Assembly: GCA_963775425.1 (NCBI GenBank)
Contig: CAVZJB010000009.1
Location: 336,616 to 394,389, forward strand
Reading direction: 5' to 3'
DNA length: 57,774 bases
DNA from: an uncultured delta proteobacterium
Lineage (GTDB): Bacteria > Myxococcota > UBA727 > VGSZ01
Part shown: positions 1 to 57,774 of the stretch, one piece after another
How positions within the stretch are numbered: position 1 is the first letter of the stretch
How the letters are laid out: the number at the start of each line of letters is the position of its first letter
Program-made: the position numbers and the translations under genes
Notes under the pieces: generated by a model
Told to the model about the DNA's origin: nothing
The model's input: only the letters and a program-made list of their open reading frames with translations
Databases searched by the model: none

Positions 1-1085
1 GACGCGCCGGAGGCGCTGGCGGCGACGAGCGATGGGTCCGCGGCCACCGAGGCGTCGACGGCGATGGACGACGCGGCGCCCTCCACCGCGGCCGGCGGCG
101 TGAACAGGTCGTGGCCGCTGGTGCCGTCGAGCGCGACGCCTGCGCTGTGGACGGCGTTCATCTGGTTTGCGAAGTCGAACGCGGCCTGGTCGACGTTCTT
201 CTCGGCCGCGGCGAGCCCGCCGTCGCGCGCCTGCAACAGGCCGCCGATGGTCCCGCCGACCTGCGCGTTGTCGAGCACCTTGGCGGGCGCACCGTCGACG
301 CCGGTGGCGGTGAGCGCGAGGTGGCCGCGGTTTCCGGCGACGGCCCGGGTGCCGAAGGTCGCGGACTTGTCTCCCGCCACGAGGACCACGCTGCCGGTCT
401 GCACGTTCAGGTCGCCGTCCTGCTCGATGAGCTTTCCGCCGGTGAGCGCGGAGAGATCCTCGGCCGCCTTGCGGCGCGCGTCGAGGAGGTCGTTGGGCTC
501 GCCGCCGCCGGCGCGGGCCTTGCGCACCTCGGCGTTGAGGCGCGCGACGTTCTTGGCGAGGTCGGTCGCTTGCGCGGCCTCGCCTCCGAGCTGCCCGTCG
601 ACGGCGCGCCGGGCGCCGTCGAGCTCGGACGCCGACCGTTGAAACGTCTGCGCCACCTGTCCCGCGGCCGTGACGAACGCGCGCCGCGCGCCCGGATCGG
701 AGGGCTGCCGCGACAACTCGCGCACCGCGGAGAAGAAGTTGGCCAAGGTGGTCGGCAGGTTGAGCGGGTCGTCCGGGTCGAGCGACCTGACGGAGGTGAG
801 GGTCGAGGCCTGCGCGTCCGCGAACGCCGCGGCGCCGAGCGCGCCCGGCACCTGTGCCTCGAGGAAGCGGTCGCGCGCCTGGCTCACGGTGAGCACGTTC
901 ACGCCTTGGCCGATGAAGGCGCCGCCGAGCATGGCGGCCGGCAGCGCGGCGGTGAGCTCGGCGCGCTGGCGGGCGTAGCCGGGCGTCGACGCGTTGTCGA
1001 TGTTGTGGCTGGCGGTGGCGACGCCGACGCTCTGCGCGGAGAGGGAGCGCGCTGCGATGCTGAGTTGGGACAGCAGGTCGGTCAC
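1..1085 (-). CDS. flgK: flagellar hook-associated protein 1 FlgK, N-terminal ~360 codons (3' end beyond the left window edge)
   Basis: Absent from the ORF track because there is no in-window stop. Reverse-strand translation from GTG at ~1085 gives VTDLLSQLSIAARSLSAQSVGVATASHNIDNASTPGYARQRAEL, the conserved N-terminal segment of the flagellin/hook-associated family, and later GTSGHDLFTPP typical of FlgK. A GGAGGG sits 4-5 nt upstream, overlapping the flgN stop. Lies directly downstream of flgM-flgN. GC3 is high in this frame. Confidence 0.85.
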   Translation of the reverse strand, partial: MTDLLSQLSIAARSLSAQSVGVATASHNIDNASTPGYARQRAELTAALPAAMLGGAFIGQGVNVLTVSQARDRFLEAQVPGALGAAAFADAQASTLTSVRSLDPDDPLNLPTTLANFFSAVRELSRQPSDPGARRAFVTAAGQVAQTFQRSASELDGARRAVDGQLGGEAAQATDLAKNVARLNAEVRKARAGGGEPNDLLDARRKAAEDLSALTGGKLIEQDGDLNVQTGSVVLVAGDKSATFGTRAVAGNRGHLALTATGVDGAPAKVLDNAQVGGTIGGLLQARDGGLAAAEKNVDQAAFDFANQMNAVHSAGVALDGTSGHDLFTPPAAVEGAASSIAVDASVAADPSLVAASASGA

Positions 1086-1094
1086 GTCACCCTC

Positions 1095-1550
1095 CTAGGC
1101 TTGGGTCCTCGTCGAGGACGGGAGAGACGCGGCTCTCGCCTCGCCACCGCGTCCGTATGCTTGAGGGGCAGGGAAGAGCGCCGCGAGGTAGGCGCGCACG
1201 ACGGCGCGCGCGCGGGCGACCATCGCGTGACGGCGCGCGTCGCTGGCGGTGAGATCGCGGACGAGAGCGCGGACGCGTCCGATCTTGCTCCGGATGGCGT
1301 CGACGGCGTCGGGGCTCGTCGCAGAGAGGGCGTCGAGCGTGGGCTCGCGACCCGAGCGGCGCGCCTCCTCTTCGACGGCGGACAGGACGCTGCGCTCGAG
1401 CGCGGCCAGTCGCGCGCGGACCTCGCCGCGCTCCACGGCCCACCGGGCGAGCGCCGCGACGTCCGGCTTGTGCCGTTCTTGATCGATGGAGGCCTCGAGC
1501 GTGCGCACGATCTCGTCGAGGTCCTGCAGCGCGCGCTCGAGGGTGGTCAT
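1095..1550 (-). CDS. flgN: flagellar export chaperone FlgN-like protein
   Basis: Internal ATG of the 264-aa minus ORF (MTTLERALQDLDEIVRTLEASIDQERHKPD). 151 aa, helical. Start overlaps the flgM stop (ATGA). Position between flgM and flgK matches the canonical flgMN-flgKL arrangement. The upstream part of the ORF-track reading is Arg/Pro-rich wrong-frame text. Confidence 0.6.
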   Translation of the reverse strand: MTTLERALQDLDEIVRTLEASIDQERHKPDVAALARWAVERGEVRARLAALERSVLSAVEEEARRSGREPTLDALSATSPDAVDAIRSKIGRVRALVRDLTASDARRHAMVARARAVVRAYLAALFPAPQAYGRGGEARAASLPSSTRTQA

Positions 1551-1858
1551 GGGGTCACCGCGGCGCCCGGGTGTTCGTCGAGGGACGCCTCCACGCCCTC
1601 GAGGAGATCGGACGTCTCGAGCATGCGGGCCGCGATGCGGCCGGGGTCGGGTCGATAGGTGCCGTTGCGCACAGCGAGGGCCAGGACCCTCATGCGCTCC
1701 GCGCGCGCCTGCTTCTCTTTGACCAGGGAGGTGGTGACGGCGCGCTCCGTCCGGTCGAACGAGACGCGGTCGCCCGGGGGCTTCGCGGCTTCGCGCGGAT
1801 CGGCTGTGCGCGTCACGGGTCGTGCTTCGAGAGCGGGGAGGGGGCTGTTGATCTTCAC
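1547..1858 (-). CDS. flgM: anti-sigma-28 factor FlgM
   Basis: 103 aa, MKINSP... with C-terminal VRNGTYRPDPGRIAARMLE resembling the FlgM C-terminal sigma-28-binding motif. Overlaps flgJ stop and flgN start by 4 nt. Confidence 0.8.
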   Translation of the reverse strand: MKINSPLPALEARPVTRTADPREAAKPPGDRVSFDRTERAVTTSLVKEKQARAERMRVLALAVRNGTYRPDPGRIAARMLETSDLLEGVEASLDEHPGAAVTP

Positions 1859-2598
1859 GGCTTCGAGTCCTCACCCGAGTCTTCGACACGGGCGGGGCGG
1901 ACCTTTAGGGTGGATGTGGGATCCGGCGGCCGGCGCCACCGCGCGGCGTGCGCGTTGGGATCCACGGGAGTCCCGTGGATCCGAGCCTCGACATGGACGT
2001 GCGGTCCCGTGGATCTGCCCGTGGAGCCCACATCTGCCACCACCTGGCCGGCCTCCACGCGCTGGCCCCGCGCGACGAGCAGCTTCTCGGCGTGCGCGTA
2101 GCGGGTGACGACGCCGTCGTCGCCCTCCACCTCGACGGCGAGCCCGTAGCCGCCCTCGCGCCCGGCGGCCCGGACCACGCCCCCCGCGAGCGCGTGGATC
2201 GGGGTGCCGGCGGGCGCCGCGATGTCGATGCCCTCGTGAAACGCGGCGTGTCCGTCGATGGGGTCGCGCCGCGGGCCGAAGGGGCTCGTGACGTGGCCGC
2301 GCCCGGCGAGCAGCGCCTCCTCGAGTCCCGCCGCGCCCGCGGCCGCCGCCGGCAGGCCGCCCGCGCCGCGGTGAGGCGCGGGCGGGGCCTCGTGCGCCCC
2401 GCCGCCGAGCGAGCGCTCGACGGCGCCGGCGAGCCCGAGGCCGCCGGCCTTGGCCACGGCGTTGGCGATGACGTCGACGAACATGTCGCCGTAGACGTGG
2501 GCGCCGCTGTCCTTGCTCCCGAAGACCTTGGCCTCGCGCAGCAGTTGCCGCAAGAGCACCGCCTCGAGCTGCTGGGCTGCGTCGTGCACCGTCTTCAT
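1855..2598 (-). CDS. flgJ: FlgJ-like protein: N-terminal rod-binding domain fused to an M23 peptidase domain
   Basis: 247 aa. N-terminus AAQQLEAVLLRQLLREA matches the FlgJ rod-binding domain. C-terminus SPFGPRRDPIDGHAAFHEGIDIAAPAGTPIHA ... GYGLAVEVEGDDGVVTRYAHAEKLLVARGQRVEAGQVVADVGSTGRSTGPHVHVEAR is an M23/LytM peptidase fold with the HxxxD and HxH metal-ligand arrangement. Sits between flgI and flgM. Confidence 0.85.
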   Translation of the reverse strand: MKTVHDAAQQLEAVLLRQLLREAKVFGSKDSGAHVYGDMFVDVIANAVAKAGGLGLAGAVERSLGGGAHEAPPAPHRGAGGLPAAAAGAAGLEEALLAGRGHVTSPFGPRRDPIDGHAAFHEGIDIAAPAGTPIHALAGGVVRAAGREGGYGLAVEVEGDDGVVTRYAHAEKLLVARGQRVEAGQVVADVGSTGRSTGPHVHVEARIHGTPVDPNAHAARWRRPPDPTSTLKVRPARVEDSGEDSKP

Positions 2599-3696
2599 TC
2601 ACATCACCACAATCTCGGCGTCGACGGCGCCGGCGGCCTGCATGGCCTGCAGGATGGCGATGACGTCGCGCGGCGTGGCCCCGAGGACGTTGAGCGCCGC
2701 CACGAGCTCGTCGACGGTGGACGCGGCGGGCACGGCCTTGGCGGCGCCCGAGCCCTCTGTGACGTCGAGCTGCGCGCGGTTCGTCACCGCCGTGCGCCCG
2801 CCCGAAAACGGGCCCGGCTGCGACACCAGCGTGTCGCCCGCCACCGCCACCTGGAGGTCGCCGTGCGCGACGACCACCGGTCGGATACGCACGCCCTCGC
2901 CGGCCACGATGGTCCCGGTGCGCTCGCTGATGACGATGCGCGCGCGGCCCACGGCGTCGACCTCGAGGTCTTCGATCTTCGCCAGCACGTCCATGGCCTC
3001 GTCGCTGCCGCGGTCGATCTCGACGGCGGCGGGGTCGGTGGCGCGCGCGCGCGTTCCGCCGAGGGCGGAGTTGACGGCGTCGGCGATCTTCTTGGCGGTC
3101 TGGATGTCCGGCCGGCGCAGCGCGAGCACGAGCGGGCCGGCGTCGAGGTCGGGGCGCACCGCGGCCTCGACGACGCCGCCCGAGGGCACGCGGCCCGACG
3201 CGGTGTCGTTTCGTTGCACACGCGAGCCCGCGGCTTCGACGAGGACGCCGCCGGTCTGTACCGGGCCCTGCGCGGTGGCGTAGACCTTCCCGTCGGCGCC
3301 CACGAGCGGCGTGACGACGAGCGTTCCGCCCACGAGGGAGCGGGCGTCGCCGAGGGAGCTGACGGTGACGTCGAGGTGGGCGCCCGGCCGCATGAACGTC
3401 GGCAGCGTCGCCGTCACCATCACGGCGGCGACGTTGCGCGATCGGATCTGGCCGGGCTCCACGCGCACGCCGAGGCGCCCGAGCATCCCGCTCATCGACT
3501 GCTGCGTGAACAGGACGCGCGCGCTGTCGCCGGTGCCGGCGAGGCCGACCACGAGGCCGTAGCCGAACAACGCGTTGTCGCGGACGCCGCGCACGTCGAC
3601 GATGTCCTTGACGCGCGACTTGCCGTTGGCGGTCGGTGCGCCCGCCGCCGGCGCGGCGAGGAGAGCGAGGGCGACGGTGAGGAGGGCGGCGCGCAT
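2599..3696 (-). CDS. flgI: flagellar P-ring protein FlgI
   Basis: 365 aa starting MRAALLTVALALLAAPAAGA (signal peptide), from an internal ATG of the 579-aa ORF. Contains FGYGLVVGLAGTGD and the C-terminal ELVAALNVLGATPRDVIAILQAMQAAGAVDAEIVVM, both typical of FlgI. The upstream 214 codons of the ORF-track reading are Arg-rich junk. Confidence 0.95.
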   Translation of the reverse strand: MRAALLTVALALLAAPAAGAPTANGKSRVKDIVDVRGVRDNALFGYGLVVGLAGTGDSARVLFTQQSMSGMLGRLGVRVEPGQIRSRNVAAVMVTATLPTFMRPGAHLDVTVSSLGDARSLVGGTLVVTPLVGADGKVYATAQGPVQTGGVLVEAAGSRVQRNDTASGRVPSGGVVEAAVRPDLDAGPLVLALRRPDIQTAKKIADAVNSALGGTRARATDPAAVEIDRGSDEAMDVLAKIEDLEVDAVGRARIVISERTGTIVAGEGVRIRPVVVAHGDLQVAVAGDTLVSQPGPFSGGRTAVTNRAQLDVTEGSGAAKAVPAASTVDELVAALNVLGATPRDVIAILQAMQAAGAVDAEIVVM

Positions 3697-4394
3697 CAAA
3701 ACGGCCACAGGAAGTGGAGGAAGCGGGGCACGACGGGCTCCGTGGTGTTGTCGGTGACGACGCCCTGGCCGACGAACTCGATCTCGGCCTCGGCGATCTT
3801 GGACGACGCGATGCTGTTTTGTTGGTCGATGTCGACGGGCCGGACGATGCCGGAGACGTAGAGGTGGTGCTCCTCGGCGTTCACGAGGATCACGCGGTGA
3901 CCCTCGATCATGAGGTTGCCGTTGGGCATCACCTGCTTCACCACGGTGGAGACCGTGGCCACCAGGCGCTCCTTGCGGTTGGTGCTGCCGCCGCCCTGAA
4001 AGGTGCCGTCGGTGGTCGCCTGCGCGGTGGAGGCCACGTCGTTTCCCGTGGGGATGAGCGGGCCGATGAGGGGCACCGCGCTGAGACCGAGCGCGGTGTT
4101 GCTGTGCCGCTCGACGTCGGTGTCGGCGGAGCGCTCGGCGTCGGCGACCTCCTCCACGCGCACGACGACGACGTCGTTGACGCGAAAGGCGCGCGCGTCG
4201 ACGAACAGGCCGGCGCCGAGCTCGCCGTCGCGCCACAGGCTGCCGGTGGTCACGGGGCGCGCGTCGGTCGCCTGCGCCTTGGGCAGCTCGATGGTGCGCT
4301 TCTTCGGCGCGTAGGGCGCGATGTGCGCGGGCGCGCACGCGGCGAGGGCGCCGGCGACGAGCACCGCGGCGGCGCTGGCGATCCGGAGGATCAT
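3696..4394 (-). CDS. flgH: flagellar L-ring lipoprotein FlgH
   Basis: Internal ATG (MILRIASAAAVLVAGALAAC) gives a lipoprotein signal with an LAAC lipobox. Body has GSLW...GDVVVVRVEE...NLMIEGHRVILVNAEEHHLYVSGIVRP, diagnostic of FlgH. Stop overlaps flgI ATG by 1 nt. GAGGTG lies 7 nt upstream of the start. Confidence 0.92.
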   Translation of the reverse strand: MILRIASAAAVLVAGALAACAPAHIAPYAPKKRTIELPKAQATDARPVTTGSLWRDGELGAGLFVDARAFRVNDVVVVRVEEVADAERSADTDVERHSNTALGLSAVPLIGPLIPTGNDVASTAQATTDGTFQGGGSTNRKERLVATVSTVVKQVMPNGNLMIEGHRVILVNAEEHHLYVSGIVRPVDIDQQNSIASSKIAEAEIEFVGQGVVTDNTTEPVVPRFLHFLWPF

Positions 4395-4702
4395 CGGCGC
4401 ACCTCGACGACGAGGTCGCCGCCCGACAGGTGCCCCGCCACGCGCTTGCCGCTGCGGAGCATGGCGCACACGGGCTGCACCTCGTCGCGCGGGCAGGCGA
4501 CGGTGCGGCCGTGGTCGACCAGGGTGAGCGCGCCGATGTGCACCACGATGCGCACGAGCATGTTGCGCGGCACGTGCTTCGGCGCGGGCGATGTGGCCGT
4601 CGCCGCCGGCTTCACGGCCGCGGGGCGTGGGGCCCTTGCGTGCGTGGACGGCGCGAGGGCGAGCATCAGGGGGACGGCGACGGCCGCGAGCAAGGCGCTC
4701 AT
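4391..4702 (-). CDS. flgA: small FlgA-like periplasmic P-ring assembly chaperone (SAF-domain-only form)
   Basis: 103 aa with signal peptide MSALLAAVAVPLMLALAPSTHA. C-terminal GKRVAGHLSGGDLVVEVRR resembles the FlgA C-terminal SAF domain. Position between flgG and flgH matches flgFGAHI loci. Assignment rests mainly on synteny. Confidence 0.5.
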   Translation of the reverse strand: MSALLAAVAVPLMLALAPSTHARAPRPAAVKPAATATSPAPKHVPRNMLVRIVVHIGALTLVDHGRTVACPRDEVQPVCAMLRSGKRVAGHLSGGDLVVEVRR

Positions 4703-4706
4703 GAGC

Positions 4707-5471
4707 TCACCTCAAGTTGCTCAGACGCTGGAGCATCTGGTCGGCGCTCTGGATGACCTTCGAGGACATCTCGTAGGAGCGCTGCGCGGTGATGAGGTCG
4801 ATCATCTCCTCGACGGTCTTCACGTTGGCGCCCTCGAGCATCCCCTGCTGCAGGGTCCCGGCGCCGTCGCTGCCGGGCGCGGTGATGAGCGGCTCGCCGC
4901 TCGCCTCCGTCGCCTTCAGCATGGTGTCTCCGAGCGCCTGGAGGCCGCCGGGGTTCGCGAACACGGCGATGTCGAGCTGGCCGAGCACCTGCGGCGCGTC
5001 GCGCCCCGGGACCGTGGCGCTGACGCGCCCGTCGCGGTCGATGGTGACGGACGTGGCGTCCTCGGGGACCTCGATGCCGGGCTCCATGAGCAGGCCGTTT
5101 TGCGTCACGAGCTGCCCGGTGCCATCGACGCGCAGGTTCCCCGCGCGCGTGTACGCGACCTCGCCGTCGGGCGTGCGCACCTGGAAGAACCCGTTGCCCT
5201 GGATGGCGACGTCGAGCGGGTTCTGCGTGTTGATGAGGTCGCCCTGGCCGAAGTCGCGCGTGGTGGCCGCCACCCGCACGCCGAGGCCGCTCTCGAGCGG
5301 CGCCGGCTGACCCGCGGGCGCCGCGAGCTGCTCGACGAGGAGATCTTCGAACTCCGCGCGCGCCTTCTTGAAACCCGTGGTGGTCGCGTTCGCGAGGTTG
5401 TTCGCGACCACGTTCATCTTGGTCTCTTGCGCGATCATGCCGGTGGCGGCGATGGACAAAGAACGCATCAT
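4707..5471 (-). CDS. flgG: flagellar distal rod protein FlgG
   Basis: 254 aa from internal ATG (MMRSLSIAATGMIAQETKMNVVANNLANATTTGFKK ... VEEMIDLITAQRSYEMSSKVIQSADQMLQRLSNLR), a full-length FlgG signature. Start overlaps the flgF stop (ATGATG). Confidence 0.95.
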   Translation of the reverse strand: MMRSLSIAATGMIAQETKMNVVANNLANATTTGFKKARAEFEDLLVEQLAAPAGQPAPLESGLGVRVAATTRDFGQGDLINTQNPLDVAIQGNGFFQVRTPDGEVAYTRAGNLRVDGTGQLVTQNGLLMEPGIEVPEDATSVTIDRDGRVSATVPGRDAPQVLGQLDIAVFANPGGLQALGDTMLKATEASGEPLITAPGSDGAGTLQQGMLEGANVKTVEEMIDLITAQRSYEMSSKVIQSADQMLQRLSNLR

Positions 5472-6166
5472 GCGCGGATCCTCCCGATCTCGGCCGCGCG
5501 CTGATCGAGCGAGCGCGACGTTTGAATGGCTTGCATCGCGTGGTCGTAGGCGCGCTGCGCGCTCACGAGGTTGACGGTGGCGTCGAGCGCTGAGGCGTTG
5601 CTGCCCTCGAGCTCCCCGCTGTGCACGCGGGCCTGCACCGGCTCCGCCGCCGCCGGATCCGCCGGCGCGACCATGGTGGGCGCGACGCGGACGACCTCGC
5701 CGCCGAGGCGCGCGAGCAGGAGCGAATCGACGACGGCGCCGTTTTGCAGCACGCGCCCCTGCGCGTCGATGCTGACGTCGCCGGCGCCGGGTGTGACGAT
5801 GACGGGGTTGCCCGACGCGCCGAGGACGGCGTGACCGGCGGAGAGGAGCTGGCCTTCGGCGTCTATCTGCAGGGCGCCGTCGCGGGTGAAGCCGCCGTCG
5901 ACGCCGAGCCAGACGCCCTCGTCGAGGCGCACGTCGAGCGGCCGGCCGGTGGTGGTGGTGGGACCCTCGCGTACGTCGACGCCGGTGTCGGCGGCGGCGA
6001 CGTACGCGGGGCCGCTCGGCGCCTCCTTTGGCAGGAACGCCTCGAAGCGCGGCGTCTCCGCGCGGAAGCCGGGCGTCTCTGCGTTGCTGAGGTTGTCGGC
6101 GATGGCGTCGAGCTGACGGAGCCTCGCGCTCGCGCCGGCCATGCCGATGTAGATGCCGTCGGTCAT
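5468..6166 (-). CDS. flgF: flagellar proximal rod protein FlgF
   Basis: 232 aa: MTDGIYIGMAGASARLRQLDAIADNLSNAETPGFRAE ... LVSAQRAYDHAMQAIQTSRSLDQRAAEI, the rod/hook N- and C-terminal heptad segments. First gene of the minus-strand flgFGAHIJMNK run. Confidence 0.92.
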   Translation of the reverse strand: MTDGIYIGMAGASARLRQLDAIADNLSNAETPGFRAETPRFEAFLPKEAPSGPAYVAAADTGVDVREGPTTTTGRPLDVRLDEGVWLGVDGGFTRDGALQIDAEGQLLSAGHAVLGASGNPVIVTPGAGDVSIDAQGRVLQNGAVVDSLLLARLGGEVVRVAPTMVAPADPAAAEPVQARVHSGELEGSNASALDATVNLVSAQRAYDHAMQAIQTSRSLDQRAAEIGRIRA

Positions 6167-6275
6167 GGAAATGGCATCGACGGCTCGCTGACGTTCCTTG
6201 AGAGATCCGCGCGACGGACCTCTGGCGCACGCGGATCAGCTCCAGCGAGGGCGCGCCGATGACGATGGTGCCCAC

Positions 6276-6674
6276 ATGGGACTCGACCCGGTCTTGAAGG
6301 TCCGCGCCGCCGCCGAGCTCGCCGCGCGCCGCCGCCTCGCCGCCGCCGTGAAGGCGGCTGAGGACGCGCGCCGCGTCGCCGAGGAGGCGCGCGCGCTGGT
6401 GATGAAAGCCGAGAGCGCCGGCGGCGCCGCGTGGCTCATCGAGGTGCACGACGTGGGACATCGTCGCTCCGTCGATGCCCTCACGCGCGCCGAACAGGAC
6501 CGCGCCCGCGCCGAGAGCGCCGCCGACCAGGTCCGCGGCGCCCACGTCGAGGCGCGCATGCACCTCCGCGTCATCGAGCGCGTCGTCGAAGAGCGCGATC
6601 TCGAGGCGCGCCGCGAGGCCGCGCGCAAAGAGCAGCGCGAGCAAGACGAGCGCTCCGCCGCCCGCTTCTCCTGA
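6276..6674 (+). CDS. FliJ-like coiled-coil protein (candidate flagellar export component), lone plus-strand gene between two minus-strand operons
   Basis: Internal ATG of the 158-aa plus ORF (MGLDPVLKVRAAAELAARRRLAAAVKAAEDARRVAEEARALV ... EARREAARKEQREQDE). Pattern LDPVLKVR + REAxRKEQREQDE recalls the FliJ N- and C-terminal heptads. GC3 is strongly biased in this frame, whereas the antisense frame is Ser/Arg-rich. fliJ is missing from its usual place after fliI. Confidence 0.5.
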   Translation: MGLDPVLKVRAAAELAARRRLAAAVKAAEDARRVAEEARALVMKAESAGGAAWLIEVHDVGHRRSVDALTRAEQDRARAESAADQVRGAHVEARMHLRVIERVVEERDLEARREAARKEQREQDERSAARFS

Positions 6675-6746
6675 AGAGGTCCCCTGGCTCGCCCCGGGGC
6701 CGCCGGCCCGCTTCGAGCGATGCGCGCCCCACGAGGGCGGCGAAGC

Positions 6747-7442
6747 TCAGGCGAGGGCGAGGCGCAGCTTGGCGACGGCGGCGTTGTGGATCTGACACAC
6801 GCGCGGCTCGCTCACGCCGAGGACCGCGGCGATCTCTTTGAGCGTCAATTCTTCGACGTAGCGCAGCGAGAGCACCGCCTGGTAGCGGTCGGTGAGCGTC
6901 GCCACGGCGTCGCGCAGCGCGGCCGCGCGCTCCCGGCCCACGATCAGCTCGTCGACGTGCGTGTCGCCGCTCGCCACCGGCCCCGCGTCCTCGAGCGGCC
7001 TGTGCGCTTCGTTCGCCTTTTCGAGCCGGTCGACCTCGCGCATGTCGACGTCGAGCGCGCCCGCGATCTCGTCGCGCGACGGCGCCCGGCCGAGCGCCGT
7101 GGTGAGCTCGTGGCGCTTCTTCTCCAGCGTGGCCACGCGGCCGCGGAGCCGGCGCGGCAGGCGGTCCATGCGGCGCAGCTCGTCGAGCATCGCCCCGCGG
7201 ACCCGGTGGCTGACGAACCCCTCGAGCTTCACGCCGCGCGCGGGGTCGTACCGCTTCATCGCGTCGAGCAGGCCGAGCGCGCCTGCCGACCACAGGTCGT
7301 CCGCGTCCACGCCGGTGCGCGCGGCCAGCGCCAGCGCCGCCCGGCGCACGACGTGGCCGAAGCGCTTCAGGATCTCGTTGTCGTCGGCCGGCGCCGCCGC
7401 ATACCGCTGCAGCGCGTATTGCGTGTTGCTCGTCGTGGTCAT
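6747..7442 (-). CDS. fliA: flagellar sigma factor FliA (sigma-28)
   Basis: 231 aa from internal ATG (MTTTSNTQYALQRY...). Region 2 (DLWSAGALGLLDAMKRYDP, RRMDRLPRR) and region 4.2 (YVEELTLKEIAAVLGVSEPRVCQIHNAAVAKLR) are recognisable. ATG overlaps flhG stop (ATGA). Last gene of the flhA-flhF-flhG-fliA unit. Confidence 0.9.
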   Translation of the reverse strand: MTTTSNTQYALQRYAAAPADDNEILKRFGHVVRRAALALAARTGVDADDLWSAGALGLLDAMKRYDPARGVKLEGFVSHRVRGAMLDELRRMDRLPRRLRGRVATLEKKRHELTTALGRAPSRDEIAGALDVDMREVDRLEKANEAHRPLEDAGPVASGDTHVDELIVGRERAAALRDAVATLTDRYQAVLSLRYVEELTLKEIAAVLGVSEPRVCQIHNAAVAKLRLALA

Positions 7443-8347
7443 CCAGCAGACTCCCGGAACATGCGATCCCAAAACACCGACAGGCGCCCGCCCGCACCGC
7501 CGTCGGCGCCGTCGAGGACCCGGCGCTCCACCCGCGCGAGGGCGAGGCTCGCGCTGGCGTTCGGCGACAAATCCACCACCGCCCGGCGCGCCATCACCGC
7601 GCGGCGCACGGACTCGTCGCGCGGCACCCCGCCGGCGAAGCGCAGCCGCACGGGAAGGAAGCGCCCCGCGACCGCGGCGAGGCGGCCGAAGGAGTCGCGC
7701 GCGTCGGCGTCGGACATGGCGCAGTTGACGACGACGTCGACGGCGTCCACGCCCACCTGCGACAGCGCCTTCACGGCGGCGTAGGCGTCGATGAGGCAGG
7801 TGGGCTCCGCGTTCACCGTGAGCACACAGGTGCTCGCGGCGGACGCAAAGAACATGACGTTGCCGCCGATGCCCGCGCCGCAGTCGATGAGCACGAGGTC
7901 GAAGTCCTGCTCGACGAGCGCCAGCTCCTCCAGGATGCGTCTGCGGCTGCCGCCGTCCAGGTCGGCCAGCGCGCGCACGCCGCTGCCCGCCGCGAGGATC
8001 TTCACGCCGGACGGCCCATCGGCGATGGCGTCGCGGATGCCCGCGGTGCCCTCGATGACGTCCTCGATGGTGTAGCGGGCGCGTGCCTGCAGGATGACGT
8101 CGACGTTGGCGAGCCCGAGGTCGCCGTCGATGAGCAGCACGCGCACGCCGCGGCGCGCTGCGAGCACGGCGAGGTTGGTGCTCAGGAACGTCTTTCCCAC
8201 GCCGCCCTTTCCGCTCGCGACGGCGACGCAACGCGCCTTCGCCGTCGAGGGGGCCGGGCCGCGCTCGTCGCGCCGGTGCGCGTTCACGAGCACGCGGAGG
8301 CCGCCGGCCTGGTCGTCGTTCGAAGCGGGGTCCAGCTCGGGGGTCAC
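7439..8347 (-). CDS. flhG: flagellar number regulator FlhG (MinD/ParA-family ATPase, FleN/YlxH)
   Basis: 302 aa with deviant Walker A (VAVASGKGGVGKT) and LLIDGDLGLANVD. GTG start overlaps flhF stop (GTGA). Conserved flhF-flhG-fliA synteny. Confidence 0.9.
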   Translation of the reverse strand: MTPELDPASNDDQAGGLRVLVNAHRRDERGPAPSTAKARCVAVASGKGGVGKTFLSTNLAVLAARRGVRVLLIDGDLGLANVDVILQARARYTIEDVIEGTAGIRDAIADGPSGVKILAAGSGVRALADLDGGSRRRILEELALVEQDFDLVLIDCGAGIGGNVMFFASAASTCVLTVNAEPTCLIDAYAAVKALSQVGVDAVDVVVNCAMSDADARDSFGRLAAVAGRFLPVRLRFAGGVPRDESVRRAVMARRAVVDLSPNASASLALARVERRVLDGADGGAGGRLSVFWDRMFRESAG

Positions 8348-9417
8348 AGGAGCTCCTCGGTGAACGCACGCACATCGAAGGCGTGCAGGTCTTCGGGCAC
8401 GCGCTGCCCGTCGGTGAAGCAGGTGACGGCGCGGGCGAGGACGGCGGCGACGTTCACGAGCCCGCCTCGGCCGTCGGCTTCGTCGAGCTTGGTGACGACG
8501 ATGCCGCTCGTCGCCAGCGCCGCGTAGCGTTCGCGCAGCGCCCGGAGCTGCTTCACGCTCGATCCCGCGGCGGCCGCCAGGTGGATCTCGACGTCGGGCG
8601 CGCTCTTCAACACGGTGAGCTGCTGCGCGAACGTCTCGGTCTCGAGCGGCGAGCGGCCCGCCGTGTCGATGAGGACGAGGTCGGCGCGCGCGGTGCGCGC
8701 GAGCACCTCGGCGAGGGCCTTGGCGTCACGCGCGACGTACGTCGCGAGGTTCATGATCTCGCCGTAGCGCCGCAGTTGGTCGACGGCGCCGATGCGCCAG
8801 GTGTCGATCGTGACGAGCGCGACCGACAGCTTGGTGTCGAGGAGCGCGCGCGCGGCCATCTTGGCGATGGTGGTGGTCTTGCCGACGCCGGTGGGGCCGA
8901 CCAGCGCGACCACCCGCCGGCGCGGCGCGGGCGGCGCCGTCCACGGCGCGTCGCCCGCGCAGAGCACCTCGTCGAGCGTCGCGCCGACGCCGTCGGCGAG
9001 CGCCCGCCGCCGCGGGAGGCGCGCGGCGCGCTCGACGAGCCTGCGCGCGATGACCTCGGCGACGCCGGCGTCGACGAGGCGCGCCACCACCGCTTCGGGC
9101 GCGCACGCGGCCCCGGACGGCGGCGCCAACGGGCCGGCGTCGTTGAAGATGCCGCGCGGCTCGCTGCTGTGCGCCGCGGCCGGCGTCGGCGCGTGGAGGG
9201 CCGGGCGAGCGCCGGGCGCGCGGGCGAGGATCTCGATCTCCATCGGCCCGCGGGCGCTGCGCACCTCGCGCGTCGACAGGAGGATGGCGTCGCCGCCGAG
9301 CGCGCGCCTGACGGCGTCGAGGGCCGCGCGGGGCGTGGCGCCGCGGAAGGCGTGTGCGTCGACGGCAGCGTCGGCGGCGGCGCCGGGGCGGGAAGACGGA
9401 GGGGCGAGGTCGAGCAT
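8344..9417 (-). CDS. flhF: flagellar biosynthesis SRP-type GTPase FlhF
   Basis: GVGKTTTIAKMAA (G1), DTAGR (G3), TKLDE (G4), SRP-GTPase-like. Start moved from the ORF-track TTG (9432) to the in-frame ATG at 9417 (MLDLAPP), which has AAGGAG 7 nt upstream. The flhA stop then lies 12 nt before it. Confidence 0.88.
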   Translation of the reverse strand: MLDLAPPSSRPGAAADAAVDAHAFRGATPRAALDAVRRALGGDAILLSTREVRSARGPMEIEILARAPGARPALHAPTPAAAHSSEPRGIFNDAGPLAPPSGAACAPEAVVARLVDAGVAEVIARRLVERAARLPRRRALADGVGATLDEVLCAGDAPWTAPPAPRRRVVALVGPTGVGKTTTIAKMAARALLDTKLSVALVTIDTWRIGAVDQLRRYGEIMNLATYVARDAKALAEVLARTARADLVLIDTAGRSPLETETFAQQLTVLKSAPDVEIHLAAAAGSSVKQLRALRERYAALATSGIVVTKLDEADGRGGLVNVAAVLARAVTCFTDGQRVPEDLHAFDVRAFTEELL

Positions 9418-9428
9418 CCGGGCTCCTT

Positions 9429-11504
9429 TCAAGCGGCCAGCGCCTGCGGCTGCACCTGCAACACGCCGGCCGGCTCGATGGTCGTCGAGGGAAGAAGCTC
9501 ACGCGCGCACACCACCTGCAGGTCGGGGATGAAGCGCGAAGCGAAGTCGAAGAGCGCGCGGCGCAGATTGGGGGGCGCGAGCACCACCACGGGGCCGCCG
9601 GCGGCGAGCATCTTGGTGGCGTGCGCTTCGAGCCGGTCGATGAGCCTGCGCGCGTTGTCCACGTCGAGCGCGAGCACCGGTTCGCCGTCCGACGCGCCCA
9701 CGGCCTGGCGGAGCATGTGCTCGGTGGCGCGGTCGATGGTGATGGCGCGGGCGACGCCGTTTTCGCCGGCGACGTGCGCGGTGATCTGGCGCGCCAGCCG
9801 GCGGCGCGCGTGCTCGACGAGATACACCGGGTCCTTGCTCTTGGGCGCGCTCTCGGCCACGGCCTCGAGCACCGTGCGCAGGTCGCGCACCGAGACGCCC
9901 TCGCGCAGCAAGCCGCGCACGACGGCGACGATGTCGCCGAGCGAAGCGATGGCGGGCACCACGTCCTCCACCAGCTTCGGCGCGTCCTTGGCCACCACGG
10001 CGATGAGCTCCTGCACCTCCTGGCGGCCCACGAGCTCGGCGGCGTTCCTGCGCAACAGCTCGCCGAGGTGCGTGGTCACCGTCGACGGCCCGTCGACGAT
10101 GGTGAGGCCGAGGATCTCCGCATCGGTGCGGCGGTCGGTCGGGATCCACTTCGCCGGCAGCCCGAAGGCCGGCTCGCGCGTGGCGATCCCCTCGATGGCC
10201 GGCTCGGCTCCGCTCGGGTCGAGGACCATCAAGCGATCGGCGTAGGCGGTGCCGCGGCCGATCTCGTGCCCACGCAGCAGCACGCGGTAGGTGTTGCCGT
10301 CGAGCCCGAGCTCGTCGCGCAGGTGCACGGCGGGCAGCAGGATGCCGAGGTCGCCCGCGATGCGTTTGCGCAGCGCCGCCACGCGTCCGGGCAGCTCGCC
10401 GCCGCGGGCGGTGTCGATGAGGGGGACGAGGTCGCCGCCGAGCTCGAGCTCGAGGGCGTCGAGGCTCAGGAGATCGTACGGGCGCTCCTCCTTCGGTTTG
10501 CCGCCCGCCGCGCCCGCGTCGCCCGCCGCGCCGGAGGCGGAGGCGGCGTCGGGCGCGCGGCGCACGAGGCGCGCGACGAGGAGGAGGCCGGACCCGATGG
10601 CGAGCATGACGAGCGTCGGCATGCCGGGGATGAGCGCGAGCACGCCGAGCATCCCGGCCGCGCCGAGGAGGACGGCGGGGTCGCGCGTCATCTGCCCCTT
10701 GAACGCGTCGCCGAGGTCCCCGCTCGTGCCCGCGCGCGTGACGACGAGCCCCGCGGCGGTGGAGACCAGCAGCGCCGGCATCTGCGAGACGAGCCCGTCG
10801 CCGATGGTGAGGATGGTGTACGTCTCCGCCGCCTTCTGGAGGCTGAGGCCGTCGCGCGCGAGGCCCGCGATGAGCCCGCCGGCGATGTTGATGAGGATCA
10901 CCGCCAGGCCGGCGACGGCGTCGCCGCGCACGAACTTGGATGCGCCGTCCATGGCGCCGAAGAACTCCGTCTCCTGTTCGAGCCTGCGCCGGCGGGTGCG
11001 CGCCGTGTTTTCATCGATGAGGCCGGCGGCGAGGTCGGCGTCGATGGACATCTGCTTGCCGGGCAACGCGTCGAGAGTGAAGCGCGCGGCCACTTCGGAG
11101 ATGCGTCCGGAGCCCTTGGTGATGACGGCGAAGTTGACGACCAGGAGGATGACGAACACCACGGAGCCGATGAGGACGCTGCCGCCGACGGCGAAGCGGC
11201 CGAAGGCCTCGACGATGTGGCCGGCGGCGCCGTGGCCCTCGCTGCCGTGAAGGAGGATGAGCCGCGTGGTGGAGATGTTGAGCGCGAGCCGCAAGAGCGT
11301 GATGAGCAGCAGCAGCGAAGGAAACACGCTCAGGTCGAGCGGGTCGCGCAAGCGGAGCGCCACCAGGAGCACCAACACCGACGCCGCGATCGTCGACGCG
11401 AGCAGCGCGTCCACCGCCAAAGCCGGCAGCGGGATGACGAGCGTCGCCAGGATTCCGACGACGGCGACGGCGAGGACGTTCGCGCTGCTGTTCGACGAGG
11501 ACAT
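9429..11504 (-). CDS. flhA: flagellar type III export gate protein FlhA
   Basis: 691 aa from internal ATG (MSSSNSSANVLAVAVVGILATLVIPLP). Transmembrane N-half plus cytoplasmic C-half with FlhA hallmarks (VITKGSGRISEVAARFTLDALPGKQMSIDADL, GAMDGASKFVRGDA). GGAAG lies 6 nt upstream. Confidence 0.95.
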   Translation of the reverse strand: MSSSNSSANVLAVAVVGILATLVIPLPALAVDALLASTIAASVLVLLVALRLRDPLDLSVFPSLLLLITLLRLALNISTTRLILLHGSEGHGAAGHIVEAFGRFAVGGSVLIGSVVFVILLVVNFAVITKGSGRISEVAARFTLDALPGKQMSIDADLAAGLIDENTARTRRRRLEQETEFFGAMDGASKFVRGDAVAGLAVILINIAGGLIAGLARDGLSLQKAAETYTILTIGDGLVSQMPALLVSTAAGLVVTRAGTSGDLGDAFKGQMTRDPAVLLGAAGMLGVLALIPGMPTLVMLAIGSGLLLVARLVRRAPDAASASGAAGDAGAAGGKPKEERPYDLLSLDALELELGGDLVPLIDTARGGELPGRVAALRKRIAGDLGILLPAVHLRDELGLDGNTYRVLLRGHEIGRGTAYADRLMVLDPSGAEPAIEGIATREPAFGLPAKWIPTDRRTDAEILGLTIVDGPSTVTTHLGELLRRNAAELVGRQEVQELIAVVAKDAPKLVEDVVPAIASLGDIVAVVRGLLREGVSVRDLRTVLEAVAESAPKSKDPVYLVEHARRRLARQITAHVAGENGVARAITIDRATEHMLRQAVGASDGEPVLALDVDNARRLIDRLEAHATKMLAAGGPVVVLAPPNLRRALFDFASRFIPDLQVVCARELLPSTTIEPAGVLQVQPQALAA

Positions 11505-11514
11505 CGGGGCTTCC

Positions 11515-11540
11515 GTGTTCACGACTCGTGCCACGAGCGC
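11515..11540 (-). promoter_or_regulatory. conserved 15-nt element TGGCACGaGTCGTGA upstream of flhA (copy 1 of 2)
   Basis: Minus-strand reading ...GCTCGTGGCACGAGTCGTGAACACGGAAGCCCCG-ATG. Contains a TGGCAC (-24-like) hexamer and the inverted repeat CACGA-g-TCGTG. The same element recurs at ~12497-12520 upstream of the second fliA-family gene. Coordinates approximate. Confidence 0.4.
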
Positions 11541-11661
11541 GGCGCTCGAGGAGCGCATGACAGCGCGACGTCGTCATCGCGCCGACGCTTTCGTGCGCGC
11601 AAACATTTGACGCCGCGCCATGCTGTTGACGACGACGAATGCCGCGGTGACGACGACGAAT

Positions 11662-11706
11662 TGAAAAAAGACGAAGCCGGCACTCCGTGAGGAGTGCCGG
11701 CTTCGA
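11662..11706 (-). terminator. intrinsic terminator downstream of the second fliA-family gene
   Basis: Perfect 14-bp stem GAAGCCGGCACTCC / GGAGTGCCGGCTTC with a GTGA loop. Read on the minus strand it is followed by TCTTTTTTCAATTCG. Lies about 45 bp after the stop at 11748. Coordinates approximate to a few nt. Confidence 0.7.
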
Positions 11707-11747
11707 GGGACGACGTCGCGGGGGGGAAACGACGCGCCCCTGGGGGA

Positions 11748-12461
11748 TCAAGCGAGGTCGATGTCGTCGACGAGCTCGGCGCGGAGCTTGATGATGGCCT
11801 GGCCGTGGAGCTGGCAAGCGCGCGACTCGGTGATCTGGAAGATCATGCCGATCTGCTTCAGCGTGAGCTCCTCGACGTAGTAGAGCGAGAGCAACTGGCG
11901 CGTGCGGAGCGGGAGGCGCGCGATGGCGGCGGTGAGGCGCTGCTTACGCTCACGCAACTCGAGCGCCTGGTTCGGCGTGGGCGTCTCGCCGTCGAAGGAA
12001 TCGAAGCCGTCCTCGCGGAGGTCTTCCACGCTGACGACGCCGGCGACGCCGCCGACGGAGCGCGCGGAGACACCGAGGTACCCGGCGAGCTCCGACGAAT
12101 CGGGCGCGTGGCCGAGCGTGTGCTTGAGCTTGCGGTCGGCCTCGTCGAGGCGACGGTTGCGCGCCCGCACCGACCGCGGGAGCCAGTCCATCGCGCGGAG
12201 GTGGTCGAGGATGGCGCCCCGGATGCGAATCTCCGCGTACGCCGGGAAGGTCTCGGCGCGCCCCGCGTCGAAGCGCTGCGCGGCGTCCATCAAGCCGATG
12301 GTGCCGGCGCCGACGAGGTCGTCGAGGTCCACCACGCTGGGCAGCCGGCGCGCGATCTTCTTCGCGACGCGACGGACGAGGGGAAGGTGCTCGTCGACGG
12401 AGAGGGTCTCGGTGGTGGTGGCGGCGGCGGCGGCATGAGCTGTGTTCATCATCGGGTTCAC
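11748..12461 (-). CDS. second FliA/WhiG-family (sigma-28-like) sigma factor
   Basis: 237 aa (GTG start with GGGAAG upstream). Region 2 GTIGLMDAAQRFDAGRAETFPAYAEIRIRGAILDHLRAMDWLPRSVR and region 4 YVEELTLKQIGMIFQITESRACQLHGQAIIKLR parallel the first fliA but are clearly divergent. Separated from flhA by a terminator. Confidence 0.85.
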   Translation of the reverse strand: MNPMMNTAHAAAAATTTETLSVDEHLPLVRRVAKKIARRLPSVVDLDDLVGAGTIGLMDAAQRFDAGRAETFPAYAEIRIRGAILDHLRAMDWLPRSVRARNRRLDEADRKLKHTLGHAPDSSELAGYLGVSARSVGGVAGVVSVEDLREDGFDSFDGETPTPNQALELRERKQRLTAAIARLPLRTRQLLSLYYVEELTLKQIGMIFQITESRACQLHGQAIIKLRAELVDDIDLA

Positions 12462-12494
12462 CTTGCGCTTCCCTGCGCAGGCATCCCTTACTCA

Positions 12495-12522
12495 CGACGC
12501 GTGCCAGCGATTTCGCTGCGTC
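12495..12522 (-). promoter_or_regulatory. conserved 15-nt element TGGCACGcGTCGTGA upstream of the second fliA-family sigma gene (copy 2 of 2)
   Basis: Minus-strand reading TGGCACGCGTCGTGAGTAAGGGATGCCTGCGCAGGGAAGCGCAAG-GTG. Identical to copy 1 except the central base. The -12 position reads GA rather than GC, so a canonical sigma-54 promoter is doubtful. The palindromic CACG-N-(G)TCGTG favours a dimeric regulator site. Confidence 0.4.
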
Positions 12523-12697
12523 CGGACGCGAAGCAGCCACGCGGGGGGAGTCGCGCGGACCTCAGCCGGGCCGGTTTGGCGAGGGTGCGCTCGACCCACC
12601 GGGGGTCGGTCGTACTCGGGTAGACCTGCTCATCGATCGTGGCGGGGCACGCGGGGGCCGAGCCCCGCCGCACGAAGCGCGCGGACGAGCCAACGCT

Positions 12698-14143
12698 CTA
12701 CAGAGATTCGCCCTCGCCGGACGTGGAGGTCTCCCCGCCGAGGCCGGACTCGCGGAGCAGGCGCTTGAAGTTCGAGCAATCCATGCCGGCGTCGCGCGCG
12801 GCCTGCGAGATGTTTCCGCCGGAGGCTTTGAGCTTGGCGTTCAGATACGTGCGCTCGAACGCGGAGAGCGTCGCCTTCTTGGCCTGCGCGTAGGGGAGGT
12901 GCGCGACGCCGGCGGCCTCGACGTCGGCGAGCGGGACCGCGCCGCCGATGCCTGGCGGGAGCTGGGCCGCGTCAATCTCCTGGCCGGGGCACAACACGAT
13001 GGCGCGCGCCACGGCGTTTTCGAGCTCGCGCACGTTACCGGGCCAGTCGTGGGTGGTGAGGGCGTGGACCGTGGCGTCGGAGAAGCCGTTGACGCTCTTC
13101 TTCATCCGCTCGCGGTGCTTCAGCAGGAAGTGGTGCGCGAGCAGCATGATGTCCTCGGGCCGCGACGCGAGCCGCGGCAGGTCGATGGCGAGGACGTTGA
13201 GCCTGTAATAGAGGTCTTCGCGAAACGTCTTCTTCTGGATGGCGGCTTCGAGGTCGACGTTGGTGGCGGCGATGACGCGAACGTCCACGATCACCACGTC
13301 GTTGCTGCCCACGGGCTTGATCTCGCCCTCCTGCAGCGCGCGCAGCAGCCGCACCTGCGTGGCGGCCGAGATGTCACCGATCTCGTCGAGGAAGAGCGTG
13401 CCGCCGTCGCTCGCCTCGAACAGCCCCTTGCGGTTGGACACCGCGCCGGTGAAGGCGCCCTTCACGTGGCCGAACAGCTCGCCCTCGAGCATGCTCTCGG
13501 AGAGCGCCGAGCAATTCACCGCGTGAAACGGCTTCTTTGCCCGGTCGGAGCGGCGGTGGATGGCGCGCGCCACCAGCTCCTTGCCCGTGCCGCTCTCCCC
13601 CCGCACGAGCACCGTGGCCGGCGTCGGGCTGACGGCTTCGATGAGCTGGAAGACCTCGCGCATCTTGGCGCTTTGCCCGATGAGCTCCTCGAAGCCCTCC
13701 TTGGCCTCGAGCATGCGCTCGAGGTTGTTGTTGCGCGCGATGAGGCGGTGATGCTCGAACGCGCGCCGCACCGTGAGGACAATCTTCTCGAGCGAGTCGA
13801 AGGGCTTGGTGAGGTAGTCGAACGCGCCAGCCTTCACCGCCTCCACCGCGGTCTCCACAGACGAGCTGGCGGTCATCATCACCACGGCCAGGTGGGGGCG
13901 ACGATTCTTGATGTCTTTGAGGATTTCGAGCCCGTTGATCTTCGGGAGCATGACATCGAGGACGGCGACGTCGACCGCGCCGTCTTCGCTCAGAGTGCGG
14001 TGCGCCTCCGCGGCGTCGGCAAATCTCACCACCTCGCACCCGCCGCGCTCGAGAACGCGGCTCACCGCCATGAGGACACCGGGATCGTCGTCGACGACGA
14101 CCACCCTCGGCCGGTCCTGATTCCCGTCATTGCTCGCCGCCAT
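12698..14143 (-). CDS. sigma-54-dependent response regulator (NtrC/FlrC-type: REC + AAA+ sigma-54 activator + HTH)
   Basis: Internal ATG (MAASNDGNQDRPRVVVVDDD). Receiver domain, then GESGTGKELVARAIH (Walker A), GAFTGA, GTLFLDEIGD, NVRELEN, and C-terminal HTH (NISQAARDAGMDCSNFKRLL). The upstream 156 codons of the ORF-track reading look like wrong-frame text. Confidence 0.9.
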   Translation of the reverse strand: MAASNDGNQDRPRVVVVDDDPGVLMAVSRVLERGGCEVVRFADAAEAHRTLSEDGAVDVAVLDVMLPKINGLEILKDIKNRRPHLAVVMMTASSSVETAVEAVKAGAFDYLTKPFDSLEKIVLTVRRAFEHHRLIARNNNLERMLEAKEGFEELIGQSAKMREVFQLIEAVSPTPATVLVRGESGTGKELVARAIHRRSDRAKKPFHAVNCSALSESMLEGELFGHVKGAFTGAVSNRKGLFEASDGGTLFLDEIGDISAATQVRLLRALQEGEIKPVGSNDVVIVDVRVIAATNVDLEAAIQKKTFREDLYYRLNVLAIDLPRLASRPEDIMLLAHHFLLKHRERMKKSVNGFSDATVHALTTHDWPGNVRELENAVARAIVLCPGQEIDAAQLPPGIGGAVPLADVEAAGVAHLPYAQAKKATLSAFERTYLNAKLKASGGNISQAARDAGMDCSNFKRLLRESGLGGETSTSGEGESL

Positions 14144-14302
14144 GGCCGGCGACTCTAGACCACAACGAGCTGCCTTCGCGAGCGCGAGGGGGTTCGTCCG
14201 CACCCGCCCGTGTCGTTTGCACCCCGCGCATCGACGACGCGATTGGGGCGGCCGCGACCCTGCGCAGACCTGCGACCTCGCGATCGGATGCGCCGGCGCG
14301 CG

Positions 14303-14318
14303 TGGCATGATCGCTGCG
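14303..14318 (+). promoter_or_regulatory. candidate sigma-54 (-24/-12) promoter, TGGCAT-N5-CTGCG, upstream of the metalloprotease operon
   Basis: TGGCATGATCGCTGCG has correct GG-N10-GC spacing and matches about 10 of 12 consensus positions (TGGCACG-N4-TTGCW). It is divergent from the NtrC-type activator gene, a common enhancer-binding-protein/target layout. Caveat: only about 13 nt separate it from the annotated ATG at 14331. Coordinates approximate. Confidence 0.35.
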
Positions 14319-14330
14319 TAGTGGCCCGGC

Positions 14331-15062
14331 ATGGCCACGACGATCCTCACCATCTTGAGCATCGCGATGGCGTCTTCGACGGCGACGTCGGTGGCGACGA
14401 GCGATGCTCCGAAACCCAAACGTTGGACGGCGTCGTCGTTCACCCTCGAGCTCGAAAACACCGAGCCGTTCATCAAGACCAAGGACGTTGAGACCGCGCT
14501 TCGGTCCGCCGCCACGACGTGGAACATGGTCGGCGCCGGCACCGAAATCCAGGTCGAGCGCGCGCACGGAGAAGACGAGGACGGCGACAGCATCGCTCTC
14601 GACGGCGTCAATCGTGTGACGATCTATCGCGGGAGCTGGCCCTATCCGCCGCAGGCCGGCGCGGTCACCGTGGCGTGGGCGCGGAAGACGGCGGGGGCCG
14701 AGGACGAAGTGGTCGAGGCTGATCTCGCGCTCAACCCCGCCTTCGATTGGAGCCTCGATCACGGCGACAGCTCGGGGCTGTACGACCTGAAGAACGTGCT
14801 CACGCACGAGCTCGGACACGCGCTCGGGCTCCCGGATATCAAGGATCCGCGCGACGCGACGATGTTCTACTTGATCCTGCCTGGGGAGACGCTCAAGCGG
14901 GATCTGACGGGAACGGACACGAGCATGCTCCTCAAGCTCTACGACGACATCGATGACGGCGCCGAACCCGGCTGCAACGCCGCCGGCGGCGAGACCACCA
15001 CCGTCGGGGCAGCACTTCTGCTCAGCCTGCTCGCGGTTCGCCGCCGCCGGAGCTCAAAATGA
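14331..15062 (+). CDS. secreted zinc metalloprotease (HExxHxxGxxD, matrixin-like) with a MYXO-CTERM-type C-terminal sorting tail
   Basis: 243 aa. HELGHALGLPD zinc motif. C-terminus PGCNAAGGETTTVGAALLLSLLAVRRRRSSK is Cys + Gly-rich + hydrophobic helix + Arg cluster, matching the MYXO-CTERM architecture. Weak N-terminal signal-like segment. High GC3 throughout. Confidence 0.75.
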   Translation: MATTILTILSIAMASSTATSVATSDAPKPKRWTASSFTLELENTEPFIKTKDVETALRSAATTWNMVGAGTEIQVERAHGEDEDGDSIALDGVNRVTIYRGSWPYPPQAGAVTVAWARKTAGAEDEVVEADLALNPAFDWSLDHGDSSGLYDLKNVLTHELGHALGLPDIKDPRDATMFYLILPGETLKRDLTGTDTSMLLKLYDDIDDGAEPGCNAAGGETTTVGAALLLSLLAVRRRRSSK

Positions 15063-15394
15063 ACGACAAGTACCTGTTCCTCATCCGCGACGACGCGTTC
15101 GGCAAGACCAGCGCGCGTACGCTCGGCACGCAGTTGATGGCCCTCGGCCACACCGTGTTCCTTTCGGACACCGACGAGGACCTCGAAGTCTTCGGAGAGG
15201 TCGTCGACGCCTTCGTCGAGATCAGGCCGGACGGAGACGCGCCGCAAGCGGTCCTCTACGCGTGGGCAGACCACGCGCGGCCGTCGCGGCAGGCCTTGCT
15301 CGAGAAGGCGACGGTACTGCTGCCCGCGGACGACGCCGCGCTCAGCGTGTTTTCGAAGAACCTCGTCGCTGCTGGTGAAGGGAGAACGCAATGA
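15059..15394 (+). CDS. hypothetical protein (possible degenerate receiver-like fold)
   Basis: 111 aa. ATGA overlaps with both neighbours. High GC3. KYLFLIRDDAFGK resembles a receiver N-terminus, but no clear phospho-acceptor context. Confidence 0.55.
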   Translation: MNDKYLFLIRDDAFGKTSARTLGTQLMALGHTVFLSDTDEDLEVFGEVVDAFVEIRPDGDAPQAVLYAWADHARPSRQALLEKATVLLPADDAALSVFSKNLVAAGEGRTQ

Positions 15395-15879
15395 CCTCGA
15401 CCGTCAAGATCCTGTTCGTCGACGATGAACAGCTCATCCTCAACGCTCTCAAACGGACGCTTCGCCGCGAAGGCTTCGAGCTCTTTTTCACGGCGGACCC
15501 GCTCGAGGTCCAGAAGCTCGTCGGCGAGCACCGCATCGACATCGTGGTCAGCGACCACATGATGCCGCAGATGACCGGCGTCGAGGTCCTCGCGCTCGTG
15601 CGCCGCCTCCACCCCAACACCACCCGCATCATGATGACGGGGCAGGCGGACCGTCAGGCCACCATCCGCGCCATCAACGAGGGGAACATCCACCGCTTCA
15701 TCGAGAAGCCGTGGGACGACAACGAGCTCAAGAACGTCCTCCACGAGGCCGCGCGCTCCATCCTCGTCCGCCGCGCCGCCAGCGCCGGACCCGACGTCGC
15801 GATCGCGAGCAAGAGCTTCCACCGCACCATCCTCCGCGATGCGCGTGGCGCAATCGTCCTCGACGCAGCGGCGAAGTGA
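15391..15879 (+). CDS. single-domain response regulator (CheY-like receiver)
   Basis: 162 aa: KILFVDDEQLILNALKRTLRREGFEL ... DIVVSDHMMPQMTGVEVL ... IMMTGQAD ... KPWDDNEL, a complete REC domain. Start overlaps the upstream stop (ATGA). Confidence 0.9.
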   Translation: MTSTVKILFVDDEQLILNALKRTLRREGFELFFTADPLEVQKLVGEHRIDIVVSDHMMPQMTGVEVLALVRRLHPNTTRIMMTGQADRQATIRAINEGNIHRFIEKPWDDNELKNVLHEAARSILVRRAASAGPDVAIASKSFHRTILRDARGAIVLDAAAK

Positions 15880-15883
15880 CGTC

Positions 15884-17602
15884 GTGAAGGCCGCGCTCTC
15901 CGCACTCCTGATCGGGGATCCGGGCTCGCCGTGGATGGCGCGCACGACCTCCATCCTCGGGCAATACGGGGCCGACTTCATCGTCGCCGACGGGTTTGGT
16001 GAGGCCACGGAGGCGTTTTCGGACGTCGACGTGGTGGTGGTCCACGTCACGCCGGGCGGAGACCCGCTCGTCGAAATCGCAGCCCTTTGGGAGGTCCGGG
16101 CGCAGGTGCCCGTCATCTTCCTCGGCGACGACATCGACGACGATCTCCGCTCGGCCGCGTTCGAGGCCGGCATCGCCCATGTCACGCGCGGAGAGCCCAC
16201 GCCCGAAGAGCTCATCGCGATGATGCACATGGCGACCGAGCAGAGCAGGGTCGGCTCGCCGGAGCTCGTGCGCGCCATGTGCCGGACCATGTGCACGCTG
16301 TCGACGCTGGTGGCGTCGGCGAAGGACACGAGCTTCCTCGGCGCCGCCGTGCTCCAGGTGAGCGCGCTGTTTCAGGCCCCCATCGTGTCGATCATGCTGT
16401 TCGACGACGACGATCCCCACGCGCCCCTCCGCGTGGTGGCCCAGGTGGGCCTCGGCGCGGGCGCGGTCTTCTCGTCGCCGCGGCGAGGCGGCGTGGCCGA
16501 GCGCGTGGCGCACGCGCGCGTCCCGCGCATCATCCTGCGCGACGCAAAGCGCGACGACGCGTTCCCGGGCGTGGCGGGCCGCGCCGAGATCACGGGTTCC
16601 ATGTGCGTGCCCATTCCGGCCACCACCTTCGGTGGCGCGGTCGCGCGCCCGCGCGGTGTCATCAACGTCGCCAAGACCCGGCCGTGCGCCGTGTTCACGC
16701 CGCGCGACCTCGACGTGTGCGTCTCTCTCGCCGGACTCATCGGCGACGCCCTGATGCTCATGGAGAGCCGCGAGCTCCACAACACCCTGCAGCAGCGCCT
16801 TCAGGCCGTCGAGCGCTTGAGCACCGTCGGCGAGATCGCCGGCGGCATCGCGCACGAGGTGGCCAACCCCATCAGCTGCGTGCGCGCCAACGTCGACACG
16901 ATGATCGAGTATATGCGCGACCTCGGGCCCGTCCTGCAGCAGGCCGACGAGGACCACCCGGAGCTGCGCCCCATCCTCGACGACCTTCCGTCGGTGCTGT
17001 GCGAGACCTGGGAGGGCCTCGCGCGGGCCGAGGACGTCGTGCGCCAGATGAAGGCGCTGGTTCGCATGAACGGACCCGTCGGGCGCGACGAGCGCGTGTC
17101 CCTCTCCCACCTCGTCGAGGACAACATGCGGCTGCTCCGGCCCCGGCTGCGGGTGCCCGTCGAGCTCAACCTCGAGAACGACGTCGTGGTGCGGGGCTCC
17201 ACCGTGGAGCTGTCGCAGGCGTTCCTGAACCTCATCGTGAACGCCGCCGACGCGTGCGAGGAGCGACACCTGAAAGAGCCCGAGCTCGAGCCCAAGGTGA
17301 AGGTCGGCGTGGCCGTGGACGGCAAGAACGCCGCCATCCACGTCGTCGACAACGGCGCCGGTATGCCCGCGGACGTGATGAAGCGGATCTTCCTGCCGCT
17401 GTTCACCACCAAGAGCGGCGAGCGTGGCACCGGCCTCGGGCTCAGCATCGTTCGTCGCGTGGTGGAGGAGCACGGCGGCAACGTACGCGTGCACTCCACG
17501 CCCAACTCCGGGACCGCGTTCATCGTCACGCTGCCCCTGATGGACGGCGCCGCGGACTCGCGGGCCCCGGTCGACGCGGACGTCATCGGCCCGATGGCTT
17601 GA
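15884..17602 (+). CDS. sensor histidine kinase with a GAF-like sensory region (HisKA + HATPase_c)
   Basis: H-box ERLSTVGEIAGGIAHEVANPIS. N, G1 and G2 boxes present (LIVNAADA, VDNGAGMP, GTGLGLSIV). GAF-like stretch upstream. Start set to the in-frame GTG at 15884 just after the receiver stop. The ORF-track ATG at 15839 would overlap the receiver gene by 41 nt. ATG 15935 is an alternative. Confidence 0.8.
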   Translation: MKAALSALLIGDPGSPWMARTTSILGQYGADFIVADGFGEATEAFSDVDVVVVHVTPGGDPLVEIAALWEVRAQVPVIFLGDDIDDDLRSAAFEAGIAHVTRGEPTPEELIAMMHMATEQSRVGSPELVRAMCRTMCTLSTLVASAKDTSFLGAAVLQVSALFQAPIVSIMLFDDDDPHAPLRVVAQVGLGAGAVFSSPRRGGVAERVAHARVPRIILRDAKRDDAFPGVAGRAEITGSMCVPIPATTFGGAVARPRGVINVAKTRPCAVFTPRDLDVCVSLAGLIGDALMLMESRELHNTLQQRLQAVERLSTVGEIAGGIAHEVANPISCVRANVDTMIEYMRDLGPVLQQADEDHPELRPILDDLPSVLCETWEGLARAEDVVRQMKALVRMNGPVGRDERVSLSHLVEDNMRLLRPRLRVPVELNLENDVVVRGSTVELSQAFLNLIVNAADACEERHLKEPELEPKVKVGVAVDGKNAAIHVVDNGAGMPADVMKRIFLPLFTTKSGERGTGLGLSIVRRVVEEHGGNVRVHSTPNSGTAFIVTLPLMDGAADSRAPVDADVIGPMA

Positions 17603-17697
17603 TCAGCGCGGCCGCTCCCTCCGGTCGCTGATCCGCGCGGCCGCTCCCGGGTGAGCAAGTCCGCTCACGCGAATGGATCAGGCTCAAGTCCACCGCC

Positions 17698-19393
17698 GTG
17701 CCGCCGATGGTGTGCGCAGAAGCGAACACATTGGAGGCAGTTGTGGTTTCAGTCGCACTTCAGATCCTCGACGTCCTGCGGGAAAACGGCGTCGACACCG
17801 TCTTCGGCATCCCCGGCGGCGCCATCTCACGCGTCTACGCCGAGCTGGTGAACCGCCCCGGCATCCGCGTGGTGAACGCGACGCACGAGACGAACGCCGT
17901 CTTCATGGCCATCGGGCATGCGCTCGCCACGGGCAAGCCCGCGGTGGCGTTGACGACGTCGGGCCCGGGCTTCACCAACGCCCTGACCGGGCTCGCCTCC
18001 GCGCAGGCGGACGGCGTCCCCGTGCTCGTCATCTCCGGCGAAGTGCCGCGCTCCGCCTTCGGGCGGGGGGCGTTGCAGGAGGGGATCGTCCTACGGCTTC
18101 GACGCGCTCGCCATGGCGCGGCCCGTCTGCAAGTTCGCCACGCAACTGGCGCGCCCCAACGCGGCGGTGACCACCGTTCGCAAGGCATTGGCGACGATGC
18201 AGTCCGGCAAGCCGGGGCCGGCGTTCATCTCCTTGCCGCTCGACATCTCCAACGCCGACGTTGCGCAGCAGACCTACGCCGGCCACCCGCACCTCACGTT
18301 CGAGATCGATCAGGTGGCCTGCCGCAACGCCGCGGAGGTCCTCTGCAAGGCGAAGCGGCCGCTCCTCGTCGTCGGCGCGGGCGCGCGGGCCACCAAGGAT
18401 CGCCAGGCGATCGCGGAGCTGGCGCACCGCACGCGCACCCCCGTGGCGGTGACGCCCAAAGGCAAGGGCGTGTTCGCTGAAGACGACGAGCTCTACCTTG
18501 GTGTGCTCGGCTTCGGCGGACACGAGTCCGTGATCGACTACCTGAAGCAGGAGCCCGACGTCATCCTCGTGGCCGGCTCGTCGCTCAATGACTTCGCCAC
18601 GAACGCGTGGACCCCGCTGCTCGGCACCGCCAAGACCTTCATCCAGATCGACGTCGACGCGGGGCAGCTCGGCAAGAACTACCCGGTCGACATCGGCCTG
18701 CTCGGACCGCTGCACGAGATCATGGGCGAGATGCTGCTTCACACCTGCGACGGCTGTGATCGCGAGCCGTATCCGCGCCTGCGCTTCCAGACCGTTCCCC
18801 CTTCGCCGAGCGGAGCCATCACCACCGTCGACGCCGTTCAGATCATGAACGAGGTGTGCCCACGCGACGCGGTGTTCACCTCGGACATGGGAGAGCACCT
18901 CGGCATCGCCCTCCACTTTCTGCGCACCCGCACGCCGGGATCCTTCGTGACGTGCCTCGGCTTCGGCTCGCTCGGATCCGGCGTGGTCTCCGCCATCGGC
19001 CTGGCGCTCGGTGATCCTCGCCGTCGTGCGTACGCCATCTGCGGCGACGGTGGCTTCCTCATGTCCGGCAACGAGCTGCAGAGCGCGGTGTTGCACGAGG
19101 CGCCGGTCACCTTCGTCCTCATGAACGACAGCCGCTACAACATGTGTCACCACGGCATCAAGGCGCTCTACGGGGCGACCGGCGTCTGCGACATCGGCGC
19201 GGTCGACTTCGCGAAGGTGGCTGACGCGTTCGGGGCCCAGGGTCGCATCGTGCGCACGCCGCGAGAGCTGGTCGACGGGCTCCGCTTGCGCGGGGGGCCC
19301 GTCGTCCTCGACGTCAGAATCGATCCGGAGGTGCGCTTGCCGGCGAGTCAGCGCGAAGCAGGTCTCAAGAGCTTCAAGGATGGTGCAAAGTGA
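17698..19393 (+). pseudogene. thiamine-diphosphate-dependent enzyme (acetolactate-synthase/benzoylformate-decarboxylase family), reading frame broken by a +1 shift near 18080
   Basis: Frame 1 (17698-) gives the TPP_N domain (VDTVFGIPGGAISRVY...TSGPGFTNALTGLASAQADGVPVLVISGEVPRSAFGRGALQEG) and then degenerates into Arg-rich text. A +1 frame continues correctly with SSYGFDALAMARPVCKF (equivalent to the IlvB QEVDTYGISIPITK segment), then the central and TPP-binding domains (GDGGFLMSGNELQSAV). The junction lies in a GAGGGGA run. Genuine frameshift or sequencing error cannot be told apart. Confidence 0.6.
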
Positions 19394-20475
19394 AGTCTGC
19401 AGGAATTCAATCCATCGCCGTCGGCTTTCCCAAGACGGTTCGCAACAACGACTGGTTCCGCGACAATTACCCCGACGCGCTCGCGGCCATGGAGAGCAAG
19501 GCGCTCGCGCAGGTGTTCAGCACCAAAGGGGCGACGGAGAGCACGCGCGCCTTCGACCAGGCGATGACGCAGTACCTGCGCGACCCGTTCCGGGGAACGA
19601 AGCGTCGGCGCGTGTTGGCGCCGGGCGAGAGCCAGATCGAGCTCGAGCGGGACACCGCGCTCGAAGCGCTTTCGAAGGCGAACCTCGCCGTGGAAGACAT
19701 CGACGTCATCTTGACGTCGGCGTTTCCGACGGAGAACGTGGGCGTCGGTGACGGCGTGTTCCTCGCGAAGGCGCTCGGCACGCGGCTGCCCGCGTTCAAC
19801 GTCGAGACCGCCTGCAGCGGCGGCCTCGCGAGCCTCCAACTCGCATCTGCGATGGTGCAGTCGGGACAGGCAAGGAACGTGCTCGTCGTCGTCTCCTGCA
19901 TCTACTCGCGCTGCTGCGATTGGAACGACACGCTGACGTGGTTCCTCGGCGACGGCGTCGGCGCGTACGTCGTCGGCGAAGTGCCCAGAGGTGAAGGCTT
20001 CCACGCGTTCCATGCCCTGAATACCGCGGAGTCCTGCGGCAGCTTCTCCTATGAGCTGGAGATCGAGCAAGGCGCCCCGCGCGCCGTGATCCGGTCGAGC
20101 GCGGCGGCGGGCAAGGCGCTCCGCGACGTCACGCCACGCGCGATCCGTGATGCCTGCGGCGGCGTCCTCAAGAAAGCGAGGCTCACGCTGGACGACATCG
20201 ACTTGTTCGTCCCGAACACGCCGTTGGCGTGGTTCGCCGAGCTCTTTGCGGACACGCTCGGGATCCCCGTGGAAAAGACCGTGTCGACCTACGAGGACTA
20301 CGCCAACATCGGCCCCGCGCTCAACCCGGCGAACCTGCACCGCGCGCTCGTGGATGGGAGAGCGGGCCCCGGGACGCGAGTCCTGTTCTTCTCGATCGGC
20401 TCCGTGTCGACCGCGGCGGCGGCGGTGGCCACGCTCGGGGACGTGGGCGTCGGCTCGCTCGAAGAGACAGGTTGA
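19390..20475 (+). CDS. KAS III (FabH)-like condensing enzyme, thiolase superfamily
   Basis: 361 aa. Active-site Cys context AFNVETACSGGLASLQLA. C-terminal YEDYANIGPALNPANLHRAL resembles the FabH Asn motif. The expected VPHQAN His motif appears as VPNTPLA. GTG start overlaps the upstream stop (GTGA). Confidence 0.75.
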   Translation: MKSAGIQSIAVGFPKTVRNNDWFRDNYPDALAAMESKALAQVFSTKGATESTRAFDQAMTQYLRDPFRGTKRRRVLAPGESQIELERDTALEALSKANLAVEDIDVILTSAFPTENVGVGDGVFLAKALGTRLPAFNVETACSGGLASLQLASAMVQSGQARNVLVVVSCIYSRCCDWNDTLTWFLGDGVGAYVVGEVPRGEGFHAFHALNTAESCGSFSYELEIEQGAPRAVIRSSAAAGKALRDVTPRAIRDACGGVLKKARLTLDDIDLFVPNTPLAWFAELFADTLGIPVEKTVSTYEDYANIGPALNPANLHRALVDGRAGPGTRVLFFSIGSVSTAAAAVATLGDVGVGSLEETG

Positions 20476-20518
20476 CCGGAGTGCACGTCGATGGATTCGA
20501 TCGGTTAGCATCCCCACC

Positions 20519-21118
20519 GTGGTTCTCAGCGCACCTCCCGAGGGCTTCACGATTCCGGATTTCAGCGCGCCGCTCGACGTCGACGCGTACCTGAGTCGGC
20601 TCCCCGCGGGCGCGACGTTCAAGGGCACGGTGGCGGCGGCGACGTTGAACACCCTGCGGACCGCGAACGTCGCGCCACCGACGACCAAGGTCTACACGGA
20701 ATTCCGCGACTACCCGATGCACGAGCTCCTCGAGCTGAACATCGCGAGCGCGCGGGCGCTCTGTCCCGACCTTCCTGTGCGGGAGGGGCTGAGGAGAATC
20801 GGCCGCGCGCTCTTTCCGACGTTCGCGCAGACGCTCATCGGGAGGGTCATGTACGGGGTCTTTGGCGGCAACGTCTCGGCGATCTTTCGGCTCGCCAACA
20901 AGAGCTTCGAGATCACACAGAACACCGGCAAGGTGCGCACCGAGGTCCTCGGCAAAGACACCGTGCTGCTCGCCTTCACCAACACCTACACGTTCCTGAG
21001 TAGTTATCACTACGGCGTGCTCGAGGGCGCGCTCGAGCGTTGCGGGGTGCGCGGCGAGGTGTGGTTCCGCGAGGCGTCGCCTTCCGAGGGAGAGTTCTTC
21101 GTCGCGTGGTCGCCGTAG
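20519..21118 (+). CDS. hypothetical protein resembling the Myxococcus-type paralogous family TIGR02265 / DUF2378
   Basis: 199 aa from GTG (VVLSAPPEGFTIPDF). RALCPDLPVREGLRRIGRALFPTFAQTLIGRV ... YHYGVLEGALERCGVRGEVWFRE matches my recollection of that family. Start is uncertain: no ATG in frame between the fabH-like stop and this GTG. High GC3. Confidence 0.45.
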   Translation: MVLSAPPEGFTIPDFSAPLDVDAYLSRLPAGATFKGTVAAATLNTLRTANVAPPTTKVYTEFRDYPMHELLELNIASARALCPDLPVREGLRRIGRALFPTFAQTLIGRVMYGVFGGNVSAIFRLANKSFEITQNTGKVRTEVLGKDTVLLAFTNTYTFLSSYHYGVLEGALERCGVRGEVWFREASPSEGEFFVAWSP

Positions 21119-21202
21119 AAGCGGAATTCTCGTTGTCGGTCAGAATGCAGAGTCGCGCGCGGTCGATGGACGACGCCGTCGGCGTCCCTTAGGCTGTGCG
21201 CC

Positions 21203-21583
21203 GTGAAGGCCTCGTTGGAACACCTCGCCGCGGCGGTCGCCTCCATGGCCGAGGCGAGCGAAGCGGCTTCGCAGGCGTTATTGACCGCCGGCTACGACAC
21301 GGAGGACATGCCGGTCATCCGGGAGCAGGTCGGGCGCGCGGCCGGCACCGTCGAGGGTCTGTGCACCATCCTCGGCGGCGAGGGAGAGCGGGACGAGGTC
21401 TTCGTTCTCCTTCACCAGATCAACAATCAGCTCACCGGAATCCTCAGCCTCACGTTGCTCGTCAAGGACGACCTCGGGAGCGACCACCCGTCGCGCGCGG
21501 CGCTCGACACGCTCGACGTCGTCTCGCGCGACGCCGCGGCGGTGGTGAGAGACGTCGCCGCGCGGCTCAAGCGCGGGGCTTAG
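21203..21583 (+). CDS. small stand-alone histidine-kinase DHp (HisKA-like) domain protein, possible phosphotransfer or kinase-modulating protein
   Basis: 126 aa. LLHQINNQLTGILSLTLLV resembles an H-box (phospho-acceptor His plus NxLT). No ATPase domain follows. High GC3, while the antisense 150-aa ORF is low-complexity. Confidence 0.55.
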   Translation: MKASLEHLAAAVASMAEASEAASQALLTAGYDTEDMPVIREQVGRAAGTVEGLCTILGGEGERDEVFVLLHQINNQLTGILSLTLLVKDDLGSDHPSRAALDTLDVVSRDAAAVVRDVAARLKRGA

Positions 21584-21766
21584 GGTCCTCGAATGAACAC
21601 GTCGGTCGAAGATCGCGGTCGAGGCGCGCCGATGGCGAGGCGCGAGGAGGGAGCGTGGCCGTCGCCACGTGACCGACGGCAACGAAGCCAGCGGCGATGG
21701 ATCGGCCGCGAGGGCGATCGAGTTGTTCATTCGGGGGCCCTTGGGCGCCCGTCCTGACGAGCGCGC

Positions 21767-23668
21767 TCAGAGCTCGATGCGCTCGCCGTGGCGGGTCATC
21801 ACCTCTGTCACCGCCCGCGTGAGGTCCGCGGGCACGAACGGCTTCTCCAGGCGCACGTTCTGCGTGTTCTCAAAGAGCTCACTCGCGCGTGGCGTGAACG
21901 CGTTGCCCGTCATGAACACGATGCGGGACTTCATGTCGGGCGCGGCGTCGTCGAGGCCCTCGTAGAGATCGACGCCGGAGAAGCCCGGCATCATCAGGTC
22001 GCACAGCACCACGTCGTAGCGCTCGCCGTTGGCGAGCCTGTCGAACGCGGCGCGGCCGCGCCCCTCGACCACGACCTCGATGCCGTGCTTGGTGAGGATG
22101 CGCCGAATGGCGGTGCAGATGAGCGTCTCGTCGTCCACGACGAGGACGCGGGCGCGCGACATGGCCGCGGCGGCGCTTCTGCGCTTGTCCGTGACCGCCG
22201 CGTGGACCGGCTCCGCCGGCGGCAGGGAGATGACGACCGCCGTGCCTTCGTCCGGAACGCTGTCGGCAGTGATGGTGCCGCCGAAGCCGGTGACGATGGT
22301 GTGCGCGATGGACAGGCCGAGGCCGAGGCCTTCGCCCACCGGCTTTGTGGTGAAGAAGGGCTCGAAGATGCGGCCGATGTGTTCCGCGGGGATGCCCTTG
22401 CCGGTGTCGCTGATGCGAATCACGACGCGATCGCCCTCGAGCCCGGTGGACACGGAGATAGTGTGCGCAGGCTTGTCGTCGAGCGCCTGCACCGCGTTGG
22501 TGAGCACGTTGACGAGCACTTGCACGAGCTTGCCCTCGTCGGCGAGGACCGGCGGCGCCGAGCCGAGGCGGAGCTCGAGCTCCGCGCGGTGCTTGATCTC
22601 GGTGTTGACCAGGCGCACAGCGAGGGACGCCGCGCGGTTGACGTCGACGAGGAGCTTTCCGTCCGCCTCCGCGCGCGTGAACACCTTCATGTCCTTGACG
22701 ATGGTGGCCGCGCGGGCCGCGCCGTCGCGGGCCTCGCCGAGCGCGTCGAGCGACTCCGACAGCGCGTCGAGGGAGGCGCGCGACGCGTTGGTGGGGGCGA
22801 GCTCCTCGGTGAGGCGCGTGAGCTCGCCGAGCGCGAATTCGATGTTGCTCGTGACGAACGCCAGGGGGTTGTTCAGCTCGTGCGCGATGCCTGCCGCCAG
22901 TGTCCCGATGGACACCATGCGGTCCGCGAGCGCGAGGCGTTGGGCCAGGCGCCGCTGCTCGGTGATGTCGCGAAACACGACGACGACGCCGTGCAGGGCG
23001 CCGGACTCCTCGATGATGGGAGAAGCGTTGTGCTCGATGATGATGCTCGGCCCGGATCGCGGCACCAGTCGCAAGACCGGCTGGCTCGTCTCTTCAGCGC
23101 TCTTTTCGTTCGCGTCGGCGGTGACGGCGAAGACGTCGTTCAGCGGACGGCCGAGCGCGTCCGCTTCCGACCAACCCGTGAGCTGCTCGGCGGTGGGGTT
23201 CATGAACGTGATGTGCGCGACGTCGTCGGCGGTGATGACGGCGTCGGCGATGGAGCGCAGCGTGGTGGTGTACCAACGCTCGCGCGCCGCAGATTGCCGC
23301 TCGATGTTGCGGCGGAACAGCGCCAGCTCGAAGGCGGACGCGAGCTCCCGCCCCGACACCGGCTTGAGGGCGTAGCCCGCGGGGTGCGCGCGCGCCGTTG
23401 TGCTCAGGACGTCGTGATCGAGCGAGGAGAGGAGCAGCACCACGGGGGCGTCGACGGCCGCTTGCAGGGCCTCGACGTCGTCGAGACACGAGTCGAGCCG
23501 GCCCTCCGGCACGTCGACGAGGATGACGTGTGCGGTGACCGCCGGCCCGTCCTCCAGCGCGTCCGCCGCCGTGCTCGACGACGTCACGTCGTACCCGAGA
23601 CCGGACAGGAGGGGAATCAACGTTGCGCGCAACTGCTCGTCATCGACGAGCAGCAGGACCGAGTGCAT
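21767..23668 (-). CDS. hybrid sensor histidine kinase (REC - PAS - HisKA - HATPase_c - REC)
   Basis: Internal ATG MHSVLLLVDDEQ (N-terminal receiver, Asp in HVILVDVP). PAS-like segment. H-box GTLAAGIAHELNNPLAFV. ATPase boxes (VLTNAVQA, DTGKGIP, GLGLGLSI). C-terminal receiver (RVLVVDDETLI...VVLCDLMMPGFSG). The upstream 227 codons of the ORF-track reading are wrong-frame text. Confidence 0.9.
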   Translation of the reverse strand: MHSVLLLVDDEQLRATLIPLLSGLGYDVTSSSTAADALEDGPAVTAHVILVDVPEGRLDSCLDDVEALQAAVDAPVVLLLSSLDHDVLSTTARAHPAGYALKPVSGRELASAFELALFRRNIERQSAARERWYTTTLRSIADAVITADDVAHITFMNPTAEQLTGWSEADALGRPLNDVFAVTADANEKSAEETSQPVLRLVPRSGPSIIIEHNASPIIEESGALHGVVVVFRDITEQRRLAQRLALADRMVSIGTLAAGIAHELNNPLAFVTSNIEFALGELTRLTEELAPTNASRASLDALSESLDALGEARDGAARAATIVKDMKVFTRAEADGKLLVDVNRAASLAVRLVNTEIKHRAELELRLGSAPPVLADEGKLVQVLVNVLTNAVQALDDKPAHTISVSTGLEGDRVVIRISDTGKGIPAEHIGRIFEPFFTTKPVGEGLGLGLSIAHTIVTGFGGTITADSVPDEGTAVVISLPPAEPVHAAVTDKRRSAAAAMSRARVLVVDDETLICTAIRRILTKHGIEVVVEGRGRAAFDRLANGERYDVVLCDLMMPGFSGVDLYEGLDDAAPDMKSRIVFMTGNAFTPRASELFENTQNVRLEKPFVPADLTRAVTEVMTRHGERIEL

Positions 23669-23732
23669 GACCGTGAATCTAGCAGAGGTCAGGAGGCCCG
23701 GGCCGTCTTGTGCGTCACCGGAGATCGGGGCG

Positions 23733-23762
23733 GCACAGGCCGGGCTTAAGTGCACAGGCCGG
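23733..23762. repeat. direct repeat GCACAGGCCGG x2 (19-bp register) in the divergent kinase / HDOD intergenic region
   Basis: CGGCACAGGCCGGGCTTAAGTGCACAGGCCGGCGCG read from the sequence. Lies between the divergent starts at 23668 (-) and 23871 (+). Coordinates approximate. Confidence 0.6.
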
Positions 23763-23870
23763 CGCGCCGATGACCGATCCGACGTGTCAGCACCAGCCGC
23801 TCCGAGGAACGCCTTGGTCGCCGACCTCTCGGCGGTGGAGCCACGCGCGCTCGCGAGCGTGGAGCGGTTG

Positions 23871-24653
23871 ATGGACGCCCTCGCCCGGGGGCGGCTCCCC
23901 CTGCCGGTGCTGCCCGCGGTGGCCATGGAGCTGTTCGAGCTCGCCTCCGACGCCGACATCCCCTTCGAGCGGCTCGCCCGGCGGGCGGTGACGGACCCGA
24001 ACGTCGCCGCCCGCATCATGGCGCTGGCGTCGTCGTGTGCCTTTGGTGTCAACCGGCCCACCGGCGTGAAGGACGCCCTCGCGCGCATCGGCCTCGACGG
24101 TGTGCGCCACGTGGCGTTCGACATCGCGTACTCCGCCCGCGTTTTGCGCCGCGGGCCGCACCTGCCTCTCGTGGAGCGCGCAGTCCGACATGCGCGCACC
24201 GCGAGCGCGCTGTGTCGCCTGCTCGCGCGCGACGTCGGCATCGCGCCCGGCCCCGCCGCCCTCGCAGGTCTGCTGCACGCGCTCGGGGCCATCGTGATCA
24301 TCGATGACTTGAGCAAGGCGCGGCCGCCCGTGACGGGCCGCGCGGCCATCCTCGCCGTCCGCCGCTTGCACGGCTGGACAGCGGCGCGCGTGGCGGCGCG
24401 CCACCAGGTCGATCCCGATGTGGTCGACGCCCTGGACGAGCATCACCTTCCGACGTCGCGCACGCCGCTGTCTGCGCTCTTGCAGCTCGCCGACCTGATC
24501 TCGCCGAGCGAGCCGGGGGGGCGGGCAATTCCTCTCGGAGACGCGCTCGCGAGGACCGGCCTCCCGCTCGCCGAGCGGGCGGTGCGCGAGCGGCTCTCGC
24601 CGCTGCTGGCGACGTTCGAGGAGTCCCGCCGGGTCCTGCTGCCCGCGTCGTAG
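23871..24653 (+). CDS. HDOD-domain protein (first of two)
   Basis: LPLPVLPAVAMELFELASDADIPFERLARRAVTDPNVAARIMALASSCAFGVNRPTGVKDALARIGLDGVRHVAFDIAYSARV fits the HDOD pattern. Start set to ATG 23871 (GGAG 6 nt upstream). The ORF-track start at 23523 would overlap the divergent kinase gene, and GTG 23784 is an alternative. Confidence 0.6.
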   Translation: MDALARGRLPLPVLPAVAMELFELASDADIPFERLARRAVTDPNVAARIMALASSCAFGVNRPTGVKDALARIGLDGVRHVAFDIAYSARVLRRGPHLPLVERAVRHARTASALCRLLARDVGIAPGPAALAGLLHALGAIVIIDDLSKARPPVTGRAAILAVRRLHGWTAARVAARHQVDPDVVDALDEHHLPTSRTPLSALLQLADLISPSEPGGRAIPLGDALARTGLPLAERAVRERLSPLLATFEESRRVLLPAS

Positions 24654-24703
24654 ATCGCGCGCGCACCCTTAACTCCGGGGCCGTTTGCGACGACTTCACA
24701 GAC

Positions 24704-25801
24704 ATGACCGAGCACGCGCATCACCCGGCGGCGCAGACGCTGTCGGCGATCCTCACCGGCGCCGTCGCGGCAGGCGCGTCCGACGTGCACCTGCGCACGG
24801 GATCGCCGCCGTTCTTTCGCGACAACGGCCAGATCGTGCGCATGGGCGAGACACCCGTGAGCGCCGTCGACGTCGTCGAGATGATCCGGATCTTCTCAGG
24901 CCGCGAGATCGGCGCCGTGGGACCCGCGTTCGAGTTCTCGTTCGACGCCGGCCCCGCCTTCCGGGTTCGAGCTCATGCGTTCCGCTCCAACGAGGGCTGG
25001 GGTCTGGCGCTGCGGCTGGTGCCGGCGGCCGTCCCCGGGTTCGCCGACCTGCGCCTGCCGCCGGTGGTGAAGACCTTCGCCCAGGCCCGTCCCGGCCTCG
25101 TCCTGGTCACGGGGCCGATGGGCAGCGGCAAGTCCACGACGTCCGCGGCGATGCTCCAATACATGGCGGGCGAGGAGAGCATCCACATCGTCACGCTGGA
25201 AGATCCCATCGAGTACCGCCTGCGCACGCAGCGGTCCTGCGTGAGCCAACGCGAGCTCGGCCGCGACGCCGTCGACCTGCCCACCGCGTTGCGCGACGCC
25301 CTGCGCGAAGATCCCGACGTCCTGTTCATCGGTGAGCTGCGCGACTCCAAGGACCTCGACGTCGCGCTGCACGCCGCCGACATGGGCGTCGGCGTCTTCG
25401 CCACGTTTCACACGCACGGCGCTGCACAAACGCTGGCGCGGCTCGTCGCGATGCACCCGGTCGAGCAGCAGATCGCAGCGCGCGAGCGCATCGCCGAGTC
25501 CCTGCGCGGCGTGCTCTCGCAGCGCCTCGTGGCCCGCCGCGGCTCCGCCTCGCGCGTCCTCGCCACCGAGGTCCTCGTCAACACGTACTCGGTCAAGGAG
25601 TGCGTGCGCGACCCCGCGCGTCAAAAGACGCTCCCGAGCGTGCTCGAGCGCGGCGGCGATCAAGGGATGCACACCTTCGACCAGAGCCTGCTCGCGCTGT
25701 GCAGCGCGGGGATCGTCGACGTCGAGAACGCCGCCAGCCTGGCGTCGTCCCCGGGAAACCTGCGGCGCGCCCTCAACCTCTCGGCGATGAACGCCGCATG
25801 A
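24704..25801 (+). CDS. PilT-family hexameric ATPase (type IV pilus retraction ATPase family, GspE/PilT/PilU clade)
   Basis: 365 aa. N-terminal GASDVHLRTGSPPFFRDNGQI. Walker A LVLVTGPMGSGKSTT. Asp box IVTLEDPIEY. Walker B DVLFIGELRD. His box ATFHTHGAAQT. C-terminal GMHTFDQSLLALCSAGIV. Collinear with PilT across its full length. Confidence 0.88.
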   Translation: MTEHAHHPAAQTLSAILTGAVAAGASDVHLRTGSPPFFRDNGQIVRMGETPVSAVDVVEMIRIFSGREIGAVGPAFEFSFDAGPAFRVRAHAFRSNEGWGLALRLVPAAVPGFADLRLPPVVKTFAQARPGLVLVTGPMGSGKSTTSAAMLQYMAGEESIHIVTLEDPIEYRLRTQRSCVSQRELGRDAVDLPTALRDALREDPDVLFIGELRDSKDLDVALHAADMGVGVFATFHTHGAAQTLARLVAMHPVEQQIAARERIAESLRGVLSQRLVARRGSASRVLATEVLVNTYSVKECVRDPARQKTLPSVLERGGDQGMHTFDQSLLALCSAGIVDVENAASLASSPGNLRRALNLSAMNAA

Positions 25802-25823
25802 ACGCGGAGCGAGGTCTGTTCCC

Positions 25824-26030
25824 ATGATCCCCCTGACGCGCCTCGATGGAACCACGTTCTTCTTGAACCCGGCGCTGATGGTGACCGTGGAAGAGGCGCC
25901 GGACACGGTGATCAACCTGTCCACCGGCACGAGCATCATGGTGCTCGAGGACGCGGCGGAGATCGTCGACCTCATCATCGTCTTCCACCGCCGCATTCAG
26001 CTCGGGCCCATGCTCGAAGGAGCGGAGTGA
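25824..26030 (+). CDS. flbD: flagellar protein FlbD
   Basis: 68 aa: MIPLTRLDGTTFFLNPALMVTVEEAPDTVINLSTGTSIMVLEDAAEIVDLIIVFHRRI matches the FlbD family (MIKLTRLNG...PDTVI). Lies immediately upstream of motA. Confidence 0.85.
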   Translation: MIPLTRLDGTTFFLNPALMVTVEEAPDTVINLSTGTSIMVLEDAAEIVDLIIVFHRRIQLGPMLEGAE

Positions 26031-26033
26031 GAC

Positions 26034-26789
26034 ATGGACTTCGCGACGCTCGGTGGCTTGATCTTCTCGCTGGGGTGCATCCTCGGTGGGCAGGCGCTCG
26101 AGGGAGGCCACGCGGGCTCCCTCATGCAGCTCACCGCCTTCATCATCGTTCTCGGCGGCACCATCGGCGCCGTCTCCGTCGGGTCGCCCCCCGCCCTGAT
26201 CAAAGACGGCGCTGCGATGATCAAGCTCGCCCTGTTCCCGCCCAAGGACGACACCGCCAAGCTCACGGGGGAGCTGCTGGAGCTCGCGACGCTGGCGCGC
26301 AAGGAAGGCGTGCTCGCGCTCGAGCCCAAGCTCGCCGAGCTCGAGGACCCGTTCTTCAAGAGGGCGCTGCAGATGATCGTCGACGGCGTCGACCGCGCGG
26401 TGACGCGCGACATCCTCGAGGCTGACGCCATTCACGCCGCGAAGAGCGAGCTCGCCGCGGCAAAGCTCTGGGAGCAGGCGGGAGGGTACTCGCCCACCGT
26501 CGGCATCCTCGGCGCCGTCCTCGGCCTCATCCACGTGATGGAGAACCTGTCCGATCCATCCAAGCTCGGCGGCGGTATCGCCACGGCGTTCGTCGCCACG
26601 GTCTACGGCGTCGGTACCGCCAACCTCTTCTTCTTGCCGGTTGCCAACAAGCTCAAGCTGCGTATCCAGAACGCCAAAGACCGCAAGATCCTCGTCATCG
26701 AGGCCGCGCTCGGCATCCAGGAGGGCCTGCCCACGAGCGTCCTCGCGGAGAAGCTCACCTCCTACGGGGGCAAGCATGAGCAGACTTGA
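26034..26789 (+). CDS. motA: flagellar stator protein MotA (MotA/TolQ/ExbB channel family)
   Basis: 251 aa with 4 TM segments and the conserved plug/TM3-TM4 region (ILGAVLGLIHVMENL...IATAFVATVYGVGTANLFFLPVANKL). Confidence 0.9.
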   Translation: MDFATLGGLIFSLGCILGGQALEGGHAGSLMQLTAFIIVLGGTIGAVSVGSPPALIKDGAAMIKLALFPPKDDTAKLTGELLELATLARKEGVLALEPKLAELEDPFFKRALQMIVDGVDRAVTRDILEADAIHAAKSELAAAKLWEQAGGYSPTVGILGAVLGLIHVMENLSDPSKLGGGIATAFVATVYGVGTANLFFLPVANKLKLRIQNAKDRKILVIEAALGIQEGLPTSVLAEKLTSYGGKHEQT

Positions 26790-27558
26790 CCACGAGGAGG
26801 AGGAGCACGAGAACCACGAGCGATGGCTCGTGTCCTACGCGGACTTCATCACGCTCCTCTTCGCGTTTTTCGTCGTGATGTACGCCATCAGCTCCGTGGA
26901 TCAGAAGCGCGCCATCCGCGTGGAGAACTCGGTGCGCTGGGCGCTGCATATCGCCGGGCACGGCGGGGGCGGCGACCGCATGCTCAATCCGGAGGCGCTC
27001 ATGCCCGGTGCCCCGTCGGTGGAGATGATCCGCAAGACCGACCGCGAGAGGTCGAGCGACGAAAAGCTGGTGAAGACCGTGCGCGCGCACATCGTGCGCA
27101 AGGTGTCCAACACGGGCGCGGGTGAGGCGCGGCCGTCGGTGTTGGTGATGCTCGAGGGCCGAACGCTCGTGGTGCGCGTCTCCACTTTGAACCTCTTTGA
27201 CGAGGGGAAGGCGGTGTTGCGGCCGTCGGCGCTCGGCACCCTCGACGCCGTGCTCGCGGAGGTGGGCGCGCTGAACAAGCCGGTCCGCGTCGAGGGACAC
27301 ACCGACAGCTCGGGCGCGTCCGCGGTGTTCGACAAGAACTGGGCGCTGTCCGCCGAGCGCGCCGCGTCCGTGGTCGCGTACGCGGAGGCCGCCGGCTACA
27401 TCGACACCAAGCTGCTGTCGCTCGCCGGCTACGGCGCGCGGCGGCCGGTGGCGCCCAACGACACGCCCGAGGGGCGGGAACGAAACCGCCGCATCGATAT
27501 CGTCGTGGACCTGGCGGCGCCCGACGTGTCGGACGTTGTAAGTGCGCCGGCGGACTGA
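26776..27558 (+). CDS. motB: flagellar stator protein MotB (OmpA-like C-terminal peptidoglycan-binding domain)
   Basis: Internal ATG MSRLDHEEEEHENHERWLVSYADFITLLFAFFVVMYAIS (conserved MotB TM with the Asp in YADFITLL). C-terminal OmpA-like VEGHTDSSGASAVFDKNWALSAERAASVV. Overlaps the motA 3' end by 14 nt. Confidence 0.9.
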   Translation: MSRLDHEEEEHENHERWLVSYADFITLLFAFFVVMYAISSVDQKRAIRVENSVRWALHIAGHGGGGDRMLNPEALMPGAPSVEMIRKTDRERSSDEKLVKTVRAHIVRKVSNTGAGEARPSVLVMLEGRTLVVRVSTLNLFDEGKAVLRPSALGTLDAVLAEVGALNKPVRVEGHTDSSGASAVFDKNWALSAERAASVVAYAEAAGYIDTKLLSLAGYGARRPVAPNDTPEGRERNRRIDIVVDLAAPDVSDVVSAPAD

Positions 27559-27614
27559 CGGATCTCCGATTCCCGAGCCTTCAGAAGGCCGGACCGTCGC
27601 CGATGTGACGGTGC

Positions 27615-28739
27615 ATGCATATCGTCTACGCACCCGGTTCGGCGCTCGCTCCCGTGGTCGAGCAATGCCGCTTCGTCGCTCCGAGCGACGCCACAGTGCT
27701 CCTGCTCGGCGAGACCGGCACCGGCAAAGAGGTGTTCGCGCGCCACATCCATGACAGCAGCAAGCGCGCGGCCGGCGCATTCGTCGCCGTCAACTGCGGC
27801 GCGATCCCCGAAGCGTTGCTCGAGGCCGAGCTCTTCGGTCACGTGCGCGGCGCCTTCACCGGGGCCGACCGCAGCCGCCGGGGACGCGTGGCTGCGGCGG
27901 AGGGCGGCACCCTCTTCCTCGACGAGGTCGCCGAGCTGCCGCTGTCGCTGCAGGTGAAGCTCCTGCGCCTGCTGCAGGAGCGCACCTACGAGCCCGTGGG
28001 CGAGGCGTCGTCGGTGCGGGCGGACTTTCGTTTGATGGCTGCCACCAACAAGGACCTCGAAGCGGAGGTGGAGGCGGGCCGCTTTCGCCGCGACCTCTAT
28101 TACCGGCTCTTCGTTTGCCCCGTGGAGCTCCCGGCGCTCCGCGAGCGCCGCGACGACGTCGACGCGCTGTTCGCGCACTTCTGGGCGGAGCGCGGCGAGC
28201 AGCGCCCCGTCGAGCCGGCGGTGCTGGCGCACCTGCGCGCGTATGCGTGGCCCGGGAACGTGCGCGAGCTCGAAAACGTCATCGAGCGCCTCTCGGTGTG
28301 CTCGCCGGGGCCCGCGATCACGGAGGACGACCTCCCCGCCGGCTACCGCGGCCGCGCGCCGGCCGCGCCGCGCGCGCAGCTCATGCTCACGCGCCCCGTG
28401 CCGCGTCGTCCGGATCACGCTTCGCCGCTCGACGGCGACGACGTCGCCGCCGCCGACGGCTCCCTGCTCCCGCGGATGCCGGCCCCCGTGCCGGGCCGCC
28501 TCCCCCCGATGAGCCTCGGCGCGCTCCTCCGCGACGTCGAGTGCGCCTACATCGACGCCGCGCTCGCGCAGACGCAGGGCAACCGCCAGGCGGCGGCGAC
28601 GCTGCTCGGCCTGCAGCGCACCACGCTCGTCGAGAAGCTGCGCCGCCGCCAGGCGAGCGACGGGCGAGCGTCTGTGAGCTCGGCGGAGGGCGACGCGGTC
28701 CTGCCGGCGTCTCCTGCGTCCGTGGTGCGGAGCGCCTGA
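27615..28739 (+). CDS. sigma-54 enhancer-binding protein lacking an N-terminal regulatory domain (AAA+ sigma-54 activator + Fis-type HTH)
   Basis: Starts directly in the sigma-54 interaction domain ([23 protein letters not shown]). GAFTGA present. [24 protein letters not shown]-terminal [27 protein letters not shown]. Embedded between motB and flgB. Confidence 0.88.
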
Positions 28740-29975
28740 GTGCTGCCGCTCGCCGTCCTCCTGACCCTCGCGCCGTCCGCGCCGCCCGCCGCTCGTACGG
28801 CCCTCGGCGAGGTCGTGGGCATCGAGCGCTTCGCGGTGCCGGCGGTGGCGCGCGTGAGCGTCGACGCGCTGGCCGGCACGGTGACGCTGCGCGGGGTCAA
28901 GCGGGCGCCGACGACGTCGTCGATCTGTCCCCGTGTCGACGACGCGCGTGCGCGGCACGGGGTCGTCGAGCTGCGGTGCCGGACGCATCACCTCGAGGCG
29001 CGCATCGTCCACGCCCCGAAGGGTCGGCGCGCCGCGCGCACGCCCGGCGCTCTGCTCGAGATCGTGGAGCTGAGCGCGGCGCCGCAAAAGGACGGCGAGG
29101 GCTCGCTGCCGTTGTTTGCGTACGACCAGGAGGAGATCGGCGCCGGCGGCGCGTGCCCCGGCGACACCCCCGCGAGCCGCGGCGAGTGCGCCCTCGACGC
29201 GGGGAGCGTGTCGACGGCCGTGAAGGAATTCACGCTCGCGCTCGAGGGCGCGAACGCGCCGTTCGCGGCGCTCCGCCTCGGCGACATCGCCGCGTCGCTC
29301 GACGACATCGACCGCGCGACGCGCTTTTGGGACCGCGTCGGGCCGCGAGGATCGCTCGCGCGCCTGGCCGCCGCGCGCCTGTGTGAGTACGTGGGCGGTT
29401 GCCTGGAGAGGACGGAGGCTGGCGTGACCTTCGCCGCCCTCGACGACGCTGGGCTGCCCGCGCCCCTCGCCGACGAGCTGGTGCTGCGCCACGCCCGCGT
29501 CCTCGCCTACGACGGTCGCCTCGGCGACGCCCTCTCGCTGCTCGTCGACCGCACGCACGACGGCCGCGCGCCTTGCGCTCGCGCGACGCCGCTGTGTCGC
29601 CGCCTCGCACGCGCCGGTCTCGAGAGCGACAGCGACGCCGACGGCGCCGCCGCGCTCGCCCTCGCGCTCGGCCTCACGCGCAAAGGCGAGCCCGACATCG
29701 AGCTCGTGCGCCTCGCGGCGGAGCGCGCCGCGGCCTTCGGCGCGCCCGGGTTCGCCGCGAACCTCCTGGCGTCGTCGACGGCGGGGGCGCCGGCGGCGGC
29801 GGTGGAGGAGCCGCTGTTGCGGAGCGCCGAGCTGTACCTCGCCTCCGGCGACGCCGTGCGCGCCGCCACCGTCATGCGGTTCTTGCGCGCGCACTTGAAA
29901 CACCCGCGCGACCGCCGGCGCATTCGCGACATCACCGCCCGCATTCGCGCCGCGGGGGAGCAGGAGGGAACGTGA
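28740..29975 (+). CDS. hypothetical secreted protein (signal peptide, multiple Cys, Ala/Leu-rich C-terminal half) inside the flagellar operon
   Basis: 411 aa. GTG start overlaps the activator stop (TGAGTG). N-terminus MLPLAVLLTLAPSAPPAA. High GC3. No family recognised. Stop overlaps the flgB GTG. Confidence 0.6.
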   Translation: MLPLAVLLTLAPSAPPAARTALGEVVGIERFAVPAVARVSVDALAGTVTLRGVKRAPTTSSICPRVDDARARHGVVELRCRTHHLEARIVHAPKGRRAARTPGALLEIVELSAAPQKDGEGSLPLFAYDQEEIGAGGACPGDTPASRGECALDAGSVSTAVKEFTLALEGANAPFAALRLGDIAASLDDIDRATRFWDRVGPRGSLARLAAARLCEYVGGCLERTEAGVTFAALDDAGLPAPLADELVLRHARVLAYDGRLGDALSLLVDRTHDGRAPCARATPLCRRLARAGLESDSDADGAAALALALGLTRKGEPDIELVRLAAERAAAFGAPGFAANLLASSTAGAPAAAVEEPLLRSAELYLASGDAVRAATVMRFLRAHLKHPRDRRRIRDITARIRAAGEQEGT

Positions 29976-30325
29976 AGATCTTCGACGCATCGCTCGTGTC
30001 GCTCGAGCACGCGCTCGACGTCCGCGGCCGCCGGCACACCGCGCTCGCCGGTGACCTCGCCAACGCCGACACGCCCGGGTTCATGCCCGTGGATGTCCCG
30101 TTCGACGAGGCCATGGCGGCGGCGGGGCGCGAAGGCGCGGCCCCCGTGGAGGCGCGCGAGAGCGAAGAGATCGCGGGCGCGCCCGGCATCGACGGCAACC
30201 GCGTCGACGTCGACCGGACGCTCGCCGCCCTCGCCGAAAACGGCATGCAGTACAGCGCCGCCGCGCGCGCCGCGAGCAAGAAGCTCGCGATCCTCCGCTA
30301 CGTCGCCGGCGACGGCGTCGGCTGA
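29972..30325 (+). CDS. flgB: flagellar basal-body rod protein FlgB
   Basis: 117 aa from GTG (AGGAGGG 5 nt upstream). LAGDLANADTPGFMP and C-terminal MQYSAAARAASKKLAILRYV. The ORF-track reading 29399- is an Arg-rich extension in the wrong start context. Confidence 0.88.
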   Translation: MKIFDASLVSLEHALDVRGRRHTALAGDLANADTPGFMPVDVPFDEAMAAAGREGAAPVEARESEEIAGAPGIDGNRVDVDRTLAALAENGMQYSAAARAASKKLAILRYVAGDGVG

Positions 30326-30338
30326 AAGGAAGAGAACC

Positions 30339-30743
30339 GTGAACGTCTTTCGAGCCCTCGAAGTCAGCGCGTCCGGCATGGCGGCCGAGCGCACGCGCGT
30401 GAACCTGGCTTCCTCCAACCTCGCCAACGCCGAGACCACGCGCACCGCCGACGGCGGCCCCTACAAGCGCCTCGACCCCGTGTTCGAGGCGCAGCCGCTC
30501 GAGGAGGACGGCGCCGTCGGCGTCCGCGTGGCCGAGGTCAAAGAGGACCAGTCGCCCGGGCGGCCGGTGTACATGCCGGGCCACCCCGACGCCGACGAAA
30601 ACGGCTTCGTCACCCTCCCGAACGTGAACCCGGTCGACGAGGTCGTGAACATGCTCTCGGCCCAGCGGGGCTACGAAGCGAACGCCTCCGCCGTGGACAC
30701 GGTCAAGGTCATGGCGCAGCGCGCGCTCGACATCATGAGGTAG
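30339..30743 (+). CDS. flgC: flagellar basal-body rod protein FlgC
   Basis: 134 aa from GTG (AGGAAG upstream). VNVFRALEVSASGMAAERTRVNLASSNLANAETT ... MLSAQRGYEANASAVDTVKVMAQRALDI. Confidence 0.9.
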   Translation: MNVFRALEVSASGMAAERTRVNLASSNLANAETTRTADGGPYKRLDPVFEAQPLEEDGAVGVRVAEVKEDQSPGRPVYMPGHPDADENGFVTLPNVNPVDEVVNMLSAQRGYEANASAVDTVKVMAQRALDIMR

Positions 30744-30746
30744 CCG

Positions 30747-31061
30747 ATGAAGATCCAGACGCCGAGCTTCGAGATTCCCACGCCCCCCGCGTCCGCGCGC
30801 ACGAACGCGGCGGCGCCCGCGGCGGCGCAGCCGGCGACGGAGGCGGGCGGCTTCGGCCAGGCCGTCGCAGACGCCATCGACGGCGCCGAGCAGGCGCAGC
30901 AGGCGGGCGACGTCGAAGCCGGCAAGCTCGCGCGCGGCGAGGGCAACCTGCACGAAGCGGCGCTCGCCCTCGAGAAGGCCGACATCTCGATGCGCCTGAT
31001 GGTGAAGGCGCGCAACAAGATCGTCGAGGCGTACCAGGACATCATGCGCATGCCGGTGTGA
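30747..31061 (+). CDS. fliE: flagellar hook-basal body protein FliE
   Basis: 104 aa. C-terminal [37 protein letters not shown] is the FliE signature. Confidence 0.9.
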
Positions 31062-31093
31062 CGTCGACGACGTCGTCGATGGAGGAGTGAGAC

Positions 31094-32701
31094 GTGAACC
31101 AGATGGCCAACGAGCTGCGGAAGCTCCCCGGACGCGTGATGACACTGCCGCGCGGCGCCAAGATCGGCGGCGCCGTGGCGCTCGCGCTCGTCGCCCTGCT
31201 GGTGGCGGCGGCGGTGGCGCTCGGCGGCGGCGACGCCGGCTACCGCTACGTCTTCACCAAGCTCACGCCCGAGGACGGCGCCGCCAGCGCGGACGCGTTG
31301 CGCGCCGCCGGCATCCCATTTCGCGTCGAGGCCGCCGGCGACGCCATCGCCGTCCCCGCGGATCGCGTGCACGACGCGCGGCTGCTGCTCGCGTCGCAGG
31401 GGCTGCCGCGCGCCGGCGGCGTCGGCTTCGAGCTGTTCGACAAGGGGGATCTCGGCGTCTCCGAGTTCACCCAGAAGGTGAACCTGCAGCGCGCGCTCGA
31501 GGGTGAGCTGACGCGCACCATCGCTTCGATGCCCAAGGTGCGCGAAGCGCGTGTGCACATCACCATGCCGCGCAAGGGCCTCCTGCGCAGCGACAGCGAC
31601 GGCGCCTCGGCGGCGGTGATGGTTCGGCTCGAGCCGGGCCGCCGGCTCGACGACCGTGAGGCCGCCGGGCTGCGGCACCTCGTCGCCGCCGCCGTGCCGG
31701 ACCTGTCCGCGGAGCGCGTGACCCTCGTCGACGAAAACGGCGACAGCATCGGCAACACGCCCGACTCCGGGGGCGGCGCGCAAGAGGCCGCGCAGAAGCT
31801 CGAGCGAGAGCTCGAGCGGCGCGTGACCGCGCTCGTCGAGCCCGTGGTGGGCAAAGGCAACGTGGTGGCGCGCGTGACGGCCGACATGGACATGGCCGAG
31901 GAGGACGAGACGCAGTCGAGCTACGACCCGGATCGCTCGGCGCTGCGCAGCGAGCACAAGCGCACGGAGCAGCAAAACAGCAGCGACGGCGCGCAGGCCG
32001 GTGTCGCCGGCGCCGCGGCGAACAAGCCGGTGCCGCCGCCGCAGAACCTGGCGCCTGCGCGCGTGCAGCAGAAGAACGACAACGTCGTGGACTCCACGAG
32101 CAACTTCGAGGTCACCGGTACGGTCACGCGCCGCGTGAAGCGCGTCCCGCGGCTGGTGCGGCTGTCCGTGGGCGTCGTCGTCGACGCCAAGGACGGCAAG
32201 GCGCGCAGCGACGACGAGATCAAGCAGCTCACCGCCTTGGCCAAGCACGCCGTCGGCTTCGACGAGGAGCGCGGTGACCAGATCGAGGTCACGAGCGCGC
32301 CGTTCCTGCGCGAGGCGCCGGAGCCGCTGCCGCCGGCCGCGCCCGTCGGCGTCATGGCGAGCCTCCCTTCGTGGGCGCCGGTGGGCGCCGGGGCGCTCGC
32401 GGCGCTCCTCGCGGCGGCCGCGGTCGGGGTCGTGTTGCTGCGGACGCGGAGCCGTGCGCGGCGCTCGCGGGAAGCGCTCACCGCCGGCGCGGGCAACCAG
32501 CTCGAGGCAGGGCTGCTCAAGGCCGCCTCGTCGGGCGCCGTGACCGTCTCCTTGTCGCGACCGGCGCAGGAGCTTGGACCGCGCGAGCGCGCACGGCAGC
32601 TCGCCGAGATGGAGCCGCAGCGCGCCGCGCGCGTCCTCGAAGCGTGGCTCGAAACAGACATCGACAGCGAAGATCACGCGGAGGTGCTCCATGGCCGCTG
32701 A
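31094..32701 (+). CDS. fliF: flagellar MS-ring protein FliF
   Basis: 535 aa. N-terminal TM. YVFTKLTPEDGAASADALRAAGIPFRV. ring-building motifs. C-terminal TM and FliG-binding tail. ATG at 31103 is an alternative start. Confidence 0.92.
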   Translation: MNQMANELRKLPGRVMTLPRGAKIGGAVALALVALLVAAAVALGGGDAGYRYVFTKLTPEDGAASADALRAAGIPFRVEAAGDAIAVPADRVHDARLLLASQGLPRAGGVGFELFDKGDLGVSEFTQKVNLQRALEGELTRTIASMPKVREARVHITMPRKGLLRSDSDGASAAVMVRLEPGRRLDDREAAGLRHLVAAAVPDLSAERVTLVDENGDSIGNTPDSGGGAQEAAQKLERELERRVTALVEPVVGKGNVVARVTADMDMAEEDETQSSYDPDRSALRSEHKRTEQQNSSDGAQAGVAGAAANKPVPPPQNLAPARVQQKNDNVVDSTSNFEVTGTVTRRVKRVPRLVRLSVGVVVDAKDGKARSDDEIKQLTALAKHAVGFDEERGDQIEVTSAPFLREAPEPLPPAAPVGVMASLPSWAPVGAGALAALLAAAAVGVVLLRTRSRARRSREALTAGAGNQLEAGLLKAASSGAVTVSLSRPAQELGPRERARQLAEMEPQRAARVLEAWLETDIDSEDHAEVLHGR

Positions 32702-33758
32702 CGGAACCGTTGCGGTGAAGACCGCCAAGACGACCCCGACGACGTCGACGACGCCCGCGGGGGCGGGGGCCGCGCCGCGGGGCGCACGTGCGGCCGCGGC
32801 GCTCCTCGCGCTCGGGCCGGAGGCGGCGGCCGAGGTGCTGCGCCTGCTGCCGCAGTCGGCGGTGGCCAAGCTCGCGCGAAGCGCGCACGTCCTCGAGAGC
32901 GCGCCGTCGAGCGCCGTCGACGACGTCGCCCGCGAGTTTGTGTCGGCCATGGAGGGCTACGCGACGGGCGCGGAGACGCGCGGCATCGCGCTTCGCGAGA
33001 TCATGGAGCGCGCGCTCGGCGAGGACGGCGTGCGCCGCGCGTTGGCGCCGCCGCCGACGCCCGAGGACAAGCGCATGCAGCCGCTGGTCGACGTCGAGGC
33101 CGGCAATCTCGCGTTGCTCCTGGAGGCCGAGCAGGCGCCGACGGTGGCGCTCGTGCTGTCGCTCCTGCCCGCGGCGAAGGCCGCGGCGGTCCTCGCCAAG
33201 ATGCCCGAGCAGGCGCGCGGGGCGGTGCTCCGGGGCGTGTTCTCGTTGTCGTCGGTGTCACCGGACGTGGTCGACGACGTCGTCGCCGGCCTCACCGACC
33301 AGGTGCAGCGCTTCGTGAAGAACGGAAAGCGCCGCACCGTCGACGGCACGCAAGCGGCCGTGTCCATCCTGCGGCTCCTCGCGCCGGACATGCAGCGCGC
33401 CGCCGTCGACGACATCGAGCGCGGCGACGCCGCGCTCGCCGAGACCATCCGCGGCAAGCTCATCGCGTTCGAGGACATCGGCGACCTCAGCCGCAAGGAG
33501 ATCCAGCTCTTCCTGCAGACCTGCGACGCCCGCACGCTGGCGTTGGCGCTCAAGGGTGCGCCGGAGTCCCTGGTCGAAAAGATGCTCGCGAACATGTCGC
33601 AGCGCGCAGGCGCCGCCTTGCGCGAGGAGATCGAGATGATCGGCCGCGCGCGGCTCTCGCAGGTGGAGGCGGCGCAGGCGGACCTCATCAAGGTCGTCCT
33701 GCACCTCGCTGAAGAGGGCAAGGTCAACCTCCTCGGCTCCTCCGAGAAGATGGTCTGA
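32691..33758 (+). CDS. fliG: flagellar motor switch protein FliG
   Basis: 355 aa from internal ATG (MAADGTV, GGAGGTG 6 nt upstream). Overlaps the fliF end. ARM-repeat body with MgtE_N-like segments and the C-terminal torque helix region (LREEIEMIGRARLSQVEAAQADLIKVVLHLAEEGKV). Confidence 0.92.
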   Translation: MAADGTVAVKTAKTTPTTSTTPAGAGAAPRGARAAAALLALGPEAAAEVLRLLPQSAVAKLARSAHVLESAPSSAVDDVAREFVSAMEGYATGAETRGIALREIMERALGEDGVRRALAPPPTPEDKRMQPLVDVEAGNLALLLEAEQAPTVALVLSLLPAAKAAAVLAKMPEQARGAVLRGVFSLSSVSPDVVDDVVAGLTDQVQRFVKNGKRRTVDGTQAAVSILRLLAPDMQRAAVDDIERGDAALAETIRGKLIAFEDIGDLSRKEIQLFLQTCDARTLALALKGAPESLVEKMLANMSQRAGAALREEIEMIGRARLSQVEAAQADLIKVVLHLAEEGKVNLLGSSEKMV

Positions 33759-33820
33759 CGCCTCGCCCGGTCGCGAAGGGATCGGGTCAAGGTCCTGGCG
33801 GGGCTGCCGATGGTGACAAG

Positions 33821-34483
33821 GTGAGCAAGTCCCAGACCCCCTCGTGGCTCGTTTCCCAGGAAGGACCGGAGCGCCCGCCCCCGTGGGCGACGTCGAGCGA
33901 AGGGGAGCCGGTTCCCTACCTGGGCGCACCTTCCGCATCGCCGCCGGGCGCGGCCCCGCCGGCGACGCCACCCGCGCGCGACGACGGCACGCCCCTCGCG
34001 GCGCCGCCGACCCCGTCGCGCTCGCCCGATCCCGCGCGCGAAGAGGCGGACGCGAAGGCGCAGCGGGCGAACGCGATGCAGCGCGTCGCGCTCGCCATCG
34101 CCAAGCTCGAGGAGCTGCGGGACGACCTCGTGGAGCAGGCGCGCAACGATGCCGTCGAGCTCGGGCTCCTCATCGCGCGCGAGGTCGTCGGCGCCGAGCT
34201 GCGCGCCGGCCATGACGTCGCCGTGGCCGTGGCGCGCGACGCCATCGCAAGCGTGGGCGCTGCACACAGCATCACGGTCCGCGTTCACCCCGACGACGTC
34301 GCGGCCGTGGAGATCGCGGGGCTCGCGGGCCCCGACGGCGGCCTCGTCGACGTCGTCGGCGACGCGCACCTGCGCCCCGGCGACGTCGTCGTCGACACCG
34401 AGAGCGGCCACATCGACGCCCGCATCGACACGCGCCTCGACGTCGTCATGCAGAGCGTGCGCACCGCCGTGGAGGCAGCGTGA
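33821..34483 (+). CDS. fliH: flagellar export ATPase regulator FliH
   Basis: 220 aa from GTG. Pro/Ala-rich N-terminus, then the FliH/YscL C-terminal domain (AIASVGAAHSITVRVHPDDV...LVDVVGDAHLRPGDVVVDTESGHIDARIDTRLDVV). Stop overlaps fliI GTG. Confidence 0.75.
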   Translation: MSKSQTPSWLVSQEGPERPPPWATSSEGEPVPYLGAPSASPPGAAPPATPPARDDGTPLAAPPTPSRSPDPAREEADAKAQRANAMQRVALAIAKLEELRDDLVEQARNDAVELGLLIAREVVGAELRAGHDVAVAVARDAIASVGAAHSITVRVHPDDVAAVEIAGLAGPDGGLVDVVGDAHLRPGDVVVDTESGHIDARIDTRLDVVMQSVRTAVEAA

Positions 34484-35865
34484 GCCCCGACGGCGCGGCG
34501 GGCGTTCGCCTCTTCGACCTCGCGCGGGTCGCGCGTGCGGCGGAGCGCGCGCCGCGGCACACCGTCTCCGGGCGCGTGGTGCGCGCCACCGGCCTCGTCG
34601 TCGAGGCCGCGCTGCCATCGGTGGCCATCGGCGCCGCGTGCGAGATCGCCGTCGACGACGGCGCGGTGCTCGCCGAGTGCGTCGGCTTCAACGGCGAGCG
34701 CGCCATCCTGGTCCCCCTCGGCGACGTGCGCGGCATCCGAAGCGGGGCGCCGGTCACGCCGCTCGGCCACGCCGTCGACATCCCCCTCGGCGATCGCCTG
34801 CTCGGGCGCGTGGTGGACGCGCGCATGAAGCCGCTCGACGGTGCGTCGGCTCCCGCGCTCGACGAGCGCGCCCCGCTGGTCGCGTCGCCGCCGCCGGCGA
34901 TGTTCCGCCGTCGCATCGCGAGCCCGTTCGTCACCGGCGTCCGCGTCATCGACGCGCTGCTCGCCTGCGGCGAGGGCCAGCGCGTAGCCATCATGGCCGG
35001 CGCGGGCGTGGGCAAGAGCGTGCTGCTCGGGATGCTCGCGCGGCACTGCGAGGCGGACGTCACGGTGGTTGGCCTCGTCGGCGAACGCGGCCGCGAGGTG
35101 CGCGAGTTCATCGAACGCGACCTCGGGCCGGACGGCCTCGCCCGCTCCGTCGTCGTCGTCGCCACCGCGGACACGCCGCCGCTCGAGCGCGTGCACGCCG
35201 CGCTCGCGGCCACCGCGGCGGCCGAGCACTTCCGCGCGCAGGGAAAGCGGGTCTTGCTCCTCGTGGACTCGCTCACGCGCGTGGCGATGGCGTTGCGCGA
35301 GATCGGGTTGGCGGCGGAGGAGCCGCCGACGTCGAAGGGCTACCCGCCGTCGGTCTTCGCCGCGCTGCCGCGCCTCGTGGAGCGCGCCGGAAACGACGAG
35401 GGTCCCGGGAGCATCACGGCGATGTACACCGTGCTCGTCGAGGGGGACGACCTGTCGGATCCCGTCGCCGACGCCGCGCGCGCGGCTCTCGACGGCCACG
35501 TGGTGCTCTCGCGCAAGCTCGCGGGGCAGGGACACTTCCCCGCCGTCGACATCCTGCAGAGCGTGAGCCGCGTGATGCTCGATGTCGCTTCACCCGACCA
35601 GCGTGAGCTTGCCCGCAAGGCGCGCGACGTGCTCGGCGCGCTGCACGAGTCACAGGATCTGGTCGACGTCGGTGCGTACGTCGCGGGCAGCAACCCGCGC
35701 GTGGACCACGCGCTCGCGGTGAAGTCGGCGCTGAACGCGTTCCTGCGCCAGCCGCCCGAGGAGAAGATGTCGCTCGAGGACACGTTGCGCGCTCTCACGG
35801 CCGCGCTCGGTGCTCCGAACGGCGCAGCGCGCGGGCGTAGACCCGAGGAGTCACGGCATGCGTGA
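34480..35865 (+). CDS. fliI: flagellum-specific ATPase FliI
   Basis: 461 aa. Walker A MAGAGVGKSVLLGMLAR. LLLVDSLTRVAMALREIGLAAEEPPTSKGYPPSVF. Walker B region TVLVEGDDLSDPVADAARAALDGHVVLSR. F1/T3SS-ATPase fold. Confidence 0.95.
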   Translation: MSPDGAAGVRLFDLARVARAAERAPRHTVSGRVVRATGLVVEAALPSVAIGAACEIAVDDGAVLAECVGFNGERAILVPLGDVRGIRSGAPVTPLGHAVDIPLGDRLLGRVVDARMKPLDGASAPALDERAPLVASPPPAMFRRRIASPFVTGVRVIDALLACGEGQRVAIMAGAGVGKSVLLGMLARHCEADVTVVGLVGERGREVREFIERDLGPDGLARSVVVVATADTPPLERVHAALAATAAAEHFRAQGKRVLLLVDSLTRVAMALREIGLAAEEPPTSKGYPPSVFAALPRLVERAGNDEGPGSITAMYTVLVEGDDLSDPVADAARAALDGHVVLSRKLAGQGHFPAVDILQSVSRVMLDVASPDQRELARKARDVLGALHESQDLVDVGAYVAGSNPRVDHALAVKSALNAFLRQPPEEKMSLEDTLRALTAALGAPNGAARGRRPEESRHA

Positions 35866-36490
35866 TGCGCGCTTTGAAGAGATTGGCCGCCTGCGACGGG
35901 CGCTCGCCGCCGTCATCGTTCTGGCCGGCGTCGTCGTCACGGGCGGCGCTGCACCGGCGGCAGCGGGCCCTCCGATCGACGACCCGCCGGCGCCGGCGAA
36001 GAAGCCGGAGCCCGCGCCGCTGGTGGTGCCTGCGCAGGCGTGCAGCGATCCGGCGGCGGGCGCGCTCTCGATGAAGGCGCTCGTCGCCGAGCTCACCCGC
36101 GTGCACACGCGCCTCGAGGACGTGAAGAAGGAAGAAGCGAAGTTGCAGGCGCAGCGAGACAAGCTCGAGAAGGAGACCGCCGACGCCAAGGAGAGCCTCG
36201 AGGCCGAGCGCGTCGACCTCGATCTGCGGCGCCAGGAGCTCGAGAGCTTCCGCATCGAGCAGGACAAGCCCAAGGGCCCGAGCGCGGACGACATCGCCGC
36301 CGTCGCCGGCCTCATCAAGAAGATGCGGGCCGACAAAGCCGCGGCCGTGCTCGAGCGCACAGACCTCACGCTCGCCACCGAGGTGGTGCGCGGGATGGGG
36401 CGCGTGAGCGCGGCGGCGCTGCTCGAACGGCTGAAGCCCGAGCTGGCGGCGCAAATCGCCGAGCGCCTGGCGAAGGAGCCGGCGAAGTGA
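35858..36490 (+). CDS. membrane-anchored coiled-coil protein with a MgtE_N-like C-terminal domain (YlxF/MotE/FlbB-like flagellar protein)
   Basis: Internal ATG MRDARFEEIGRLRRALAAVIVLAGVVVTGG (one TM). Lys/Glu coiled coil (EDVKKEEAKLQAQRDKLEKETADAKESLEAE). C-terminus IAAVAGLIKKMRADKAAAVLERTDLTLATEVVRGM resembles the MgtE_N fold also found in FliG. Occupies the slot between fliI and fliK as ylxF does in Bacillus-type fla operons. Confidence 0.6.
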   Translation: MRDARFEEIGRLRRALAAVIVLAGVVVTGGAAPAAAGPPIDDPPAPAKKPEPAPLVVPAQACSDPAAGALSMKALVAELTRVHTRLEDVKKEEAKLQAQRDKLEKETADAKESLEAERVDLDLRRQELESFRIEQDKPKGPSADDIAAVAGLIKKMRADKAAAVLERTDLTLATEVVRGMGRVSAAALLERLKPELAAQIAERLAKEPAK

Positions 36491-36503
36491 AGGAGCCGCG
36501 GCT

Positions 36504-37526
36504 ATGACCTCGACGATCTCGTCCCCCGCGACGGACCCCGGCGCGCGCGCGGCCGACGCGGGCGGCGCGCGCTCCGACGGAGCCACGCCCACGAACGGAA
36601 AGCGCGCCGATCGGTTCGACGACGAGATGACGGCGGCGAGCCGCGACGTTCACGACGACGCGGGCCCGGCCCGCGAGCGCCGCGCCTCCCGCAAGGACGA
36701 CGACCAGCGCAGGCCCGAAGACGGCGACGGCCGCGCCGCGCTCGCCGCCGGCGCGAACCCCGCGCACGTCCCACAGCCGGTCGCGCACGCGGCTCACGCC
36801 GTGGACGCAGACGTCACCGCGCGGATGGTGGAGCGGGCCGCGCTCGCGGCGGGGCCAAAGGCGAAGGCGGCGCGGGCGGCGGGCGCGGCGGCGGCCGCGC
36901 CGACGCCGACGCCGTCGCCGTCGACAACGGACCCGAAGGGCAAGGGGAGGGCCGGGGACGACGACGGCAAGCAGGCCGGCAAGCCCGCGGGCGACGCGAG
37001 CGGCGCCGCGCAGCACGCCGCGCAGGCCACCCACGCGCACGCGGACGCGAAGAGCGCACCGCCGCCCCCCGTGGCGGCGCCGAACCGCGCGCCGGCGACG
37101 CCGGATCGCGCGCCGGCCGCGGCCCACGCGCTCTTTTCGCGTGACGACGTCCAGGGCGTGCTCGCGGGCCACGTGGCGCGCCTGCACGTGGACGTCGGCG
37201 CGGCCGAGCCCGTGTCGATCTTCGTACGCACGCGTGACGGCGTCGCGAACGTGTCGGTCCAGGCCCCGCCGGGGACGGCCCCGCTCACCGAGCGCGGCGT
37301 GCGCGCGGCGCTCGCGTCCGAGGGCCTCTCGCTCGGCAGCTTCGACTCGCGGCAGGGAGACGGCTCACAGGGCGATCCCGCCGAAGCGGCGCGCGGCCCC
37401 GCGCTCGCCGCCGCCCGCGGGCCCCGCGTCGCCGGCGCCGCGCCCGTCGCCGAGGACGTCGCGCGCGGGGGCGACGTCGCGCGTGTCACCGGGAGCGCCC
37501 GCAGGCGCGTGTCGGTGCGGGCGTGA
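36504..37526 (+). CDS. fliK: flagellar hook-length control protein FliK
   Basis: 340 aa. Ala/Pro/Asp low-complexity N-part. C-terminal FliK_C-like core (GHVARLHVDVGAAEPVSIFVRTRDGVANVSVQAPPGTAPLTERGVRAALASEGLSLGSFDSRQGDG). GAAGGAG 9 nt upstream. Confidence 0.8.
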   Translation: MTSTISSPATDPGARAADAGGARSDGATPTNGKRADRFDDEMTAASRDVHDDAGPARERRASRKDDDQRRPEDGDGRAALAAGANPAHVPQPVAHAAHAVDADVTARMVERAALAAGPKAKAARAAGAAAAAPTPTPSPSTTDPKGKGRAGDDDGKQAGKPAGDASGAAQHAAQATHAHADAKSAPPPPVAAPNRAPATPDRAPAAAHALFSRDDVQGVLAGHVARLHVDVGAAEPVSIFVRTRDGVANVSVQAPPGTAPLTERGVRAALASEGLSLGSFDSRQGDGSQGDPAEAARGPALAAARGPRVAGAAPVAEDVARGGDVARVTGSARRRVSVRA

Positions 37527-37554
37527 GCTGGGTTTCACAACGACGGAGGACGAG

Positions 37555-38241
37555 ATGGACGTGAGCACGCTCGTAGCGGCGGCGGACCCGACGGCGACGC
37601 CGTCGACGGCGACGCCGGTGGGATCGAACAACCTCGGCAAGGACGAGTTCATGAAGCTCCTGATGGCGCAGCTCGCGAACCAGGACCCGACGTCGCCGCA
37701 ATCGAGCGAGGCGTTCGTGGCACAGCTCGCGCAGTTCGCGTCGCTCGAGCTGCAGCAGAACACCAACGGCAACCTCGAGTCGCTCCTGGTGGCGCAGGCC
37801 GCCAACAACCAGACATCCGTGGCGCAGCTCGTGGGCAAGGACGTCGTCTACAAGGCCGACCACGTCGATCTCAAAGACGGCAAGGCGACGGAGCTCGACC
37901 TCGACCTCAAGGGCAAGGCCGGCGATGTCGTCGTCACCGTCACCGACGAACACGGCAACGTGGTCCGCACCGAGCACCTCGGCGCGCACGACGCGGGCTC
38001 CGCGTCCTACACGTGGGATGGCCGCGACGAGCGGGGCAACCCGCTGCCCGACGGCGCCTACACCGTCTCCGTCACCGCCGTCGACGCGTCGGGCCAGCCG
38101 GTGGACGTCGAGGTAGGTGCACGTGGGCACGTCGACGGCGTCACCTTCACCGACGGAGCGGCCAAGCTGTTGGTCGGATCGCTCAAGATTTCGCTGGGCG
38201 ACGTCGTTTCGGTCTCTGAGCCCAGCACGGAGACCCCATGA
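37555..38241 (+). CDS. flgD: flagellar hook assembly (capping) protein FlgD
   Basis: 228 aa from internal ATG. LGKDEFMKLLMAQLANQDPTSP (FlgD N-terminal motif). C-terminal FlgD Tudor/Ig-like domains (YTWDGRDERGNPLPDGAYTVSV). Stop overlaps flgE ATG. Confidence 0.92.
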   Translation: MDVSTLVAAADPTATPSTATPVGSNNLGKDEFMKLLMAQLANQDPTSPQSSEAFVAQLAQFASLELQQNTNGNLESLLVAQAANNQTSVAQLVGKDVVYKADHVDLKDGKATELDLDLKGKAGDVVVTVTDEHGNVVRTEHLGAHDAGSASYTWDGRDERGNPLPDGAYTVSVTAVDASGQPVDVEVGARGHVDGVTFTDGAAKLLVGSLKISLGDVVSVSEPSTETP

Positions 38242-39512
38242 CCCTGTTTTCCTCCCTCTACATCGGCGCCAGCGGCCTCGCGGCCAACAGCCTCGACCTG
38301 TCCGTGGTCGGCGACAACATCGCCAACTCGAACACCATCGGCTTCAAGGGGAGCCGCGCGGCGTTCGAGGACGTGCTCGGGCAGAACCTCATCGGCGGCT
38401 CCGGCGAGCTCGGGATGGGCGCGCGCCTCCAGGCGGTGCAGAAGCTGCTCCAACAGGGCGCGATCACGTCGACGGGCATCGCCACCGACCTCGCCATCCA
38501 GGGCAACGGCTTCTTCCAGGTGAAGGGCCCCGATGGTCCGCTCTACACGCGCGCGGGCAACTTCACGCTCGACCAAAGCGGGTTCCTCGTGAACCTCGAC
38601 GGCCTGCGCGTCCAGGGCTTCGCCGGCGACGTCAACGGCGTCCTCGGCCGCTCCCTCTCCGACCTTCAGCTCGCGGACGCCACCACGCCGCCCAAGGCCA
38701 CGACCTCGGCGGTGGTCCGCGCCAACCTCGACTCCGGGGCGTCCGTGCTGCCGCCGTTCGACATCAACGACGTCAGCGGCACGTCGAACTTCTCGACGAG
38801 CGTCACCGTCTTCGACTCGCTCGGTGCGTCGCACCAGGTCGACCTCCACTTCCGCAAGGCGGCCGACGGCTCCTGGGAGTGGCACGCGGTCACCGACGGC
38901 AGCAACGTCGACGGCGGCACCGCCGGCACCCCCGTCGAGATCGGCGGCGGCACCATGACCTTCGACGGCGACGGCAACCTCGTCGACGCCACCGGCACTG
39001 CCGTCAGCTTCGACCCGGCCGGCGCCGCCGGCGCCCAGACCATCAACTTCGACCTCGGCGACCCGACGTCGACGGGCGGCACCGGCGCAGCCGGCATCGT
39101 GCAGCAGGCGGGGACGTCGGCGGTGCGCTTCCTCTCCCAGGACGGCTTCTCCGCGGGCACGCTCGCGGGCGTGAAGGTGGACGAGCAGGGAAACGTGGTC
39201 GGCACCTTCACCAACGGCGAAACGCGCACCCTCGCGCAGGTGGCGCTCGCGGACTTCCCGGCGGCGGACCAGCTCGAGCGTGTCGGCGGCAACCTCTATC
39301 GCGCGCTGCCCGACGCCGGGGACGTCAACGTCGGCGCGCCCGGCAGCGGCGGTCGCGGCACCATCGTGGCGGGAGCGCTCGAGCAGTCCAACGTCGACCT
39401 CGCCTCGGAGTTCGTGCGCATGATCGTCGCTCAGCGCAGCTTCCAGGCGAACAGCAAGACCATGACGACGGCGGACTCGCTGCTCGCCGAGCTCATCCAG
39501 ATCAAGAGGTGA
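38238..39512 (+). CDS. flgE: flagellar hook protein FlgE
   Basis: 424 aa: MTLFSSLYIGASGLAANSLDLSVVGDNIANSNTIGFKGSRAAFEDV ... SEFVRMIVAQRSFQANSKTMTTADSLLAELIQIKR. Confidence 0.95.
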   Translation: MTLFSSLYIGASGLAANSLDLSVVGDNIANSNTIGFKGSRAAFEDVLGQNLIGGSGELGMGARLQAVQKLLQQGAITSTGIATDLAIQGNGFFQVKGPDGPLYTRAGNFTLDQSGFLVNLDGLRVQGFAGDVNGVLGRSLSDLQLADATTPPKATTSAVVRANLDSGASVLPPFDINDVSGTSNFSTSVTVFDSLGASHQVDLHFRKAADGSWEWHAVTDGSNVDGGTAGTPVEIGGGTMTFDGDGNLVDATGTAVSFDPAGAAGAQTINFDLGDPTSTGGTGAAGIVQQAGTSAVRFLSQDGFSAGTLAGVKVDEQGNVVGTFTNGETRTLAQVALADFPAADQLERVGGNLYRALPDAGDVNVGAPGSGGRGTIVAGALEQSNVDLASEFVRMIVAQRSFQANSKTMTTADSLLAELIQIKR

Positions 39513-39516
39513 GCCG

Positions 39517-40017
39517 GTGAACAAGATCATCGTCGCCGTCCTCGGGGTGAACACGCTCCTCGCCGCCGCCGCGCTCGCGCTCCCGTTGCTGCGCGCGTCC
39601 GCCGGCGCGCCTGCGACGGCCGAGGCCGAGGGGGCGGAGGCCACCGGGCACGCCGACAACGGCGACAAGGCCGCGCCCGTCGGCGCCGGGAAGGACCGCG
39701 CCGGCGAGCCGGGTCCGGGGCCCATGGTCTCGGTCGACAACATCGTCGTTCACCTGCGAAATCCGGAGATGGACCGCTACGCGCGGGTGGCCTTCAACGT
39801 CGAGCTGTCGAAGCCCGACGACCTCGCGTCGTTCCAGTCGGCCCTGCCGCGCGTGCGTGACGCGATGATCTCGCTGTTGAGCGACCGCACCGCCGAGCAG
39901 CTCGCGGGCTCGGCCGGGCTCAAGGCGCTCAAGGACGACGTCACCGCGCGCACCTCCGCCGTCATCGGCGAGGGCCATGTCCGCGGCGTCTACATCACGG
40001 ACTTCGTGGTTCAATAA
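39517..40017 (+). CDS. fliL: flagellar basal-body-associated protein FliL
   Basis: 166 aa from GTG. Single N-terminal TM, then VSVDNIVVHLRNPEMDRYARVAFNVELSK ... VRGVYITDFVVQ (FliL C-terminal signature). Confidence 0.85.
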   Translation: MNKIIVAVLGVNTLLAAAALALPLLRASAGAPATAEAEGAEATGHADNGDKAAPVGAGKDRAGEPGPGPMVSVDNIVVHLRNPEMDRYARVAFNVELSKPDDLASFQSALPRVRDAMISLLSDRTAEQLAGSAGLKALKDDVTARTSAVIGEGHVRGVYITDFVVQ

Positions 40018-40967
40018 TGGCGACCCTCGACGAAGCCGAAGTGCGGGCGATCGACGAAGCCATGGCGATGTCGTCGCCGGCGGAGCGCTCGGCGCGCCCG
40101 CACGCCCTCGTGCAGCCCGACAACGGCGCGCGCGCTTTGCTCGTCGGCGTCACGCGCGTCGCCGAGGCCGCGAGCCGCGCGGTGGAGTGCGGTCTGCGCG
40201 TCGCGCTGCGCGCGGCGTGGGACGTGACGGCGCGGGAGCCCCGCGTCGTCGACGGCGTCGTGGTCCCGCCCGGCACCCGCGTGCTCGGCCTCGTGCTCGG
40301 CGACGGCCGAGGCGCGGAGCAGGGCGCGCTCTTCATCGACGAGGCCGCCGGTCACCGGGTCGCGCTGTCGTCGCTCGGCGCCAACGCCGACGACGCCCCG
40401 CCGCCGCCGCGCCTGAGCCGTGTGGACCGGCAGCTCGTGAGCCGCGTGCTGCGGACGGTGCTCGAGGAGCTCGCTCCGACACTTCCCTGCACCGGCGCCG
40501 TCTGTGACACCGGCGGCGACATCGAGCGCGCGCTCGAAGACGTGCGCGCCGGCAAGGCGGTCATCCTCGAGATGGACGCGCGCGGGCCGTTCGCGCTGCG
40601 CGTCACGGTGGTGCTGCCCTCGGCCTGGACGGGGGCGGCGGCGCCGCGCTTGCCGTCGGCGACGCGCTCGCTGGCCGAGCACGTGCCCGAGGTGGAGATC
40701 GATCTCGTGGTGGAGCTCGGGAAGCTCGCCTTGACGCTGGAGCAGCTCGTGGCGCTGCGGCCCGGCGACCTGCTGCCGCTGTCGACGACGGAGAAGTCGG
40801 CGCTGCCGGTGTTCCTCCAGGGGGAGCGCCGCTTCACCGCCAGACCCTTGGCGCACGACGGCCGGATCGCCGTCGAGATCGTCAAGAATGACGACGCCTC
40901 GCCGATTGAGGTTGTGAGCGCCGGCGGAGATCCGTCGCGCGCGCCCAACGAGAGAGGCGAGCGATGA
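40017..40967 (+). CDS. fliM: flagellar motor switch protein FliM (divergent N-terminus, SpoA-type C-terminal domain)
   Basis: 316 aa. C-terminal LGKLALTLEQLVALRPGDLLPLSTTEKSALPVFLQGERRFTARPLAHDGRIAVEIV is the FliM/FliN surface-presentation-of-antigens fold. Position between fliL and fliN. Confidence 0.8.
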   Translation: MATLDEAEVRAIDEAMAMSSPAERSARPHALVQPDNGARALLVGVTRVAEAASRAVECGLRVALRAAWDVTAREPRVVDGVVVPPGTRVLGLVLGDGRGAEQGALFIDEAAGHRVALSSLGANADDAPPPPRLSRVDRQLVSRVLRTVLEELAPTLPCTGAVCDTGGDIERALEDVRAGKAVILEMDARGPFALRVTVVLPSAWTGAAAPRLPSATRSLAEHVPEVEIDLVVELGKLALTLEQLVALRPGDLLPLSTTEKSALPVFLQGERRFTARPLAHDGRIAVEIVKNDDASPIEVVSAGGDPSRAPNERGER

Positions 40968-41317
40968 TCGAAAAGACCGACGACGCGGGCCCGTTCGAAG
41001 CGAGGACGGACCCCGCCATGCCGCTGACGCCCGCGAGCGTGCGCTCGCAGGAGGCGGAGCCCTTCGACCGCATCGAGATGTTCCTCGACGTCGGGCTGGA
41101 CGTCCGCGTGGAGCTGGGGCGCGCGAGCATCAGCATCCAGCGGGCGATGCGGTTGCAGGAGGGCTCGGTCATCGAGCTCGACAAGATCGCCGGCGACCCG
41201 CTGAACGTCGTCGTCAACGGGCGCATCGTCGCTCGTGGCGAGGCCGTCGTCATCGGCGAGCGCCTGGGCGTTCGCATCCTCGAAGTCCTCCCCGCCGAGC
41301 GCACCCGCGCCCGCTGA
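40964..41317 (+). CDS. fliN: flagellar motor switch protein FliN
   Basis: 117 aa: DVRVELGRASISIQRAMRLQEGSVIELDKIAGDPLNVVVNGRIVARGEAVVIGERLGVRILEV is the SpoA domain. ATGA overlap with fliM. Confidence 0.9.
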   Translation: MIEKTDDAGPFEARTDPAMPLTPASVRSQEAEPFDRIEMFLDVGLDVRVELGRASISIQRAMRLQEGSVIELDKIAGDPLNVVVNGRIVARGEAVVIGERLGVRILEVLPAERTRAR

Positions 41318-41329
41318 ACGGAGCCCCCG

Positions 41330-41908
41330 ATGAACGCCCTGTTGCTCGCGGTCGCCCTGGCGGCGACCGCTCCGGATGCCCGCGTGACGCGAGAGCTCGA
41401 TGAGGCCCTCGCCGTGGCCCCCGCCGCGCCCCCCACGACGGCGCCGCTCGCTGCGGCGCCCCCCACGACGGCGCCGCTCGCAACGGCGCGCCCGACGACG
41501 GAGCCGCCGCCGCTCGTGGTCGGGGCGCGCGCGCCCGAGACGGGCGCGTTCCCGTGGGTGGCCGGCGGAGGGCTGGTGGCGCTCGCGGGTGCCGCGTGGC
41601 TCGCCGCACGCAGGAAGCGGGGCGCGCGCGGTTCGCTCTCGGTGGTGGAGAGCACGGCGCTCGGCAAGGGCCGCGCGGTGGTGATCGTCGACGTCGAGGG
41701 CCGCCGGATCCTCCTCGGAGTGACCGACCACGGCATCACCCTGCTGTCATCGCTGCCGGCGCACGAGGGCGAAGCGGCGCCGGCGCGCGAGGCCCCGCTG
41801 CACGATGAGCGTCGGCCGTCGTTCGACGACGCGCTCTCCTTCACCGACGAGGTCACCGACGAGGACACGCGGCTGCGCCAGAAGCTCGCCGCCGGGAGGA
41901 GCTCGTGA
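41330..41908 (+). CDS. fliO: flagellar biosynthesis protein FliO (FliZ-type), with an internal tandem-repeat linker
   Basis: 192 aa. Signal/TM N-terminus. ALGKGRAVVIVDVEGRRILLGVTDHGITLLSSL is the FliO core. Precedes fliP with a 4-nt overlap. Confidence 0.8.
   Translation: MNALLLAVALAATAPDARVTRELDEALAVAPAAPPTTAPLAAAPPTTAPLATARPTTEPPPLVVGARAPETGAFPWVAGGGLVALAGAAWLAARRKRGARGSLSVVESTALGKGRAVVIVDVEGRRILLGVTDHGITLLSSLPAHEGEAAPAREAPLHDERRPSFDDALSFTDEVTDEDTRLRQKLAAGRSS
41426..41512. repeat. three tandem 30-bp units (two near-identical, one degenerate) encoding APPTTAPLAA repeats inside fliO
   Basis: GCGCCCCCCACGACGGCGCCGCTCGCTGCG / GCGCCCCCCACGACGGCGCCGCTCGCAACG / GCGCGCCCGACGACGGAGCCGCCGCCGCTC, read directly from the sequence. 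Confidence 0.85.
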
Positions 41909-42573
41909 ACGCCGCCGACGCCATCCAGATCGGCGTGCAGGGCGGCGGCTCTGCGGCGGTGAAGGTCTTCCTCCTCCTCACGGTGCTTTCGTTCGCGCCC
42001 GCCATCGTCGTCTCCGTCACGTCGTTTACGCGCATCGTCATCGTGCTGTCGTTCCTGCGCCAGGCGCTGGGCACCCCGCAGCTCCCGCCGAACCCCGTTG
42101 TCATCGGCCTGGCGATCTTCCTGAGCGCGTTCATCATGCGCCCCACTCTCGAGCGGCTGCACGACGACGCCGTCGCCCCCTACCTCGACGACAAGATCGG
42201 CTACCAGGAGGCGCTCGACAAAGGCGGCGCCGACCTCAAGGGCTTCATGTTGCCGCAGACGCGCGAAGAGGATCTCGCGCTGTTCTACGACATCGCCGGC
42301 GAGCCGCGCCCCGCGAGCGTCGACGAGATCTCGACGTCCATCGCGGTCCCCGCGTTCATGGTCTCCGAGCTCACCACCGCGTTTCGTATGGGGCTCACCA
42401 TCTTCATCCCGCTCCTCGTCGTCGACCTGCTCGTCTCCGCTGTGCTCATGTCGCTCGGCATGATGATGGTGCCGCCGCAGATGATCTCCCTGCCGCTCAA
42501 GATCGGCGTGTTCCTCCTCGCCGACGGCTGGCACATCGTCGTGCTCAACCTGGCCCGGAGCTTCCATGGGTGA
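41905..42573 (+). CDS. fliP: flagellar export apparatus protein FliP
   Basis: 222 aa: IVIVLSFLRQALGTPQLPPNPVVIGLAIFLSAFIMRPT ... TAFRMGLTIFIPLLVVDLLVSAVLMSLGMMMVPP. Confidence 0.95.
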   Translation: MNAADAIQIGVQGGGSAAVKVFLLLTVLSFAPAIVVSVTSFTRIVIVLSFLRQALGTPQLPPNPVVIGLAIFLSAFIMRPTLERLHDDAVAPYLDDKIGYQEALDKGGADLKGFMLPQTREEDLALFYDIAGEPRPASVDEISTSIAVPAFMVSELTTAFRMGLTIFIPLLVVDLLVSAVLMSLGMMMVPPQMISLPLKIGVFLLADGWHIVVLNLARSFHG

Positions 42574-42829
42574 CATGCCCGGCGGGCTCGTCCGCGAAGC
42601 GTTCGCGCTGCTCGCGCTCGCGGGTGGCCCCTTCGTCGGCGCCCTCCTCGTCGCCGGCCTCATCGTCGGCGTCCTTCAGGCGGCCACGCAGATCAACGAC
42701 CCCGCCGTCAGCTTCCTGCCGCGCATCCTCGTCGGCATCCTCGTCGCGTGGCTCGCGGGCCCCATGGTGCTGGAGCGCCTGGCGACGTTCTTCGCCAGCG
42801 CCCTCGAGCGCGTCGGGTCCGGCCCGTGA
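42566..42829 (+). CDS. fliQ: flagellar export apparatus protein FliQ
   Basis: 87 aa, two-TM hairpin. PFVGALLVAGLIVGVLQAATQINDPAVSFLPRIL. Confidence 0.92.
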   Translation: MGDMPGGLVREAFALLALAGGPFVGALLVAGLIVGVLQAATQINDPAVSFLPRILVGILVAWLAGPMVLERLATFFASALERVGSGP

Positions 42830-43569
42830 CGGCGTCCGCGGCGCTCGCGTTCGGCTTCCTGCTCGTGCGGGCCACCTCCCTGTTCATGGTGGCGCCCATC
42901 TTCGGGGCCAAAGCCGTGCCCGTGCGGGTTCGCCTCGGCCTCGCCGTCGTCGTCGCAGCCTCCGCCTTCGCCCTCGTCGCGCACGGCGCCGCGGTTCGCT
43001 CCCTCGACGCCACCAGCCTGTTTGGCTCCCTCGCCAGCGAGCTGGCGCTCGGCCTCGTCGCCGGCACCGTCCCCCGCGTCTTCATCGACGCCGCCAACGC
43101 CGCCGGCCAGACCCTCGGCCTGTCCGCGGGCCTCGGCTTCGGCGCCACCATCGACCCCGTCCACGGCGCGTCGTCGACGGCGGTGGGCGAGCTCACCTCG
43201 CTGGTCGCGCTCGGCGCCGCCGTCGCCCTCGGCCTTCACCGCGAGGTGGTCGCGTGGTTTTGCGCGAGCGCCGAGCAGATCCCGCCCGGCACCGCCGTGG
43301 ACCTGTGGGGGTTCACCGACGCCGCCGTGACGGCGTCGCTGTCGTCGGTGGCGTTGGCCGTGCGCCTCGCGTTTCCGGTGATGGCCGCGACGACGTGCGT
43401 GCACCTCGTCCTGGGCATCGTGGGGCGCGCCGTGCCGCAGATGAGCTTGTCCAACGTCGGCTTCGCCGTGCCGCTCCTCGCGGGCGGCTGGGCGTTGTCC
43501 ACGTGCGCCAACGACATGGCCGCCATCGCGGCGCGCGCCGCGTTGGACGCGCTGCACCGGCTGTCCTGA
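42826..43569 (+). CDS. fliR: flagellar export apparatus protein FliR
   Basis: 247 aa from GTG overlapping the fliQ stop (GTGA). Polytopic: FLLVRATSLFMVAPIFGAKAVPVRVRLGLAVVVAASAF ... PVMAATTCVHLVLGIVGRAVPQMSL. Confidence 0.9.
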   Translation: MTASAALAFGFLLVRATSLFMVAPIFGAKAVPVRVRLGLAVVVAASAFALVAHGAAVRSLDATSLFGSLASELALGLVAGTVPRVFIDAANAAGQTLGLSAGLGFGATIDPVHGASSTAVGELTSLVALGAAVALGLHREVVAWFCASAEQIPPGTAVDLWGFTDAAVTASLSSVALAVRLAFPVMAATTCVHLVLGIVGRAVPQMSLSNVGFAVPLLAGGWALSTCANDMAAIAARAALDALHRLS

Positions 43570-43581
43570 GGGAGCGAACCC

Positions 43582-44637
43582 ATGTCGGACGCTCCGGAGA
43601 AAGACGAAGACGCGACCGAGGACCCAAGTGACCGGCGCCTCGAAGAGGCGCGGCGCGAGGGCCGCATCCCGCTCAGCCGCGAGGCGGTGCACACCGGGGC
43701 GCTGGTCATCGGCGCCGCGGTGCTCGCGGCGGCCGCGCCGTCGCTCACGACGGCGCTCGTGACATCGATGCGCGGCGCGCTCTCCTCACCGGGGCTGCTG
43801 TTTCAGATGTGCGCGCGGGCGGCGCTCCTGGGCGTCGGCGTGGTCGCGGCGGTGGCGGCGGCGGCGGTGGTCGCCACGATGGTGCAGACCAAGGGCGGCG
43901 TGTGGCCGCAGCTCCTCGTGCCCAAGGGCGATCGGCTCTTCTCGACGCAACGTCTCACGCACACCTTTTCGCGCGAAGGCGCCGTCGACATCGGCGTGAG
44001 CGGGCTCAAGGCGCTCGGCCTCCTCGCGGTAGGCCTCGCGTCGCTGCGCCCGCACCTCGGCGAGCTGCGCAACCTGTTGGTGGCGCCGGTGGCGGGCATC
44101 CTTCCGGGCATCGCGCACGTGCTCGCGGGCGTGGTCCCGCGTGTCGTGCTGGCGTTGGTGGCGCTGGCGGCGCTCGACGTGTTCCTCGTGCGACGCCGCT
44201 ACACGAACAAGATGCGCATGAAGCGCGAGGACTTGAAGCGCGAGCACAAGGAGGACGAGGGCGACCCGCAGATCAAAGGCAAGCGGAAGCGCAAGCACCG
44301 CGAGCTCGTGCAGGGGCGCGTCGCCGTCGAGGTCCCGCGCGCGGACGCCATCGTCGTGAACCCGACGCACATCGCCGTGGCCATCCGCTACCGAAAGAAG
44401 TCCGACACGGCGCCGCGCGTGACGGCCAAGGGCAAGGGGCGTCACGCCGAGGTGATGCGCGAGCTGGCGGCGCAGCACGGCATCCCCGTCGTGCGTGACA
44501 TCCCCCTCGCGCGCTTCCTGGTGAAGCGCGTGAAGGTCGGGCAGGAAGTGCCGAGCGACGTCTACAAGTCCGTCGCCGCGGTGTTGGCGTACGTCTACAA
44601 GATCACCGGCAGGGTCCCCGGCACCGGCGCGGAGTGA
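43582..44637 (+). CDS. flhB: flagellar export switch protein FlhB
   Basis: 351 aa. N-terminal TM domain. Cytoplasmic domain with the NPTH autocleavage motif (IVVNPTHIAVAIRY) and RELAAQHGIPVVRDIPLARFL. Confidence 0.95.
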   Translation: MSDAPEKDEDATEDPSDRRLEEARREGRIPLSREAVHTGALVIGAAVLAAAAPSLTTALVTSMRGALSSPGLLFQMCARAALLGVGVVAAVAAAAVVATMVQTKGGVWPQLLVPKGDRLFSTQRLTHTFSREGAVDIGVSGLKALGLLAVGLASLRPHLGELRNLLVAPVAGILPGIAHVLAGVVPRVVLALVALAALDVFLVRRRYTNKMRMKREDLKREHKEDEGDPQIKGKRKRKHRELVQGRVAVEVPRADAIVVNPTHIAVAIRYRKKSDTAPRVTAKGKGRHAEVMRELAAQHGIPVVRDIPLARFLVKRVKVGQEVPSDVYKSVAAVLAYVYKITGRVPGTGAE

Positions 44638-45253
44638 GGCGGCGCTGGGGTGCCGCAGGCTGCTTGAGAAGTGATCCAGGTAGGTGTGCCGGCACGCGCG
44701 GTGGTCCCGCCGCCGGTGCGCTGACACCGAGACGTCGAAGTGGAAGATGGAGCGGTGTCGCTGTGGCGACTTCGCAGCGGTGTGGAGGGCTCTCGTGCGC
44801 ACCGGCGGCGGCGACCACCGCGGGGAGACACTGGCCTTGGAGACCGCGACGCCGTCGAGACCGCCGAAAACGATCGGCGATGGCAGGCGATCCTCGGAAC
44901 GCTCGGCCGGGACGAAGCCGGCTTTGGCCAAGGTAGCCTCGTGCGCTTCCGCATCAAGATGACCGAGCACGACCTGGACAACAAGCTCGTCGATCGGACG
45001 ATCGGGATACCTCAAGGCGGTCCTCGACTCATCGCCGGTCGAAGGGGCGGGTCGCCTCGAGGACACGTGGAGCTTGATCGGCCGCGCGATGTCGAAGGTC
45101 GTGGGGGCGGTCGCGAGGGCGACGGGGACCGACGCGAAGGTGATCGTCGAGGGCGCGGGTCTTACGTTGCTCGAAGCGTCGAGCATCAAAGCCGCGCTGG
45201 ACGTCCATGTCGTGATCGAGCAAGCCGAGCTGCTCGACGCATGGGTTCGCTCT

Positions 45254-46183
45254 CTAGAGCGAGGCGCGCAGCGCGCGCAAGGCCGCGCCGACGTCGATGC
45301 TGATGCGGGCGCGGGGGAGGCGGCCGAGGCCGAGGGCGCGCAGGCCGGCTTCGGCGCTGTAGTAGAGGACGTCGAAGGCGGTGGGGGTCTCGGCGACGTC
45401 GATGGCGAAGCCCTGCGCGACGGCGAGGTTCTCGGCCGTGACGAGCGCGGCCAGCAACGGATCGGTGCGGTCGTCGATGATGGCCGGGTGGTGGCTGGCG
45501 ACGAGCTCCGCCACGCGTGTGGGGACGCCGTACGACCTCGCCACCGCGCGGCCGGCGTGTTCGTGGACGGCGCCGACGAGCTGCGCGAGCGCGGAGGCGT
45601 GCGGCCGCCCGAACACGTCCGGCGCGGCCGAGATGGCGCCGAGCGCGGCGCCGATGCCGGCGTCGTGAAACAGGCCCAGGAGGAAGGCGTCGAAGGGATC
45701 GGCGCCGGCGACGCGTGCGATCGCCGCGGCGGCGTGGGCGACGGCGGCGGCGTGATGCCGTGCACGCAGCGCGATGTCGGTGAAGCCGGGTGCACGATAC
45801 ACGTGCAGCTCCACCGCGGCCTCGACGACGGCGGCGGGCGCGCGGGGCCCGGCGTCCTCGAGCAGCTCCGCGACGCCGGCGCCGTCGCAGGCGTACACGG
45901 GCGAGCGCAGGAGCCACTCGACCGCACCGGCGAGCATCGGATCGCGCTCGAGGTCGCGCGCGAGCGCGGCTGTCGTCGTCCCGCCCGCGAGCGCGCGCAG
46001 CGCGGCGGGGGGCGGGAGCGCACAGCAGGGCAGCGATTCGGCGCAGGCCAGGAGCAGGCGCTGCTCCTCGACGTGATCGAGCGCGGCCGCACCCTCCGGC
46101 CGGCGATCGAGCGTGAAGGACAGCGCCGGGGGGAGGGCCGGCCACGACACGTCGAGCTGCGGGGTGGCCTCGTCGAGCGGCAT
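45254..46183 (-). CDS. HDOD-domain protein (second copy)
   Basis: Internal ATG MPLDEATPQLDVSWPALPPAL. LARDLERDPMLAGAVEWLLRSPVYA...FLLGLFHDAGIGAAL...VASHH follows the HDOD pattern. ATG overlaps the upstream gene stop (ATGA). Assignment from motif memory only. Confidence 0.5.
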   Translation of the reverse strand: MPLDEATPQLDVSWPALPPALSFTLDRRPEGAAALDHVEEQRLLLACAESLPCCALPPPAALRALAGGTTTAALARDLERDPMLAGAVEWLLRSPVYACDGAGVAELLEDAGPRAPAAVVEAAVELHVYRAPGFTDIALRARHHAAAVAHAAAAIARVAGADPFDAFLLGLFHDAGIGAALGAISAAPDVFGRPHASALAQLVGAVHEHAGRAVARSYGVPTRVAELVASHHPAIIDDRTDPLLAALVTAENLAVAQGFAIDVAETPTAFDVLYYSAEAGLRALGLGRLPRARISIDVGAALRALRASL

Positions 46184-46965
46184 CAGCGCACCAGCTCCCG
46201 CAGCGCGCCCACCTGGCAGTCGAGCTCGTCGCTCACGAGCACACCGAGGGTGAAGAGCTGCACGATGGCGTTCATGTGGGCGTCGCCCGGACCCGCGGCG
46301 CGCAGCCGCGCCGCGAGCTCGCGGTTGATGACCGCGAGATCCGCGTAGAAGGCGCGCAGCGCGCCGAGGTCCAGATCCGGCTCGGCACCGTCCTCGCGCG
46401 CGAAGTGCGCGCGCAGGAGGTGCACCGCGACCGCGCGAAAGAGCGTCTCCTGCAGCGTCGAAAACGGGAGGTGCGTTCGCCCCATGGGCTTGAAGCGGGC
46501 GAGCACGGGGCACCCGCTCGTACTCATCAACAGGCCCACCAGGCTGCGCAGCAGCTCCTGGAGGTCGGTGCTCTTTTGCACCATGCGCTCCTCGGTGACG
46601 ACGCGGACGTCGACGCGCTCGTAGGAGGCCATGCCGGAGAACGCCTCCACCAGGGGTGCGAGATCCACCGCCGCAGGACAATGTGTGTGCCGCGTCGCTT
46701 CCAGCGGACACCCGGGGCAGGGGTGGTTCGACAGCTCCGTCCACACCGGCAGGCCGCTCCCCGGCGGCGCCGCGCTCCCGCGCTCGACGTCGACGACGAA
46801 GCGCCAACGTCGCCCGTCATCCACCCGCACCTGGTATTCGACCTGGTCTCCCACGACCCCTTCATCGGCTCCCGGCGACGCGGACTGAACCTGGCGATCA
46901 GGCGCGGCCGCTCCCGCGGTGGCAGATCCGCCCGGCGGGCCCCTCGGCGCATCGAGCTGATGCAC
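46183..46965 (-). CDS. hypothetical protein with a CPGCP...HTHC Cys/His motif
   Basis: About 260 aa from GTG (VHQLDAP) chosen to avoid the Ser/Arg-rich upstream text. High GC3 from there to the stop. WTELSNHPCPGCPLEATRHTHCP suggests a metal-binding knuckle. No family recognised. Divergent from the 1110-aa signalling gene. Confidence 0.45.
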   Translation of the reverse strand: MHQLDAPRGPPGGSATAGAAAPDRQVQSASPGADEGVVGDQVEYQVRVDDGRRWRFVVDVERGSAAPPGSGLPVWTELSNHPCPGCPLEATRHTHCPAAVDLAPLVEAFSGMASYERVDVRVVTEERMVQKSTDLQELLRSLVGLLMSTSGCPVLARFKPMGRTHLPFSTLQETLFRAVAVHLLRAHFAREDGAEPDLDLGALRAFYADLAVINRELAARLRAAGPGDAHMNAIVQLFTLGVLVSDELDCQVGALRELVR

Positions 46966-47014
46966 ACCCGCCGCGCCGTGCGCACCCGGGCGGCGGGCGC
47001 GCGAAGATGGGTGC

Positions 47015-50347
<3,333 letters not shown>

Positions 50348-50361
50348 CGGGAGCGTCCCTG

Positions 50362-51722
50362 CTAGCGCGTGGGCGCTGCGCCGACGCCGAGGAAGCGCTG
50401 GGCGAAGACGTCGAGCGGCACCAGGAGCACGCCGCCGTCGAGCGCCTTGAGCCCGAGCGCGCTGCGCGGCGCGGCCCAGCCGTTCTGGCCCCAGGGGTTG
50501 CGCACGCGCACCATGCGCGCGCCGCCGGACCGTTCGACGCCGAGGACGGAGTAGGCGTGGTCCTGCGCGAGGCCGCTGTTGGCGAACGGGAGGTCCGGCG
50601 TGTCGAGCCGTGTCCACCCGACCATCACCTCGCCGCGCTGCTGGCGCTTCTCGAGCGCGCTCCCCAGAGCGTCGGCCGGCGTGACGTCGAATCGAAGTGT
50701 CGGCCGGCGGCGCCGAGGACGGCCTCGAAGGCCTCGAAGGGATACCCGGAGCGCACGGCTTCGTAGCCGCCCTTCCACGCGGCATACGCCTTCTCGACGA
50801 CGGCGAACCACAAGTCGCCGCTCGCGCAGGAGCCGTACGCGGGCATGTTGGCGAAGCCCGTGACGTAGAAGCTGTTGTCGACGGTGACGGGCTCGGGGAC
50901 GTAGCGCTCCTGTTCATGGTCGTAGCGCTGGAACGTCACGGTGAACGTGCCGTCCTCGTTGTCCTTGATCATGTCCTTGATGCGTTGCGGGTCCACCGCC
51001 GCGATGGCGTCCATGGTGGACACGAGCCAGCAGTCGCCGATGCGCCCCTGTTTGGCCGTGGCCACGCGCGGGGAGCCGTCGGCGAAGAGCGGGCCGTCGA
51101 GCTTCTTCAGCCGCACGTTCCCCGTCGCCGCCACCGGCGGGGGCTGCGCGCCTGCGGCGAGCGGCGCGCACAAGGCCCCGCACACCTCGGCGAAGCTGTC
51201 GTTGTGGGCGCCGTCGCTGGTGGCGAGGTCGAAGACGTCGCCGGGCGCGCCGGAGACCTGCGCGTCCGCCGGCAGCCGGCCCTCGTCGTCGAGCGTGAGC
51301 ACGGCGGCCTCGCCGCTCCTGCGGTTCTTCACCTGGAGGAGCTGGCCGGGCTCGCCGACGACGGTGCTCTTGCACACGTGCGAGAAGAGGAACGTCCCGG
51401 GCTCGCCGGCGACCAGCCGCAGGCCCTGCTGGCGGACGACGGGCGGCCGGCCGTCGACGCTCTCGACGTTTTGGAGCCGCACCGCGAGCGCGCTCTTGCC
51501 CGCGCGCACCTGAAGGCGATCGCCCTCGCGCGCGGCGGGGAGCGTCACCGAGAACGTGCCGTCGGCGCCCGCCTTTGCGTGCGCGAACACGTCGGGCGTG
51601 TCGGCCGGGGCGAAGGGCGCGAGGCTCTTGTTTTCGACGACGACCTCGCTGTCGGGCGCGACCTTGCCCTGGGCGACGACGACGCTGCCTGTCTTTTTGA
51701 ACCCGAGCTTGTCGATGGTCAT
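50362..51722 (-). pseudogene. calpain-like (peptidase C2) cysteine protease gene interrupted by a 5-bp tandem duplication
   Basis: Frame A from ATG 51722 (MTIDKLGF...) contains the catalytic-Cys context KQGRIGDCWLVSTMDAIAA. Frame B (50811-50362) contains the catalytic His/Asn contexts AQDHAYSVLG and VRVRNPWGQNGW. The two frames meet at CACTTCGATTCGACGTC (minus-strand reading, near 50685-50700), where TTCGA is duplicated. Removing one copy gives continuous ...GRHFDVTPADAL.... Confidence 0.6.
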
Positions 51723-52078
51723 CGCTGCGCTCCCGTGATGAGCGCGCGCTCGATCTCTTCGAGCGCGTACGTGTCCGGACCGTAGCGCCCGAGGACGGCG
51801 TCCTTGTCGTCGATGAGGAACGGCCCGCGGACGCCGGGCGTGAGCGCGTAGCTGCCCGCGGGCTTGGTGGCGACGATCTCCTTGTCGGCGTGGCCGCGCA
51901 GGACGCGCGAGACGGCGACGTGCACGCGCTGCGGCGGCCGGTCGGGGGCGGCGTCGACGGCGGCACCGCGATCGTCCTCGGGCCAGGGAGCGAGGTCTTC
52001 CACCGACCGCACCACGCCCACGACGATGAGCGCGGCTTGGGGCAGGACCTCCTCGATCGGATCGGGGGGCAGGGCCAC
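51719..52078 (-). CDS. hypothetical small protein upstream of the calpain-like gene
   Basis: 119 aa from in-frame GTG (VALPPDPIEEVLPQAALIVVGVVRSVEDL...). High GC3. Stop overlaps the calpain-like ATG (ATGA). The longer ORF-track reading would overlap the divergent ung start. Confidence 0.4.
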   Translation of the reverse strand: MALPPDPIEEVLPQAALIVVGVVRSVEDLAPWPEDDRGAAVDAAPDRPPQRVHVAVSRVLRGHADKEIVATKPAGSYALTPGVRGPFLIDDKDAVLGRYGPDTYALEEIERALITGAQR

Positions 52079-52154
52079 GCCGCACTCTACCTGCGCCGGC
52101 GGCTGCGGCAATGTGACTTCGGCCGCTGTCCGGTGCCCGGGATACAATGGCGGG

Positions 52155-53087
52155 ATGCCGCGCATCGCCCGCACCGAGGACGTCATGGCGCGCGTGCGCG
52201 CCTCGCTCCTGGCCGAGCACGCGCCCAAGAAGGCCACGGCCGCGGCGGAGAAGCTGGTCTCGGAGATCGACACCGTCGGGAAGGGCAGGCTGTCCATGGC
52301 CGAGGTGCGCGCCATCGCCGCCCGGGACGCCGACGTCGGCGTCCACGTCGCGCGCGCGTACGAGCTCATCACGGGCCGGCACGTCGACATCGAGCCGAGG
52401 CTCGGCGCGCTCGCGAGCCGCATCCCTGCAGACTGGCGAAAGGCGCTCGCGGGGGAGATGGACAAGCCCTACTTCAAGGAGCTCGAGCGCTTCGTCGCCC
52501 GGGAGCGAAAGCACGTCCACGTCGAACCGCCGCCCGGCGAGGTGTTCGCGGCGCTCGCGCGCACGCCGCTCAAGAAGGTGCGGGTGGTGTTGCTCGGCCA
52601 GGACCCGTACCCCACCAAGGGCAACGCCTGCGGGATGAGCTTCTCGGTGCCCACGGGAAAGCCCATCCCGGCGTCGTTGAAAAACATGCTCAAGACCGCT
52701 CACGCCGACGTCGGCACCACGGTTCCGAACAACGGCGACCTCGGACCGTGGGCGGACCAGGGCGTCCTGCTCCTCAACACCATCCTCACCGTGCGCGAGG
52801 GCGAGCCCGACTCGCACAAGGACCATGGCTGGGAGCAATTCACCCAGGCCATCCTCGACAAGGTGAACGCGCAGAACAAGCGCGTGGTGTTCCTCCTCCT
52901 CGGGAAGCAGGCGCAGGCGGAGGGCGCCCACGTCGACACCGCCAAGCACGTCGTGGTCACGGCGCCGCACCCCTCGCCCATGGTTCCCGGCAACCCCTTC
53001 GGCAAGACGCACGTCTTCTCCGACGTCAACAACGCGCTCTCCGACGGCGGCCGCGGCACCATCGACTGGCAGCTCCCCGACGCCTGA
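52155..53087 (+). CDS. ung: uracil-DNA glycosylase (family 1 Ung) with a ~90-aa N-terminal extension
   Basis: Internal ATG MPRIARTEDV. Core has W-R-x-A-L...KPYFKEL, the water-activating loop GQDPYPTKGNACGMSFSV (GQDPYH family motif) and the HPSPMVPG leucine-loop region (HPSPLS). Confidence 0.85.
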   Translation: MPRIARTEDVMARVRASLLAEHAPKKATAAAEKLVSEIDTVGKGRLSMAEVRAIAARDADVGVHVARAYELITGRHVDIEPRLGALASRIPADWRKALAGEMDKPYFKELERFVARERKHVHVEPPPGEVFAALARTPLKKVRVVLLGQDPYPTKGNACGMSFSVPTGKPIPASLKNMLKTAHADVGTTVPNNGDLGPWADQGVLLLNTILTVREGEPDSHKDHGWEQFTQAILDKVNAQNKRVVFLLLGKQAQAEGAHVDTAKHVVVTAPHPSPMVPGNPFGKTHVFSDVNNALSDGGRGTIDWQLPDA

Positions 53088-53197
53088 CGGGGATTCGTTC
53101 GCACCGCGGCCGCTCCAACGGTCACGGTCACAATTCCCCTTGTCCCGCGATGTGGGCGTGTTGCAGAGCGACAAAGCTGCATGCGACGTTTGCGTCG

Positions 53198-53677
53198 ATG
53201 ACGCCGCGCGCTCTCGCCCACAGCCTCCTCGCGCAATGCAACGAAGAGATCGCGCGCGGCATCCATCCCCTGATGTGCACCGTGGTGCCGGCCTACACCC
53301 GGGTGGACCGGGACGCCTCGCAGCGCGCGGCCGCGGCCATGCTCCGGAGCCTCGCGGGCTTCCTCAACGACGGCGACCTCGAGCGCATGGTGGGCGCGGC
53401 GCGGAGCCTCGTGGAGGTTCGCCGCCTCGGCGGCCTCGACAGCGCCGACATCGTGGTGCTCACCCACGTGTACCTGGCGGTCATCCGGCGCGCCTTCTTT
53501 GCGCGAGCGTCGTCGGTGCCCGAGGTCTTCGCGGCGTTCGAGGTGCTCGAGGACGTTTCGCTTCCCCTCATGCGTCGACTCGTCCAGATGATCCTGGCGG
53601 ACGACAAGCAACCCGCGCTCGGGGAAGATCTCGAGCACATCACCCTCAATGACGGCGGCTTCCCCGGCGACGAATGA
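53198..53677 (+). CDS. hypothetical protein, possibly RsbR-N-terminal/globin-like sensor fold
   Basis: 159 aa from ATG (MTPRALAHSLLAQCNEEIARG). ATG 53150 is an alternative. GC3-biased. ERMVGAARSLVEVRRLGGLDSADIVVLTHVYLAVIRRAFF loosely recalls the non-haem globin N-domain of RsbR-type proteins. Low confidence on function. Confidence 0.4.
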   Translation: MTPRALAHSLLAQCNEEIARGIHPLMCTVVPAYTRVDRDASQRAAAAMLRSLAGFLNDGDLERMVGAARSLVEVRRLGGLDSADIVVLTHVYLAVIRRAFFARASSVPEVFAAFEVLEDVSLPLMRRLVQMILADDKQPALGEDLEHITLNDGGFPGDE

Positions 53678-54191
53678 GCGTCGGCACGGCGTCCCGGCTC
53701 CTATCGCTCGCGGGCGCGGACCCTCGGGCGGAGCTTCAGCTTTCGGGTTCGCTCGCGCGATGCGCGAGACTGCCTCATCCGTGACGCCGGTGCCGACGAG
53801 GTCGAGGTAATCTCGTGCCGCGTCCGCTCGTTGCAGACGGCGTCGCCGTTGAGCTCATGGACCATGGACCCTTGAAGGCGGGACACATCGACTTCGAGGA
53901 CGGTTGGGACCTCCCGCGATGGATCGAGCGCCTTACAGTAACGAGCTCGTTTTCTTCTGGCCAGGCACGGAGCGTGGGCCCATCAAAACGGGCGTGAACC
54001 ATCGACGGAAGTACTCGAAGGCGGGTTGCGTTACGCTGCGCGTACCGACGGCGGCGGTCGTCGCGGCCAATGCGCCGTCCTCACCGCTGTTCGCGCGCGT
54101 GAACAGCGGCGCTCCCCGATCGTCGGGTGGCCGCCACACCTTGCGCGGATCTGCGACGTTCACACGCGCCCCCGCGTTCCCCATGGGCGAG

Positions 54192-54338
54192 CTACGCGAA
54201 GTCGTTTTCGAGTTGGAGGCGCTCGTCCCTGGCGTCCAGCACTGGCAGTGAGCAGATGTTGCCGTCGTCGTCGGCGTCGCCCTCGACGGAGTCGGGCGAC
54301 GTCGACGCGTTGCCGGAGTCGAAGGCCGAGCCCTCCAC
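54192..54338 (-). CDS. candidate small acidic protein (~48 aa), below the ORF-track length cut-off
   Basis: Reverse-strand reading GTG/TTG-...VEGSAFDSGNASTSPDSVEGDADDDGNICSLPVLDARDERLQLENDFA-TAG. 44 of 48 codons end in G/C, although the surrounding segment is visibly less GC-rich. Divergent from the McrB-like gene. Coordinates approximate to about 2 nt. Confidence 0.3.
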   Translation of the reverse strand: MEGSAFDSGNASTSPDSVEGDADDDGNICSLPVLDARDERLQLENDFA

Positions 54339-54377
54339 TCTCAACCCGCGGTAGGCTGCCGACCGAGGGCTCTACTG

Positions 54378-57377
54378 ATGATCGACGAGACGAAAGCGCG
54401 GGATCTCGCTGCGAAATTGCGAGCGGCCGCAAAGCGGTCTCTTGTCGAGGAGCTCCCGGCGGACGACCTCCGGACGAAGAACTGGCTTCAAGGCGCAGGG
54501 AAACCCGTTGTCGTCGGCACATTCCGCTTCGCCACACCCACTCCCTTCTTCGTCCAAATCTTCGCGAACGCCCGCGGCGGGGCGGGATTCAACGTGGCGA
54601 TCTGCCGGACGATCGGGCAGACCATCATGGACCTGCGCGAGGGCACAACGACTGGTCTCGAATGGACCTATCGGCCAGCAAAGCGGGATGCGCGGAACGG
54701 CGAACGCAAAGTCGCATTCGTGAAACGCGCCGGCAGCGACACCGTGCCCATACCGCTGCCCGACGGCGACGTCGTCGGATTCGCGGAAGCGATCGCCCGA
54801 GCCCTTTCGATCCGGGACGAGGTAGAGCAGAGACTCGGCGGCGATGACGACGACGACGATAACGTGGGCGACGACGCAGAGACGCCGCTCGACGTCTTGC
54901 AACGCTGGTATCCCGACGAGAACGACCTGCGCACCTTGGCTGCCGCGATGGCAGGATCGATCAGGGTGGCCGACGCTGGGAACCGCCGAAGCTGGGTGGT
55001 GAACTACCGGAAGGATCGGGAGGTCGTCCGCCTCAACGTCGGATTCGCGCGCGTCTTCGATATCCGCCGCGGCGATGTCCTCGTCGCCATCAGCACGGAG
55101 AAGCTCCCAGCCACGAGATTGAAAGCGCTGGATGAGCTTGTGGATGAAGAAGGCGGCTCCCTTAGCGAGCAGAAGTACGGGAGGAACGTCGCGCTCCGCC
55201 TTTCGCCGGCGCAGCTCCGCGCGCTCGATGAGGACGTCAAAGCCGCGCACACGGAACTTGTCGTGCGCTGCTCGGCACATGGGACGACCCCGTTCGCTAA
55301 GTTTCACAAGCCGGGTGTCCTCCATGCGCTTCGCGCGCTCAGCGGTGAAGACATCCCCGACCCGACCCTCTCCGTCATCAAGAAGAACTCCTTTTGGAAG
55401 GTCTCACCTGGTGAACACGGCAGTGAGTGGGCCCAATGCCGTGATGGGGGGTATGTCGCCATTGGATGGACTGAACTCGGTGACTTGCAGAACGTCGACG
55501 AGGCTGAGTTCGATCGACGTGCGAGCGCGGCTCGAGCGAAGCACGGGTGGGGGACCGGCGGGCCACTCCAAGTCTGGAAGTTCCGGAACATCAATCTTGG
55601 CGACCGCATCGTCGCCAACGCGGGCACGTCGCGTGTGCTCGGGATCGGAACGGTAGTCGAGCGGTACTACTTCGTGGACGGGACCGAGTTCGGTCACCGC
55701 CTCGGTGTCCGTTGGGACGATGTCACCGAGCGCGTCGTCGACGAATACGGCTGGCGGAGCACGGTGATCCGGCTGACGGAGGAGGCGTTCGACGAGATCA
55801 CGCGGGCGCCGGCTGCCGACGCGGAGGAAGCGGCGCCAGTTCCTGCCGTCGCGCAGCCGAGCGGCGGTATCGACTTCGAGGGGATCATCTCCCGACTAGA
55901 AAGCCGGTCGCTCTCGTTCCCGGCAGAGTTGATCGCGGCGTACCTGCTGGCGCTTCAGGCGCGCCGCTTCGTGTTGCTCACGGGGATCTCCGGTACGGGC
56001 AAGACGCAGCTAGCCCTCGAGGTCGCGCGGCTCTTCGCGCCAGCGGCATCAAGCGCCCGGCACACGCCCGACAACGATCGCGTAGTCATGACCGTAAAGC
56101 CGTACATGTTGAAGTACGGGCGCTTCGTTCTCCCAGTGAAGCTCGCGCAGGACTTCGACGTGCTTTACGACGACAAGAAGCGGCTCGACGTTCGGATGCT
56201 CGGGCGCAGCGCGCCCGAGTCGATGGCGCTCGTCAAGCGCGGCGAGGGCGGCACGCTCCTCTACGTCCTGCTCAGCGGCGAAACGAGACGGGAGTTCATG
56301 CAGAACGTCGTCGAGGGGACTCAACTTGTGGTTCGCCGGGAGGAGAACGAGGGGAAGGAGGTGCTCGTCGTCGAACGAGCAAATGAAGACGTGGCTGCGC
56401 CGACGATCGTGAGTCATCAGCTGGTCGCTGTCCGGCCCGATTGGACCGACGGCCGCGCCCTACTCGGCTTCTACAACCCGCTCACGCGGACGTACGCGTC
56501 GACGCCGACCCTCAACTTGGTCATCCGCGCCGCCGAGGAGGCGCGTCTTGCGGTCGCTGAAGCCCGACCGCCTCGGCCGTTCTTCTTGATCTTCGACGAG
56601 ATGAACCTCGCGCGCGTGGAGCAGTACTTCTCGGATTTCTTGTCGGCGATGGAGTCCGGCGAGCACATCGACCTTCATGACGACGACGAGATTGAAGATG
56701 TGCCCAGCCGGGTCGCTCTTCCGCCCAACCTTTTTGTTGTCGGGACCGTGAACGTCGACGAAACGACGTACATGTTCAGCCCGAAGGTCCTCGACCGCGC
56801 TTTCGTTCTGGAGTTCAACGAGGTGGACCTCGACCTCCTGTCTGGCCGCGGGCCGAAGGAGGAGCCCGACTCGACGCCGCTCGCACTCACGAAGTTGTCC
56901 GGCGGCCTCAAACTGATCGGCAGGCAGACGGACGCCGAGTGGACCGCGTTCGAGCAGCACCGAGGTGGCGAGCTCCGGCGCCTTCTTGACGCCGTTCACC
57001 AGGTTCTCGTCGATGAGAACCGCCACTTCGGCTATCGCGTCGCGCGCGAGATCGCGCGCTTCACGAATCTCGCGTCGGAGCAGACGAACGGAGGTCACGA
57101 TTCTCTGCTCGCGGCGTTCGATGTCGCGCTGCTCGCAAAGGTTCTCCCGAAGCTCGGCGGCACCCAAGCCGACCTCGAACACGTGCTCGATCGCCTGCTG
57201 CTCATCGCATTTGGCGAGGCCCTCAGCGAAACGAAGGCGCTCGACGGATGTCGGCTCGCGCGCGGGAGGCTCTCGGCTGCTGGTGGCGAAGAGCCGCTGC
57301 TACCGAGAACCGCGGCGAAGCTCTGGCGAATGCGGCGGCGACTGGGCGTGCAAGGCTTCGTGAGCTTCATCGAGTAG
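54378..57377 (+). CDS. McrB-family AAA+ GTPase-like protein with a ~500-aa N-terminal region (candidate modification-dependent restriction/defence motor)
   Basis: 999 aa. C-terminal half has Walker A VLLTGISGTGKTQLALEVARLF, the McrB signature PFFLIFDEMNLARVEQYFSDFLSAMES (DEMNRA-type motif) and LFVVGTVNVDETTYMFSPKVLDRAFVLEF. The N-terminal half includes a segment (FWKVSPGEHGSEWAQCRDGGYVAIGWTELGD...GDRIVANAGTSRVLGIGTVV) reminiscent of PUA-like (EVE/ASCH) reader domains. This identification is tentative. Confidence 0.75.
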   Translation: MIDETKARDLAAKLRAAAKRSLVEELPADDLRTKNWLQGAGKPVVVGTFRFATPTPFFVQIFANARGGAGFNVAICRTIGQTIMDLREGTTTGLEWTYRPAKRDARNGERKVAFVKRAGSDTVPIPLPDGDVVGFAEAIARALSIRDEVEQRLGGDDDDDDNVGDDAETPLDVLQRWYPDENDLRTLAAAMAGSIRVADAGNRRSWVVNYRKDREVVRLNVGFARVFDIRRGDVLVAISTEKLPATRLKALDELVDEEGGSLSEQKYGRNVALRLSPAQLRALDEDVKAAHTELVVRCSAHGTTPFAKFHKPGVLHALRALSGEDIPDPTLSVIKKNSFWKVSPGEHGSEWAQCRDGGYVAIGWTELGDLQNVDEAEFDRRASAARAKHGWGTGGPLQVWKFRNINLGDRIVANAGTSRVLGIGTVVERYYFVDGTEFGHRLGVRWDDVTERVVDEYGWRSTVIRLTEEAFDEITRAPAADAEEAAPVPAVAQPSGGIDFEGIISRLESRSLSFPAELIAAYLLALQARRFVLLTGISGTGKTQLALEVARLFAPAASSARHTPDNDRVVMTVKPYMLKYGRFVLPVKLAQDFDVLYDDKKRLDVRMLGRSAPESMALVKRGEGGTLLYVLLSGETRREFMQNVVEGTQLVVRREENEGKEVLVVERANEDVAAPTIVSHQLVAVRPDWTDGRALLGFYNPLTRTYASTPTLNLVIRAAEEARLAVAEARPPRPFFLIFDEMNLARVEQYFSDFLSAMESGEHIDLHDDDEIEDVPSRVALPPNLFVVGTVNVDETTYMFSPKVLDRAFVLEFNEVDLDLLSGRGPKEEPDSTPLALTKLSGGLKLIGRQTDAEWTAFEQHRGGELRRLLDAVHQVLVDENRHFGYRVAREIARFTNLASEQTNGGHDSLLAAFDVALLAKVLPKLGGTQADLEHVLDRLLLIAFGEALSETKALDGCRLARGRLSAAGGEEPLLPRTAAKLWRMRRRLGVQGFVSFIE

Positions 57378-57381
57378 TCGA

Positions 57382-57774
57382 GTGCTTGGGTCGCTCACCT
57401 TCCGAGCGCGCTACGGCATTGAGGTCGCCGAGGATCTCGGGCGCGGTGTGTCGCTCCGTGGCGAAGTGGAGTGGTTCGTCAACGGCGCGCCGCACGAGAT
57501 CGAGCTGCTCATCGCAAGCGTCGGACCGGCCGCGACACGGGTCTCATCGGACGCCGTCCTGCTGCGGTTCGGCAACAGCGTGGGACGATTCGTCCTCGGC
57601 ACGCTCGGAACACTCGTGGTCCGTTGCGGCAAGTGGGGCGACGACGAGTTCGAGGCGATGCTCAACGAGCTCACGGAGGTCGCGCTCGCGCTTCCGTTCG
57701 CGGCGGATCAGACCGCGGGGCTCCCCCACGATCGTTCCTTGGCGCGGCACAACGAGATCCTGCTCCACGCGTTT
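57382..57774 (+). CDS. hypothetical protein, 5' part only (runs off the right window edge); possible partner subunit of the McrB-like protein
   Basis: GTG 5 nt after the McrB-like stop. High-GC3 reading VLGSLTFRARYGIEVAEDLGRGVSLRGEVEWFVNGAPHEIELLIASVGP... continues open to the window end. Not in the ORF track (no stop). Partner role inferred from position only. Confidence 0.4.
   Translation, partial: MLGSLTFRARYGIEVAEDLGRGVSLRGEVEWFVNGAPHEIELLIASVGPAATRVSSDAVLLRFGNSVGRFVLGTLGTLVVRCGKWGDDEFEAMLNELTEVALALPFAADQTAGLPHDRSLARHNEILLHAF

Follow-up and report, generated by a model that had tools for sequence, protein, structure and literature searches.

A near-complete flagellar gene cluster in an uncultured relative of the myxobacteria

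Anaeromyxobacter dehalogenans 2CP-C carries a 55.7-kb flagellar cluster, published in 2008 along with the observation of swimming in strain K (PMC2330069), and flagellar assembly genes were reported from Zodletone Myxococcota MAGs in 2021. The order in strain 2CP-C is fliL...flhB-flhA-flhF-flhG-fliA-[fliJ opposite]-flgF-G-x-H-I-M23-flgM-x-flgK. Here we analyzed a window of 57,774 nucleotides from a 394-kb contig. Its positions 1–44637 very probably hold the core supercluster of flagellar genes of an uncultured member of the Myxococcota with a high GC content. This supercluster is homologous to and partly collinear with the Anaeromyxobacter cluster, is rearranged and belongs to a separate FlhA clade. 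Gene content, homology, synteny and taxonomic neighborhood were all observed.

Given a GC content of 72% and many shadow ORFs, genes were called by codon statistics and then scanned with HMMs. Across positions 1–44637, about 28 flagellar genes scored at or near curated thresholds or gave unambiguous E-values: FlgK, FlgI, FlgH, FlgG, FlgF, both FliA proteins, FlhF, FlhA, FlbD, MotA, MotB, FlgC, FliE, FliF, FliG, FliH, FliI, FlgD, FlgE, FliL, FliN-R and FlhB. The near-complete regulon proposed by the sequence-only reading was confirmed, with about 37 genes reproducible, roughly eight of which are soft calls made on weak scores or position only (FlgN, FlgM, FlgB, the FlgJ N-terminus, FliJ, FliK, 'FlgA' and the FliM middle domain). 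Its FlgJ-M23, flbD-motAB, flhF-flhG and YlxF-like assignments were also correct. Every flagellar ORF is intact with strong coding statistics, and the near-complete flagellum gene set in this myxobacterial relative is real. Flagellin, FliD, FliS, FlgL and che genes were not found in the window; since flgK is truncated by the window edge, the remaining flagellar genes may lie beyond it.

The locus is flagellar and does not encode an injectisome. The export gate protein encoded by flhA (9429..11558, minus strand) scores 789 bits with the FlhA model (TIGR01398, cut-off 772) and only 560 bits with the SctV model, and genes for the rod, hook, L/P-rings and stator, as well as for FliA and FlgM, were all found.

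The flagellar genes are arranged in two divergent arms. The minus arm runs fliA2-flhA-flhF-flhG-fliA1 and then flgF-G-x-H-I-J(M23)-M-N-K. The plus arm, 20.9 kb in length with intergenic gaps of at most 62 nt, runs HDOD-pilT-like-flbD-motA-motB-EBP-pflA-like-flgB-C-fliE-F-G-H-I and, after fliI, ylxF-fliK-flgD-E-fliL-M-N-O-P-Q-R-flhB.

The first gene of the flhA operon, on the minus strand like the rest of this arm unless stated, is a second FliA/WhiG sigma factor (fliA #2, 11748..12461; TIGR02479 210.5 bits, cut-off 189.6). It is 40% identical to fliA #1 (sigma-28, 6747..7442; 188.3 bits by the same model and cut-off), which is the orthologue of Anaeromyxobacter fliA and 49% identical to A. dehalogenans FliA. 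Between them, downstream of flhA, lie flhF, an SRP-type GTPase for polar placement (8344..9417; TIGR03499 179.9 bits, cut-off 174.15), and flhG, a flagellar number regulator (7439..8347) that matches MinD/ParA-type ATPase models only (MinD-family E 5e-39) and sits in the canonical flhF-flhG-fliA position. A weakly matched FliJ-like coiled-coil protein (6276..6674, plus strand; TIGR02473 23.9 bits, cut-off 50.45; PF02050 17.9 bits) is oriented opposite to its neighbors, and an opposite-strand PF02050 gene is found at the equivalent site in A. dehalogenans and the relative L015.

The rod and ring genes comprise flgF for the proximal rod (5468..6166; TIGR03506 116 bits, cut-off 70.25; TIGR02490 135.7 bits, below 178.5), flgG for the distal rod (4707..5459; TIGR02488 321 bits, cut-off 252.75), flgH for the L-ring (3696..4394; NF001301 E 1.9e-46) and flgI for the P-ring (2599..3696; NF003676 397 bits, cut-off 300). 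The flgA position holds a short secreted protein of 103 aa (4391..4702), a putative FlgA by position; it gave no HMM match at all, and its A. dehalogenans counterpart matches no FlgA model either. It is of half length or shorter, aligning at 38% identity only with the C-terminal 50 aa of the 207-aa A. dehalogenans protein, and is 48% identical to the L001 counterpart. Next to flgI, a FlgJ-like rod-binding N-terminus is fused to an M23 endopeptidase (1855..2598; PF01551 111 bits; PF10135 21 bits, cut-off 25.1), and an M23 gene follows flgI in every Myxococcota locus examined. The arm closes with a borderline flgM, the anti-sigma-28 factor (1547..1858; PF04316 25.0 bits, equal to the cut-off of 25; TIGR03824 33 bits, cut-off 40.75), a weakly matched FlgN-like chaperone (1095..1550; PF05130 25.2 bits, cut-off 30.5) whose gene position is the same in A. 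dehalogenans and relatives, and flgK, hook-associated protein 1 (3..1085; TIGR02492 204 bits, cut-off 170.75), with its 3' end beyond the window.

This left arm is collinear with the 2CP-C cluster, including the opposite-strand fliJ-like gene, and identities to 2CP-C are 65% for FlhA, 67% for FliP, 60% for FlgI and 58% for FlgG. In a simple neighbor-joining tree of FlhA, built with a single distant outgroup and without support values, the window groups with P0002 (77%), P0004 (73%) and L001 and L002 (71%), and the Anaeromyxobacter group stands separate; the window is a member of a separate, uncultured FlhA clade. In this clade the flhB/flhA junction is broken, and flhA is preceded by a second FliA sigma factor. 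The split architecture and second FliA are common to the window and its clade relatives, and fliA #2 lies upstream of flhA in L001, L002, L015 and L016. Furthermore, a response regulator-HDOD-PilT-like module is located 5' of flbD-motAB in the window and two relatives.

On the plus strand, the arm begins with an HDOD-domain protein (~23784..24653, start approximate; PF08668 75.9 bits) that is 53% identical to an L001 ORF and 32% identical to the A. dehalogenans HDOD gene that adjoins fliL. Directly 5' of flbD-motAB is a PilT/PilU-family ATPase (24704..25801; TIGR01420 332 bits, cut-off 319) with a degenerate AIRNLIRE motif and 57–58% identity to the L001/L002 genes at the equivalent position. 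These are followed by flbD, a small FlbD/swarming protein (25824..26030; PF06289 76 bits), and the stator genes motA (26034..26789; PF01618 105 bits; PF20560) and motB (26776..27558), the latter with a plug (PF13677 71 bits) and an OmpA-like peptidoglycan-binding domain (PF00691 64 bits). A sigma-54 enhancer-binding protein, or EBP (27615..28739; PF00158 225 bits; PF02954), consists of AAA+ and HTH_8 domains only, without a receiver domain. One relative also has a sigma-54 activator before the TPR gene and flgB, and the EBP is missing in L001, L002 and L015. The HDOD gene, the PilT/PilU-family ATPase, two sigma-54 activators and the PflA-like gene described below had been overlooked in the sequence-only reading.

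The structural genes of this arm start with flgB, a borderline proximal rod call (29972..30325; TIGR01396 58.4 bits, cut-off 59.05), flgC (30339..30743; PF06429 and PF00460) and fliE (30747..31061; PF02049 85 bits). The MS-ring gene fliF (31094..32701; PF01514 189 bits; PF08345 126 bits), the rotor/switch gene fliG (32715..33758; FliG_N, FliG_M and FliG_C), fliH (33821..34483; PF02108 68 bits) and the export ATPase gene fliI (34480..35865; PF00006 286 bits; PF18269 79 bits) come next. A candidate for the hook-length ruler fliK (36504..37526) has no HMM match and was assigned from its position, its Ala/Gly/Pro-rich composition and the PF02120 domain of the equivalent-position gene in one relative. 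Beyond it lie the hook cap gene flgD (37555..38241; PF13860, PF03963, PF13861), the hook gene flgE (38238..39512; PF07559, PF06429, PF22692, PF00460) and fliL (39517..40017; PF03748 72 bits). The fliM gene (40017..40967) is divergent: only the C-terminal, FliN-like FliMN_C domain is detectable (PF01052 54.5 bits), with no middle domain (PF02154) found even at E 0.1, 42 bits against TIGR01397 (cut-off 219.6) and 24% identity with the FliM of A. dehalogenans across 116 aa. The remaining genes are fliN (40964..41317; PF01052 78 bits), fliO (41330..41908; PF04347 55.6 bits), fliP (41905..42573; PF00813 248 bits), fliQ (42566..42829; PF01313 68 bits), fliR (42826..43569; PF01311 143 bits) and flhB (43582..44637; PF01312 302 bits).

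Structural modeling resolves two unannotated genes of the plus arm, as a PflA-like beta-sandwich and TPR protein and a YlxF/FlgY-type E-ring protein. The former (28740..29975) has no Pfam or NCBIfam match and 17 homologues; it is a periplasmic protein with a signal peptide, beta-sandwich and TPR superhelix (AF2 pLDDT 86.8), and its best Foldseek PDB match is the C. jejuni motor scaffold 9hmf_K (E 4.6e-5). In the loci compared, its gene always has flgB on one side and motB or the EBP on the other. The YlxF/FlgY/FlbB-type protein (35858..36490; PF03448 21.5 bits, cut-off 25.9; NF047368 19.4 bits) is modeled as a TM helix, a long helix and a helical head, and best matches the FliF-YlxF model 9a67_B (Foldseek E 4.4e-4). 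An E-ring gene adjoining fliK has been described in a review (PMC13023049) that supports both calls, and the same adjacency is present here.

For expression, assembly, polarity, regulatory order and actual swimming, we infer the following from established knowledge of these protein families. Rod, hook and junction proteins would be exported through the FliF MS-ring by the FlhAB and FliOPQR gate with the FliHI(J) ATPase complex. Peptidoglycan would be opened by the M23 endopeptidase of the FlgJ-like protein instead of a muramidase, and FlgI and FlgH would form the P-ring and L-ring in a diderm envelope. The FliG/M/N rotor would be turned by MotAB stators together with FlbD and FliL, and the stators are probably scaffolded by the YlxF/FlgY-type E-ring and the PflA-like TPR protein. 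The presence of FlhF and FlhG implies that flagella are placed at the pole and that their number is controlled. Genes are probably expressed in tiers, with early genes driven by sigma-54 activators and late genes by the two FliA paralogues, checked by FlgM; when the regions preceding the operons were scanned with consensus motifs, no convincing promoter of the sigma-54 or sigma-28 type emerged, so this hierarchy is without sequence-motif support.

The locus had been proposed to be of Myxococcota origin and, on that basis, uncommon and evolutionarily informative; the origin holds, but the special status is overstated. All named FlhA neighbors, from a GTDB scan and the best 120 protein matches, are Anaeromyxobacter, Anaeromyxobacteraceae, Myxococcaceae, Polyangia or 'Deltaproteobacteria' MAGs, with MAG labels being those assigned by submitters. 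The sole named near matches of the housekeeping protein Ung from the same contig are Myxococcota and Myxococcaceae MAGs (70%), and both HMM markers described below pass their cut-offs. A restrictive, pattern-based search of GTDB species representatives gave 12 FlhA loci, eight with Myxococcota-type labels, three labeled 'Deltaproteobacteria' only and one a distant (43%) 'proteobacterium'. A protein search with FlhA returned at least 120 clusters at 61–77% identity. Given these clusters, the collinear left arm and the 2008 publication, the cluster type is known from Anaeromyxobacter and common in environmental myxobacterial genomes, and the locus is no rarity.

The two arms are separated by a lineage-specific insert of ~10 kb at 12.7–23.7 kb, containing an NtrC-type regulator, a MYXO-CTERM protease, histidine kinases, a TPP enzyme, KASIII and a TIGR02265 protein. 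The insert is missing in the closest relatives. In L001 and L002, the single part of it with a counterpart is a single-domain response regulator (15391..15879, plus strand; REC matches), which is also next to the cluster there (66% identity in L001, 62% in L002). Frameshifts in two non-flagellar neighbors, the TPP enzyme and a calpain-like protease, indicate some assembly error or gene decay on the contig. The NtrC-type sigma-54-dependent response regulator (12698..14143, minus strand; TIGR01818 E 6e-126), absent from L001/L002, is called in a long ORF whose homology begins at residue 144. This ORF overlaps the protease gene in antisense and actually begins near 14143, and the protease ORF (14331..15062, plus strand) is real. 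It encodes a matrixin-like zinc metalloprotease (PF00413 37.5 bits, cut-off 24; NF041905 39 bits, cut-off 250) with an HELGHALGLPD motif and the tail ...GCNAAGG...LLLSLLAVRRRR. The suspected MYXO-CTERM signal was borne out by TIGR03382, 'MYXO-CTERM sorting domain' (19.5 bits, cut-off 15.85), whereas TIGR03901, the accession originally named for it, gave no match at E<=0.01. Likewise, the protein at 20519..21118 (plus strand) belongs to the TIGR02265/DUF2378 family as suspected (TIGR02265 65.6 bits, cut-off 25; PF09536 79.3 bits, cut-off 22.2). Both proteins are taxonomic markers in lineage-specific inserts, not conserved components of the cluster.

At 72% GC, the window carries long shadow ORFs throughout all six reading frames as a result of its composition. 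Genes were called using a codon-usage log-odds model, with the obvious genes as its training set, followed by interval scheduling, and all calls were scanned against NCBIfam or Pfam. The profile scans place flagellar genes in two divergent arms at 1–44637 and, together with synteny, confirm the flagellar gene cluster that had been described in the sequence-only reading. Read 5′ to 3′, the minus-strand arm begins with a fliA gene (fliA#2, 11748–12461) and continues through flhA, flhF, flhG, another fliA (fliA#1, 6747–7442), flgF, flgG, a gene for a 103-aa secreted protein at the flgA position (4391–4702), flgH, flgI, an M23 peptidase gene with a weak FlgJ rod-binding N-terminus, flgM, a FlgN-like gene, and flgK, which is cut by the left edge. 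A small FliJ-like gene (6276–6674) separates fliA#1 from flgF and has the opposite orientation to both. The plus-strand arm is opened by an HDOD gene (~23784–24653; PF08668, 75.9 bits) overlooked in the sequence-only reading. It is followed by a PilT/PilU-family ATPase, flbD, motA, motB, a receiver-less sigma-54 activator, a gene for a 411-aa protein (28740–29975), flgB, flgC, fliE, fliF, fliG, fliH, fliI, a gene for a 210-aa protein (35858–36490), a gene for a 340-aa Ala/Gly/Pro-rich protein, flgD, flgE, fliL, a divergent fliM, fliN, fliO, fliP, fliQ, fliR and flhB, which ends at 44637. No intergenic gap in this arm exceeds 62 nt. Antisense ORFs at 43786–46092 and 45074–46348 were dismissed as shadow ORFs typical of this GC content.

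For roughly 28 of the flagellar genes the scores reach or practically reach curated thresholds, or the E-values are unambiguous. The export gate proteins FlhA, FlhB, FliP, FliQ and FliR, together with FliO and the ATPase complex FliI/FliH, are each above the model cut-off. FliF, FliG and FliN are clear matches, and models were also matched by FlgC, FlgF, FlgG, FliE, FlgD, FlgE, FlgK, the stator proteins MotA/MotB and the diderm bushings FlgH/FlgI. Several proteins fall close to or below their cut-offs, namely FlgB (58.4 bits, 0.65 bits short of 59.05), FlgM (25.0 bits, cut-off 25), FlgN (25.2 bits, cut-off 30.5), the FlgJ N-terminus (21 bits, cut-off 25.1) and the FliJ-like gene (23.9 bits, cut-off 50.45). 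In FliM, the FliN-like C-terminal domain (FliMN_C) alone is detectable. This protein scores 42 bits on TIGR01397 (cut-off 219.6) and aligns to Anaeromyxobacter dehalogenans FliM at 24% identity over 116 residues; the middle domain PF02154, detectable in A. dehalogenans FliM, gave no match in the window's FliM at E 0.1. An injectisome was considered and rejected, since FlhA scores 789 bits on the FlhA model against 560 on that for SctV, and the cluster includes genes for rod, hook, ring and stator as well as for FliA and FlgM. Non-flagellar type III secretion systems do exist in Myxococcus.

Two calls rest on position. The FliK candidate, the 340-aa protein, had no HMM match and neither did the flgA-position protein, which at half the length of its 207-aa positional counterpart in A. 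dehalogenans can be aligned solely with the last 50 residues of that protein. In the closest relative (flhA-bearing locus L016) the gene at this position encodes 83 aa, which indicates that the short form is conserved; naming it FlgA is not justified. A JGI contig with a homologue of the 411-aa gene was informative for several of the soft calls. It carries a sigma-54 activator, a TPR protein, flgB-C, fliE-F-G-H-I, a 243-aa gene, a PF02120 FliK, flgD-E, flbD and motA, with a divergent arm that ends flgM-flgN-flgK-flgL. This gene order supports the FliK, FlgN and FlgM calls and suggests that flgL lies just past the window's left edge. Profile scans found no flagellin, fliD, fliS, flgL or che genes within the 57.8-kb window. 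Because flgK is cut by the edge and flgL follows flgK in the relative, the filament genes may sit outside it.

The closest described counterpart is the 55.7-kb flagellar cluster of A. dehalogenans 2CP-C, published together with a report of swimming in strain K (Thomas et al., 2008; PMC2330069). The suggestion that such a locus is uncommon in Myxococcota is thus unsupported, as a cluster of the same type has been in the literature since 2008. We compared the window with the 2CP-C flhA neighborhood (CP000251.1, ~1.55–1.58 Mb), where the order is response regulator (RR), HDOD, fliL-M-N-O-P-Q-R, flhB, flhA, flhF, flhG, fliA, a GNAT-like gene, an opposite-strand FliJ gene, flgF, flgG, the 207-aa gene, flgH, flgI, M23 peptidase, flgM, FlgN-like and flgK. 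The left arm of the window is collinear with this locus at identities of 45–67% (overall, FlhA is 65%, FliP 67% and FlgI 60% identical), and fliA#1 is the orthologue of the Anaeromyxobacter fliA. Besides phylum and high GC, the two clusters share the run from flhA through flhF, flhG, fliA and the opposite-strand fliJ to flgK, the fliL-M-N-O-P-Q-R-flhB order, and an associated HDOD gene. They also share the genes that are difficult to annotate, fliJ, flgN, flgA, flgJ and fliK; these, along with fliT, were listed as not found in 2CP-C (Thomas et al., 2008; PMC2330069). The window therefore offers concrete candidates for genes 'missing' from the Anaeromyxobacter cluster, namely fliJ, flgN, flgJ, fliK and the gene at the flgA position.

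However, the layouts differ. In the window, flhB and flhA are no longer adjacent: ~32 kb separates them and they occupy opposite strands. The flhA operon begins with a second FliA paralogue, and there are no embedded che genes. Additions in the window are the PilT-like ATPase, the sigma-54 activator that lacks a receiver, and ~10 kb of inserted non-flagellar DNA, and the window's FlhA belongs to a distinct clade. We conclude that the cluster is of the Anaeromyxobacter type, in a separate uncultured clade and with a rearranged layout.

That clade was delineated with a simple neighbor-joining tree of FlhA, calculated without support values, in which the window groups with two proteins from a large protein search (P0002 and P0004) and with the loci L001 (JADZDP010000189, 'Deltaproteobacteria bacterium SJ783') and L002 (CAZONM010000061, 'uncultured Myxococcales'), apart from an Anaeromyxobacter/'Polyangia'/Myxococcaceae-MAG group. 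The broken flhB/flhA junction and the second FliA upstream of flhA, just 40% identical to fliA#1, are common to the clade. L001 and L002 (FlhA 71%) share the split architecture in detail, with RR-HDOD-PilT-like-flbD-motAB-PflA-like-flgBC-fliEFG running divergently from fliA2-flhAFG-fliA1-flgFG-x-HIJ-MNK. Among the loci compared, the RR-HDOD-PilT-like module before flbD-motAB is found only in these two and in the window. In contrast to the window, where inserts lie between the arms, the response regulator of L001 and L002 directly abuts the HDOD gene, and both loci are without the two sigma-54 activators, the MYXO-CTERM protease and the kinase/TPP/KASIII/TIGR02265 insert.

The PilT/PilU-family ATPase itself (24704–25801, + strand; TIGR01420, 332 bits) has a degenerate AIRNLIRE motif, with the HDOD gene before it and flbD-motAB directly after. 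This arrangement is kept in L001 (~6335–7444) and at the same position in L002, and is absent from L015 (another relative's flhA-bearing locus) and from A. dehalogenans. The sigma-54 enhancer-binding protein at 27615–28739 (+ strand) begins its AAA+ domain at residue ~10 and carries neither a receiver nor any other sensory domain at its N-terminus; its counterpart in one relative is 479 aa long. Its absence from L001, L002 and L015 indicates that this regulator has been gained and lost within the clade.

Further afield, the window resembles large flagellar operons of the Bacillus subtilis fla/che type and of Desulfuromonadales in the order flgB-flgC-fliE-F-G-H-I-(J)-ylxF-fliK-flgD-flgE followed by fliL-M-N(Y)-O-P-Q-R-flhB, in the adjacency of flbD and motAB, and in a contiguous flhF-flhG-fliA (sigD). 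It differs in its diderm set (FlgH, FlgI and FlgF), its sigma-54 activators, its FlgJ with an M23 domain, and the position of motAB-flbD before flgB, whereas flbD follows flgE in those operons.

Placement in Myxococcota was assessed from FlhA and from a housekeeping gene on the same contig. An FlhA scan of GTDB species representatives returned 12 loci. Eight of these are labeled Myxococcales, Myxococcaceae, Polyangia or Myxococcota and three only 'Deltaproteobacteria' (including the joint-closest, L001), these 11 being 55–71% identical to the window FlhA and a single 'proteobacterium' 43%. In a large protein search the closest relatives were 77%, 74% and 73% identical, and the named proteins among the best 120 matches listed were all from Anaeromyxobacter (~65%) or from Anaeromyxobacteraceae, Myxococcaceae and Deltaproteobacteria MAGs, labels that are submitters' MAG names apart from the cultured Anaeromyxobacter species. 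As a guard against transfer of the flagellar genes alone, we searched with Ung (uracil-DNA glycosylase, 52155–53087), for which the named sequences close to it (70%) came from just two MAGs, one labeled Myxococcota and the other Myxococcaceae. Rfam and tRNA scans gave zero matches, and the window holds no rRNA, tRNA or ribosomal protein genes.

Two marker proteins that the sequence-only reading had taken as Myxococcota hallmarks were borne out by profile searches and, with the named neighbors of FlhA and Ung, support the assignment to this phylum. The protease at 14331–15062 contains a matrixin domain (37.5 bits) with an HELGHALGLPD zinc motif. Its C-terminal tail, read directly as GCNAAGGETTTVGAALLLSLLAVRRRRSSK, shows the MYXO-CTERM pattern of Cys, Gly-rich stretch, hydrophobic helix and Arg cluster, and residues 214–240 score 19.5 bits (cut-off 15.85) on the NCBIfam 'MYXO-CTERM sorting domain'. 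The matching accession is TIGR03382 and not TIGR03901, which had been named beforehand and was not reported for the protease at E ≤ 0.01. Below threshold, the protein also matches NF041905, the myxosortase-dependent MXAN_2677/2678 metalloprotease family. The second marker, at 20519–21118, scores 65.6 bits on TIGR02265 (cut-off 25) and 79.3 bits on PF09536 (cut-off 22.2). An antisense ORF at 12698–14542 was considered as disproof of the protease ORF and rejected, as its NtrC homology starts at residue 144, with an in-frame ATG at ~14143. On the strength of the Pfam and MYXO-CTERM matches the protease ORF is real, and the antisense NtrC-type regulator begins at ~14143.

Both markers are located in the two inserts that separate the arms. 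One insert comprises the NtrC-type regulator, the MYXO-CTERM protease and a small ORF, and the other a histidine kinase, a frameshifted TPP enzyme, KASIII, the TIGR02265 protein, a small ORF and a REC-PAS hybrid kinase. The inserts are lineage-specific, which makes the 'hallmark' genes passengers. The TPP enzyme, of the acetolactate-synthase family (17743–19393, + strand), is split by a frameshift, with its N-terminal domain at 17743–18093 (PF02776, 134 bits) and its middle and C-terminal domains in another frame at 18113–19393; a G-run lies at ~18075–18090. The split reflects either an assembly error or a pseudogene. The hybrid histidine kinase (21767–23668, − strand) has its true start at ~23668, with an N-terminal receiver domain (MHSVLLLVDDE...). 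Longer versions of this ORF, reaching 24088/24349, are an antisense shadow on the HDOD gene, and the divergent intergenic gap is ~115 bp.

Two proteins of the plus arm are candidates for additional motor components. The 210-aa protein (35858–36490), encoded between fliI and the FliK candidate, matches MgtE_N PF03448 at 21.5 bits (gathering score 25.9) and FlbB NF047368 at 19.4 bits (cut-off 110). A single-sequence AlphaFold model (AF2; pLDDT 76) predicts a TM helix (3–23), a disordered Pro-rich linker, a 70-residue helix (66–136) and a five-helix head (143–206). Among PDB entries, Foldseek ranked 9a67_B, an integrative FliF-YlxF model (B. subtilis YlxF), first (E 4.4e-4), ahead of MgtE N-domains and FliG. 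By definition, members of the FlgY/FlbB/MotE/YlxF family of E-ring proteins start with a signal peptide or TM helix, continue in a long alpha-helix and close with an MgtE_N-like head at the C-terminus; homologues occur in 66% of flagellated species, usually encoded beside fliJ or fliK (PMC13023049). In its modeled architecture and its fliK neighbor, the 210-aa gene fits this definition, and it resembles Campylobacter/Helicobacter FlgY, Bacillus YlxF and Borrelia FlbB-FlcB (PMC13023049; PMC12222027) in the same features, although the HMM scores of its predicted head fall under threshold.

The 411-aa gene (28740–29975) has 17 homologues, and the neighborhoods that could be read (L001, L002, L015 and the P0256 contig) are all flagellar. 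Its AF2 model (pLDDT 86.8, pTM 0.84) predicts a signal peptide, a beta-sandwich (25–111), a linker and a TPR superhelix (130–409). The top Foldseek match is 9hmf_K from the C. jejuni periplasmic scaffold 9HMF (E 4.6e-5, TMq 0.31, 11% identity); the remaining matches are generic TPR proteins throughout. Chain K of 9HMF has 773 residues, and this length is our only ground for taking it to be PflA. PflA consists of an N-terminal beta-sandwich, a linker and 16 TPR motifs (PMC12222027). Given the beta-sandwich, linker and TPR superhelix of the model, we term the 411-aa protein PflA-like in predicted architecture, homology to the PflA of Campylobacter/Helicobacter not being established. The window protein is about half the length of the 773-residue chain, with no detectable sequence similarity to it, and TPR folds match promiscuously. 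A sequence-profile search of the family against the PDB retrieved designed TPR proteins only, and no homologues of PflB, PflC, PflD, FlgP or FlgQ were seen in the window. The two models provide structure-based evidence that Myxococcota have a candidate E-ring protein of the YlxF/FlgY kind and, as its partner, a PflA-like TPR protein.

Could the contig, or the flagellar genes on it, have come from elsewhere? A mis-binned or chimeric contig with misleading marker proteins seems extremely unlikely. The MYXO-CTERM match is just 3.6 bits over its cut-off and NF041905 is far under its own, but TIGR02265 clears its cut-off by 40 bits, the markers and flagellar genes share one contiguous window of uniform composition, and the independent FlhA and Ung, both encoded on the same 394-kb contig, point solely to Myxococcota-type named neighbors. 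We also consider it very unlikely that the cluster was recently acquired by horizontal transfer from outside the myxobacteria, for instance from Desulfuromonadota or Acidobacteriota, in which case it would be silent on Myxococcota ancestry. The best matches of Anaeromyxobacter flagellar genes were at the time spread over several phyla (Thomas et al., 2008; PMC2330069), lineage-specific inserts break the arms, and gene order varies among Myxococcota clades. Against this, the named FlhA neighbors among the matches listed are all Myxococcota-type down to 61% identity, the best GTDB-scan locus without a Myxococcota-type or 'Deltaproteobacteria' label is merely 43% identical, the flagellar genes resemble the remainder of the window in GC and codon statistics, and the collinearity with Anaeromyxobacter extends to small idiosyncratic genes. 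A shared, collinear cluster fits what Thomas et al. (2008; PMC2330069) proposed, a flagellated ancestor of the myxobacteria and loss of the flagellum in gliding lineages. With the window, the evidence for widespread flagella in uncultured Myxococcota gains a further well-resolved locus, and none of these results overturns current understanding.

A cluster in decay, or one turned to another use such as secretion only, that no longer builds a working flagellum is likewise very unlikely. Such a state might be read from the divergent FliM middle domain, the truncated flgA-position gene (103 aa vs 207 aa in A. dehalogenans), frameshifts in two non-flagellar neighbor genes, and a window without filament genes; swimming is reportedly seldom seen in 2CP-C (PMC2330069). 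Yet the ~37 flagellar ORFs are all intact with strong coding signal, and stator, L/P-ring and hook genes, superfluous for secretion only, are 50–70% identical across several lineages, which indicates purifying selection. The similarly short flgA-position gene of L016 marks a conserved form rather than a recent lesion.

Gene content, homology, synteny and intact reading frames are direct observations on this DNA. Going by the roles of the families involved, they would specify a flagellum that is polar (FlhF and FlhG) and set in a diderm envelope (FlgH and FlgI). A proton- or ion-driven MotAB stator would act with FlbD and FliL, the rod cap would use the M23 endopeptidase, and an E-ring would be joined by a TPR partner. 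Expression may pass through a sigma-54 tier and then a FliA/FlgM tier. Scanning for the consensus promoters (sigma-54, TGGCAC-N5-TTGC; sigma-28, TAAA-N15-GCCGATAA) gave no convincing sites upstream of the flagellar operons, so the hierarchy is inferred from family roles only. The best sigma-54-like site (14303–14317) is 14 nt ahead of the protease start codon, too close to persuade.

A more speculative reading, which we regard as possible though doubtful, is that the window, P0002, P0004, L001 and L002 represent an undescribed uncultured lineage of flagellated Myxococcota whose motor differs specifically from that of Anaeromyxobacter. Its second, anciently diverged FliA (40% identical to the first) would be dedicated to the flhA operon. 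The motor would have a strongly diverged FliM, a minimal FlgA-position protein, and a YlxF-type E-ring with a half-size PflA-like spoke protein, and in part of the clade the RR-HDOD-PilT-like ATPase module would be co-operonic with the stator genes. If true, this module could couple ATPase activity of the type IV pilus retraction type or, alternatively, c-di-GMP/phosphorelay signaling to stator function, a possible means of switching between swimming and movement on surfaces in a phylum that is best known for gliding. We find the conserved second FliA, the diverged FliM, the putative YlxF-type and PflA-like pair, and the PilT-like/HDOD/RR module beside the stator genes moderately interesting.

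Just right of flhB, 45254–46854 (− strand) and 47015–50347 (+ strand) encode an HD/HDOD-like protein, a DUF6901 protein (202 bits) and a histidine kinase of 1110 aa that combines GAF and PAS domains with three receivers and an incomplete GGDEF domain. These are possibly c-di-GMP and phosphorelay signaling genes adjoining the motility cluster. Farther along, a calpain-type cysteine protease domain (PF00648; 50362–51722, − strand) is divided over two ORFs, with profile positions 46–181 in 50625–51722 and 209–250 in 50362–50628, probably by a second frameshift. The putative gene at 51719–52154 (− strand) has high GC3, and matches no family. Its end lies 4 nt within the start of the calpain-like gene, and upstream it overlaps an N-terminal extension of ung that is conserved. 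In a lower-GC stretch (65%), 54378–57377 (+ strand) encodes a 999-aa protein that has no Pfam/NCBIfam family match and scores 142 bits (E 5e-42) on the PADLOC candidate defense protein PDC-M26A; PDC-S02 models are also matched, which makes this a possible anti-phage defense gene at the window's right end.

Follow-up and report, generated by a model that had tools for sequence, protein, structure and literature searches.

Two FliA-family sigma factors at a single flagellar gene cluster

A flagellated, uncultured relative of the myxobacteria carries two differing copies of FliA that flank flhA-flhF-flhG. The window that we analyzed is a 58-kb stretch of a 394-kb contig, and all window counts given below refer to that stretch alone. 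It holds one complete flagellar gene set, whose structural genes have no duplicates, and two sigma-54 activators within the flagellar cluster; it contains neither rpoN nor the flagellin genes. We named the downstream copy (6747-7442) sigD and the upstream copy (11748-12452 or 12461, according to the start codon) sigU, so that the gene order reads sigU-flhA-flhF-flhG-sigD:

6747-7442, minus strand: sigD, a 231-aa FliA-family sigma factor (TIGR02479 FliA_WhiG match)
7439-8347, minus strand: flhG, a MinD/ParA-type ATPase (MinD-family matches; position kept in all related loci)
8344-9417, minus strand: flhF, an SRP-type GTPase (TIGR03499, 179.8 bits; cut-off 174.15)
9429-11522, minus strand: flhA, the export gate (TIGR01398, 789 bits)
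11748-12461, minus strand: sigU, a canonical-looking FliA-family sigma factor (TIGR02479 and PRK06986, both above cut-off)

Both sigU and sigD are intact, true group-3 FliA/WhiG sigma factors. The sigU protein, 237 aa from GTG 12461 or 234 aa from ATG 12452 (database entry P0001), scored 210.5 with TIGR02479 (cut-off 189.6), 207.1 with the FliA model PRK06986 (cut-off 201), and 147 bits with P. aeruginosa FliA (9wsm). The best NCBIfam match of sigD was TIGR02479 at 188.3 bits (E 1.5e-55), just below the cut-off, and against solved FliA/WhiG structures it fell about 40 bits below sigU. The sigD ATG and the flhG stop overlap by 4 nt as ATGA; sigD is translationally coupled to flhG and is the final gene of the flhA-flhF-flhG-sigD operon. 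Pfam regions 2 and 4 were present in both proteins, which shared 40% identity over 203 aa. A first-pass annotation had placed a fliA gene in the flhA-flhF-flhG-fliA position, a second FliA/WhiG sigma gene upstream of flhA behind a terminator, and regions 2 and 4 in both of two proteins that diverged throughout; the gene order and overlap, the model matches, and the 15-bp terminator stem described below bear this out. Neither protein grouped with ECF or other sigma-70 subfamilies, and neither gene was a pseudogene, the outcomes that it had named as refuting.

The same annotation had proposed an old duplication, and here only half of the claim stood. The split is ancient: sigU and sigD belong to separate clades, their homolog lists did not overlap, each match being far nearer one paralog than the other, and sigD fell in a Myxococcota-type flagellar clade of 120 sequences (bootstrap 100/100). 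The data do not show duplication within the lineage: sigU lies closer to FliA of E. coli and P. aeruginosa and to Streptomyces WhiG than to sigD. The sequence-divergent copy is sigD, in the "conserved" slot, and the canonical-looking copy is the "extra" sigU; sigD is specific to its clade and goes with flhG in all the flagellar clusters of this group that we examined.

Twin-sigma and sigD-only clusters

The sigU-flhA-flhF-flhG-sigD layout was found in four lineages (the window, L005, L009, and L095), all within one sigD subclade (bootstrap 99/100), and in these clusters flhA lies apart from flhB. The gap from sigU to flhA is 12 bp in L009 and the two genes abut in L095, the five genes forming one operon in both. 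Four sister lineages (L011, L015, L019, and L096) had instead fliR-flhB-flhA-flhF-flhG-sigD, with sigU not nearby and sigD as the sole FliA-type gene of the flagellar cluster; they may carry sigU elsewhere in the genome.

The two kinds of cluster differed at flgF, whose promoter was sigma-28-type in all four sigU-bearing clusters and sigma-54-type (TGGCnn-N5-TTGCT) in all four sigD-only clusters, in agreement with the hierarchy variant suggested by the first-pass annotation. Because the twin layout has one origin, confined to one subclade, this correlation counts as one evolutionary event and not four. The flgM and flagellin promoters of the sigD-only clusters read CTTAAG/C-N14-GNCGAA, and loci with a sigU-type gene alone had promoters of the CTCAAG/TCAR type, including, in L010, that of the neighboring flgM-like gene. 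The CTCAAG and CTTAAG/C flavors of the −35 hexamer track the sigma present; the exceptions were the motAB promoter, which is CTTAAG in the window and CTCAAG in L009, and the L095 flgM and L096 fliJ promoters, which are of TCAR type.

Sigma-54-type promoters before sigU and flhA

The region between flhA and the genes upstream of sigU contained the following features:

11518-11533, minus strand: sigma-54-type promoter before flhA, TGGCACGAGTCGTGAA (motif match)
11662-11705, minus strand: intrinsic terminator after sigU (stem and T-run; stem-loop 11705-11672)
12491-12506, minus strand: sigma-54-type promoter of sigU, TGGCACGCGTCGTGAG (motif match)
12518-12529, no strand: palindrome GCGTCCGGACGC, 11 nt 5' of the sigU promoter, with one exact copy in the window
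12698-14143, minus strand: sigma-54 enhancer-binding response regulator (NtrC-family matches)
15391-17602, plus strand: response regulator (15391-15879) and GAF histidine kinase (15884-17602) (Pfam)

In the window sigU is monocistronic, with its own sigma-54-type promoter on the 5' side and, on the 3' side, the terminator. The stem of this terminator is 15 bp long, 11 of its pairs being GC, and closes a 4-nt loop; the tail reads TCTTTTTTCA. The pattern TGGCACG-N5-TG occurred twice in 58 kb, precisely before sigU and before flhA. In both the window and L005 the flhA promoter is a near-repeat of the one that precedes sigU in that genome, the L005 flhA promoter reading TGGCACGCGCCTTGGA at the equivalent place. 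At −12, however, the window's sigU and flhA promoters read GTGA in place of TTGC, a point against the cascade proposed below. A sigma-54-type element lay 30-70 nt 5' of every sigU-type gene examined (9/9), in flagellar and non-flagellar contexts. The flhA promoter leaves nearly zero leader, which likewise counts against that cascade; the flhA start is ambiguous, with in-frame codons at 11504 (ATG), 11522 (GTG), and 11558 (ATG).

The palindrome recurs at the corresponding position in L005 (GCGTCTGGACGC), in L009, and, as two copies, in L010, with a near copy in L095; it is probably a regulator binding site. The regulator at 12698-14143 is a candidate for activating both the sigU and the flhA promoter. 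The response regulator and GAF kinase are part of a regulatory island that travels with sigU: orthologs adjoin sigU-type genes in L006, L010, and L013, and the island is syntenic with that of L010 (activator 72% identity, receiver 69%, GAF kinase 46%).

Sigma-28-type promoters and a proposed cascade

Sigma-28-type promoters, all of them motif matches, were assigned as follows:

6170-6197, minus strand: CTCAAG...GTCGAT, for the flgF-flgG-...-flgI-flgM operon
6236-6261, plus strand: TCAG-N15-GCCGATG, for fliJ (6276-6674, assigned by comparison with related loci)
17684-17709, plus strand: before a non-flagellar operon (TPP enzyme, KAS III, DUF2378)
23747-23772, plus strand: TAAG-N15-GCCGATG, for the HDOD/PilT-like/flbD-motA-motB operon
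27581-27605, plus strand: TCAG-N14-GCCGATG, for the flgB...flhB operon, whose first gene encodes a sigma-54 activator lacking a receiver
33787-33812, plus strand: TCAA-N15-GCCGATG, between fliG and fliH
46863-46888, minus strand: before DUF6901 and HD/HDOD genes

With patterns derived post hoc from these same data, T[CA]A[AG]-N15-GCCGAT[AG] gave five matches in the window where 0.11 were expected, all five intergenic and each pointing at a gene, and a looser pattern with GNCGAT gave 12 where 1.8 were expected. A second, CGAA-type family was not enriched in the window (one match; 1.7 expected), and we found no clean two-class split of promoters there.

From these motifs and from synteny we tentatively propose a cascade of three levels for the one flagellum, with sigma-54 at the top, the two sigma-28 paralogs next, and everything else below them. 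At the first level sigma-54, acting with the enhancer-binding response regulator and the GAF-kinase/receiver island, would fire the two near-identical TGGCACG-N5-TG promoters, one yielding monocistronic sigU and the other, just past the terminator, flhA-flhF-flhG-sigD. At the second level both sigma-28 proteins would read T[CA]A[AG]-N15-G[CT]CGAT promoters, with the rod/ring operon flgF...flgM-flgK, fliJ, the flgB...flhB operon, the motAB operon, and at least two non-flagellar operons as predicted targets. We infer the pairing of sigma with promoter as follows: sigU, which has all the canonical DNA-reading residues and whose clade elsewhere has its own FlgM and CTCAAG-type promoters, most likely acquired control of the early and middle operons, which in sister lineages are still under sigma-54 directly, and sigD most likely retains the late role (flagellin, flgM).

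DNA-reading residues and promoter specificity

The P. aeruginosa FliA structure identifies R80, D87, R90, R97, and Q228 as base-contacting (PMC12784957), and all five are invariant in both the sigU and sigD clades. Since R80, D87, R97, and Q228 are kept in both sigmas, the same promoters may be read by both. It is possible, if rather doubtful, that sigU and sigD have overlapping promoter specificities and that only their control differs, sigU giving an early, export-independent pulse and sigD being made in fixed proportion with FlhA, FlhF, and FlhG, with partial redundancy like that of Actinoplanes FliA1 and FliA2. The single enriched promoter family in the window fits such sharing, as does the report that all Actinoplanes flagellar genes are under promoters recognized by FliA1 and FliA2 (PMC13083903). 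However, at seven positions adjoining the DNA-reading surface the sigD clade is fixed for other residues, which is hard to explain with unchanged specificity; its fixed residues include F76, H79, H/R94, R98, L99, and P224 (P. aeruginosa FliA numbering), the S224P change lying in the −35 helix, and a basic residue at position 104 is lost, whereas sigU retains W94, S98, and S224. The −35 flavors that track the sigma present, and the retention of both paralogs across lineages just 50-60% identical, also argue for separate specificities.

A non-flagellar role for sigU, as part of the signaling island, with its place beside flhA a rearrangement scar, seems unlikely. Within 10 kb of the sigU-type genes of L007, L010, L012, L013, and L014 there is no flagellar gene; their neighbors are an FlgM-like gene of their own, receivers, and GAF kinases (these genomes may also carry sigD). 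This setting outside flagellar clusters fits the earlier suggestion of a partly non-flagellar role for one sigma, and it suits the scar reading together with the synteny of the island with L010, the promoters at 17684 and 46888 before non-flagellar operons, and a flhA-flhB separation consistent with a breakpoint. Against that reading, sigU is fused into the flhA operon in L009 and L095, the flhA promoter nearly copies that of sigU in the window and L005, and the presence of sigU coincides with replacement of sigma-54 by sigma-28-type promoters at flgF. It is more improbable still that sigU is the working FliA for all sigma-28 promoters and sigD is degenerating or re-purposed, for example as a weak DNA binder that titrates FlgM or core polymerase: the low scores of sigD and its lack of the basic residue 104, important in E. 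coli sigma-28 (PMC12784957), point that way, but its clade is large and strongly conserved (29 invariant columns among 31 sequences, all core and DNA-contact arginines included), and sigD-only clusters still have sigma-28-type flgM and flagellin promoters.

FlgM

1547-1858, minus strand: flgM, the sole copy in the window (PF04316, 25.0 bits, exactly the gathering score)

This FlgM scored 33 bits with TIGR03824, under the cut-off of that model, and was 37% identical to the L011 FlgM at the same position. A tblastn search of the 58-kb window with three FlgM proteins found no second flgM, as the first-pass annotation had it. Both candidate anti-sigmas belong to the FlgM type: the protein of the cluster is about 100 aa long, and the one encoded next to sigU-type genes about 70 aa. 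Neither the window nor any related locus showed an RsiG. Since sigU and sigD alike retain the FlgM-interface residues (R40, R82, R90, L187, L204, and Y206), the one FlgM of the cluster could restrain either or both.

Comparison with known systems

In Vibrio cholerae the flhA-flhF-flhG-fliA unit is class II, under sigma-54; the gene order is similar in Pseudomonas, and Helicobacter has a sigma-54-then-sigma-28 cascade. Campylobacter has such a cascade as well (PMC11187230). The window resembles the polar-flagellate unit in gene order, upstream sigma-54-type promoter, two sigma-54 activators, and FlgM; it differs in the second FliA-family gene upstream of flhA, in the divergent clade of the gene in the fliA position, and in rod, ring, and export operons with sigma-28-type and not sigma-54 promoters. 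The unit with a single canonical FliA was found in 26 metagenomic loci of other lineages, and none of those with at least 2 kb upstream had a second FliA-family gene upstream of flhA.

Precedents for paralogous sigma-28 sets are Actinoplanes FliA1-3 and actinobacterial WhiG1/2. As summarized in PMC13083903, citing Hashiguchi et al. 2020, Actinoplanes missouriensis has FliA1, FliA2, and FliA3 for a single flagellar system; as in the window, all flagellar transcription units are under FliA-type promoters and the paralogs also control non-flagellar genes. Unlike the window, it belongs to a different phylum, its top regulator is TcrA and not sigma-54, and in that account its paralogs do not bracket flhA-flhF-flhG; actinobacterial flagellar clusters generally lack FlgM (PMC12871210). 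WhiG1 and WhiG2 are two ancient sigma-28 subclades in Actinomycetota, of which RsiG binds WhiG2 only, with regulons spanning flagella, pili, c-di-GMP enzymes, and regulators (PMC12871210, preprint 2026). They share with sigU and sigD the ancient subclades within one phylum and, as predicted for these two, different anti-sigma partners and broad regulons; the sigU and sigD clades are, however, not actinobacterial, and their candidate anti-sigmas are both FlgM-like. Dual flagellar systems, such as those of Vibrio parahaemolyticus and Shewanella piezotolerans (PMC5178100), likewise have two sigma-28 paralogs per genome, FliA and LafS/FliA-L, each with its own promoter set, but these serve two separate flagellar gene sets, whereas the window holds one.

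Gene content of the window

Genes in the window (G+C about 72%) were called by codon-position GC and named from NCBIfam and Pfam. The window contains one complete flagellar gene set with structural genes in single copy, which ruled out the presence of two flagellar systems, and two FliA-family sigma genes, called here sigU (5' of flhA) and sigD (after flhG). It also encodes two sigma-54 activators and a DUF2378 protein; rpoN is absent from the window.

Flagellar genes and candidate sigma-54 elements of the window, each strand in order of transcription
12698-14143, minus: sigma-54 enhancer-binding response regulator, first of the minus-strand series
12529-12518, no strand assigned: palindrome 5' of the sigU promoter, GCGTCCGGACGC
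12506-12491, minus: probable sigma-54-type promoter of sigU, TGGCACGCGTCGTGAG
11748-12461, minus: sigU, after the enhancer-binding response regulator
11533-11518, minus: probable sigma-54-type promoter of flhA, TGGCACGAGTCGTGAA
between sigU and sigD, minus: flhA, flhF, flhG, transcribed in that order
6747-7442, minus: sigD, after flhG
after sigD, minus: flgF-like gene, flgG, 103-aa ORF, flgH, flgI, M23 peptidase gene, in order of transcription
1547-1858, minus: flgM, after the M23 peptidase gene
about 1098-1546, minus: flgN-like ORF between flgM and flgK, GC3 0.86
3-1085, minus: flgK, last of the minus-strand flagellar genes in the window
23814-27558, plus: genes for an HDOD protein and a PilT-like ATPase, then flbD, motA, motB
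27654-28739, plus: receiver-less sigma-54 activator (AAA+ plus HTH only), heading the flgB...flhB operon
ending at 44637, plus: flgB through flhB

A 118-aa ORF at 1087-1443 was discarded as an off-frame artefact, the true flgN-like gene using another frame. Translation of sigU most likely starts at ATG 12452, because an AAGGTGA ribosome-binding site is located there and this start matches a 234-aa database entry. The sigD ATG overlaps the flhG stop codon as ATGA, coupling sigD to flhG. The strong intrinsic terminator reported between sigU and flhA in the first-pass annotation was found at 11705-11672, with a 15-bp stem and a T-run; the 225-bp sigU-flhA spacer holds this terminator and the promoter and nothing else.

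sigU and sigD are ancient paralogs

Both genes had been described as FliA/WhiG-type sigma factors that differ throughout; the divergence held, and the family assignment was firm for sigU and probable for sigD. TIGR02479 (FliA/WhiG) was the top model for each protein, with the next subfamily below 100 bits. For sigU the scores were those of a group 3 sigma-28 factor: 210.5 bits with TIGR02479 (cut-off 189.6), 207.1 bits with PRK06986 (cut-off 201), and only 84.6 with the SigB/F/G model. For sigD, TIGR02479 was best by far at 188.3 bits (E 1.5e-55), a score 1.3 bits under the curated cut-off; PRK06986 gave 168.3 against its cut-off of 201, and the next subfamily, SigB/F/G, gave 96. As architectural criterion for FliA/WhiG proteins we used the order sigma2-sigma3-sigma4 without region 1.1 and with the DNA-reading residues kept. 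By this criterion sigU aligned end to end with the FliA structures 9wsm (P. aeruginosa) and 6pmi and the WhiG structure 6pfv, and it was identical to P. aeruginosa FliA, whose numbering is used throughout, at Y76, R80, D87, R97, S224, and Q228; it gave no Pfam region-3 match, yet region 3 aligned at high posterior probability. In sigD, Pfam regions 2, 3, and 4 were all found and R80, D87, R90, R97, and Q228 were retained, with differences from P. aeruginosa FliA at Y76F, I79H, W94R, S98R, R104A, and S224P. Both genes are intact; a pseudogene, an ECF sigma, or a member of another sigma subfamily was rejected for sigU and sigD alike.

The two proteins were 40% identical over 203 aa. For each protein, the 120 best database homologs, which came from Myxococcota, Myxococcales, Polyangia, and "Deltaproteobacteria" MAGs, formed a list disjoint from the other, and every match was far closer to one paralog. 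These source names and the DUF2378 protein assign the organism to the uncultured Myxococcota-like bacteria. A neighbour-joining tree was computed for 217 sequences, with E. coli FliA, P. aeruginosa FliA, and S. venezuelae WhiG from the PDB alignments as references. In it, relatives of sigD formed a single clade of 120 sequences (bootstrap 100/100 in a 51-taxon subsample); sigU belonged to a group of 56 members located alongside the three references, and this group was only weakly set apart from other generic FliA sequences (54/100). The distance of sigU to the reference proteins was 1.05-1.10 versus 1.27 to sigD, and sigU scored about 40 bits above sigD against the solved FliA and WhiG structures. 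A recent tandem duplication was excluded by the 40% identity and the separate clades; sigU and sigD are ancient, intact paralogs.

Residue contacts reported for P. aeruginosa sigma-28, in the open complex and in complex with FlgM (PMC12784957), were mapped onto both clades. Residues R80, D87, R90, R97, R100, and Q228 were common to the sigU and sigD clades, and the FlgM-interface residues R40, R82, R90, L187, L204, and Y206 were conserved in both sigmas. The sigD clade alone carried the fixed changes Y76F, I79H, W94H (R in the subclade of the window), S98R, V99L, and S224P, and position 104 was acidic or neutral in that clade versus the basic R104 of sigU and generic FliA. Because these fixed changes are confined to the sigD clade, the earlier identification of sigD as the fliA in conserved position stands only in part: sigD does follow flhA-flhF-flhG, but it is the derived member of the pair. 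In a subset of sigU-type proteins, sigma region 3 was shorter by some 40 residues (L095 5371-5943, the database protein P0042 encoded at L010 10001-10597, and many sigU homologs of 188-208 aa); these would be essentially two-domain sigma-28 factors with an ECF-sigma-like layout.

Genomic contexts of the two genes

The order sigU-flhA-flhF-flhG-sigD (type A) was found in four clusters, namely the window and the related loci L005/L006 (sigU 61% and sigD 63% identical to the window), L009 (52% and 53%), and L095 (about 50% and 61%); in L009 and L095, sigU continues straight into flhA. The four type A sigD proteins belong to one 13-member subclade that is split from the type B proteins with a bootstrap of 99/100, and the twin-sigma architecture is conserved within one subclade. 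Type B clusters, with the order fliR-flhB-flhA-flhF-flhG-sigD and no second sigma gene within 10 kb, numbered four (L011, L096, L017, and L019), counting those with enough upstream sequence. A scan of metagenome contigs with the sigD alignment returned 80 loci, 6 of the sigD clade and 74 with canonical FliA of other lineages; none of the 74, of which 26 extended 2 kb or more 5' of flhA, contained a second FliA-type gene.

Genes of the sigU type also occurred away from flagellar genes, none of which lay within 10 kb (L007/L008, L010, L012, L013, and L014). The island 5' of sigU in the window is syntenic with L010 (activator 72%, receiver 69%, GAF kinase 46%, and PAS hybrid kinase 50% identity), and a receiver and a GAF kinase also adjoin the sigU-type gene in L013; neither a receiver/GAF kinase nor a FlgM-like gene was present beside the sigU-type gene in L007 and L008, two contigs of one lineage. 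A scan of species-representative genomes with sigU gave only four matches, all distant, and a search through NCBI accession ranges for genomes that carry both a sigU-only locus and sigD gave no match.

Several features of gene order were noted in passing. The window fliJ (6276-6674, weak PF02050) is convergent to sigD rather than 3' of fliI, and was assigned by positional orthology to the clear FliJ genes of L011, L095, and L096; the ORF directly after fliI (36071-36490) resembles MgtE_N/FliG_M. In L011, a Myxococcales MAG, the spacer from the sigD-type gene to fliJ is occupied by two tandem-repeat arrays (10745-11478) with units of about 60-65 bp in about 4 and about 7 copies. A conserved protein of 409-420 aa without a Pfam match is encoded just 5' of flgB in the window (28740-29975), L009 (3823-5052), and L095 (931-2193). 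In the same three type A clusters a PilT-like T2SSE ATPase gene is located 5' of flbD-motA-motB (window 23814-27558, L009 5179-8932, L095 2259-5126), preceded in the window and L009 by the gene for an HDOD protein.

Probable sigma-54 promoters before sigU and flhA

As criterion for a sigma-54 promoter we used GG at −24 and GC at −12 with 10-nt spacing (TGGCAC-N5-TTGCW) and the availability of an enhancer-binding protein. The sigU and flhA elements have a perfect −24 TGGCAC and a −12 of GTGA, in which the T and G are kept and the C is replaced. The string TGGCACG-N5-TG occurs at two sites in the window, only before sigU and flhA; a scan of the window with a generic sigma-54 consensus was too noisy alone at 72% GC. 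In every context, each of the nine sigU-type genes examined lies behind a sigma-54-type motif, [TC]GGCA[CT]-N5-NTGN, in some cases with CTGC or TTGG at −12. The palindrome of the sigU promoter is also present once each in L005 and L009 and twice in L010, and L095 has a near copy. In L005 a second sigma-54-type element precedes flhA, as a near repeat of that locus's own sigU promoter. We regard the sigU and flhA elements as only probable sigma-54 promoters, because their −12 differs from TTGC and hardly any leader remains between the flhA element and its gene.

Sigma-28-type promoters

Sigma-28 promoters were defined as elements of the type TAAA-N15-GCCGATAA before flagellar genes, and a search for sigma-28-type −35/−10 elements, as suggested in the first-pass annotation, revealed an enriched pattern in the window. 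T[CA]A[AG]-N15-GCCGAT[AG] gave 5 matches versus 0.11 expected, and the looser GNCGAT pattern 12 versus 1.8, statistics that are optimistic because the patterns were derived from the same data, so that the match positions are the stronger argument. All five are intergenic and each faces a gene: fliJ, the TPP-enzyme operon, the motAB operon, fliH, and the DUF6901 operon. A sixth match, with an N14 spacer, precedes the activator at 27654-28739 that heads the flgB operon, a gene for which L009 and L095 have no counterpart at this position. The CGAA variant of the −10 was not enriched in the window, and a division into two −10 classes (CGAT versus CGAA) was dropped, the enrichment being for CGAT only. 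CTCAAG as a stand-alone −35 marker was uninformative, since its 36 matches were mostly Leu-Lys codons. A well-formed sigma-28-type promoter, CTCAAG-N14-GCCGATGG, is located 5' of an operon of non-flagellar genes (17684-21118), whose products are a TPP-dependent enzyme, an enzyme resembling KAS III, and a protein of the myxobacterial paralogous family DUF2378.

The flgF promoter differs in type between type A and type B clusters. In the window, L005, and L009 it is CTCAAG-N14/15-G.CG.. and in L095 TCAG-N14-GTCGAA, whereas in the type B clusters L096, L019, L015, and L011 it is TGGC[ACG][CT]-N5-TTGCT, the sigma-54 consensus. Apparently, the rod-gene operon of this Myxococcota branch has moved from sigma-54 to sigma-28 control. 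Type B late genes (flgM of L011, flgM and flagellin of L096) have CTTAAG/C-N14-G.CGAA; the sole type A flagellin promoter available, that of L095, also has CTTAAC, and at sigU-only loci the promoters belong to the CTCAAG/TCAR type, among them CTCAAG-N14-CCGATGG before the small flgM-like gene of L010. This comparison of −35 elements was low-powered and partly by eye; mis-set start codons made automated promoter calling miss several sites that visual inspection had detected, and the comparison therefore stays semi-manual. The few cases, with exceptions among them, hint that the −33 base (C versus T) separates sigU targets from sigD targets, in a manner matching the S224/P224 difference between the two sigmas.

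FlgM and small FlgM-type genes

The criterion for FlgM was a match to the family model together with the C-terminal helix motif that binds sigma. The window FlgM scored 25.0 bits with PF04316, equal to the gathering score of 25, and 33 bits with TIGR03824, under the cut-off of 40.75; across 92 aa it shared 37% identity with its L011 counterpart, a FlgM encoded at the corresponding position. On these similarities the flgM assignment appears modest but real. That only one flgM is visible, as previously noted, was upheld for the window by tblastn with three queries (the window FlgM, the L011 FlgM, and the L010 FlgM-like protein), none of which detected a second copy.

Elsewhere, FlgM-family genes of 70-87 aa adjoin sigU-type sigmas remote from flagellar genes. 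Those of L010 (10677-10889, PF04316 26.2 bits) and L012 (9630-9842, 30.7 bits) encode 70-aa FlgM proteins, and a weaker FlgM-like ORF is found in L014 (10720-10983, 21.3 bits). The succession of sigma-54, a sigU-type sigma-28, and its small FlgM looks like an undescribed module widespread in Myxococcota-like genomes.

Possible roles of the two sigma factors

Polar flagellates typically use a cascade in which sigma-54 is followed by sigma-28, flagellar hierarchies are textbook cases of assembly ordered by sigma/anti-sigma switches, and Myxococcota are known mainly for gliding. To our knowledge, all described schemes that combine FlgM with one flagellum have a single sigma-28, and a four-tier hierarchy with two sequential sigma-28 paralogs has been described for no flagellum. 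The searchable literature yielded no account of Myxococcota flagellar regulation and no FliA pair bracketing flhA-flhF-flhG. The window resembles Actinoplanes, in which several sigma-28 paralogs serve a single flagellum (PMC13083903), and, in having two sigma-28 subclades, the WhiG proteins of Actinomycetota, where the subclades have different anti-sigma partners (PMC12871210).

We propose that sigma-54 with the adjacent activator would drive both sigU and sigD, that sigU would read CTCAAG-type promoters and take over the early and middle flagellar operons, and that sigD would retain the late role; the single FlgM may act on sigU, on sigD, or on both. The main alternative is that sigU and sigD read identical promoters and differ in timing only, as described for Actinoplanes FliA1 and FliA2 (PMC13083903); the hint of a C or T at −33 would, if real, set their targets apart. 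Division of the sigma-28 regulon by two distinct −35 codes (CTCAAG-type for sigU, CTTAAG/C-type for sigD), with two sequential sigma-28 tiers, is a tentative reading that we consider rather unlikely as it stands. With such a split, sigU (Ser224) would replace sigma-54 for the rod, ring, hook, and export operons in this lineage, and sigD (Pro224, no basic residue at 104) would read the late promoters of flagellin, flgM, and motor genes. The four tiers would lead from sigma-54 to sigU and then to the early and middle genes; sigD together with FlgM would act as the late checkpoint.

In an uncultured Myxococcota branch, two ancient sigma-28 paralogs have been retained within a single flagellar cluster. 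If the partition is true, a hierarchy would have gained a tier by recruiting a paralogous sigma, the question would arise of how one FlgM handles two sigmas, and this natural sigma-28 pair, with its fixed differences at 76, 79, 94, 98, 104, and 224, could serve to map determinants of promoter specificity.

Other features of the window

A calpain-like Peptidase_C2 domain is divided between two minus-strand ORFs with a 4-nt overlap (50362-50628 and 50625-51722), so that the domain is either frameshifted or encoded by two genes. At 47015-50347, a hybrid histidine kinase of 1110 aa, which combines GAF, PAS, and three receiver domains with a GGDEF fragment at its C terminus, adjoins HD/HDOD genes bearing a sigma-28-type promoter, and may link the system to c-di-GMP signalling.

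Follow-up and report, generated by a model that had tools for sequence, protein, structure and literature searches.

The question raised by this locus is whether a TPP (ThDP) enzyme gene, the KAS-III-like gene that overlaps it and the regulatory genes around them form a module that makes and perceives a small signal molecule. The block belongs to an uncultured delta proteobacterium and was analysed within a window of 57,774 nt, i.e. the whole stretch of DNA under study. The plus-strand ORFs of the original prediction were recovered at the positions it gave (Table 1), as were the overlaps that chain the first four genes (ATGA at 15059, ATGA at 15391 and GTGA at 15876), the 95-bp gap between the histidine kinase and TPP genes, and the GTGA in which the TPP stop overlaps the KAS start at 19390. 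With a probability of roughly 55%, we favour the reading that the block serves to make and perceive a butenolide-like signal, in which a synthase of the furanolide kind is combined with perception via a DUF2378 protein and a hybrid kinase.

Table 1. Features of the block and its flanks, with coordinates in the window.
Feature	Position	Strand	Domains and remarks
NtrC-type response regulator	12701..14140	-	Response_reg + Sigma54_activat (Pfam); divergent from block
Matrixin-like (M10) metalloprotease	14331..15062	+	Peptidase_M10 PF00413, E 2.8e-9
111-aa protein	15059..15394	+	Translationally coupled (ATGA) on both sides
Single-domain response regulator, receiver + short tail	15391..15879	+	PF00072, E 1.7e-24
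Cytoplasmic GAF histidine kinase	15876..17602	+	GAF_2 + HATPase_c; GTG start
20-nt direct repeat, two copies, TGATC[A/C]GCGCGGCCGCTCCC	17600..17648	.	95% identical, 29-nt spacing
TPP enzyme gene	17698..19393	+	TPP_enzyme_N/M/C domains; broken by 1-nt insertion ~18085
CybF-like KAS-III-fold enzyme, putative acyltransferase/cyclase	19390..20475	+	ACP_syn_III + ACP_syn_III_C
DUF2378/TIGR02265 protein, predicted heme-less H-NOX-like ligand-binding fold	20519..21118	+	
126-aa four-helix-bundle protein	21203..21583	+	Invariant H-box-like motif LH..NN.LTG, His71
PAS hybrid histidine kinase-receiver	21767..24349	-	PAS + HisKA + HATPase_c + Response_reg; first ~230 ORF codons putative

A two-gene cassette related to furanolide synthases

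The core of the block is a gene pair whose adjacency goes far beyond chance: in 80 of 83 independent loci, a TPP gene lies immediately upstream of a KAS-III-like gene. Loci with the pair span Myxococcota, Cyanobacteria, Actinobacteria, Planctomycetota and Acidobacteriota, and the 83 have no conserved third gene in common. The suggestion that a carboligase next to a KAS-III-type enzyme builds acyloin- or butenolide-like molecules agrees with CybE/CybF (PMC12395478, PMC8777810) and with the NzsH/NzsJ precedent (PMC7466098). The pairing itself is thus not undescribed: cassettes of the CybE/CybF kind, comprising an acyloin synthase and a furanolide synthase, have already been published.

CybE performs an acyloin condensation, while CybF carries out O-acylation, a Morita–Baylis–Hillman step and a hydride shift (PMC12395478, PMC13288894). 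This way of making butenolides needs just two enzymes and was worked out only in 2022. Furanolides linked to cassettes of this kind include cyanobacterin, the nostoclides and the enhygrolides, and the nostoclides have been described as cell-density-dependent chemical mediators (PMC9324945). In myxobacteria, only the cybE and cybF homologues are co-localised, and these have been proposed for (deoxy)enhygrolide biosynthesis; PAL/TAL and CoA ligase are missing from the proposed myxobacterial producers, too (PMC8777810). Across our comparison, PAL/TAL and CoA ligase genes as in the cyb cluster accompany the pair in only 16–17 of the 83 loci, and tblastn found no PAL/TAL, CoA ligase or reductase genes in the window.

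Compared with FabH structures, the window KAS carries Cys-Asn-Asn in place of the Cys-His-Asn triad (ACSGG, FVPNTP and YANIGP versus ACSGF, PHQAN and GNTS in FabH). This signature is present in 74 of 86 members of the KAS family, among them those of E. salina SWB007 and cyanobacteria; that CybF chemistry needs it is taken from the literature. The window enzyme is 40–47% identical to CybF-clade homologues, including that of Enhygromyxa salina SWB007 (L087), over its full length and with the N-terminal extension included. For both enzymes, only neighbour-joining trees, which carry no support values, were computed; in that of the KAS family, the window enzyme forms a clade with L005, L008, L009 and L014 that is sister to the large CybF clade, and thus stands outside the clade of the Enhygromyxa homologue and the cyanobacterial homologues from cyb-like loci.

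The TPP enzyme shares 54–65% identity with members of its own clade (clade A) and 30–34% with the TPP partners of CybF-clade KAS genes, from which clade A is also separate in the TPP tree. Clade-A enzymes without a KAS gene were seen as well, beside an LCM methyltransferase or between halogenases, and a metagenome scan with the TPP alignment returned at least two clade-A loci, with generic ALS patterns among the matches listed. Among solved proteins, BbmA (E 1.9e-94) and CsmA (E 1.5e-71) match it best, with any ALS ranking lower; these two have been named alpha-hydroxy-beta-keto acid synthases (PMC13307353), and a literature search for BbmA and CsmA did not find their primary description. As a close relative, BbmA was rejected, since it belongs to a third TPP clade, in whose members' loci no KAS match occurs; it is only the best solved homologue.

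Judged by these sequence relationships, the window cassette appears to be an uncharacterised sister lineage of the furanolide machinery. Given the position of its KAS beyond the CybF clade and the different clade of its TPP enzyme, the product may not be a furanolide. More generally, the scan portrays the ThDP/KAS cassette as widespread and mobile, and reveals two or more uncharacterised sister lineages in which the ThDP enzyme is a different one.

Interruption of the TPP gene

The TPP enzyme, originally taken as one ORF, is split between two frames by an extra base near 18085, with frame 1 covering 17698–18084 and frame 2 covering 18086–19393. The GC3 phase changes at this boundary, DNA alignment with two homologues places one surplus base within GGGGATCG, and the repaired junction aligns without gaps to BbmA from the PDB. 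Programmed frameshifting was dismissed because homologues read the junction in a single frame. With the 1-nt insertion as assembled, the module would therefore be inactive here, unless the assembly is in error.

It is conceivable, if doubtful, that the frameshift is real and the block a decaying relic whose TPP gene is a pseudogene, so that the module makes nothing in this organism. A surplus base in or adjoining a GGGG run, as found here, is typical of sequencing error or very recent slippage; both halves of the gene are strongly coding (GC3 about 0.9) and free of further stops, the repaired protein matches BbmA end to end, across the ThDP-binding GDG...N region, and the genes downstream are intact. 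What argues for decay is the additional base itself, seen relative to both homologues, together with the protein database, where a 426-aa C-terminal fragment is the sole TPP entry for the contig and no intact identical copy was found (the closest intact homologue is 81% identical). A Logan contig with the KAS gene begins 67 bp upstream of the KAS start, short of the frameshift.

Conserved and lineage-specific neighbours

The original prediction looked for the sensing part of the signalling module in the CheY-like receiver and GAF histidine kinase directly upstream. Their receiver, GAF and HATPase_c domains are indeed present, and the receiver resembles those of NosR/HD-GYP-type regulators. They are not conserved partners of the cassette, however: the receiver and kinase genes, like those of the protease and the 111-aa protein, are all missing from the syntenic relative L005, and we propose that the four genes are a lineage-specific addition. 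As expected for a MYXO-CTERM-like metalloprotease, the M10 protein has a C-terminal tail with Cys, a hydrophobic stretch and RRRR, and it weakly matches the model of myxosortase-dependent metalloproteases; at L170, a homologue (32% identity) with a similar tail adjoins the cassette. The 111-aa protein, rightly called unknown, found no match in Pfam or NCBIfam and no tblastn match in any of the fetched loci. The 95-bp gap ahead of the TPP gene holds the 20-nt direct repeat, a possible site of regulator binding; promoter and terminator scans did not exceed shuffle expectation and carry no information for this GC-rich genome.

Three other partners do accompany the cassette in more than one lineage, namely DUF2378, the small four-helix protein and a hybrid kinase-receiver. 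The window and L005 have in common TPP–KAS–DUF2378–small protein, a convergent hybrid kinase, and NtrC-like and sigma genes. The hybrid kinase of the window lies convergent to the block, beyond the coordinates first considered, and is 53% identical to its convergent counterpart in L005 and 33% identical, across kinase and receiver, to the operon kinase of Sandaracinus. The order DUF2378–TPP–KAS–hybrid HK/RR is found, as one tight operon, in Sandaracinus amylolyticus (L088) and two other loci, a JGI contig and a MAG. DUF2378 and the hybrid kinase accompany the cassette in two separate KAS lineages, in different gene orders. Further homologues of KAS, TPP and DUF2378 were found on contigs of equal size (2961, 4602 and 4121 bp), and therefore probably on the same contigs.

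The NtrC-type regulator (REC plus sigma-54 AAA+ activator) is likewise a conserved neighbour. At the end of the L005 contig, a partial gene precedes those of a sigma factor and the TPP enzyme; over 153 aa, its product shares 72.5% identity with the C-terminal part of the window regulator, which in this genome heads a fliA-flhA-flhF operon within a flagellar gene cluster. Myxobacterial genomes are very rich in two-component genes, and some adjacency is therefore due to chance.

The gene after the KAS does encode a DUF2378/TIGR02265 domain, as predicted, with its start corrected to the GTG at 20519 (199 aa). The predicted structure is an H-NOX-like fold, at a sequence identity to H-NOX proteins of just 12–15%. 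A heme-ligating proximal His is not apparent, with no invariant His in the family alignments and none in the window protein between residues 93 and 139 of the modelled sequence, and a heme-bound gas is therefore unlikely as ligand. Two myxobacteria respond to the quinolone signal HHQ with induction of a DUF2378 gene (PMC9257966). The 126-aa protein had been described as a free DHp protein; it has no Pfam or NCBIfam match, but does bear the invariant H-box-like motif. Its roughly 10 small homologues (117–134 aa, E <= 0.001) come from a search of 1.84 billion representative proteins, and with a predicted monomeric four-helix bundle it is a candidate phosphotransfer or kinase-modulating protein.

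These contexts bear on a reading that we consider rather unlikely, namely that of an ordinary specialised-metabolite cassette for an antibiotic or allelochemical butenolide of the sort proposed for the enhygrolides and cyanobacterin, whose two-component and DUF2378 genes only regulate expression or are unrelated. The activities ascribed to known furanolides are chiefly antibiotic, cytotoxic or algicidal (PMC12395478), the sister cassettes of Polyangium and Nannocystis are followed by an NmrA-like reductase without DUF2378 or HK, and a Pseudonocardia pair lies within a PKS/P450 cluster. Yet mere regulation of, or chance proximity to, such a cassette fits poorly with the recurrence of DUF2378 and the hybrid kinase in two KAS lineages with differing orders, with the overlap of called genes in Sandaracinus (L088) and, at KAS/HK, in L170, and with the four-gene units of L088 and L090, which stand amid housekeeping genes without tailoring, resistance or export genes.

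Other enzymatic readings of the pair

We regard as very improbable a carbazole-type cassette (NzsH/NzsJ/NzsI = CqsB3/CqsB1/CqsB2), with the coupling of indole-3-pyruvate to pyruvate as the supposed task of the ThDP enzyme and the addition of a 3-hydroxyacyl-ACP as that of the KAS-III-like enzyme. The enzyme pairing and reaction order are the same, and homologous three-gene sets have been reported in Sorangium and Scytonema (PMC7466098), but the block and its immediate flanks hold no carbazole synthase (cyclase), ACP, second KAS III, aminotransferase or prenyltransferase. Moreover, the KAS is followed by DUF2378, whose model is H-NOX-like rather than aromatase/cyclase-like, and a conserved third gene emerged from none of the comparisons over the 83 loci. 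With DUF2378, the four-helix protein and kinases as neighbours, this cassette type was rejected; an entry identifiable as NzsJ or CqsB1 was not found in the PDB.

Primary metabolism, i.e. an acetolactate synthase large subunit beside a housekeeping FabH, is suggested by the best NCBIfam names (acetolactate synthase and beta-ketoacyl-ACP synthase III) and by source annotations that label homologues ALS or KAS III, but is practically untenable, as TIGR00118 gives the repaired TPP enzyme 312.7 bits where its cutoff is 538.35, all other NCBIfam ALS models likewise place it under their cutoffs, the KAS reaches 112.4 against 292.1 (TIGR00747) and 127.1 against 249 (PRK09352) with Asn replacing the catalytic His of FabH, neither ilv (ilvN/ilvC) nor fab genes occur near the block, whose neighbours are flagellar and signalling genes, and the pair acts like a mobile two-gene cassette across many contexts. 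The pair is neither the bona fide IlvB nor the housekeeping FabH that the original prediction had named as grounds against itself.

A model for signal synthesis and perception

In the favoured reading, that of a signal synthesis and perception module, the two enzymes at the core of the block would together synthesise a small molecule, akin to the CybE/CybF furanolide machinery. As to substrates and product, we infer from this precedent that the KAS-III-fold enzyme would use the conserved Cys of its Cys-Asn-Asn site to acylate the intermediate of the ThDP enzyme, with an acyl- or cinnamoyl-type CoA from elsewhere in the cell as the putative donor, and would then close a butenolide-like ring. 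DUF2378 most likely binds a small hydrophobic ligand and may thereby modulate the neighbouring hybrid histidine kinase-receiver, as H-NOX does with its partner kinases. A relaying or modulating role may fall to the 126-aa four-helix protein, which carries an invariant His, and the conserved NtrC-type regulator is a candidate output.

A more specific version of this model is speculative and, on balance, improbable: a self-contained circuit in which the clade-A ThDP carboligase and the CybF-like enzyme would produce a butenolide-like autoinducer, DUF2378 would be its receptor and gate the hybrid kinase, and phosphate would flow via the 126-aa protein to the NtrC-type sigma-54 activator. If such a circuit existed, it would provide a first function for the myxobacteria-wide DUF2378 family, as small-molecule receptors of two-component systems. 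The linkage of the cassette to DUF2378 and a hybrid kinase offers a testable hypothesis for the role of DUF2378/TIGR02265, for a possible use of diffusible butenolide-type signals by myxobacteria and for the perception of furanolide-type mediators. As a cultivable organism with the tight operon of all four genes, Sandaracinus amylolyticus would be an experimental entry point.

Comparison with known systems

With CybE/CybF of the cyanobacterin, nostoclide and maculalactone pathways, the window cassette shares the position of the ThDP gene directly upstream of the KAS-III-fold gene, the 40–47% identity of its KAS to clade members and the retained Cys/Asn/Asn site. It resembles the Plesiocystis and Enhygromyxa pairs in that the two genes alone are co-localised, without PAL or CoA ligase. 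It differs in the sister-branch position of the KAS and in its ThDP partner, which is of another clade and 30–34% identical. In the literature that we found, the cyb, ncl and mac clusters are not described as linked to DUF2378, to a small His-motif protein or to a hybrid kinase.

Xenocyloin biosynthesis in Enterobacterales likewise combines a ThDP acyloin synthase with ketosynthase-like acyltransferases (XclA/XclB/XclC), but is not known to have linked sensor genes. The carbazole Nzs/Cqs systems differ in gene content, as the window lacks a carbazole synthase, ACP, aminotransferase and prenyltransferase.

On the perception side, H-NOX proteins are encoded with partner histidine kinases, e.g. 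HnoX-HnoK, and DUF2378 parallels them as a stand-alone protein of ~190 aa with a predicted H-NOX fold, whose gene adjoins that of a (hybrid) histidine kinase or shares an operon with it, although it lacks their conserved heme-ligating His. The nostoclide mediators of Nostoc provide a parallel as furanolides with a cell-density-dependent regulatory effect; to our knowledge, no receptor is known for them. Finally, in the gamma-butyrolactone and butenolide autoregulator systems of actinomycetes, too, a dedicated enzyme makes a small lactone with regulatory genes nearby, but whereas the actinomycete systems rely on the synthase AfsA and a TetR-type receptor, perception here would proceed via a two-component pathway.

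Gene block and a broken reading frame

ORFs and GC content by codon position place the plus-strand genes of the block where the original prediction had put them, in a window of about 72% G+C. The overlaps and the gap also read exactly as claimed, the junctions being, in order, ATGA, ATGA, GTGA, a 95-bp gap and GTGA.

Features of the gene block and its surroundings in the window
Feature	Position	Strand	Remark
Flagellar genes upstream	8347-12491	-	FlhF, FlhA, FliA-like sigma factor
M10 (matrixin) protease	14331-15062	+	Tail: Cys, hydrophobic stretch, RRRR
111-aa protein	15059-15394	+	Without family match
Receiver domain	15391-15879	+	
GAF/HATPase_c kinase	15876-17602	+	
20-nt direct repeat	17600-17648		GAF kinase/TPP gap; TGATC[A/C]GCGCGGCCGCTCCC, two copies, 29-nt spacing
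TPP enzyme	17698-19393	+	Two frames
KAS-III-like protein	19390-20475	+	
DUF2378/TIGR02265 protein	20519-21118	+	
126-aa protein	21203-21583	+	
PAS hybrid kinase-receiver	21767-24349	-	Convergent to block
Flagellar genes downstream	26031-44637	+	MotA, MotB, sigma-54 activator, FliF, FliG, FliI, FlgE, FliM/N, FliP, FlhB
DUF6901 protein	46162-46800	-	
1128-aa protein	46961-50347		PAS, HisKA, HATPase_c, three receiver domains, GGDEF

The TPP gene, implicitly a single ORF in the original prediction, is in fact broken by one surplus base that had been overlooked, located in GGGGATCG by DNA alignment with two homologues. Its N-terminal domain runs in frame 1 to 18084 and the remainder in frame 2 from 18086, with a GC3 phase change at ~18050-18100. 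When joined, the halves yield a protein of 564 aa that aligns with the solved enzyme BbmA without a gap at the junction. The protein database entry for the contig holds only a 426-aa C-terminal fragment, and no intact identical copy was found in that database. Because both halves retain strong coding statistics and all motifs, the lesion either arose very recently or reflects a homopolymer-type assembly error.

Two further features of the DNA itself deserve mention: the 20-nt repeat ahead of the TPP gene may be an operator, and the G+C content of 14001-22000 (0.67-0.70, vs 0.73-0.76 across much of the remaining window) would fit a segment acquired separately.

Neither acetolactate synthase nor FabH

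The pair could in principle consist of two housekeeping enzymes, i.e. a bona fide IlvB and the FabH of fatty acid synthesis. The model for biosynthetic acetolactate synthase (ALS) gives the repaired TPP protein 312.7 bits, with a cutoff of 538, and no other ALS-like model places it above cutoff either; its best solved relatives, BbmA and CsmA, outscore all ALS structures. The KAS protein, at 112-127 bits, falls short of the FabH cutoffs (292 and 249). Its alignment with FabH structures shows PNTPL in place of PHQAN, with Asn substituted for the catalytic His; the Cys and the second Asn are retained. Neither ilv nor fab genes lie near the pair, whose flanks carry flagellar and signalling genes. 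These scores, the His replacement and the gene neighbourhood argue against both identities, the two that would have refuted the original prediction.

A KAS family coupled to TPP enzymes

The KAS protein has homologues in Myxococcota and Cyanobacteria and, in a few cases, in Actinobacteria, Planctomycetota and Acidobacteriota; together they form a family. A TPP-enzyme gene lies directly upstream in 80 of 83 non-redundant loci, and no third gene is conserved across them, the next commonest neighbours being CoA ligase (17), SDR (17) and aromatic ammonia-lyase (16) genes. The Cys/Asn/Asn pattern, as opposed to the Cys/His/Asn of FabH, is common to 74 of 86 family members. A cyanobacterial subgroup (P0097, P0104; L017, L046, L054, L071) lacks the active-site Cys, which is replaced by Gln or His, then Ser, and also the Asn that stands for His. 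The TPP gene is still upstream in its four loci, ~1 kb away in L071.

Linkage to sensing genes

In the closest relative with gene context (locus L005/L006; KAS and TPP each 65% identical to those of the window), the order is TPP-KAS-DUF2378-115-aa protein, with a PAS hybrid kinase-receiver gene next, in convergent orientation. The 115-aa protein is the orthologue of the 126-aa protein, a predicted four-helix bundle with an H-box-like motif (His71), and the kinase is 53% identical to the minus-strand ORF of the window. Upstream, L005 carries an NtrC-like activator, 72.5% identical to the window's within the portion that its contig covers, and a FliA-like sigma factor (57%); the M10 protease, the 111-aa protein, the receiver and the GAF kinase are all missing there. 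Because of this absence, the receiver and GAF kinase of the window are a lineage-specific insertion: they do lie immediately upstream, as originally stated, but are not conserved partners.

Three loci of the deeper KAS lineage carry DUF2378-TPP-KAS-hybrid HK/RR units: Sandaracinus amylolyticus (L088, with an intact TPP-KAS pair at 8001-10800), a JGI contig (L090) and a MAG (L170). The called genes overlap within the Sandaracinus unit and at the KAS/HK junction of the MAG; the JGI unit is flanked by ruvCAB and unrelated genes, and that of Sandaracinus lies near ribosomal protein genes. Across kinase and receiver, the Sandaracinus kinase and the hybrid kinase of the window share 33% identity. 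KAS, TPP and DUF2378 homologues also occur on contigs of equal size (2961, 4602 and 4121 bp), which, going by size only, suggests three further linkages. To our knowledge, a conserved association of the cassette with the DUF2378 protein, modelled as a heme-less H-NOX-like fold, and a hybrid kinase is undescribed.

PilZ-domain genes flank Sandaracinus-type cassettes (L170 3856-5087; L088 6569-7111 and 12467-12919), and L170 also encodes a homologue of the window's M10 protease, with a MYXO-CTERM-like tail. Such neighbours hint at a wider regulon tied to c-di-GMP and secreted proteases.

Other contexts differ. In Polyangium and Nannocystis, KAS is followed by an NmrA-like gene, and in Pseudonocardia the pair lies within a PKS/P450 cluster. 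There (L003, 2132-21101), a TPP gene of clade A, the clade of the window enzyme, and a KAS gene of the CybF clade neighbour two more KAS III genes, a CoA transferase, an enoyl-CoA hydratase, three P450s and PUFA-synthase-like PKS genes (PfaD, FabA domains), an arrangement suggestive of a larger biosynthetic cluster. Some clade-A TPP genes have no KAS partner. One is followed by an LCM-type methyltransferase gene in both Minicystis rosea (L089, 8001-10692) and Methylocapsa sp. S129 (L171, 6001-8655), a recurring pair whose TPP enzymes are 51-54% identical to the window's; another, on a soil metagenome contig (L091, 5439-10084), has flavin-dependent (tryptophan-type) halogenase genes on either side. 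Minicystis rosea has an additional, separate TPP-KAS pair (L070) with a CybF-clade KAS.

Flagellar surroundings

A flagellar gene cluster encloses the block. Cultivated myxobacteria are not known to be flagellated, which makes the cluster unexpected in a genome with MYXO-CTERM-like and DUF2378 genes. In L005, a DUF6901 gene (7225-7917) adjoins the hybrid kinase; its window orthologue (51% identical) lies ~22 kb farther off, beside the 1128-aa protein gene, and the mot/fli block (26-45 kb) is therefore absent at that position in L005. The orientation of the NtrC-sigma pair to the cassette is inverted between the two.

Proposed function

The analysis itself establishes the gene families, a TPP-KAS coupling that is obligate, the recurrent link to DUF2378 and the hybrid kinase, the fold predictions and the frameshift. 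We put the probability that the TPP-KAS pair is an acyloin-plus-acyl-transfer small-molecule synthase at about 0.8. Under the literature scheme, an acyloin would form first and then be acylated and cyclised to a butenolide; for a butenolide as the actual product we see roughly even odds. A signalling role seems somewhat less likely than not: if the window lineage makes a butenolide-like molecule, DUF2378 might bind it or a related ligand and gate the hybrid kinase, with the small His protein (126 aa) and the NtrC-like regulator acting downstream. The module should be readily testable in Sandaracinus.

Relation to known systems

The pair type is that of the published furanolide machinery. There, the TPP enzyme CybE joins two 2-oxo acids to an acyloin-type acid. 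CybF, whose annotation is 3-oxoacyl-ACP synthase, uses coumaroyl-CoA to O-acylate this acid and then achieves ring closure by way of a Morita-Baylis-Hillman-type step plus a hydride shift (PMC12395478, PMC13288894). Carbazole biosynthesis offers another precedent, as NzsH/NzsJ likewise combine TPP with KAS-III-like chemistry (PMC7466098). The class of chemistry originally proposed matches CybE/CybF, and the pairing, put forward as part of a possibly undescribed module, was already known. Among myxobacteria, Plesiocystis and Enhygromyxa have only co-localised cybE/cybF homologues, with (deoxy)enhygrolides as proposed products (PMC8777810); the KAS of the E. salina SWB007 locus (L087) is 42% identical to the window's. 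In Nostoc, furanolides are cell-density-dependent mediators (PMC9324945).

In neighbour-joining trees, built without support values, the window KAS groups with those of L005, a planctomycete MAG, Nannocystis radixulma and Polyangium sp., as sister to a large clade with cyanobacterial and Enhygromyxa sequences; the Sandaracinus type sits on a deeper branch. The TPP partners divide differently. Clade A (54-65% identical to the window) unites the window enzyme, its sisters, the Sandaracinus type, Pseudonocardia and some KAS-less loci, whereas those paired with CybF-clade KAS proteins make up a separate clade beside CsmA, 30-34% identical to the window, and BbmA falls into a third. Given this placement, the window cassette is a relative rather than a member of the furanolide cassette, its product may differ from a furanolide, and it belongs to an uncharacterised sister lineage of the described type.

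What the first reader, a model, noticed from the sequence alone, without database searches (positions are those of the whole stretch)
23871..27558. HDOD protein and a full-length PilT-family ATPase sit at the head of the flbD-motA-motB flagellar motor unit
The PilT-like gene (24704-25801) has Walker A, Asp box, Walker B, His box and the PilT C-terminal motif. It ends 22 bp before flbD. The HDOD gene ends 50 bp before the PilT-like gene, with no terminator-like structure visible in either gap. Downstream everything continues on the same strand with overlapping stops and starts through motB, a sigma-54 activator, flgB...flhB. PilT-type retraction ATPases belong to type IV pilus systems, not flagellar operons. 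Co-transcription with stator genes would suggest either coordinated control of pilus retraction and flagellar torque, or a recruited ATPase acting on the flagellar motor. HDOD proteins are frequently c-di-GMP/motility modulators, which fits a regulatory module.
Basis: partly seen in the sequence, partly recalled or inferred. Interest (0 to 1): 0.65.

Follow-up and report, generated by a model that had tools for sequence, protein, structure and literature searches.

The report
PilT-like ATPase clade inside flagellar clusters
A motor ATPase of the kind that normally retracts type IV pili sits with an HDOD signalling gene at the head of the flagellar stator genes, and its relatives in other uncultured Myxococcota almost always lie inside flagellar gene clusters, an association I could not find described in the searchable literature.

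Summary
The layout is as described. HDOD (23871-24653), a full-length PilT-family ATPase (24704-25801), flbD, motA and motB follow each other on the + strand with 50, 22, 3 and -14 bp junctions and no terminator-like hairpins. Two motif claims need correcting. The first His of the His box is Val, and the AIRNLIRE motif is replaced by SVKECVRD.

The main result comes from synteny. The ATPase belongs to a superclade with 100% bootstrap support, made of clades A, B and B', all from uncultured Myxococcota MAGs or metagenomes. In 12 of 13 independent loci its members lie inside flagellar gene clusters. The immediate neighbours differ (flbD-motAB, fliS/fliD, fliA, flgKL/csrA-fliW, sigma-54 activator/flgBC), and stops and starts often overlap by 1-4 bp. 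None of 80 ordinary PilT loci has flagellar neighbours, whereas 45 of those 80 carry a second pilus-type ATPase. HDOD and c-di-GMP genes recur next to the clade. A sigma-28-like promoter lies upstream of HDOD.

The link is therefore to the flagellar regulon, mostly its late genes, and not specifically to the stator. The mechanism is inferred. Pilus retraction timed by flagellar expression is my leading reading (about 0.4). A direct action on the flagellum is the main rival (about 0.3). I rate this a new variant of a known kind, of moderately high interest.

The parts
23747..23773 (+). Sigma-28 (FliA)-like promoter motif TAAG-N15-GCCGATGA in the 202-bp divergent intergenic region, about 98 bp upstream of the HDOD ATG
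   Evidence: Exact match to TAA-N16-GCCGATRA. Four matches at up to 1 mismatch in the window, against 0.16 expected from shuffles. A fliA gene is present at 6774-7418(-). The consensus is recalled from general knowledge. The motif is not conserved upstream of the orthologues in L005, L001 or L002.
23871..24653 (+). Single-domain HDOD protein (260 aa), first gene of the unit
   Evidence: Pfam PF08668 HDOD, E 7e-21. GGAG lies 6 nt before the ATG. The HD doublet is degenerate (LLHALG).
24704..25801 (+). Full-length PilT-family hexameric ATPase (365 aa), a member of flagellar-cluster-associated clade A
   Evidence: TIGR01420 at 332 bits against a cutoff of 319. PDB PilT chains score about 231 bits and PilU 179 bits. 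AF2 pLDDT 94.3. Foldseek TM 0.85-0.89 to PilT2, PilT4 and PaPilT. Motifs. Clade A bootstrap 100%.
25824..26030 (+). flbD (68 aa)
   Evidence: Pfam PF06289 FlbD, E 1.3e-21. It starts 22 bp after the ATPase stop.
26034..26789 (+). motA stator subunit
   Evidence: PF01618 and PF20560. NF006583 at 284 bits, above its cutoff.
26776..27558 (+). motB stator subunit, overlapping the end of motA by 14 bp
   Evidence: PF13677 MotB_plug and PF00691 OmpA. Start codon located.
27615..28739 (+). Sigma-54 activator without a receiver domain, the next gene downstream after a 56-bp gap
   Evidence: PF00158, PF25601 and PF02954. The same gene follows the PilT-like gene directly in L009 and lies about 0.5 kb downstream of it in L013.
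21767..23668 (-). Divergently transcribed hybrid histidine kinase (REC-PAS-HisKA-HATPase-REC). It sets the upstream boundary of the unit.
   Evidence: Pfam domains. The start and N-terminal receiver domain were read from the sequence.
6774..7418 (-). fliA (sigma-28) gene of the same flagellar cluster
   Evidence: 61% identical to the FliA of L005 by tblastn.
45254..46190 (-). Second HD/HDOD-type gene in the same cluster, downstream of a DUF6901 gene
   Evidence: Pfam HDOD at 27.9 bits and HD at 25.9 bits. 34% identical to the HDOD protein that neighbours the PilT-like gene in L007.

Best explanation
**What it is (shown)**
- The gene at 24704-25801 encodes a catalytically competent PilT-family hexameric ATPase.
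- It belongs to a distinct lineage, found so far only in uncultured Myxococcota, that has become a resident gene of the flagellar regulon, mostly next to late genes.
- In this window it lies between an HDOD gene and flbD-motAB, downstream of a sigma-28-like promoter motif.

**How it most likely works (inferred)**
- The ATPase is made together with the stator and late flagellar proteins.
- It still acts on the type IV pilus machine, retracting or disabling pili when the cell commits to swimming.
- The HDOD protein, and in relatives GGDEF, EAL, HD-GYP, PilZ and receiver proteins, acts as a signalling input that gates it.
- In short, it would be a switch between motility modes written into the flagellar regulon. 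Enterobacteria do something comparable when they place PdeH and YcgR in the late flagellar class.

**Status of each step**
- Shown: family, fold, conserved catalytic residues, clade structure, conserved flagellar linkage, HDOD recurrence.
- Inferred: co-transcription in this window, sigma-28 dependence, the target of the ATPase, and the role of HDOD.
- The confidence figure below refers to the pilus-retraction mechanism. The descriptive finding I put at about 0.9.
For: **Family and activity**
- PilT family by sequence and fold.
- Walker A Lys, both Asp-box Glu, the Walker B Glu, the second His and several Arg are invariant across 49 clade-A sequences. This argues for an active enzyme under purifying selection.

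**Clade structure**
- Clade A, clade B and A+B+B' each have 100% NJ bootstrap support, apart from the other PilT-family sequences sampled.

**Flagellar linkage**
- 12 of 13 independent loci are flagellar, with different immediate neighbours.
- 1-4 bp overlaps with the preceding flagellar-operon gene in L012, L015, L016 and L098 indicate co-translation with flagellar genes.
- None of 80 control PilT loci carries flagellar genes (864 kb in total).

**Late-gene context**
- Most neighbours are late genes: fliC, fliD, fliS, flgK, flgL, fliW, motAB and fliA.
- A sigma-28-like promoter lies upstream of HDOD, and fliA is in the window.

**Signalling neighbours**
- An HDOD-trained HMM hits 7 of 14 clade loci (the window plus the 13), against at most 4 of 80 controls. 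Pfam annotation confirms HDOD in 6 of them.
- GGDEF, EAL, HD-GYP, PilZ and REC genes are also neighbours.

**Prior for a pilus target (general knowledge)**
- Every characterised PilT or PilU works on a type IV pilus platform.
- Bacteria often keep several differently regulated PilT paralogues.
- Myxococcota generally have type IVa pili.
Against: - The AIRNLIRE motif is replaced by a clade-specific N-N-Y-x-x-K-E-C-I-R-D signature. From memory, AIRNLIRE is needed for PilT retraction in vivo.
- The first His of the His box is lost in this subclade (Val, Ile or Met) and is Arg in clade B.
- No pilus gene lies within 10 kb in any of the 14 loci, and no second T2SSE-family ATPase is adjacent, against 45 of 80 controls.
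- The gene stays inside flagellar clusters through many rearrangements. That is more typical of a protein that works on the flagellum itself than of a regulator of another organelle.
- I could not check whether these genomes have type IV pili or a canonical PilT.
- The sigma-28-like motif is not conserved upstream of the orthologues in L005, L001 or L002.
Confidence: 0.4

Rival explanations
1. The ATPase has been recruited to the flagellum itself. As a hexameric motor it would act on a flagellar component. Candidates are the FlbD/MotAB stator units (assembly, exchange or disengagement), the C-ring, or filament and cap assembly. It would then be an ATP-driven brake, clutch or remodeller, with HDOD and c-di-GMP proteins as its regulators.
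For: - Flagellar linkage holds in 12 of 13 loci despite extensive rearrangement, and no locus has pil genes.
- 1-4 bp overlaps with the preceding gene of the flagellar operon: flgL in L016, csrA-fliW in L098, HDOD-GGDEF in L015, and an uncharacterised 180-aa gene after fliA in L012.
- Direct adjacency to flbD-motAB in four lineages.
- The PilT signature motif AIRNLIRE is lost and replaced by a clade-specific conserved motif, as expected if the partner changed.
- The superclade is deep and has 100% support.
Against: - No PilT-family ATPase is known to act on a bacterial flagellum.
- The immediate neighbours vary, so no single flagellar partner is indicated.
- The fold is an unmodified PilT with no added domain.
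- The flagellar clusters look complete without it.
Confidence: 0.3
2. The protein is a signalling or positioning ATPase rather than a force generator on either organelle. Together with HDOD, a ParA-like ATPase and c-di-GMP enzymes it would form a nucleotide-dependent regulatory complex. That complex would control flagellar number, placement or gene expression, for example through FlhF/FlhG, FliA or the sigma-54 activators.
For: - Recurrent neighbours are regulators: HDOD, REC, GGDEF, EAL, HD-GYP, PilZ, a 340-400 aa ParA-like ATPase (L007, L015, L097, L098), fliA, and sigma-54 activators.
- L097 shows the ATPase with only this signalling set and no flagellar gene within 11 kb.
- A remote precedent exists. 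Deleting the traffic ATPase VirB11 in Xanthomonas albilineans abolishes flagella and pili and changes expression of 28 flagellar-assembly and 10 chemotaxis genes (PMC11369208).
Against: - Full conservation of the catalytic machinery and the hexameric PilT fold suggests mechanical work.
- No DNA-binding or known nucleotide-second-messenger-binding domain is present.
Confidence: 0.15
3. The adjacency has no functional meaning. An ordinary pilT paralogue happens to lie next to flagellar genes and is carried along with them.
For: - In this window alone, a 22-bp gap does not prove co-transcription.
- The sigma-28-like motif is a consensus match only.
Against: - Linkage is kept in 12 of 13 independent loci at 43-67% identity, with different neighbours and orientations, against none of 80 controls. 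By my own arithmetic the Fisher exact p is about 3e-14.
- Overlapping stop and start codons with flagellar genes in several loci.
Confidence: 0.05

Closest known systems
PilT retraction ATPases of type IVa pili (P. aeruginosa PilT 3JVV, Thermus PilT2 5FL3, Geobacter PilT4 6OJX)
   Same: - Same family and fold over the full length: TM 0.85-0.89 and about 231 bits.
- Walker A, Asp box, Walker B and the second His are conserved.
- It passes the TIGR01420 cutoff.
   Different: - Only 34-42% identical to PaPilT across the clade.
- It forms a separate superclade with 100% bootstrap support.
- The AIRNLIRE motif is replaced and the first His-box His is lost.
- It is never next to pil genes or a second ATPase, and almost always sits inside flagellar clusters.
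PilU and accessory PilT paralogues (for example PilU 9N32; M. xanthus and Geobacter PilT paralogues, recalled from memory)
   Same: - Extra PilT-family copies that diverge from the AIRNLIRE consensus.
- They are thought to modulate, rather than solely drive, retraction.
   Different: - PilU scores lower than PilT against this protein (179 against 231 bits).
- PilU genes typically sit next to pilT, as with the second ATPase seen in 45 of 80 control loci. This clade never does.
Xanthomonas RpfG (HD-GYP), GGDEF, PilZ and PilT/PilU network (recalled from memory; not checked here)
   Same: HD-family and c-di-GMP signalling proteins that control a PilT-family motor. L009 and L097 place HD-GYP, GGDEF, PilZ and HDOD genes around the PilT-like gene.
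   Different: - In Xanthomonas the target is the pilus, and the genes are not in flagellar clusters.
- Here the partner is HDOD, a degenerate HD domain with no known enzymatic activity.
Late-class flagellar regulon brakes and clutches: E. coli YcgR/PdeH, B. subtilis EpsE and MotI (general knowledge)
   Same: Non-structural proteins linked to c-di-GMP or lifestyle switching that act on the motor or stator, or that are encoded in the flagellar regulon.
   Different: None of them is homologous to PilT, and none is an ATPase motor.
Archaeal FlaI (archaellum motor ATPase)
   Same: An ATPase of the same secretion-ATPase superfamily that powers a rotary swimming organelle.
   Different: - The NCBIfam FlaI model scores 45 bits against a cutoff of 550.
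- The organelle here is a bacterial flagellum with its own FliI and MotAB.

Membership tests
PilT/PilU family type IVa pilus ATPase (TIGR01420) | Whole-protein score above the curated family cutoff | tested here: met
   332.1 bits against a cutoff of 319.1, a narrow pass. PF00437 T2SSE at 137.7 bits.
PilT/PilU family type IVa pilus ATPase (TIGR01420) | Two-domain PilT fold (N-terminal PAS-like domain plus RecA-like ATPase domain) | tested here: met
   AF2 pLDDT 94.3. Foldseek TM 0.85-0.89 to PilT structures over about 350 residues.
PilT/PilU family type IVa pilus ATPase (TIGR01420) | Walker A, Asp box, Walker B and a complete His box (two His) | tested here: inconclusive
   Walker A, Asp box and Walker B are intact. 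The His box keeps the second His (invariant H236), but the first is Val here, Ile/Val/Met in the closest relatives and Arg in clade B.
PilT proper (retraction ATPase) | C-terminal AIRNLIRE motif | tested here: not met
   SVKECVRD in the window. The clade consensus is NNYxxKECIRD.
PilT proper (retraction ATPase) | Genomic association with type IV pilus genes or a pilU/pilB neighbour | tested here: not met
   No pilus gene or second T2SSE-family ATPase within 10 kb in 14 loci, against a second ATPase in 45 of 80 control loci. Genome-wide presence of pili could not be tested.
PilT proper (retraction ATPase) | Pilus retraction activity | not testable with these tools
   This needs genetics or biochemistry.
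HDOD domain proteins (PF08668) | Pfam HDOD match above the gathering score, with a degenerate HD catalytic doublet | tested here: met
   75 bits against a cutoff of 22.9. The sequence reads LLHALG where an HD domain would have HD.
c-di-GMP-binding secretion ATPases (MshE or PilB with an MshEN domain) | N-terminal MshEN/T2SSE_N c-di-GMP-binding domain | tested here: not met
   Only PF00437 and generic P-loop models hit. At 365 aa there is no room for an extra N-terminal domain.
Archaellum ATPase FlaI | Score above the NF058587 cutoff | tested here: not met
   45.4 bits against a cutoff of 550.
Flagellar stator unit FlbD-MotA-MotB | FlbD, MotA (MotA_N plus MotA_ExbB) and MotB (plug plus OmpA) in tandem | tested here: met
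   The same order follows the PilT-like gene in L005, L001 and L002.
Sigma-28-dependent (late) flagellar operon | TAAA-N15-GCCGATAA-type promoter upstream, and FliA-dependent transcription | tested here: inconclusive
   The motif TAAG-N15-GCCGATGA lies at 23747-23773 and is rare by chance. fliA is present. The motif is not conserved in orthologous loci, and no transcript data are available.

The most novel reading that the evidence does not exclude
A PilT-family hexameric ATPase has been co-opted as a true component of a bacterial flagellar system. In this reading it is an ATP-driven remodeller, brake or clutch acting on the FlbD/MotAB stator, the rotor, or late filament assembly, under HDOD and c-di-GMP control. 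That would be a second energy input to the bacterial flagellar motor, and a bacterial counterpart to the use of a pilus-type ATPase in the archaellum.
Probability: 0.3. Interest if true: 0.9.

Novelty: new variant of a known kind. Interest (0 to 1): 0.65.

Why it matters
**What it would add**
- Pilus retraction ATPases and flagella are treated as belonging to separate motility machines.
- A large, well-supported PilT-like lineage that lives in flagellar gene clusters points to an undescribed coupling between the two machines, or to a new accessory motor for the flagellum.
- In databases these proteins are mostly labelled "twitching motility protein PilT" or "PilT/PilU family ATPase", and many carry no name at all. 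Pilus motility may therefore be over-predicted in Myxococcota MAGs.

**Wider relevance**
- The finding shows that many uncultured Myxococcota carry complete flagellar clusters with their own regulators.
- It gives HDOD, a widespread domain of unknown mechanism, a concrete candidate partner to test.

**Testability**
- The candidate genes are defined, and the proteins are small and soluble-looking, with a confident predicted fold.
- That makes binding, ATPase and complementation experiments feasible even without a cultured host.

Tried and rejected
**Searches that gave little**
- Looking up the window's own protein on its contig found nothing on record. The source organism is therefore known only indirectly. 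Relatives are named Myxococcota, Myxococcales, Polyangiales or Deltaproteobacteria MAGs, and a Myxococcus-type DUF2378 gene is in the window.
- The genome-contig scan with the single protein gave only two relevant loci.
- The metagenome scan with the clade-A alignment chose Walker A and Asp-box patterns and was swamped by ordinary PilT genes at 32-40% identity. I reused those 80 loci as the control set instead.
- Cluster-member look-up gave no useful taxonomy.

**Promoter scans**
- The sigma-54 promoter scan (TGGCAC-N5-TTGCW, up to 2 mismatches) found 8 matches against 14.7 expected, so there is no signal.
- The sigma-70 scan found none in 23000-30200.
- The sigma-28-like motif was not found upstream of the orthologues in L005, L001 or L002, so it cannot be called a conserved feature.

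**Literature**
- Nine searches on PilT with flagellar operon or cluster, HDOD, Myxococcota, Anaeromyxobacter, Geobacter paralogues and fliS/motA found no description of this association.
- The only loose parallel is the VirB11 study.

**Readings considered and rejected**
- The long minus-strand ORF 21767-24349 does not invalidate the HDOD gene. Its Pfam domains start at residue 362, and reading the sequence shows a further N-terminal receiver domain whose ATG is at 23668.
- FlaI, GspE, PilB, DotB or VirB11 membership is excluded, because all score far below their cutoffs.
- An inactive pseudo-ATPase is unlikely, because the catalytic residues are invariant across the clade.

Full report
**Observation**

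The window has about 72% G+C and carries a complete flagellar gene cluster.
- Minus strand: flgK, flgN, an M23/FlgJ-like gene, flgI, flgH, a flagellar rod gene (flgF/flgG type), fliA (6774-7418), flhG, flhF, flhA, a second FliA-like sigma factor, and a receiver/sigma-54 activator.
- Then about 9 kb of signalling and unrelated genes: REC, a GAF histidine kinase, a TPP enzyme, KAS III, DUF2378, and a hybrid histidine kinase.
- Plus strand: HDOD 23871-24653, PilT-like ATPase 24704-25801, flbD 25824-26030, motA 26034-26789, motB 26776-27558, a sigma-54 activator 27615-28739, a conserved unknown gene, then flgB/C, fliE, F, G, H, I, flgD, flgE, fliL, M, N, O, P, R and flhB to 44637.

Neither gap has a terminator-like site or folds better than shuffled sequence.

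The long antisense ORF over HDOD is not a rival gene. The real minus-strand gene is a REC-PAS-HisKA-HATPase-REC kinase that starts at 23668. HDOD is therefore the first gene after a 202-bp divergent intergenic region.

**The ATPase**

It is a full-length PilT-family protein.
- TIGR01420 scores 332 bits against a cutoff of 319.
- PDB PilT chains score about 231 bits and PilU 179 bits.
- The AF2 model has pLDDT 94.3 and superposes on PilT2, PilT4 and PaPilT at TM 0.85-0.89.
- Walker A, Asp box and Walker B are intact.

- The first His of the His box is Val.
- AIRNLIRE is replaced by SVKECVRD.

Across 49 clade members the Walker A Lys, the Asp-box and Walker B Glu residues, the second His and several Arg are invariant. 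I therefore infer an active enzyme with a modified nucleotide-sensing or partner surface.

**Relatives and their context**

The homologue search shows a graded group at 45-67% identity (clade A). Below it lies a second group at 43-46% identity with its own signatures, GATGNGKST, AAESGRLV..TFHS and SPTVxDCIRD (clade B). Ordinary PilT sequences come below that.
- NJ trees with 200 bootstraps give 100% support for clade A, for clade B, and for A+B+B' together, against the other PilT-family sequences sampled.
- A profile search with clade B returns at least 120 further clusters. All come from MAGs or metagenomes. The few that carry an organism name are Polyangiales, Myxococcaceae, Myxococcales, Deltaproteobacteria, Pseudomonadota or "Proteobacteria" MAGs, and those with a functional name are called PilT.
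- No cultured organism appeared.

| Locus | Clade | Context of the PilT-like gene |
|---|---|---|
| L005 | A | PilT-like, flbD, motA, motB, then flgC, fliE, F, G; divergent from sigma, flhA, flhF, flhG, fliA |
| L001 | A | fliC, fliD, fliS, x, PilT-like, flbD, motA, motB, HDOD |
| L002 | A | PilT-like, flbD, motA, motB |
| L007 | A | PilT-like, ParA-like; then HDOD, fliS, fliD, fliC on the other strand |
| L009 | A | PilZ, REC-HDOD, REC-HD-GYP, PilT-like, sigma-54 activator, flgB and onward |
| L011 | A | fliD, fliS, x, PilT-like, REC |
| L012 | A | flhA, flhF, flhG, fliA, x, PilT-like with overlaps |
| L013 | A | PilT-like, sigma-54 activators, flgC, fliE, fliF |
| L014 | A | downstream of flhA, flhF, flhG, fliA (a small minus-strand ORF lies between fliA and the gene); followed on the other strand by a receiver gene, motB, motA, fliS, fliD, fliC |
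| L015 | B | last gene of a flgK-flgL(-csrA/fliW) operon; follows an HDOD-GGDEF gene with a 4-bp overlap |
| L016 | B | last gene of a flgK-flgL operon, 1-bp overlap |
| L098 | B | last gene of a flgK-flgL-csrA/fliW operon, 4-bp overlap |
| L097 | B' | GGDEF, HDOD-HD, HK-RR, PilZ, ParA-like, HD-GYP; no flagellar gene in the 11 kb available |

So 12 of 13 independent loci are flagellar.

**Control**

The metagenome scan returned 80 loci with ordinary PilT-family genes. They are 32-40% identical to the query and have a median 50% identity to PaPilT. Of these, 39 are at least 10 kb long, and they total 864 kb.
- tblastn with 19 early and 16 late flagellar probes found no flagellar gene in any of them. 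The only hit was one weak MotB/OmpA-like match.
- 45 of the 80 carry a second T2SSE-family ATPase gene next door. None of the clade A or B loci does.
- By my own arithmetic, 12 of 13 against 0 of 80 gives a Fisher exact p of about 3e-14.
- An HMM trained on the HDOD proteins hits 7 of 14 clade loci (the window plus the 13), against at most 4 of 80 controls. The control figure is an upper bound, because the training sequences also contained REC and GGDEF parts.

**Regulation**

An exact match to a sigma-28-type promoter, TAAG-N15-GCCGATGA, lies at 23747-23773 in the intergenic region upstream of HDOD.
- At up to 1 mismatch the pattern has 4 matches in the window, against 0.16 expected.
- Another match precedes a DUF6901/HD-HDOD gene pair on the minus strand at 46888-46862.
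- fliA is present in the window.
- This fits the predominantly late-gene neighbourhoods of the clade.
- However, the motif is not conserved in L005, L001 or L002. L005 instead has a sigma-54-like element at the called start of its PilT-like gene.
- Sigma-28 dependence is therefore a hypothesis, not a finding.

**Interpretation**

Shown:
- The clade is distinct and well supported.
- It has catalytic conservation and a modified PilT signature.
- It is persistently linked to flagellar clusters, often by overlapping stop and start codons.
- HDOD and c-di-GMP genes recur next to it.

The conserved partner is the flagellar regulon, especially its late genes.

Inferred mechanisms:
- **Leading reading, 0.4.** The protein is still a pilus retraction motor, but its expression is tied to late flagellar genes and gated by HDOD and c-di-GMP signalling, so pili are withdrawn when the cell swims. 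This has the better prior, because every characterised PilT-family member acts on a pilus platform.
- **Main rival, 0.3.** The ATPase has changed partner and acts on the flagellum itself. Three observations fit this better: the loss of AIRNLIRE, the complete absence of pil neighbours, and retention inside flagellar clusters through many rearrangements.
- **Regulatory or positioning role, 0.15.** It would work with HDOD and ParA-like proteins.
- **Meaningless hitchhiking, 0.05.**

**Comparison with what is known**

By score and fold the protein is a member of the PilT/PilU family. It fails two features of PilT proper, the AIRNLIRE motif and a pilus gene context, so I do not file it as an orthologue of the retraction ATPase PilT.
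- It is not FlaI, GspE, PilB, DotB or VirB11.
- It lacks an MshEN domain.
- Nine literature searches found no description of PilT-like genes as residents of flagellar clusters.
- The nearest parallel is a report that deleting the traffic ATPase VirB11 abolishes flagella and pili in Xanthomonas albilineans (PMC11369208).

**Limits**

- No transcript data were available.
- No whole-genome view of any carrier was available, so the presence of pili is unknown.
- The outgroup sampling in the tree is limited to the best 120 hits plus two PDB sequences reconstructed.
- The control loci come from many phyla and were probed with Myxococcota flagellar proteins.
- The promoter consensus, and the statements on the essentiality of the His box and AIRNLIRE, rest on my own knowledge and not on a tool result.

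Noticed in passing
L098 9384-10004; L015 6848-7450: One product of about 200 aa carries both a CsrA domain (N-terminal, MLLLKRRVGESIVIGG...) and a FliW domain. The two antagonistic partners of flagellin translational control appear to be fused. The gene lies immediately upstream of the clade-B PilT-like gene in L098 and two genes upstream of it in L015.
   Followed up: partly
window 46183-46888 (-) and 45254-46190 (-): A DUF6901 gene followed by a second HD/HDOD-type gene on the minus strand. A sigma-28-like motif, TCAG-N15-GCCGATGA, lies at 46888-46862. This HDOD protein is closer (34%) to the HDOD protein neighbouring the PilT-like gene in L007 than the first HDOD protein is.
   Followed up: partly
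window 11748-12491 (-): A second FliA-like sigma factor (regions 2 and 4 only) lies next to flhA, in addition to fliA at 6774-7418. The same extra sigma is conserved in L005, where it is divergent from the PilT-like gene.
   Followed up: partly
window 27615-29975 (+): A sigma-54 activator without a receiver domain is followed, with no gap, by a conserved 411-aa protein with no Pfam match. Homologues of the unknown protein sit at the same position in L005. Unannotated genes occupy the same position in L009 and L013.
   Followed up: partly
L005 9990-10004: A sigma-54-like -24/-12 element, TGGCGC-ACTAA-ATGC, overlaps the called start codon of the PilT-like gene. The true start is probably further downstream, and the PilT-like/flbD/motAB unit there may be sigma-54 dependent.
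   Followed up: no
L007 11195-12226; L015 13272-14390; L097 7348-8562; L098 15407-16477: A ParA/MinD-like ATPase of 340-400 aa, distinct from the FlhG of about 280 aa, recurs near the PilT-like gene or near fliS/fliT in these flagellar clusters. No copy lies in the 57-kb window apart from flhG.
   Followed up: partly
window 17987-21700 (+): A TPP-dependent enzyme, a KAS III-like gene and a DUF2378 protein are inserted between the two halves of the flagellar cluster. DUF2378 is, from memory, a paralogous family typical of Myxococcus and relatives, which fits a Myxococcota origin.
   Followed up: no
window 47015-50347 (+): A large GAF-PAS-HisKA-HATPase protein with three receiver domains and a C-terminal GGDEF domain lies about 2.4 kb downstream of flhB, after the minus-strand HD/HDOD and DUF6901 genes, at the edge of the flagellar cluster. 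It is one more c-di-GMP link.
   Followed up: no
window 27581-27606 (+): A weaker sigma-28-like match, TCAG-N14-GCCGATGT, lies in the 56-bp gap between motB and the sigma-54 activator. It could be an internal promoter or a chance match.
   Followed up: no
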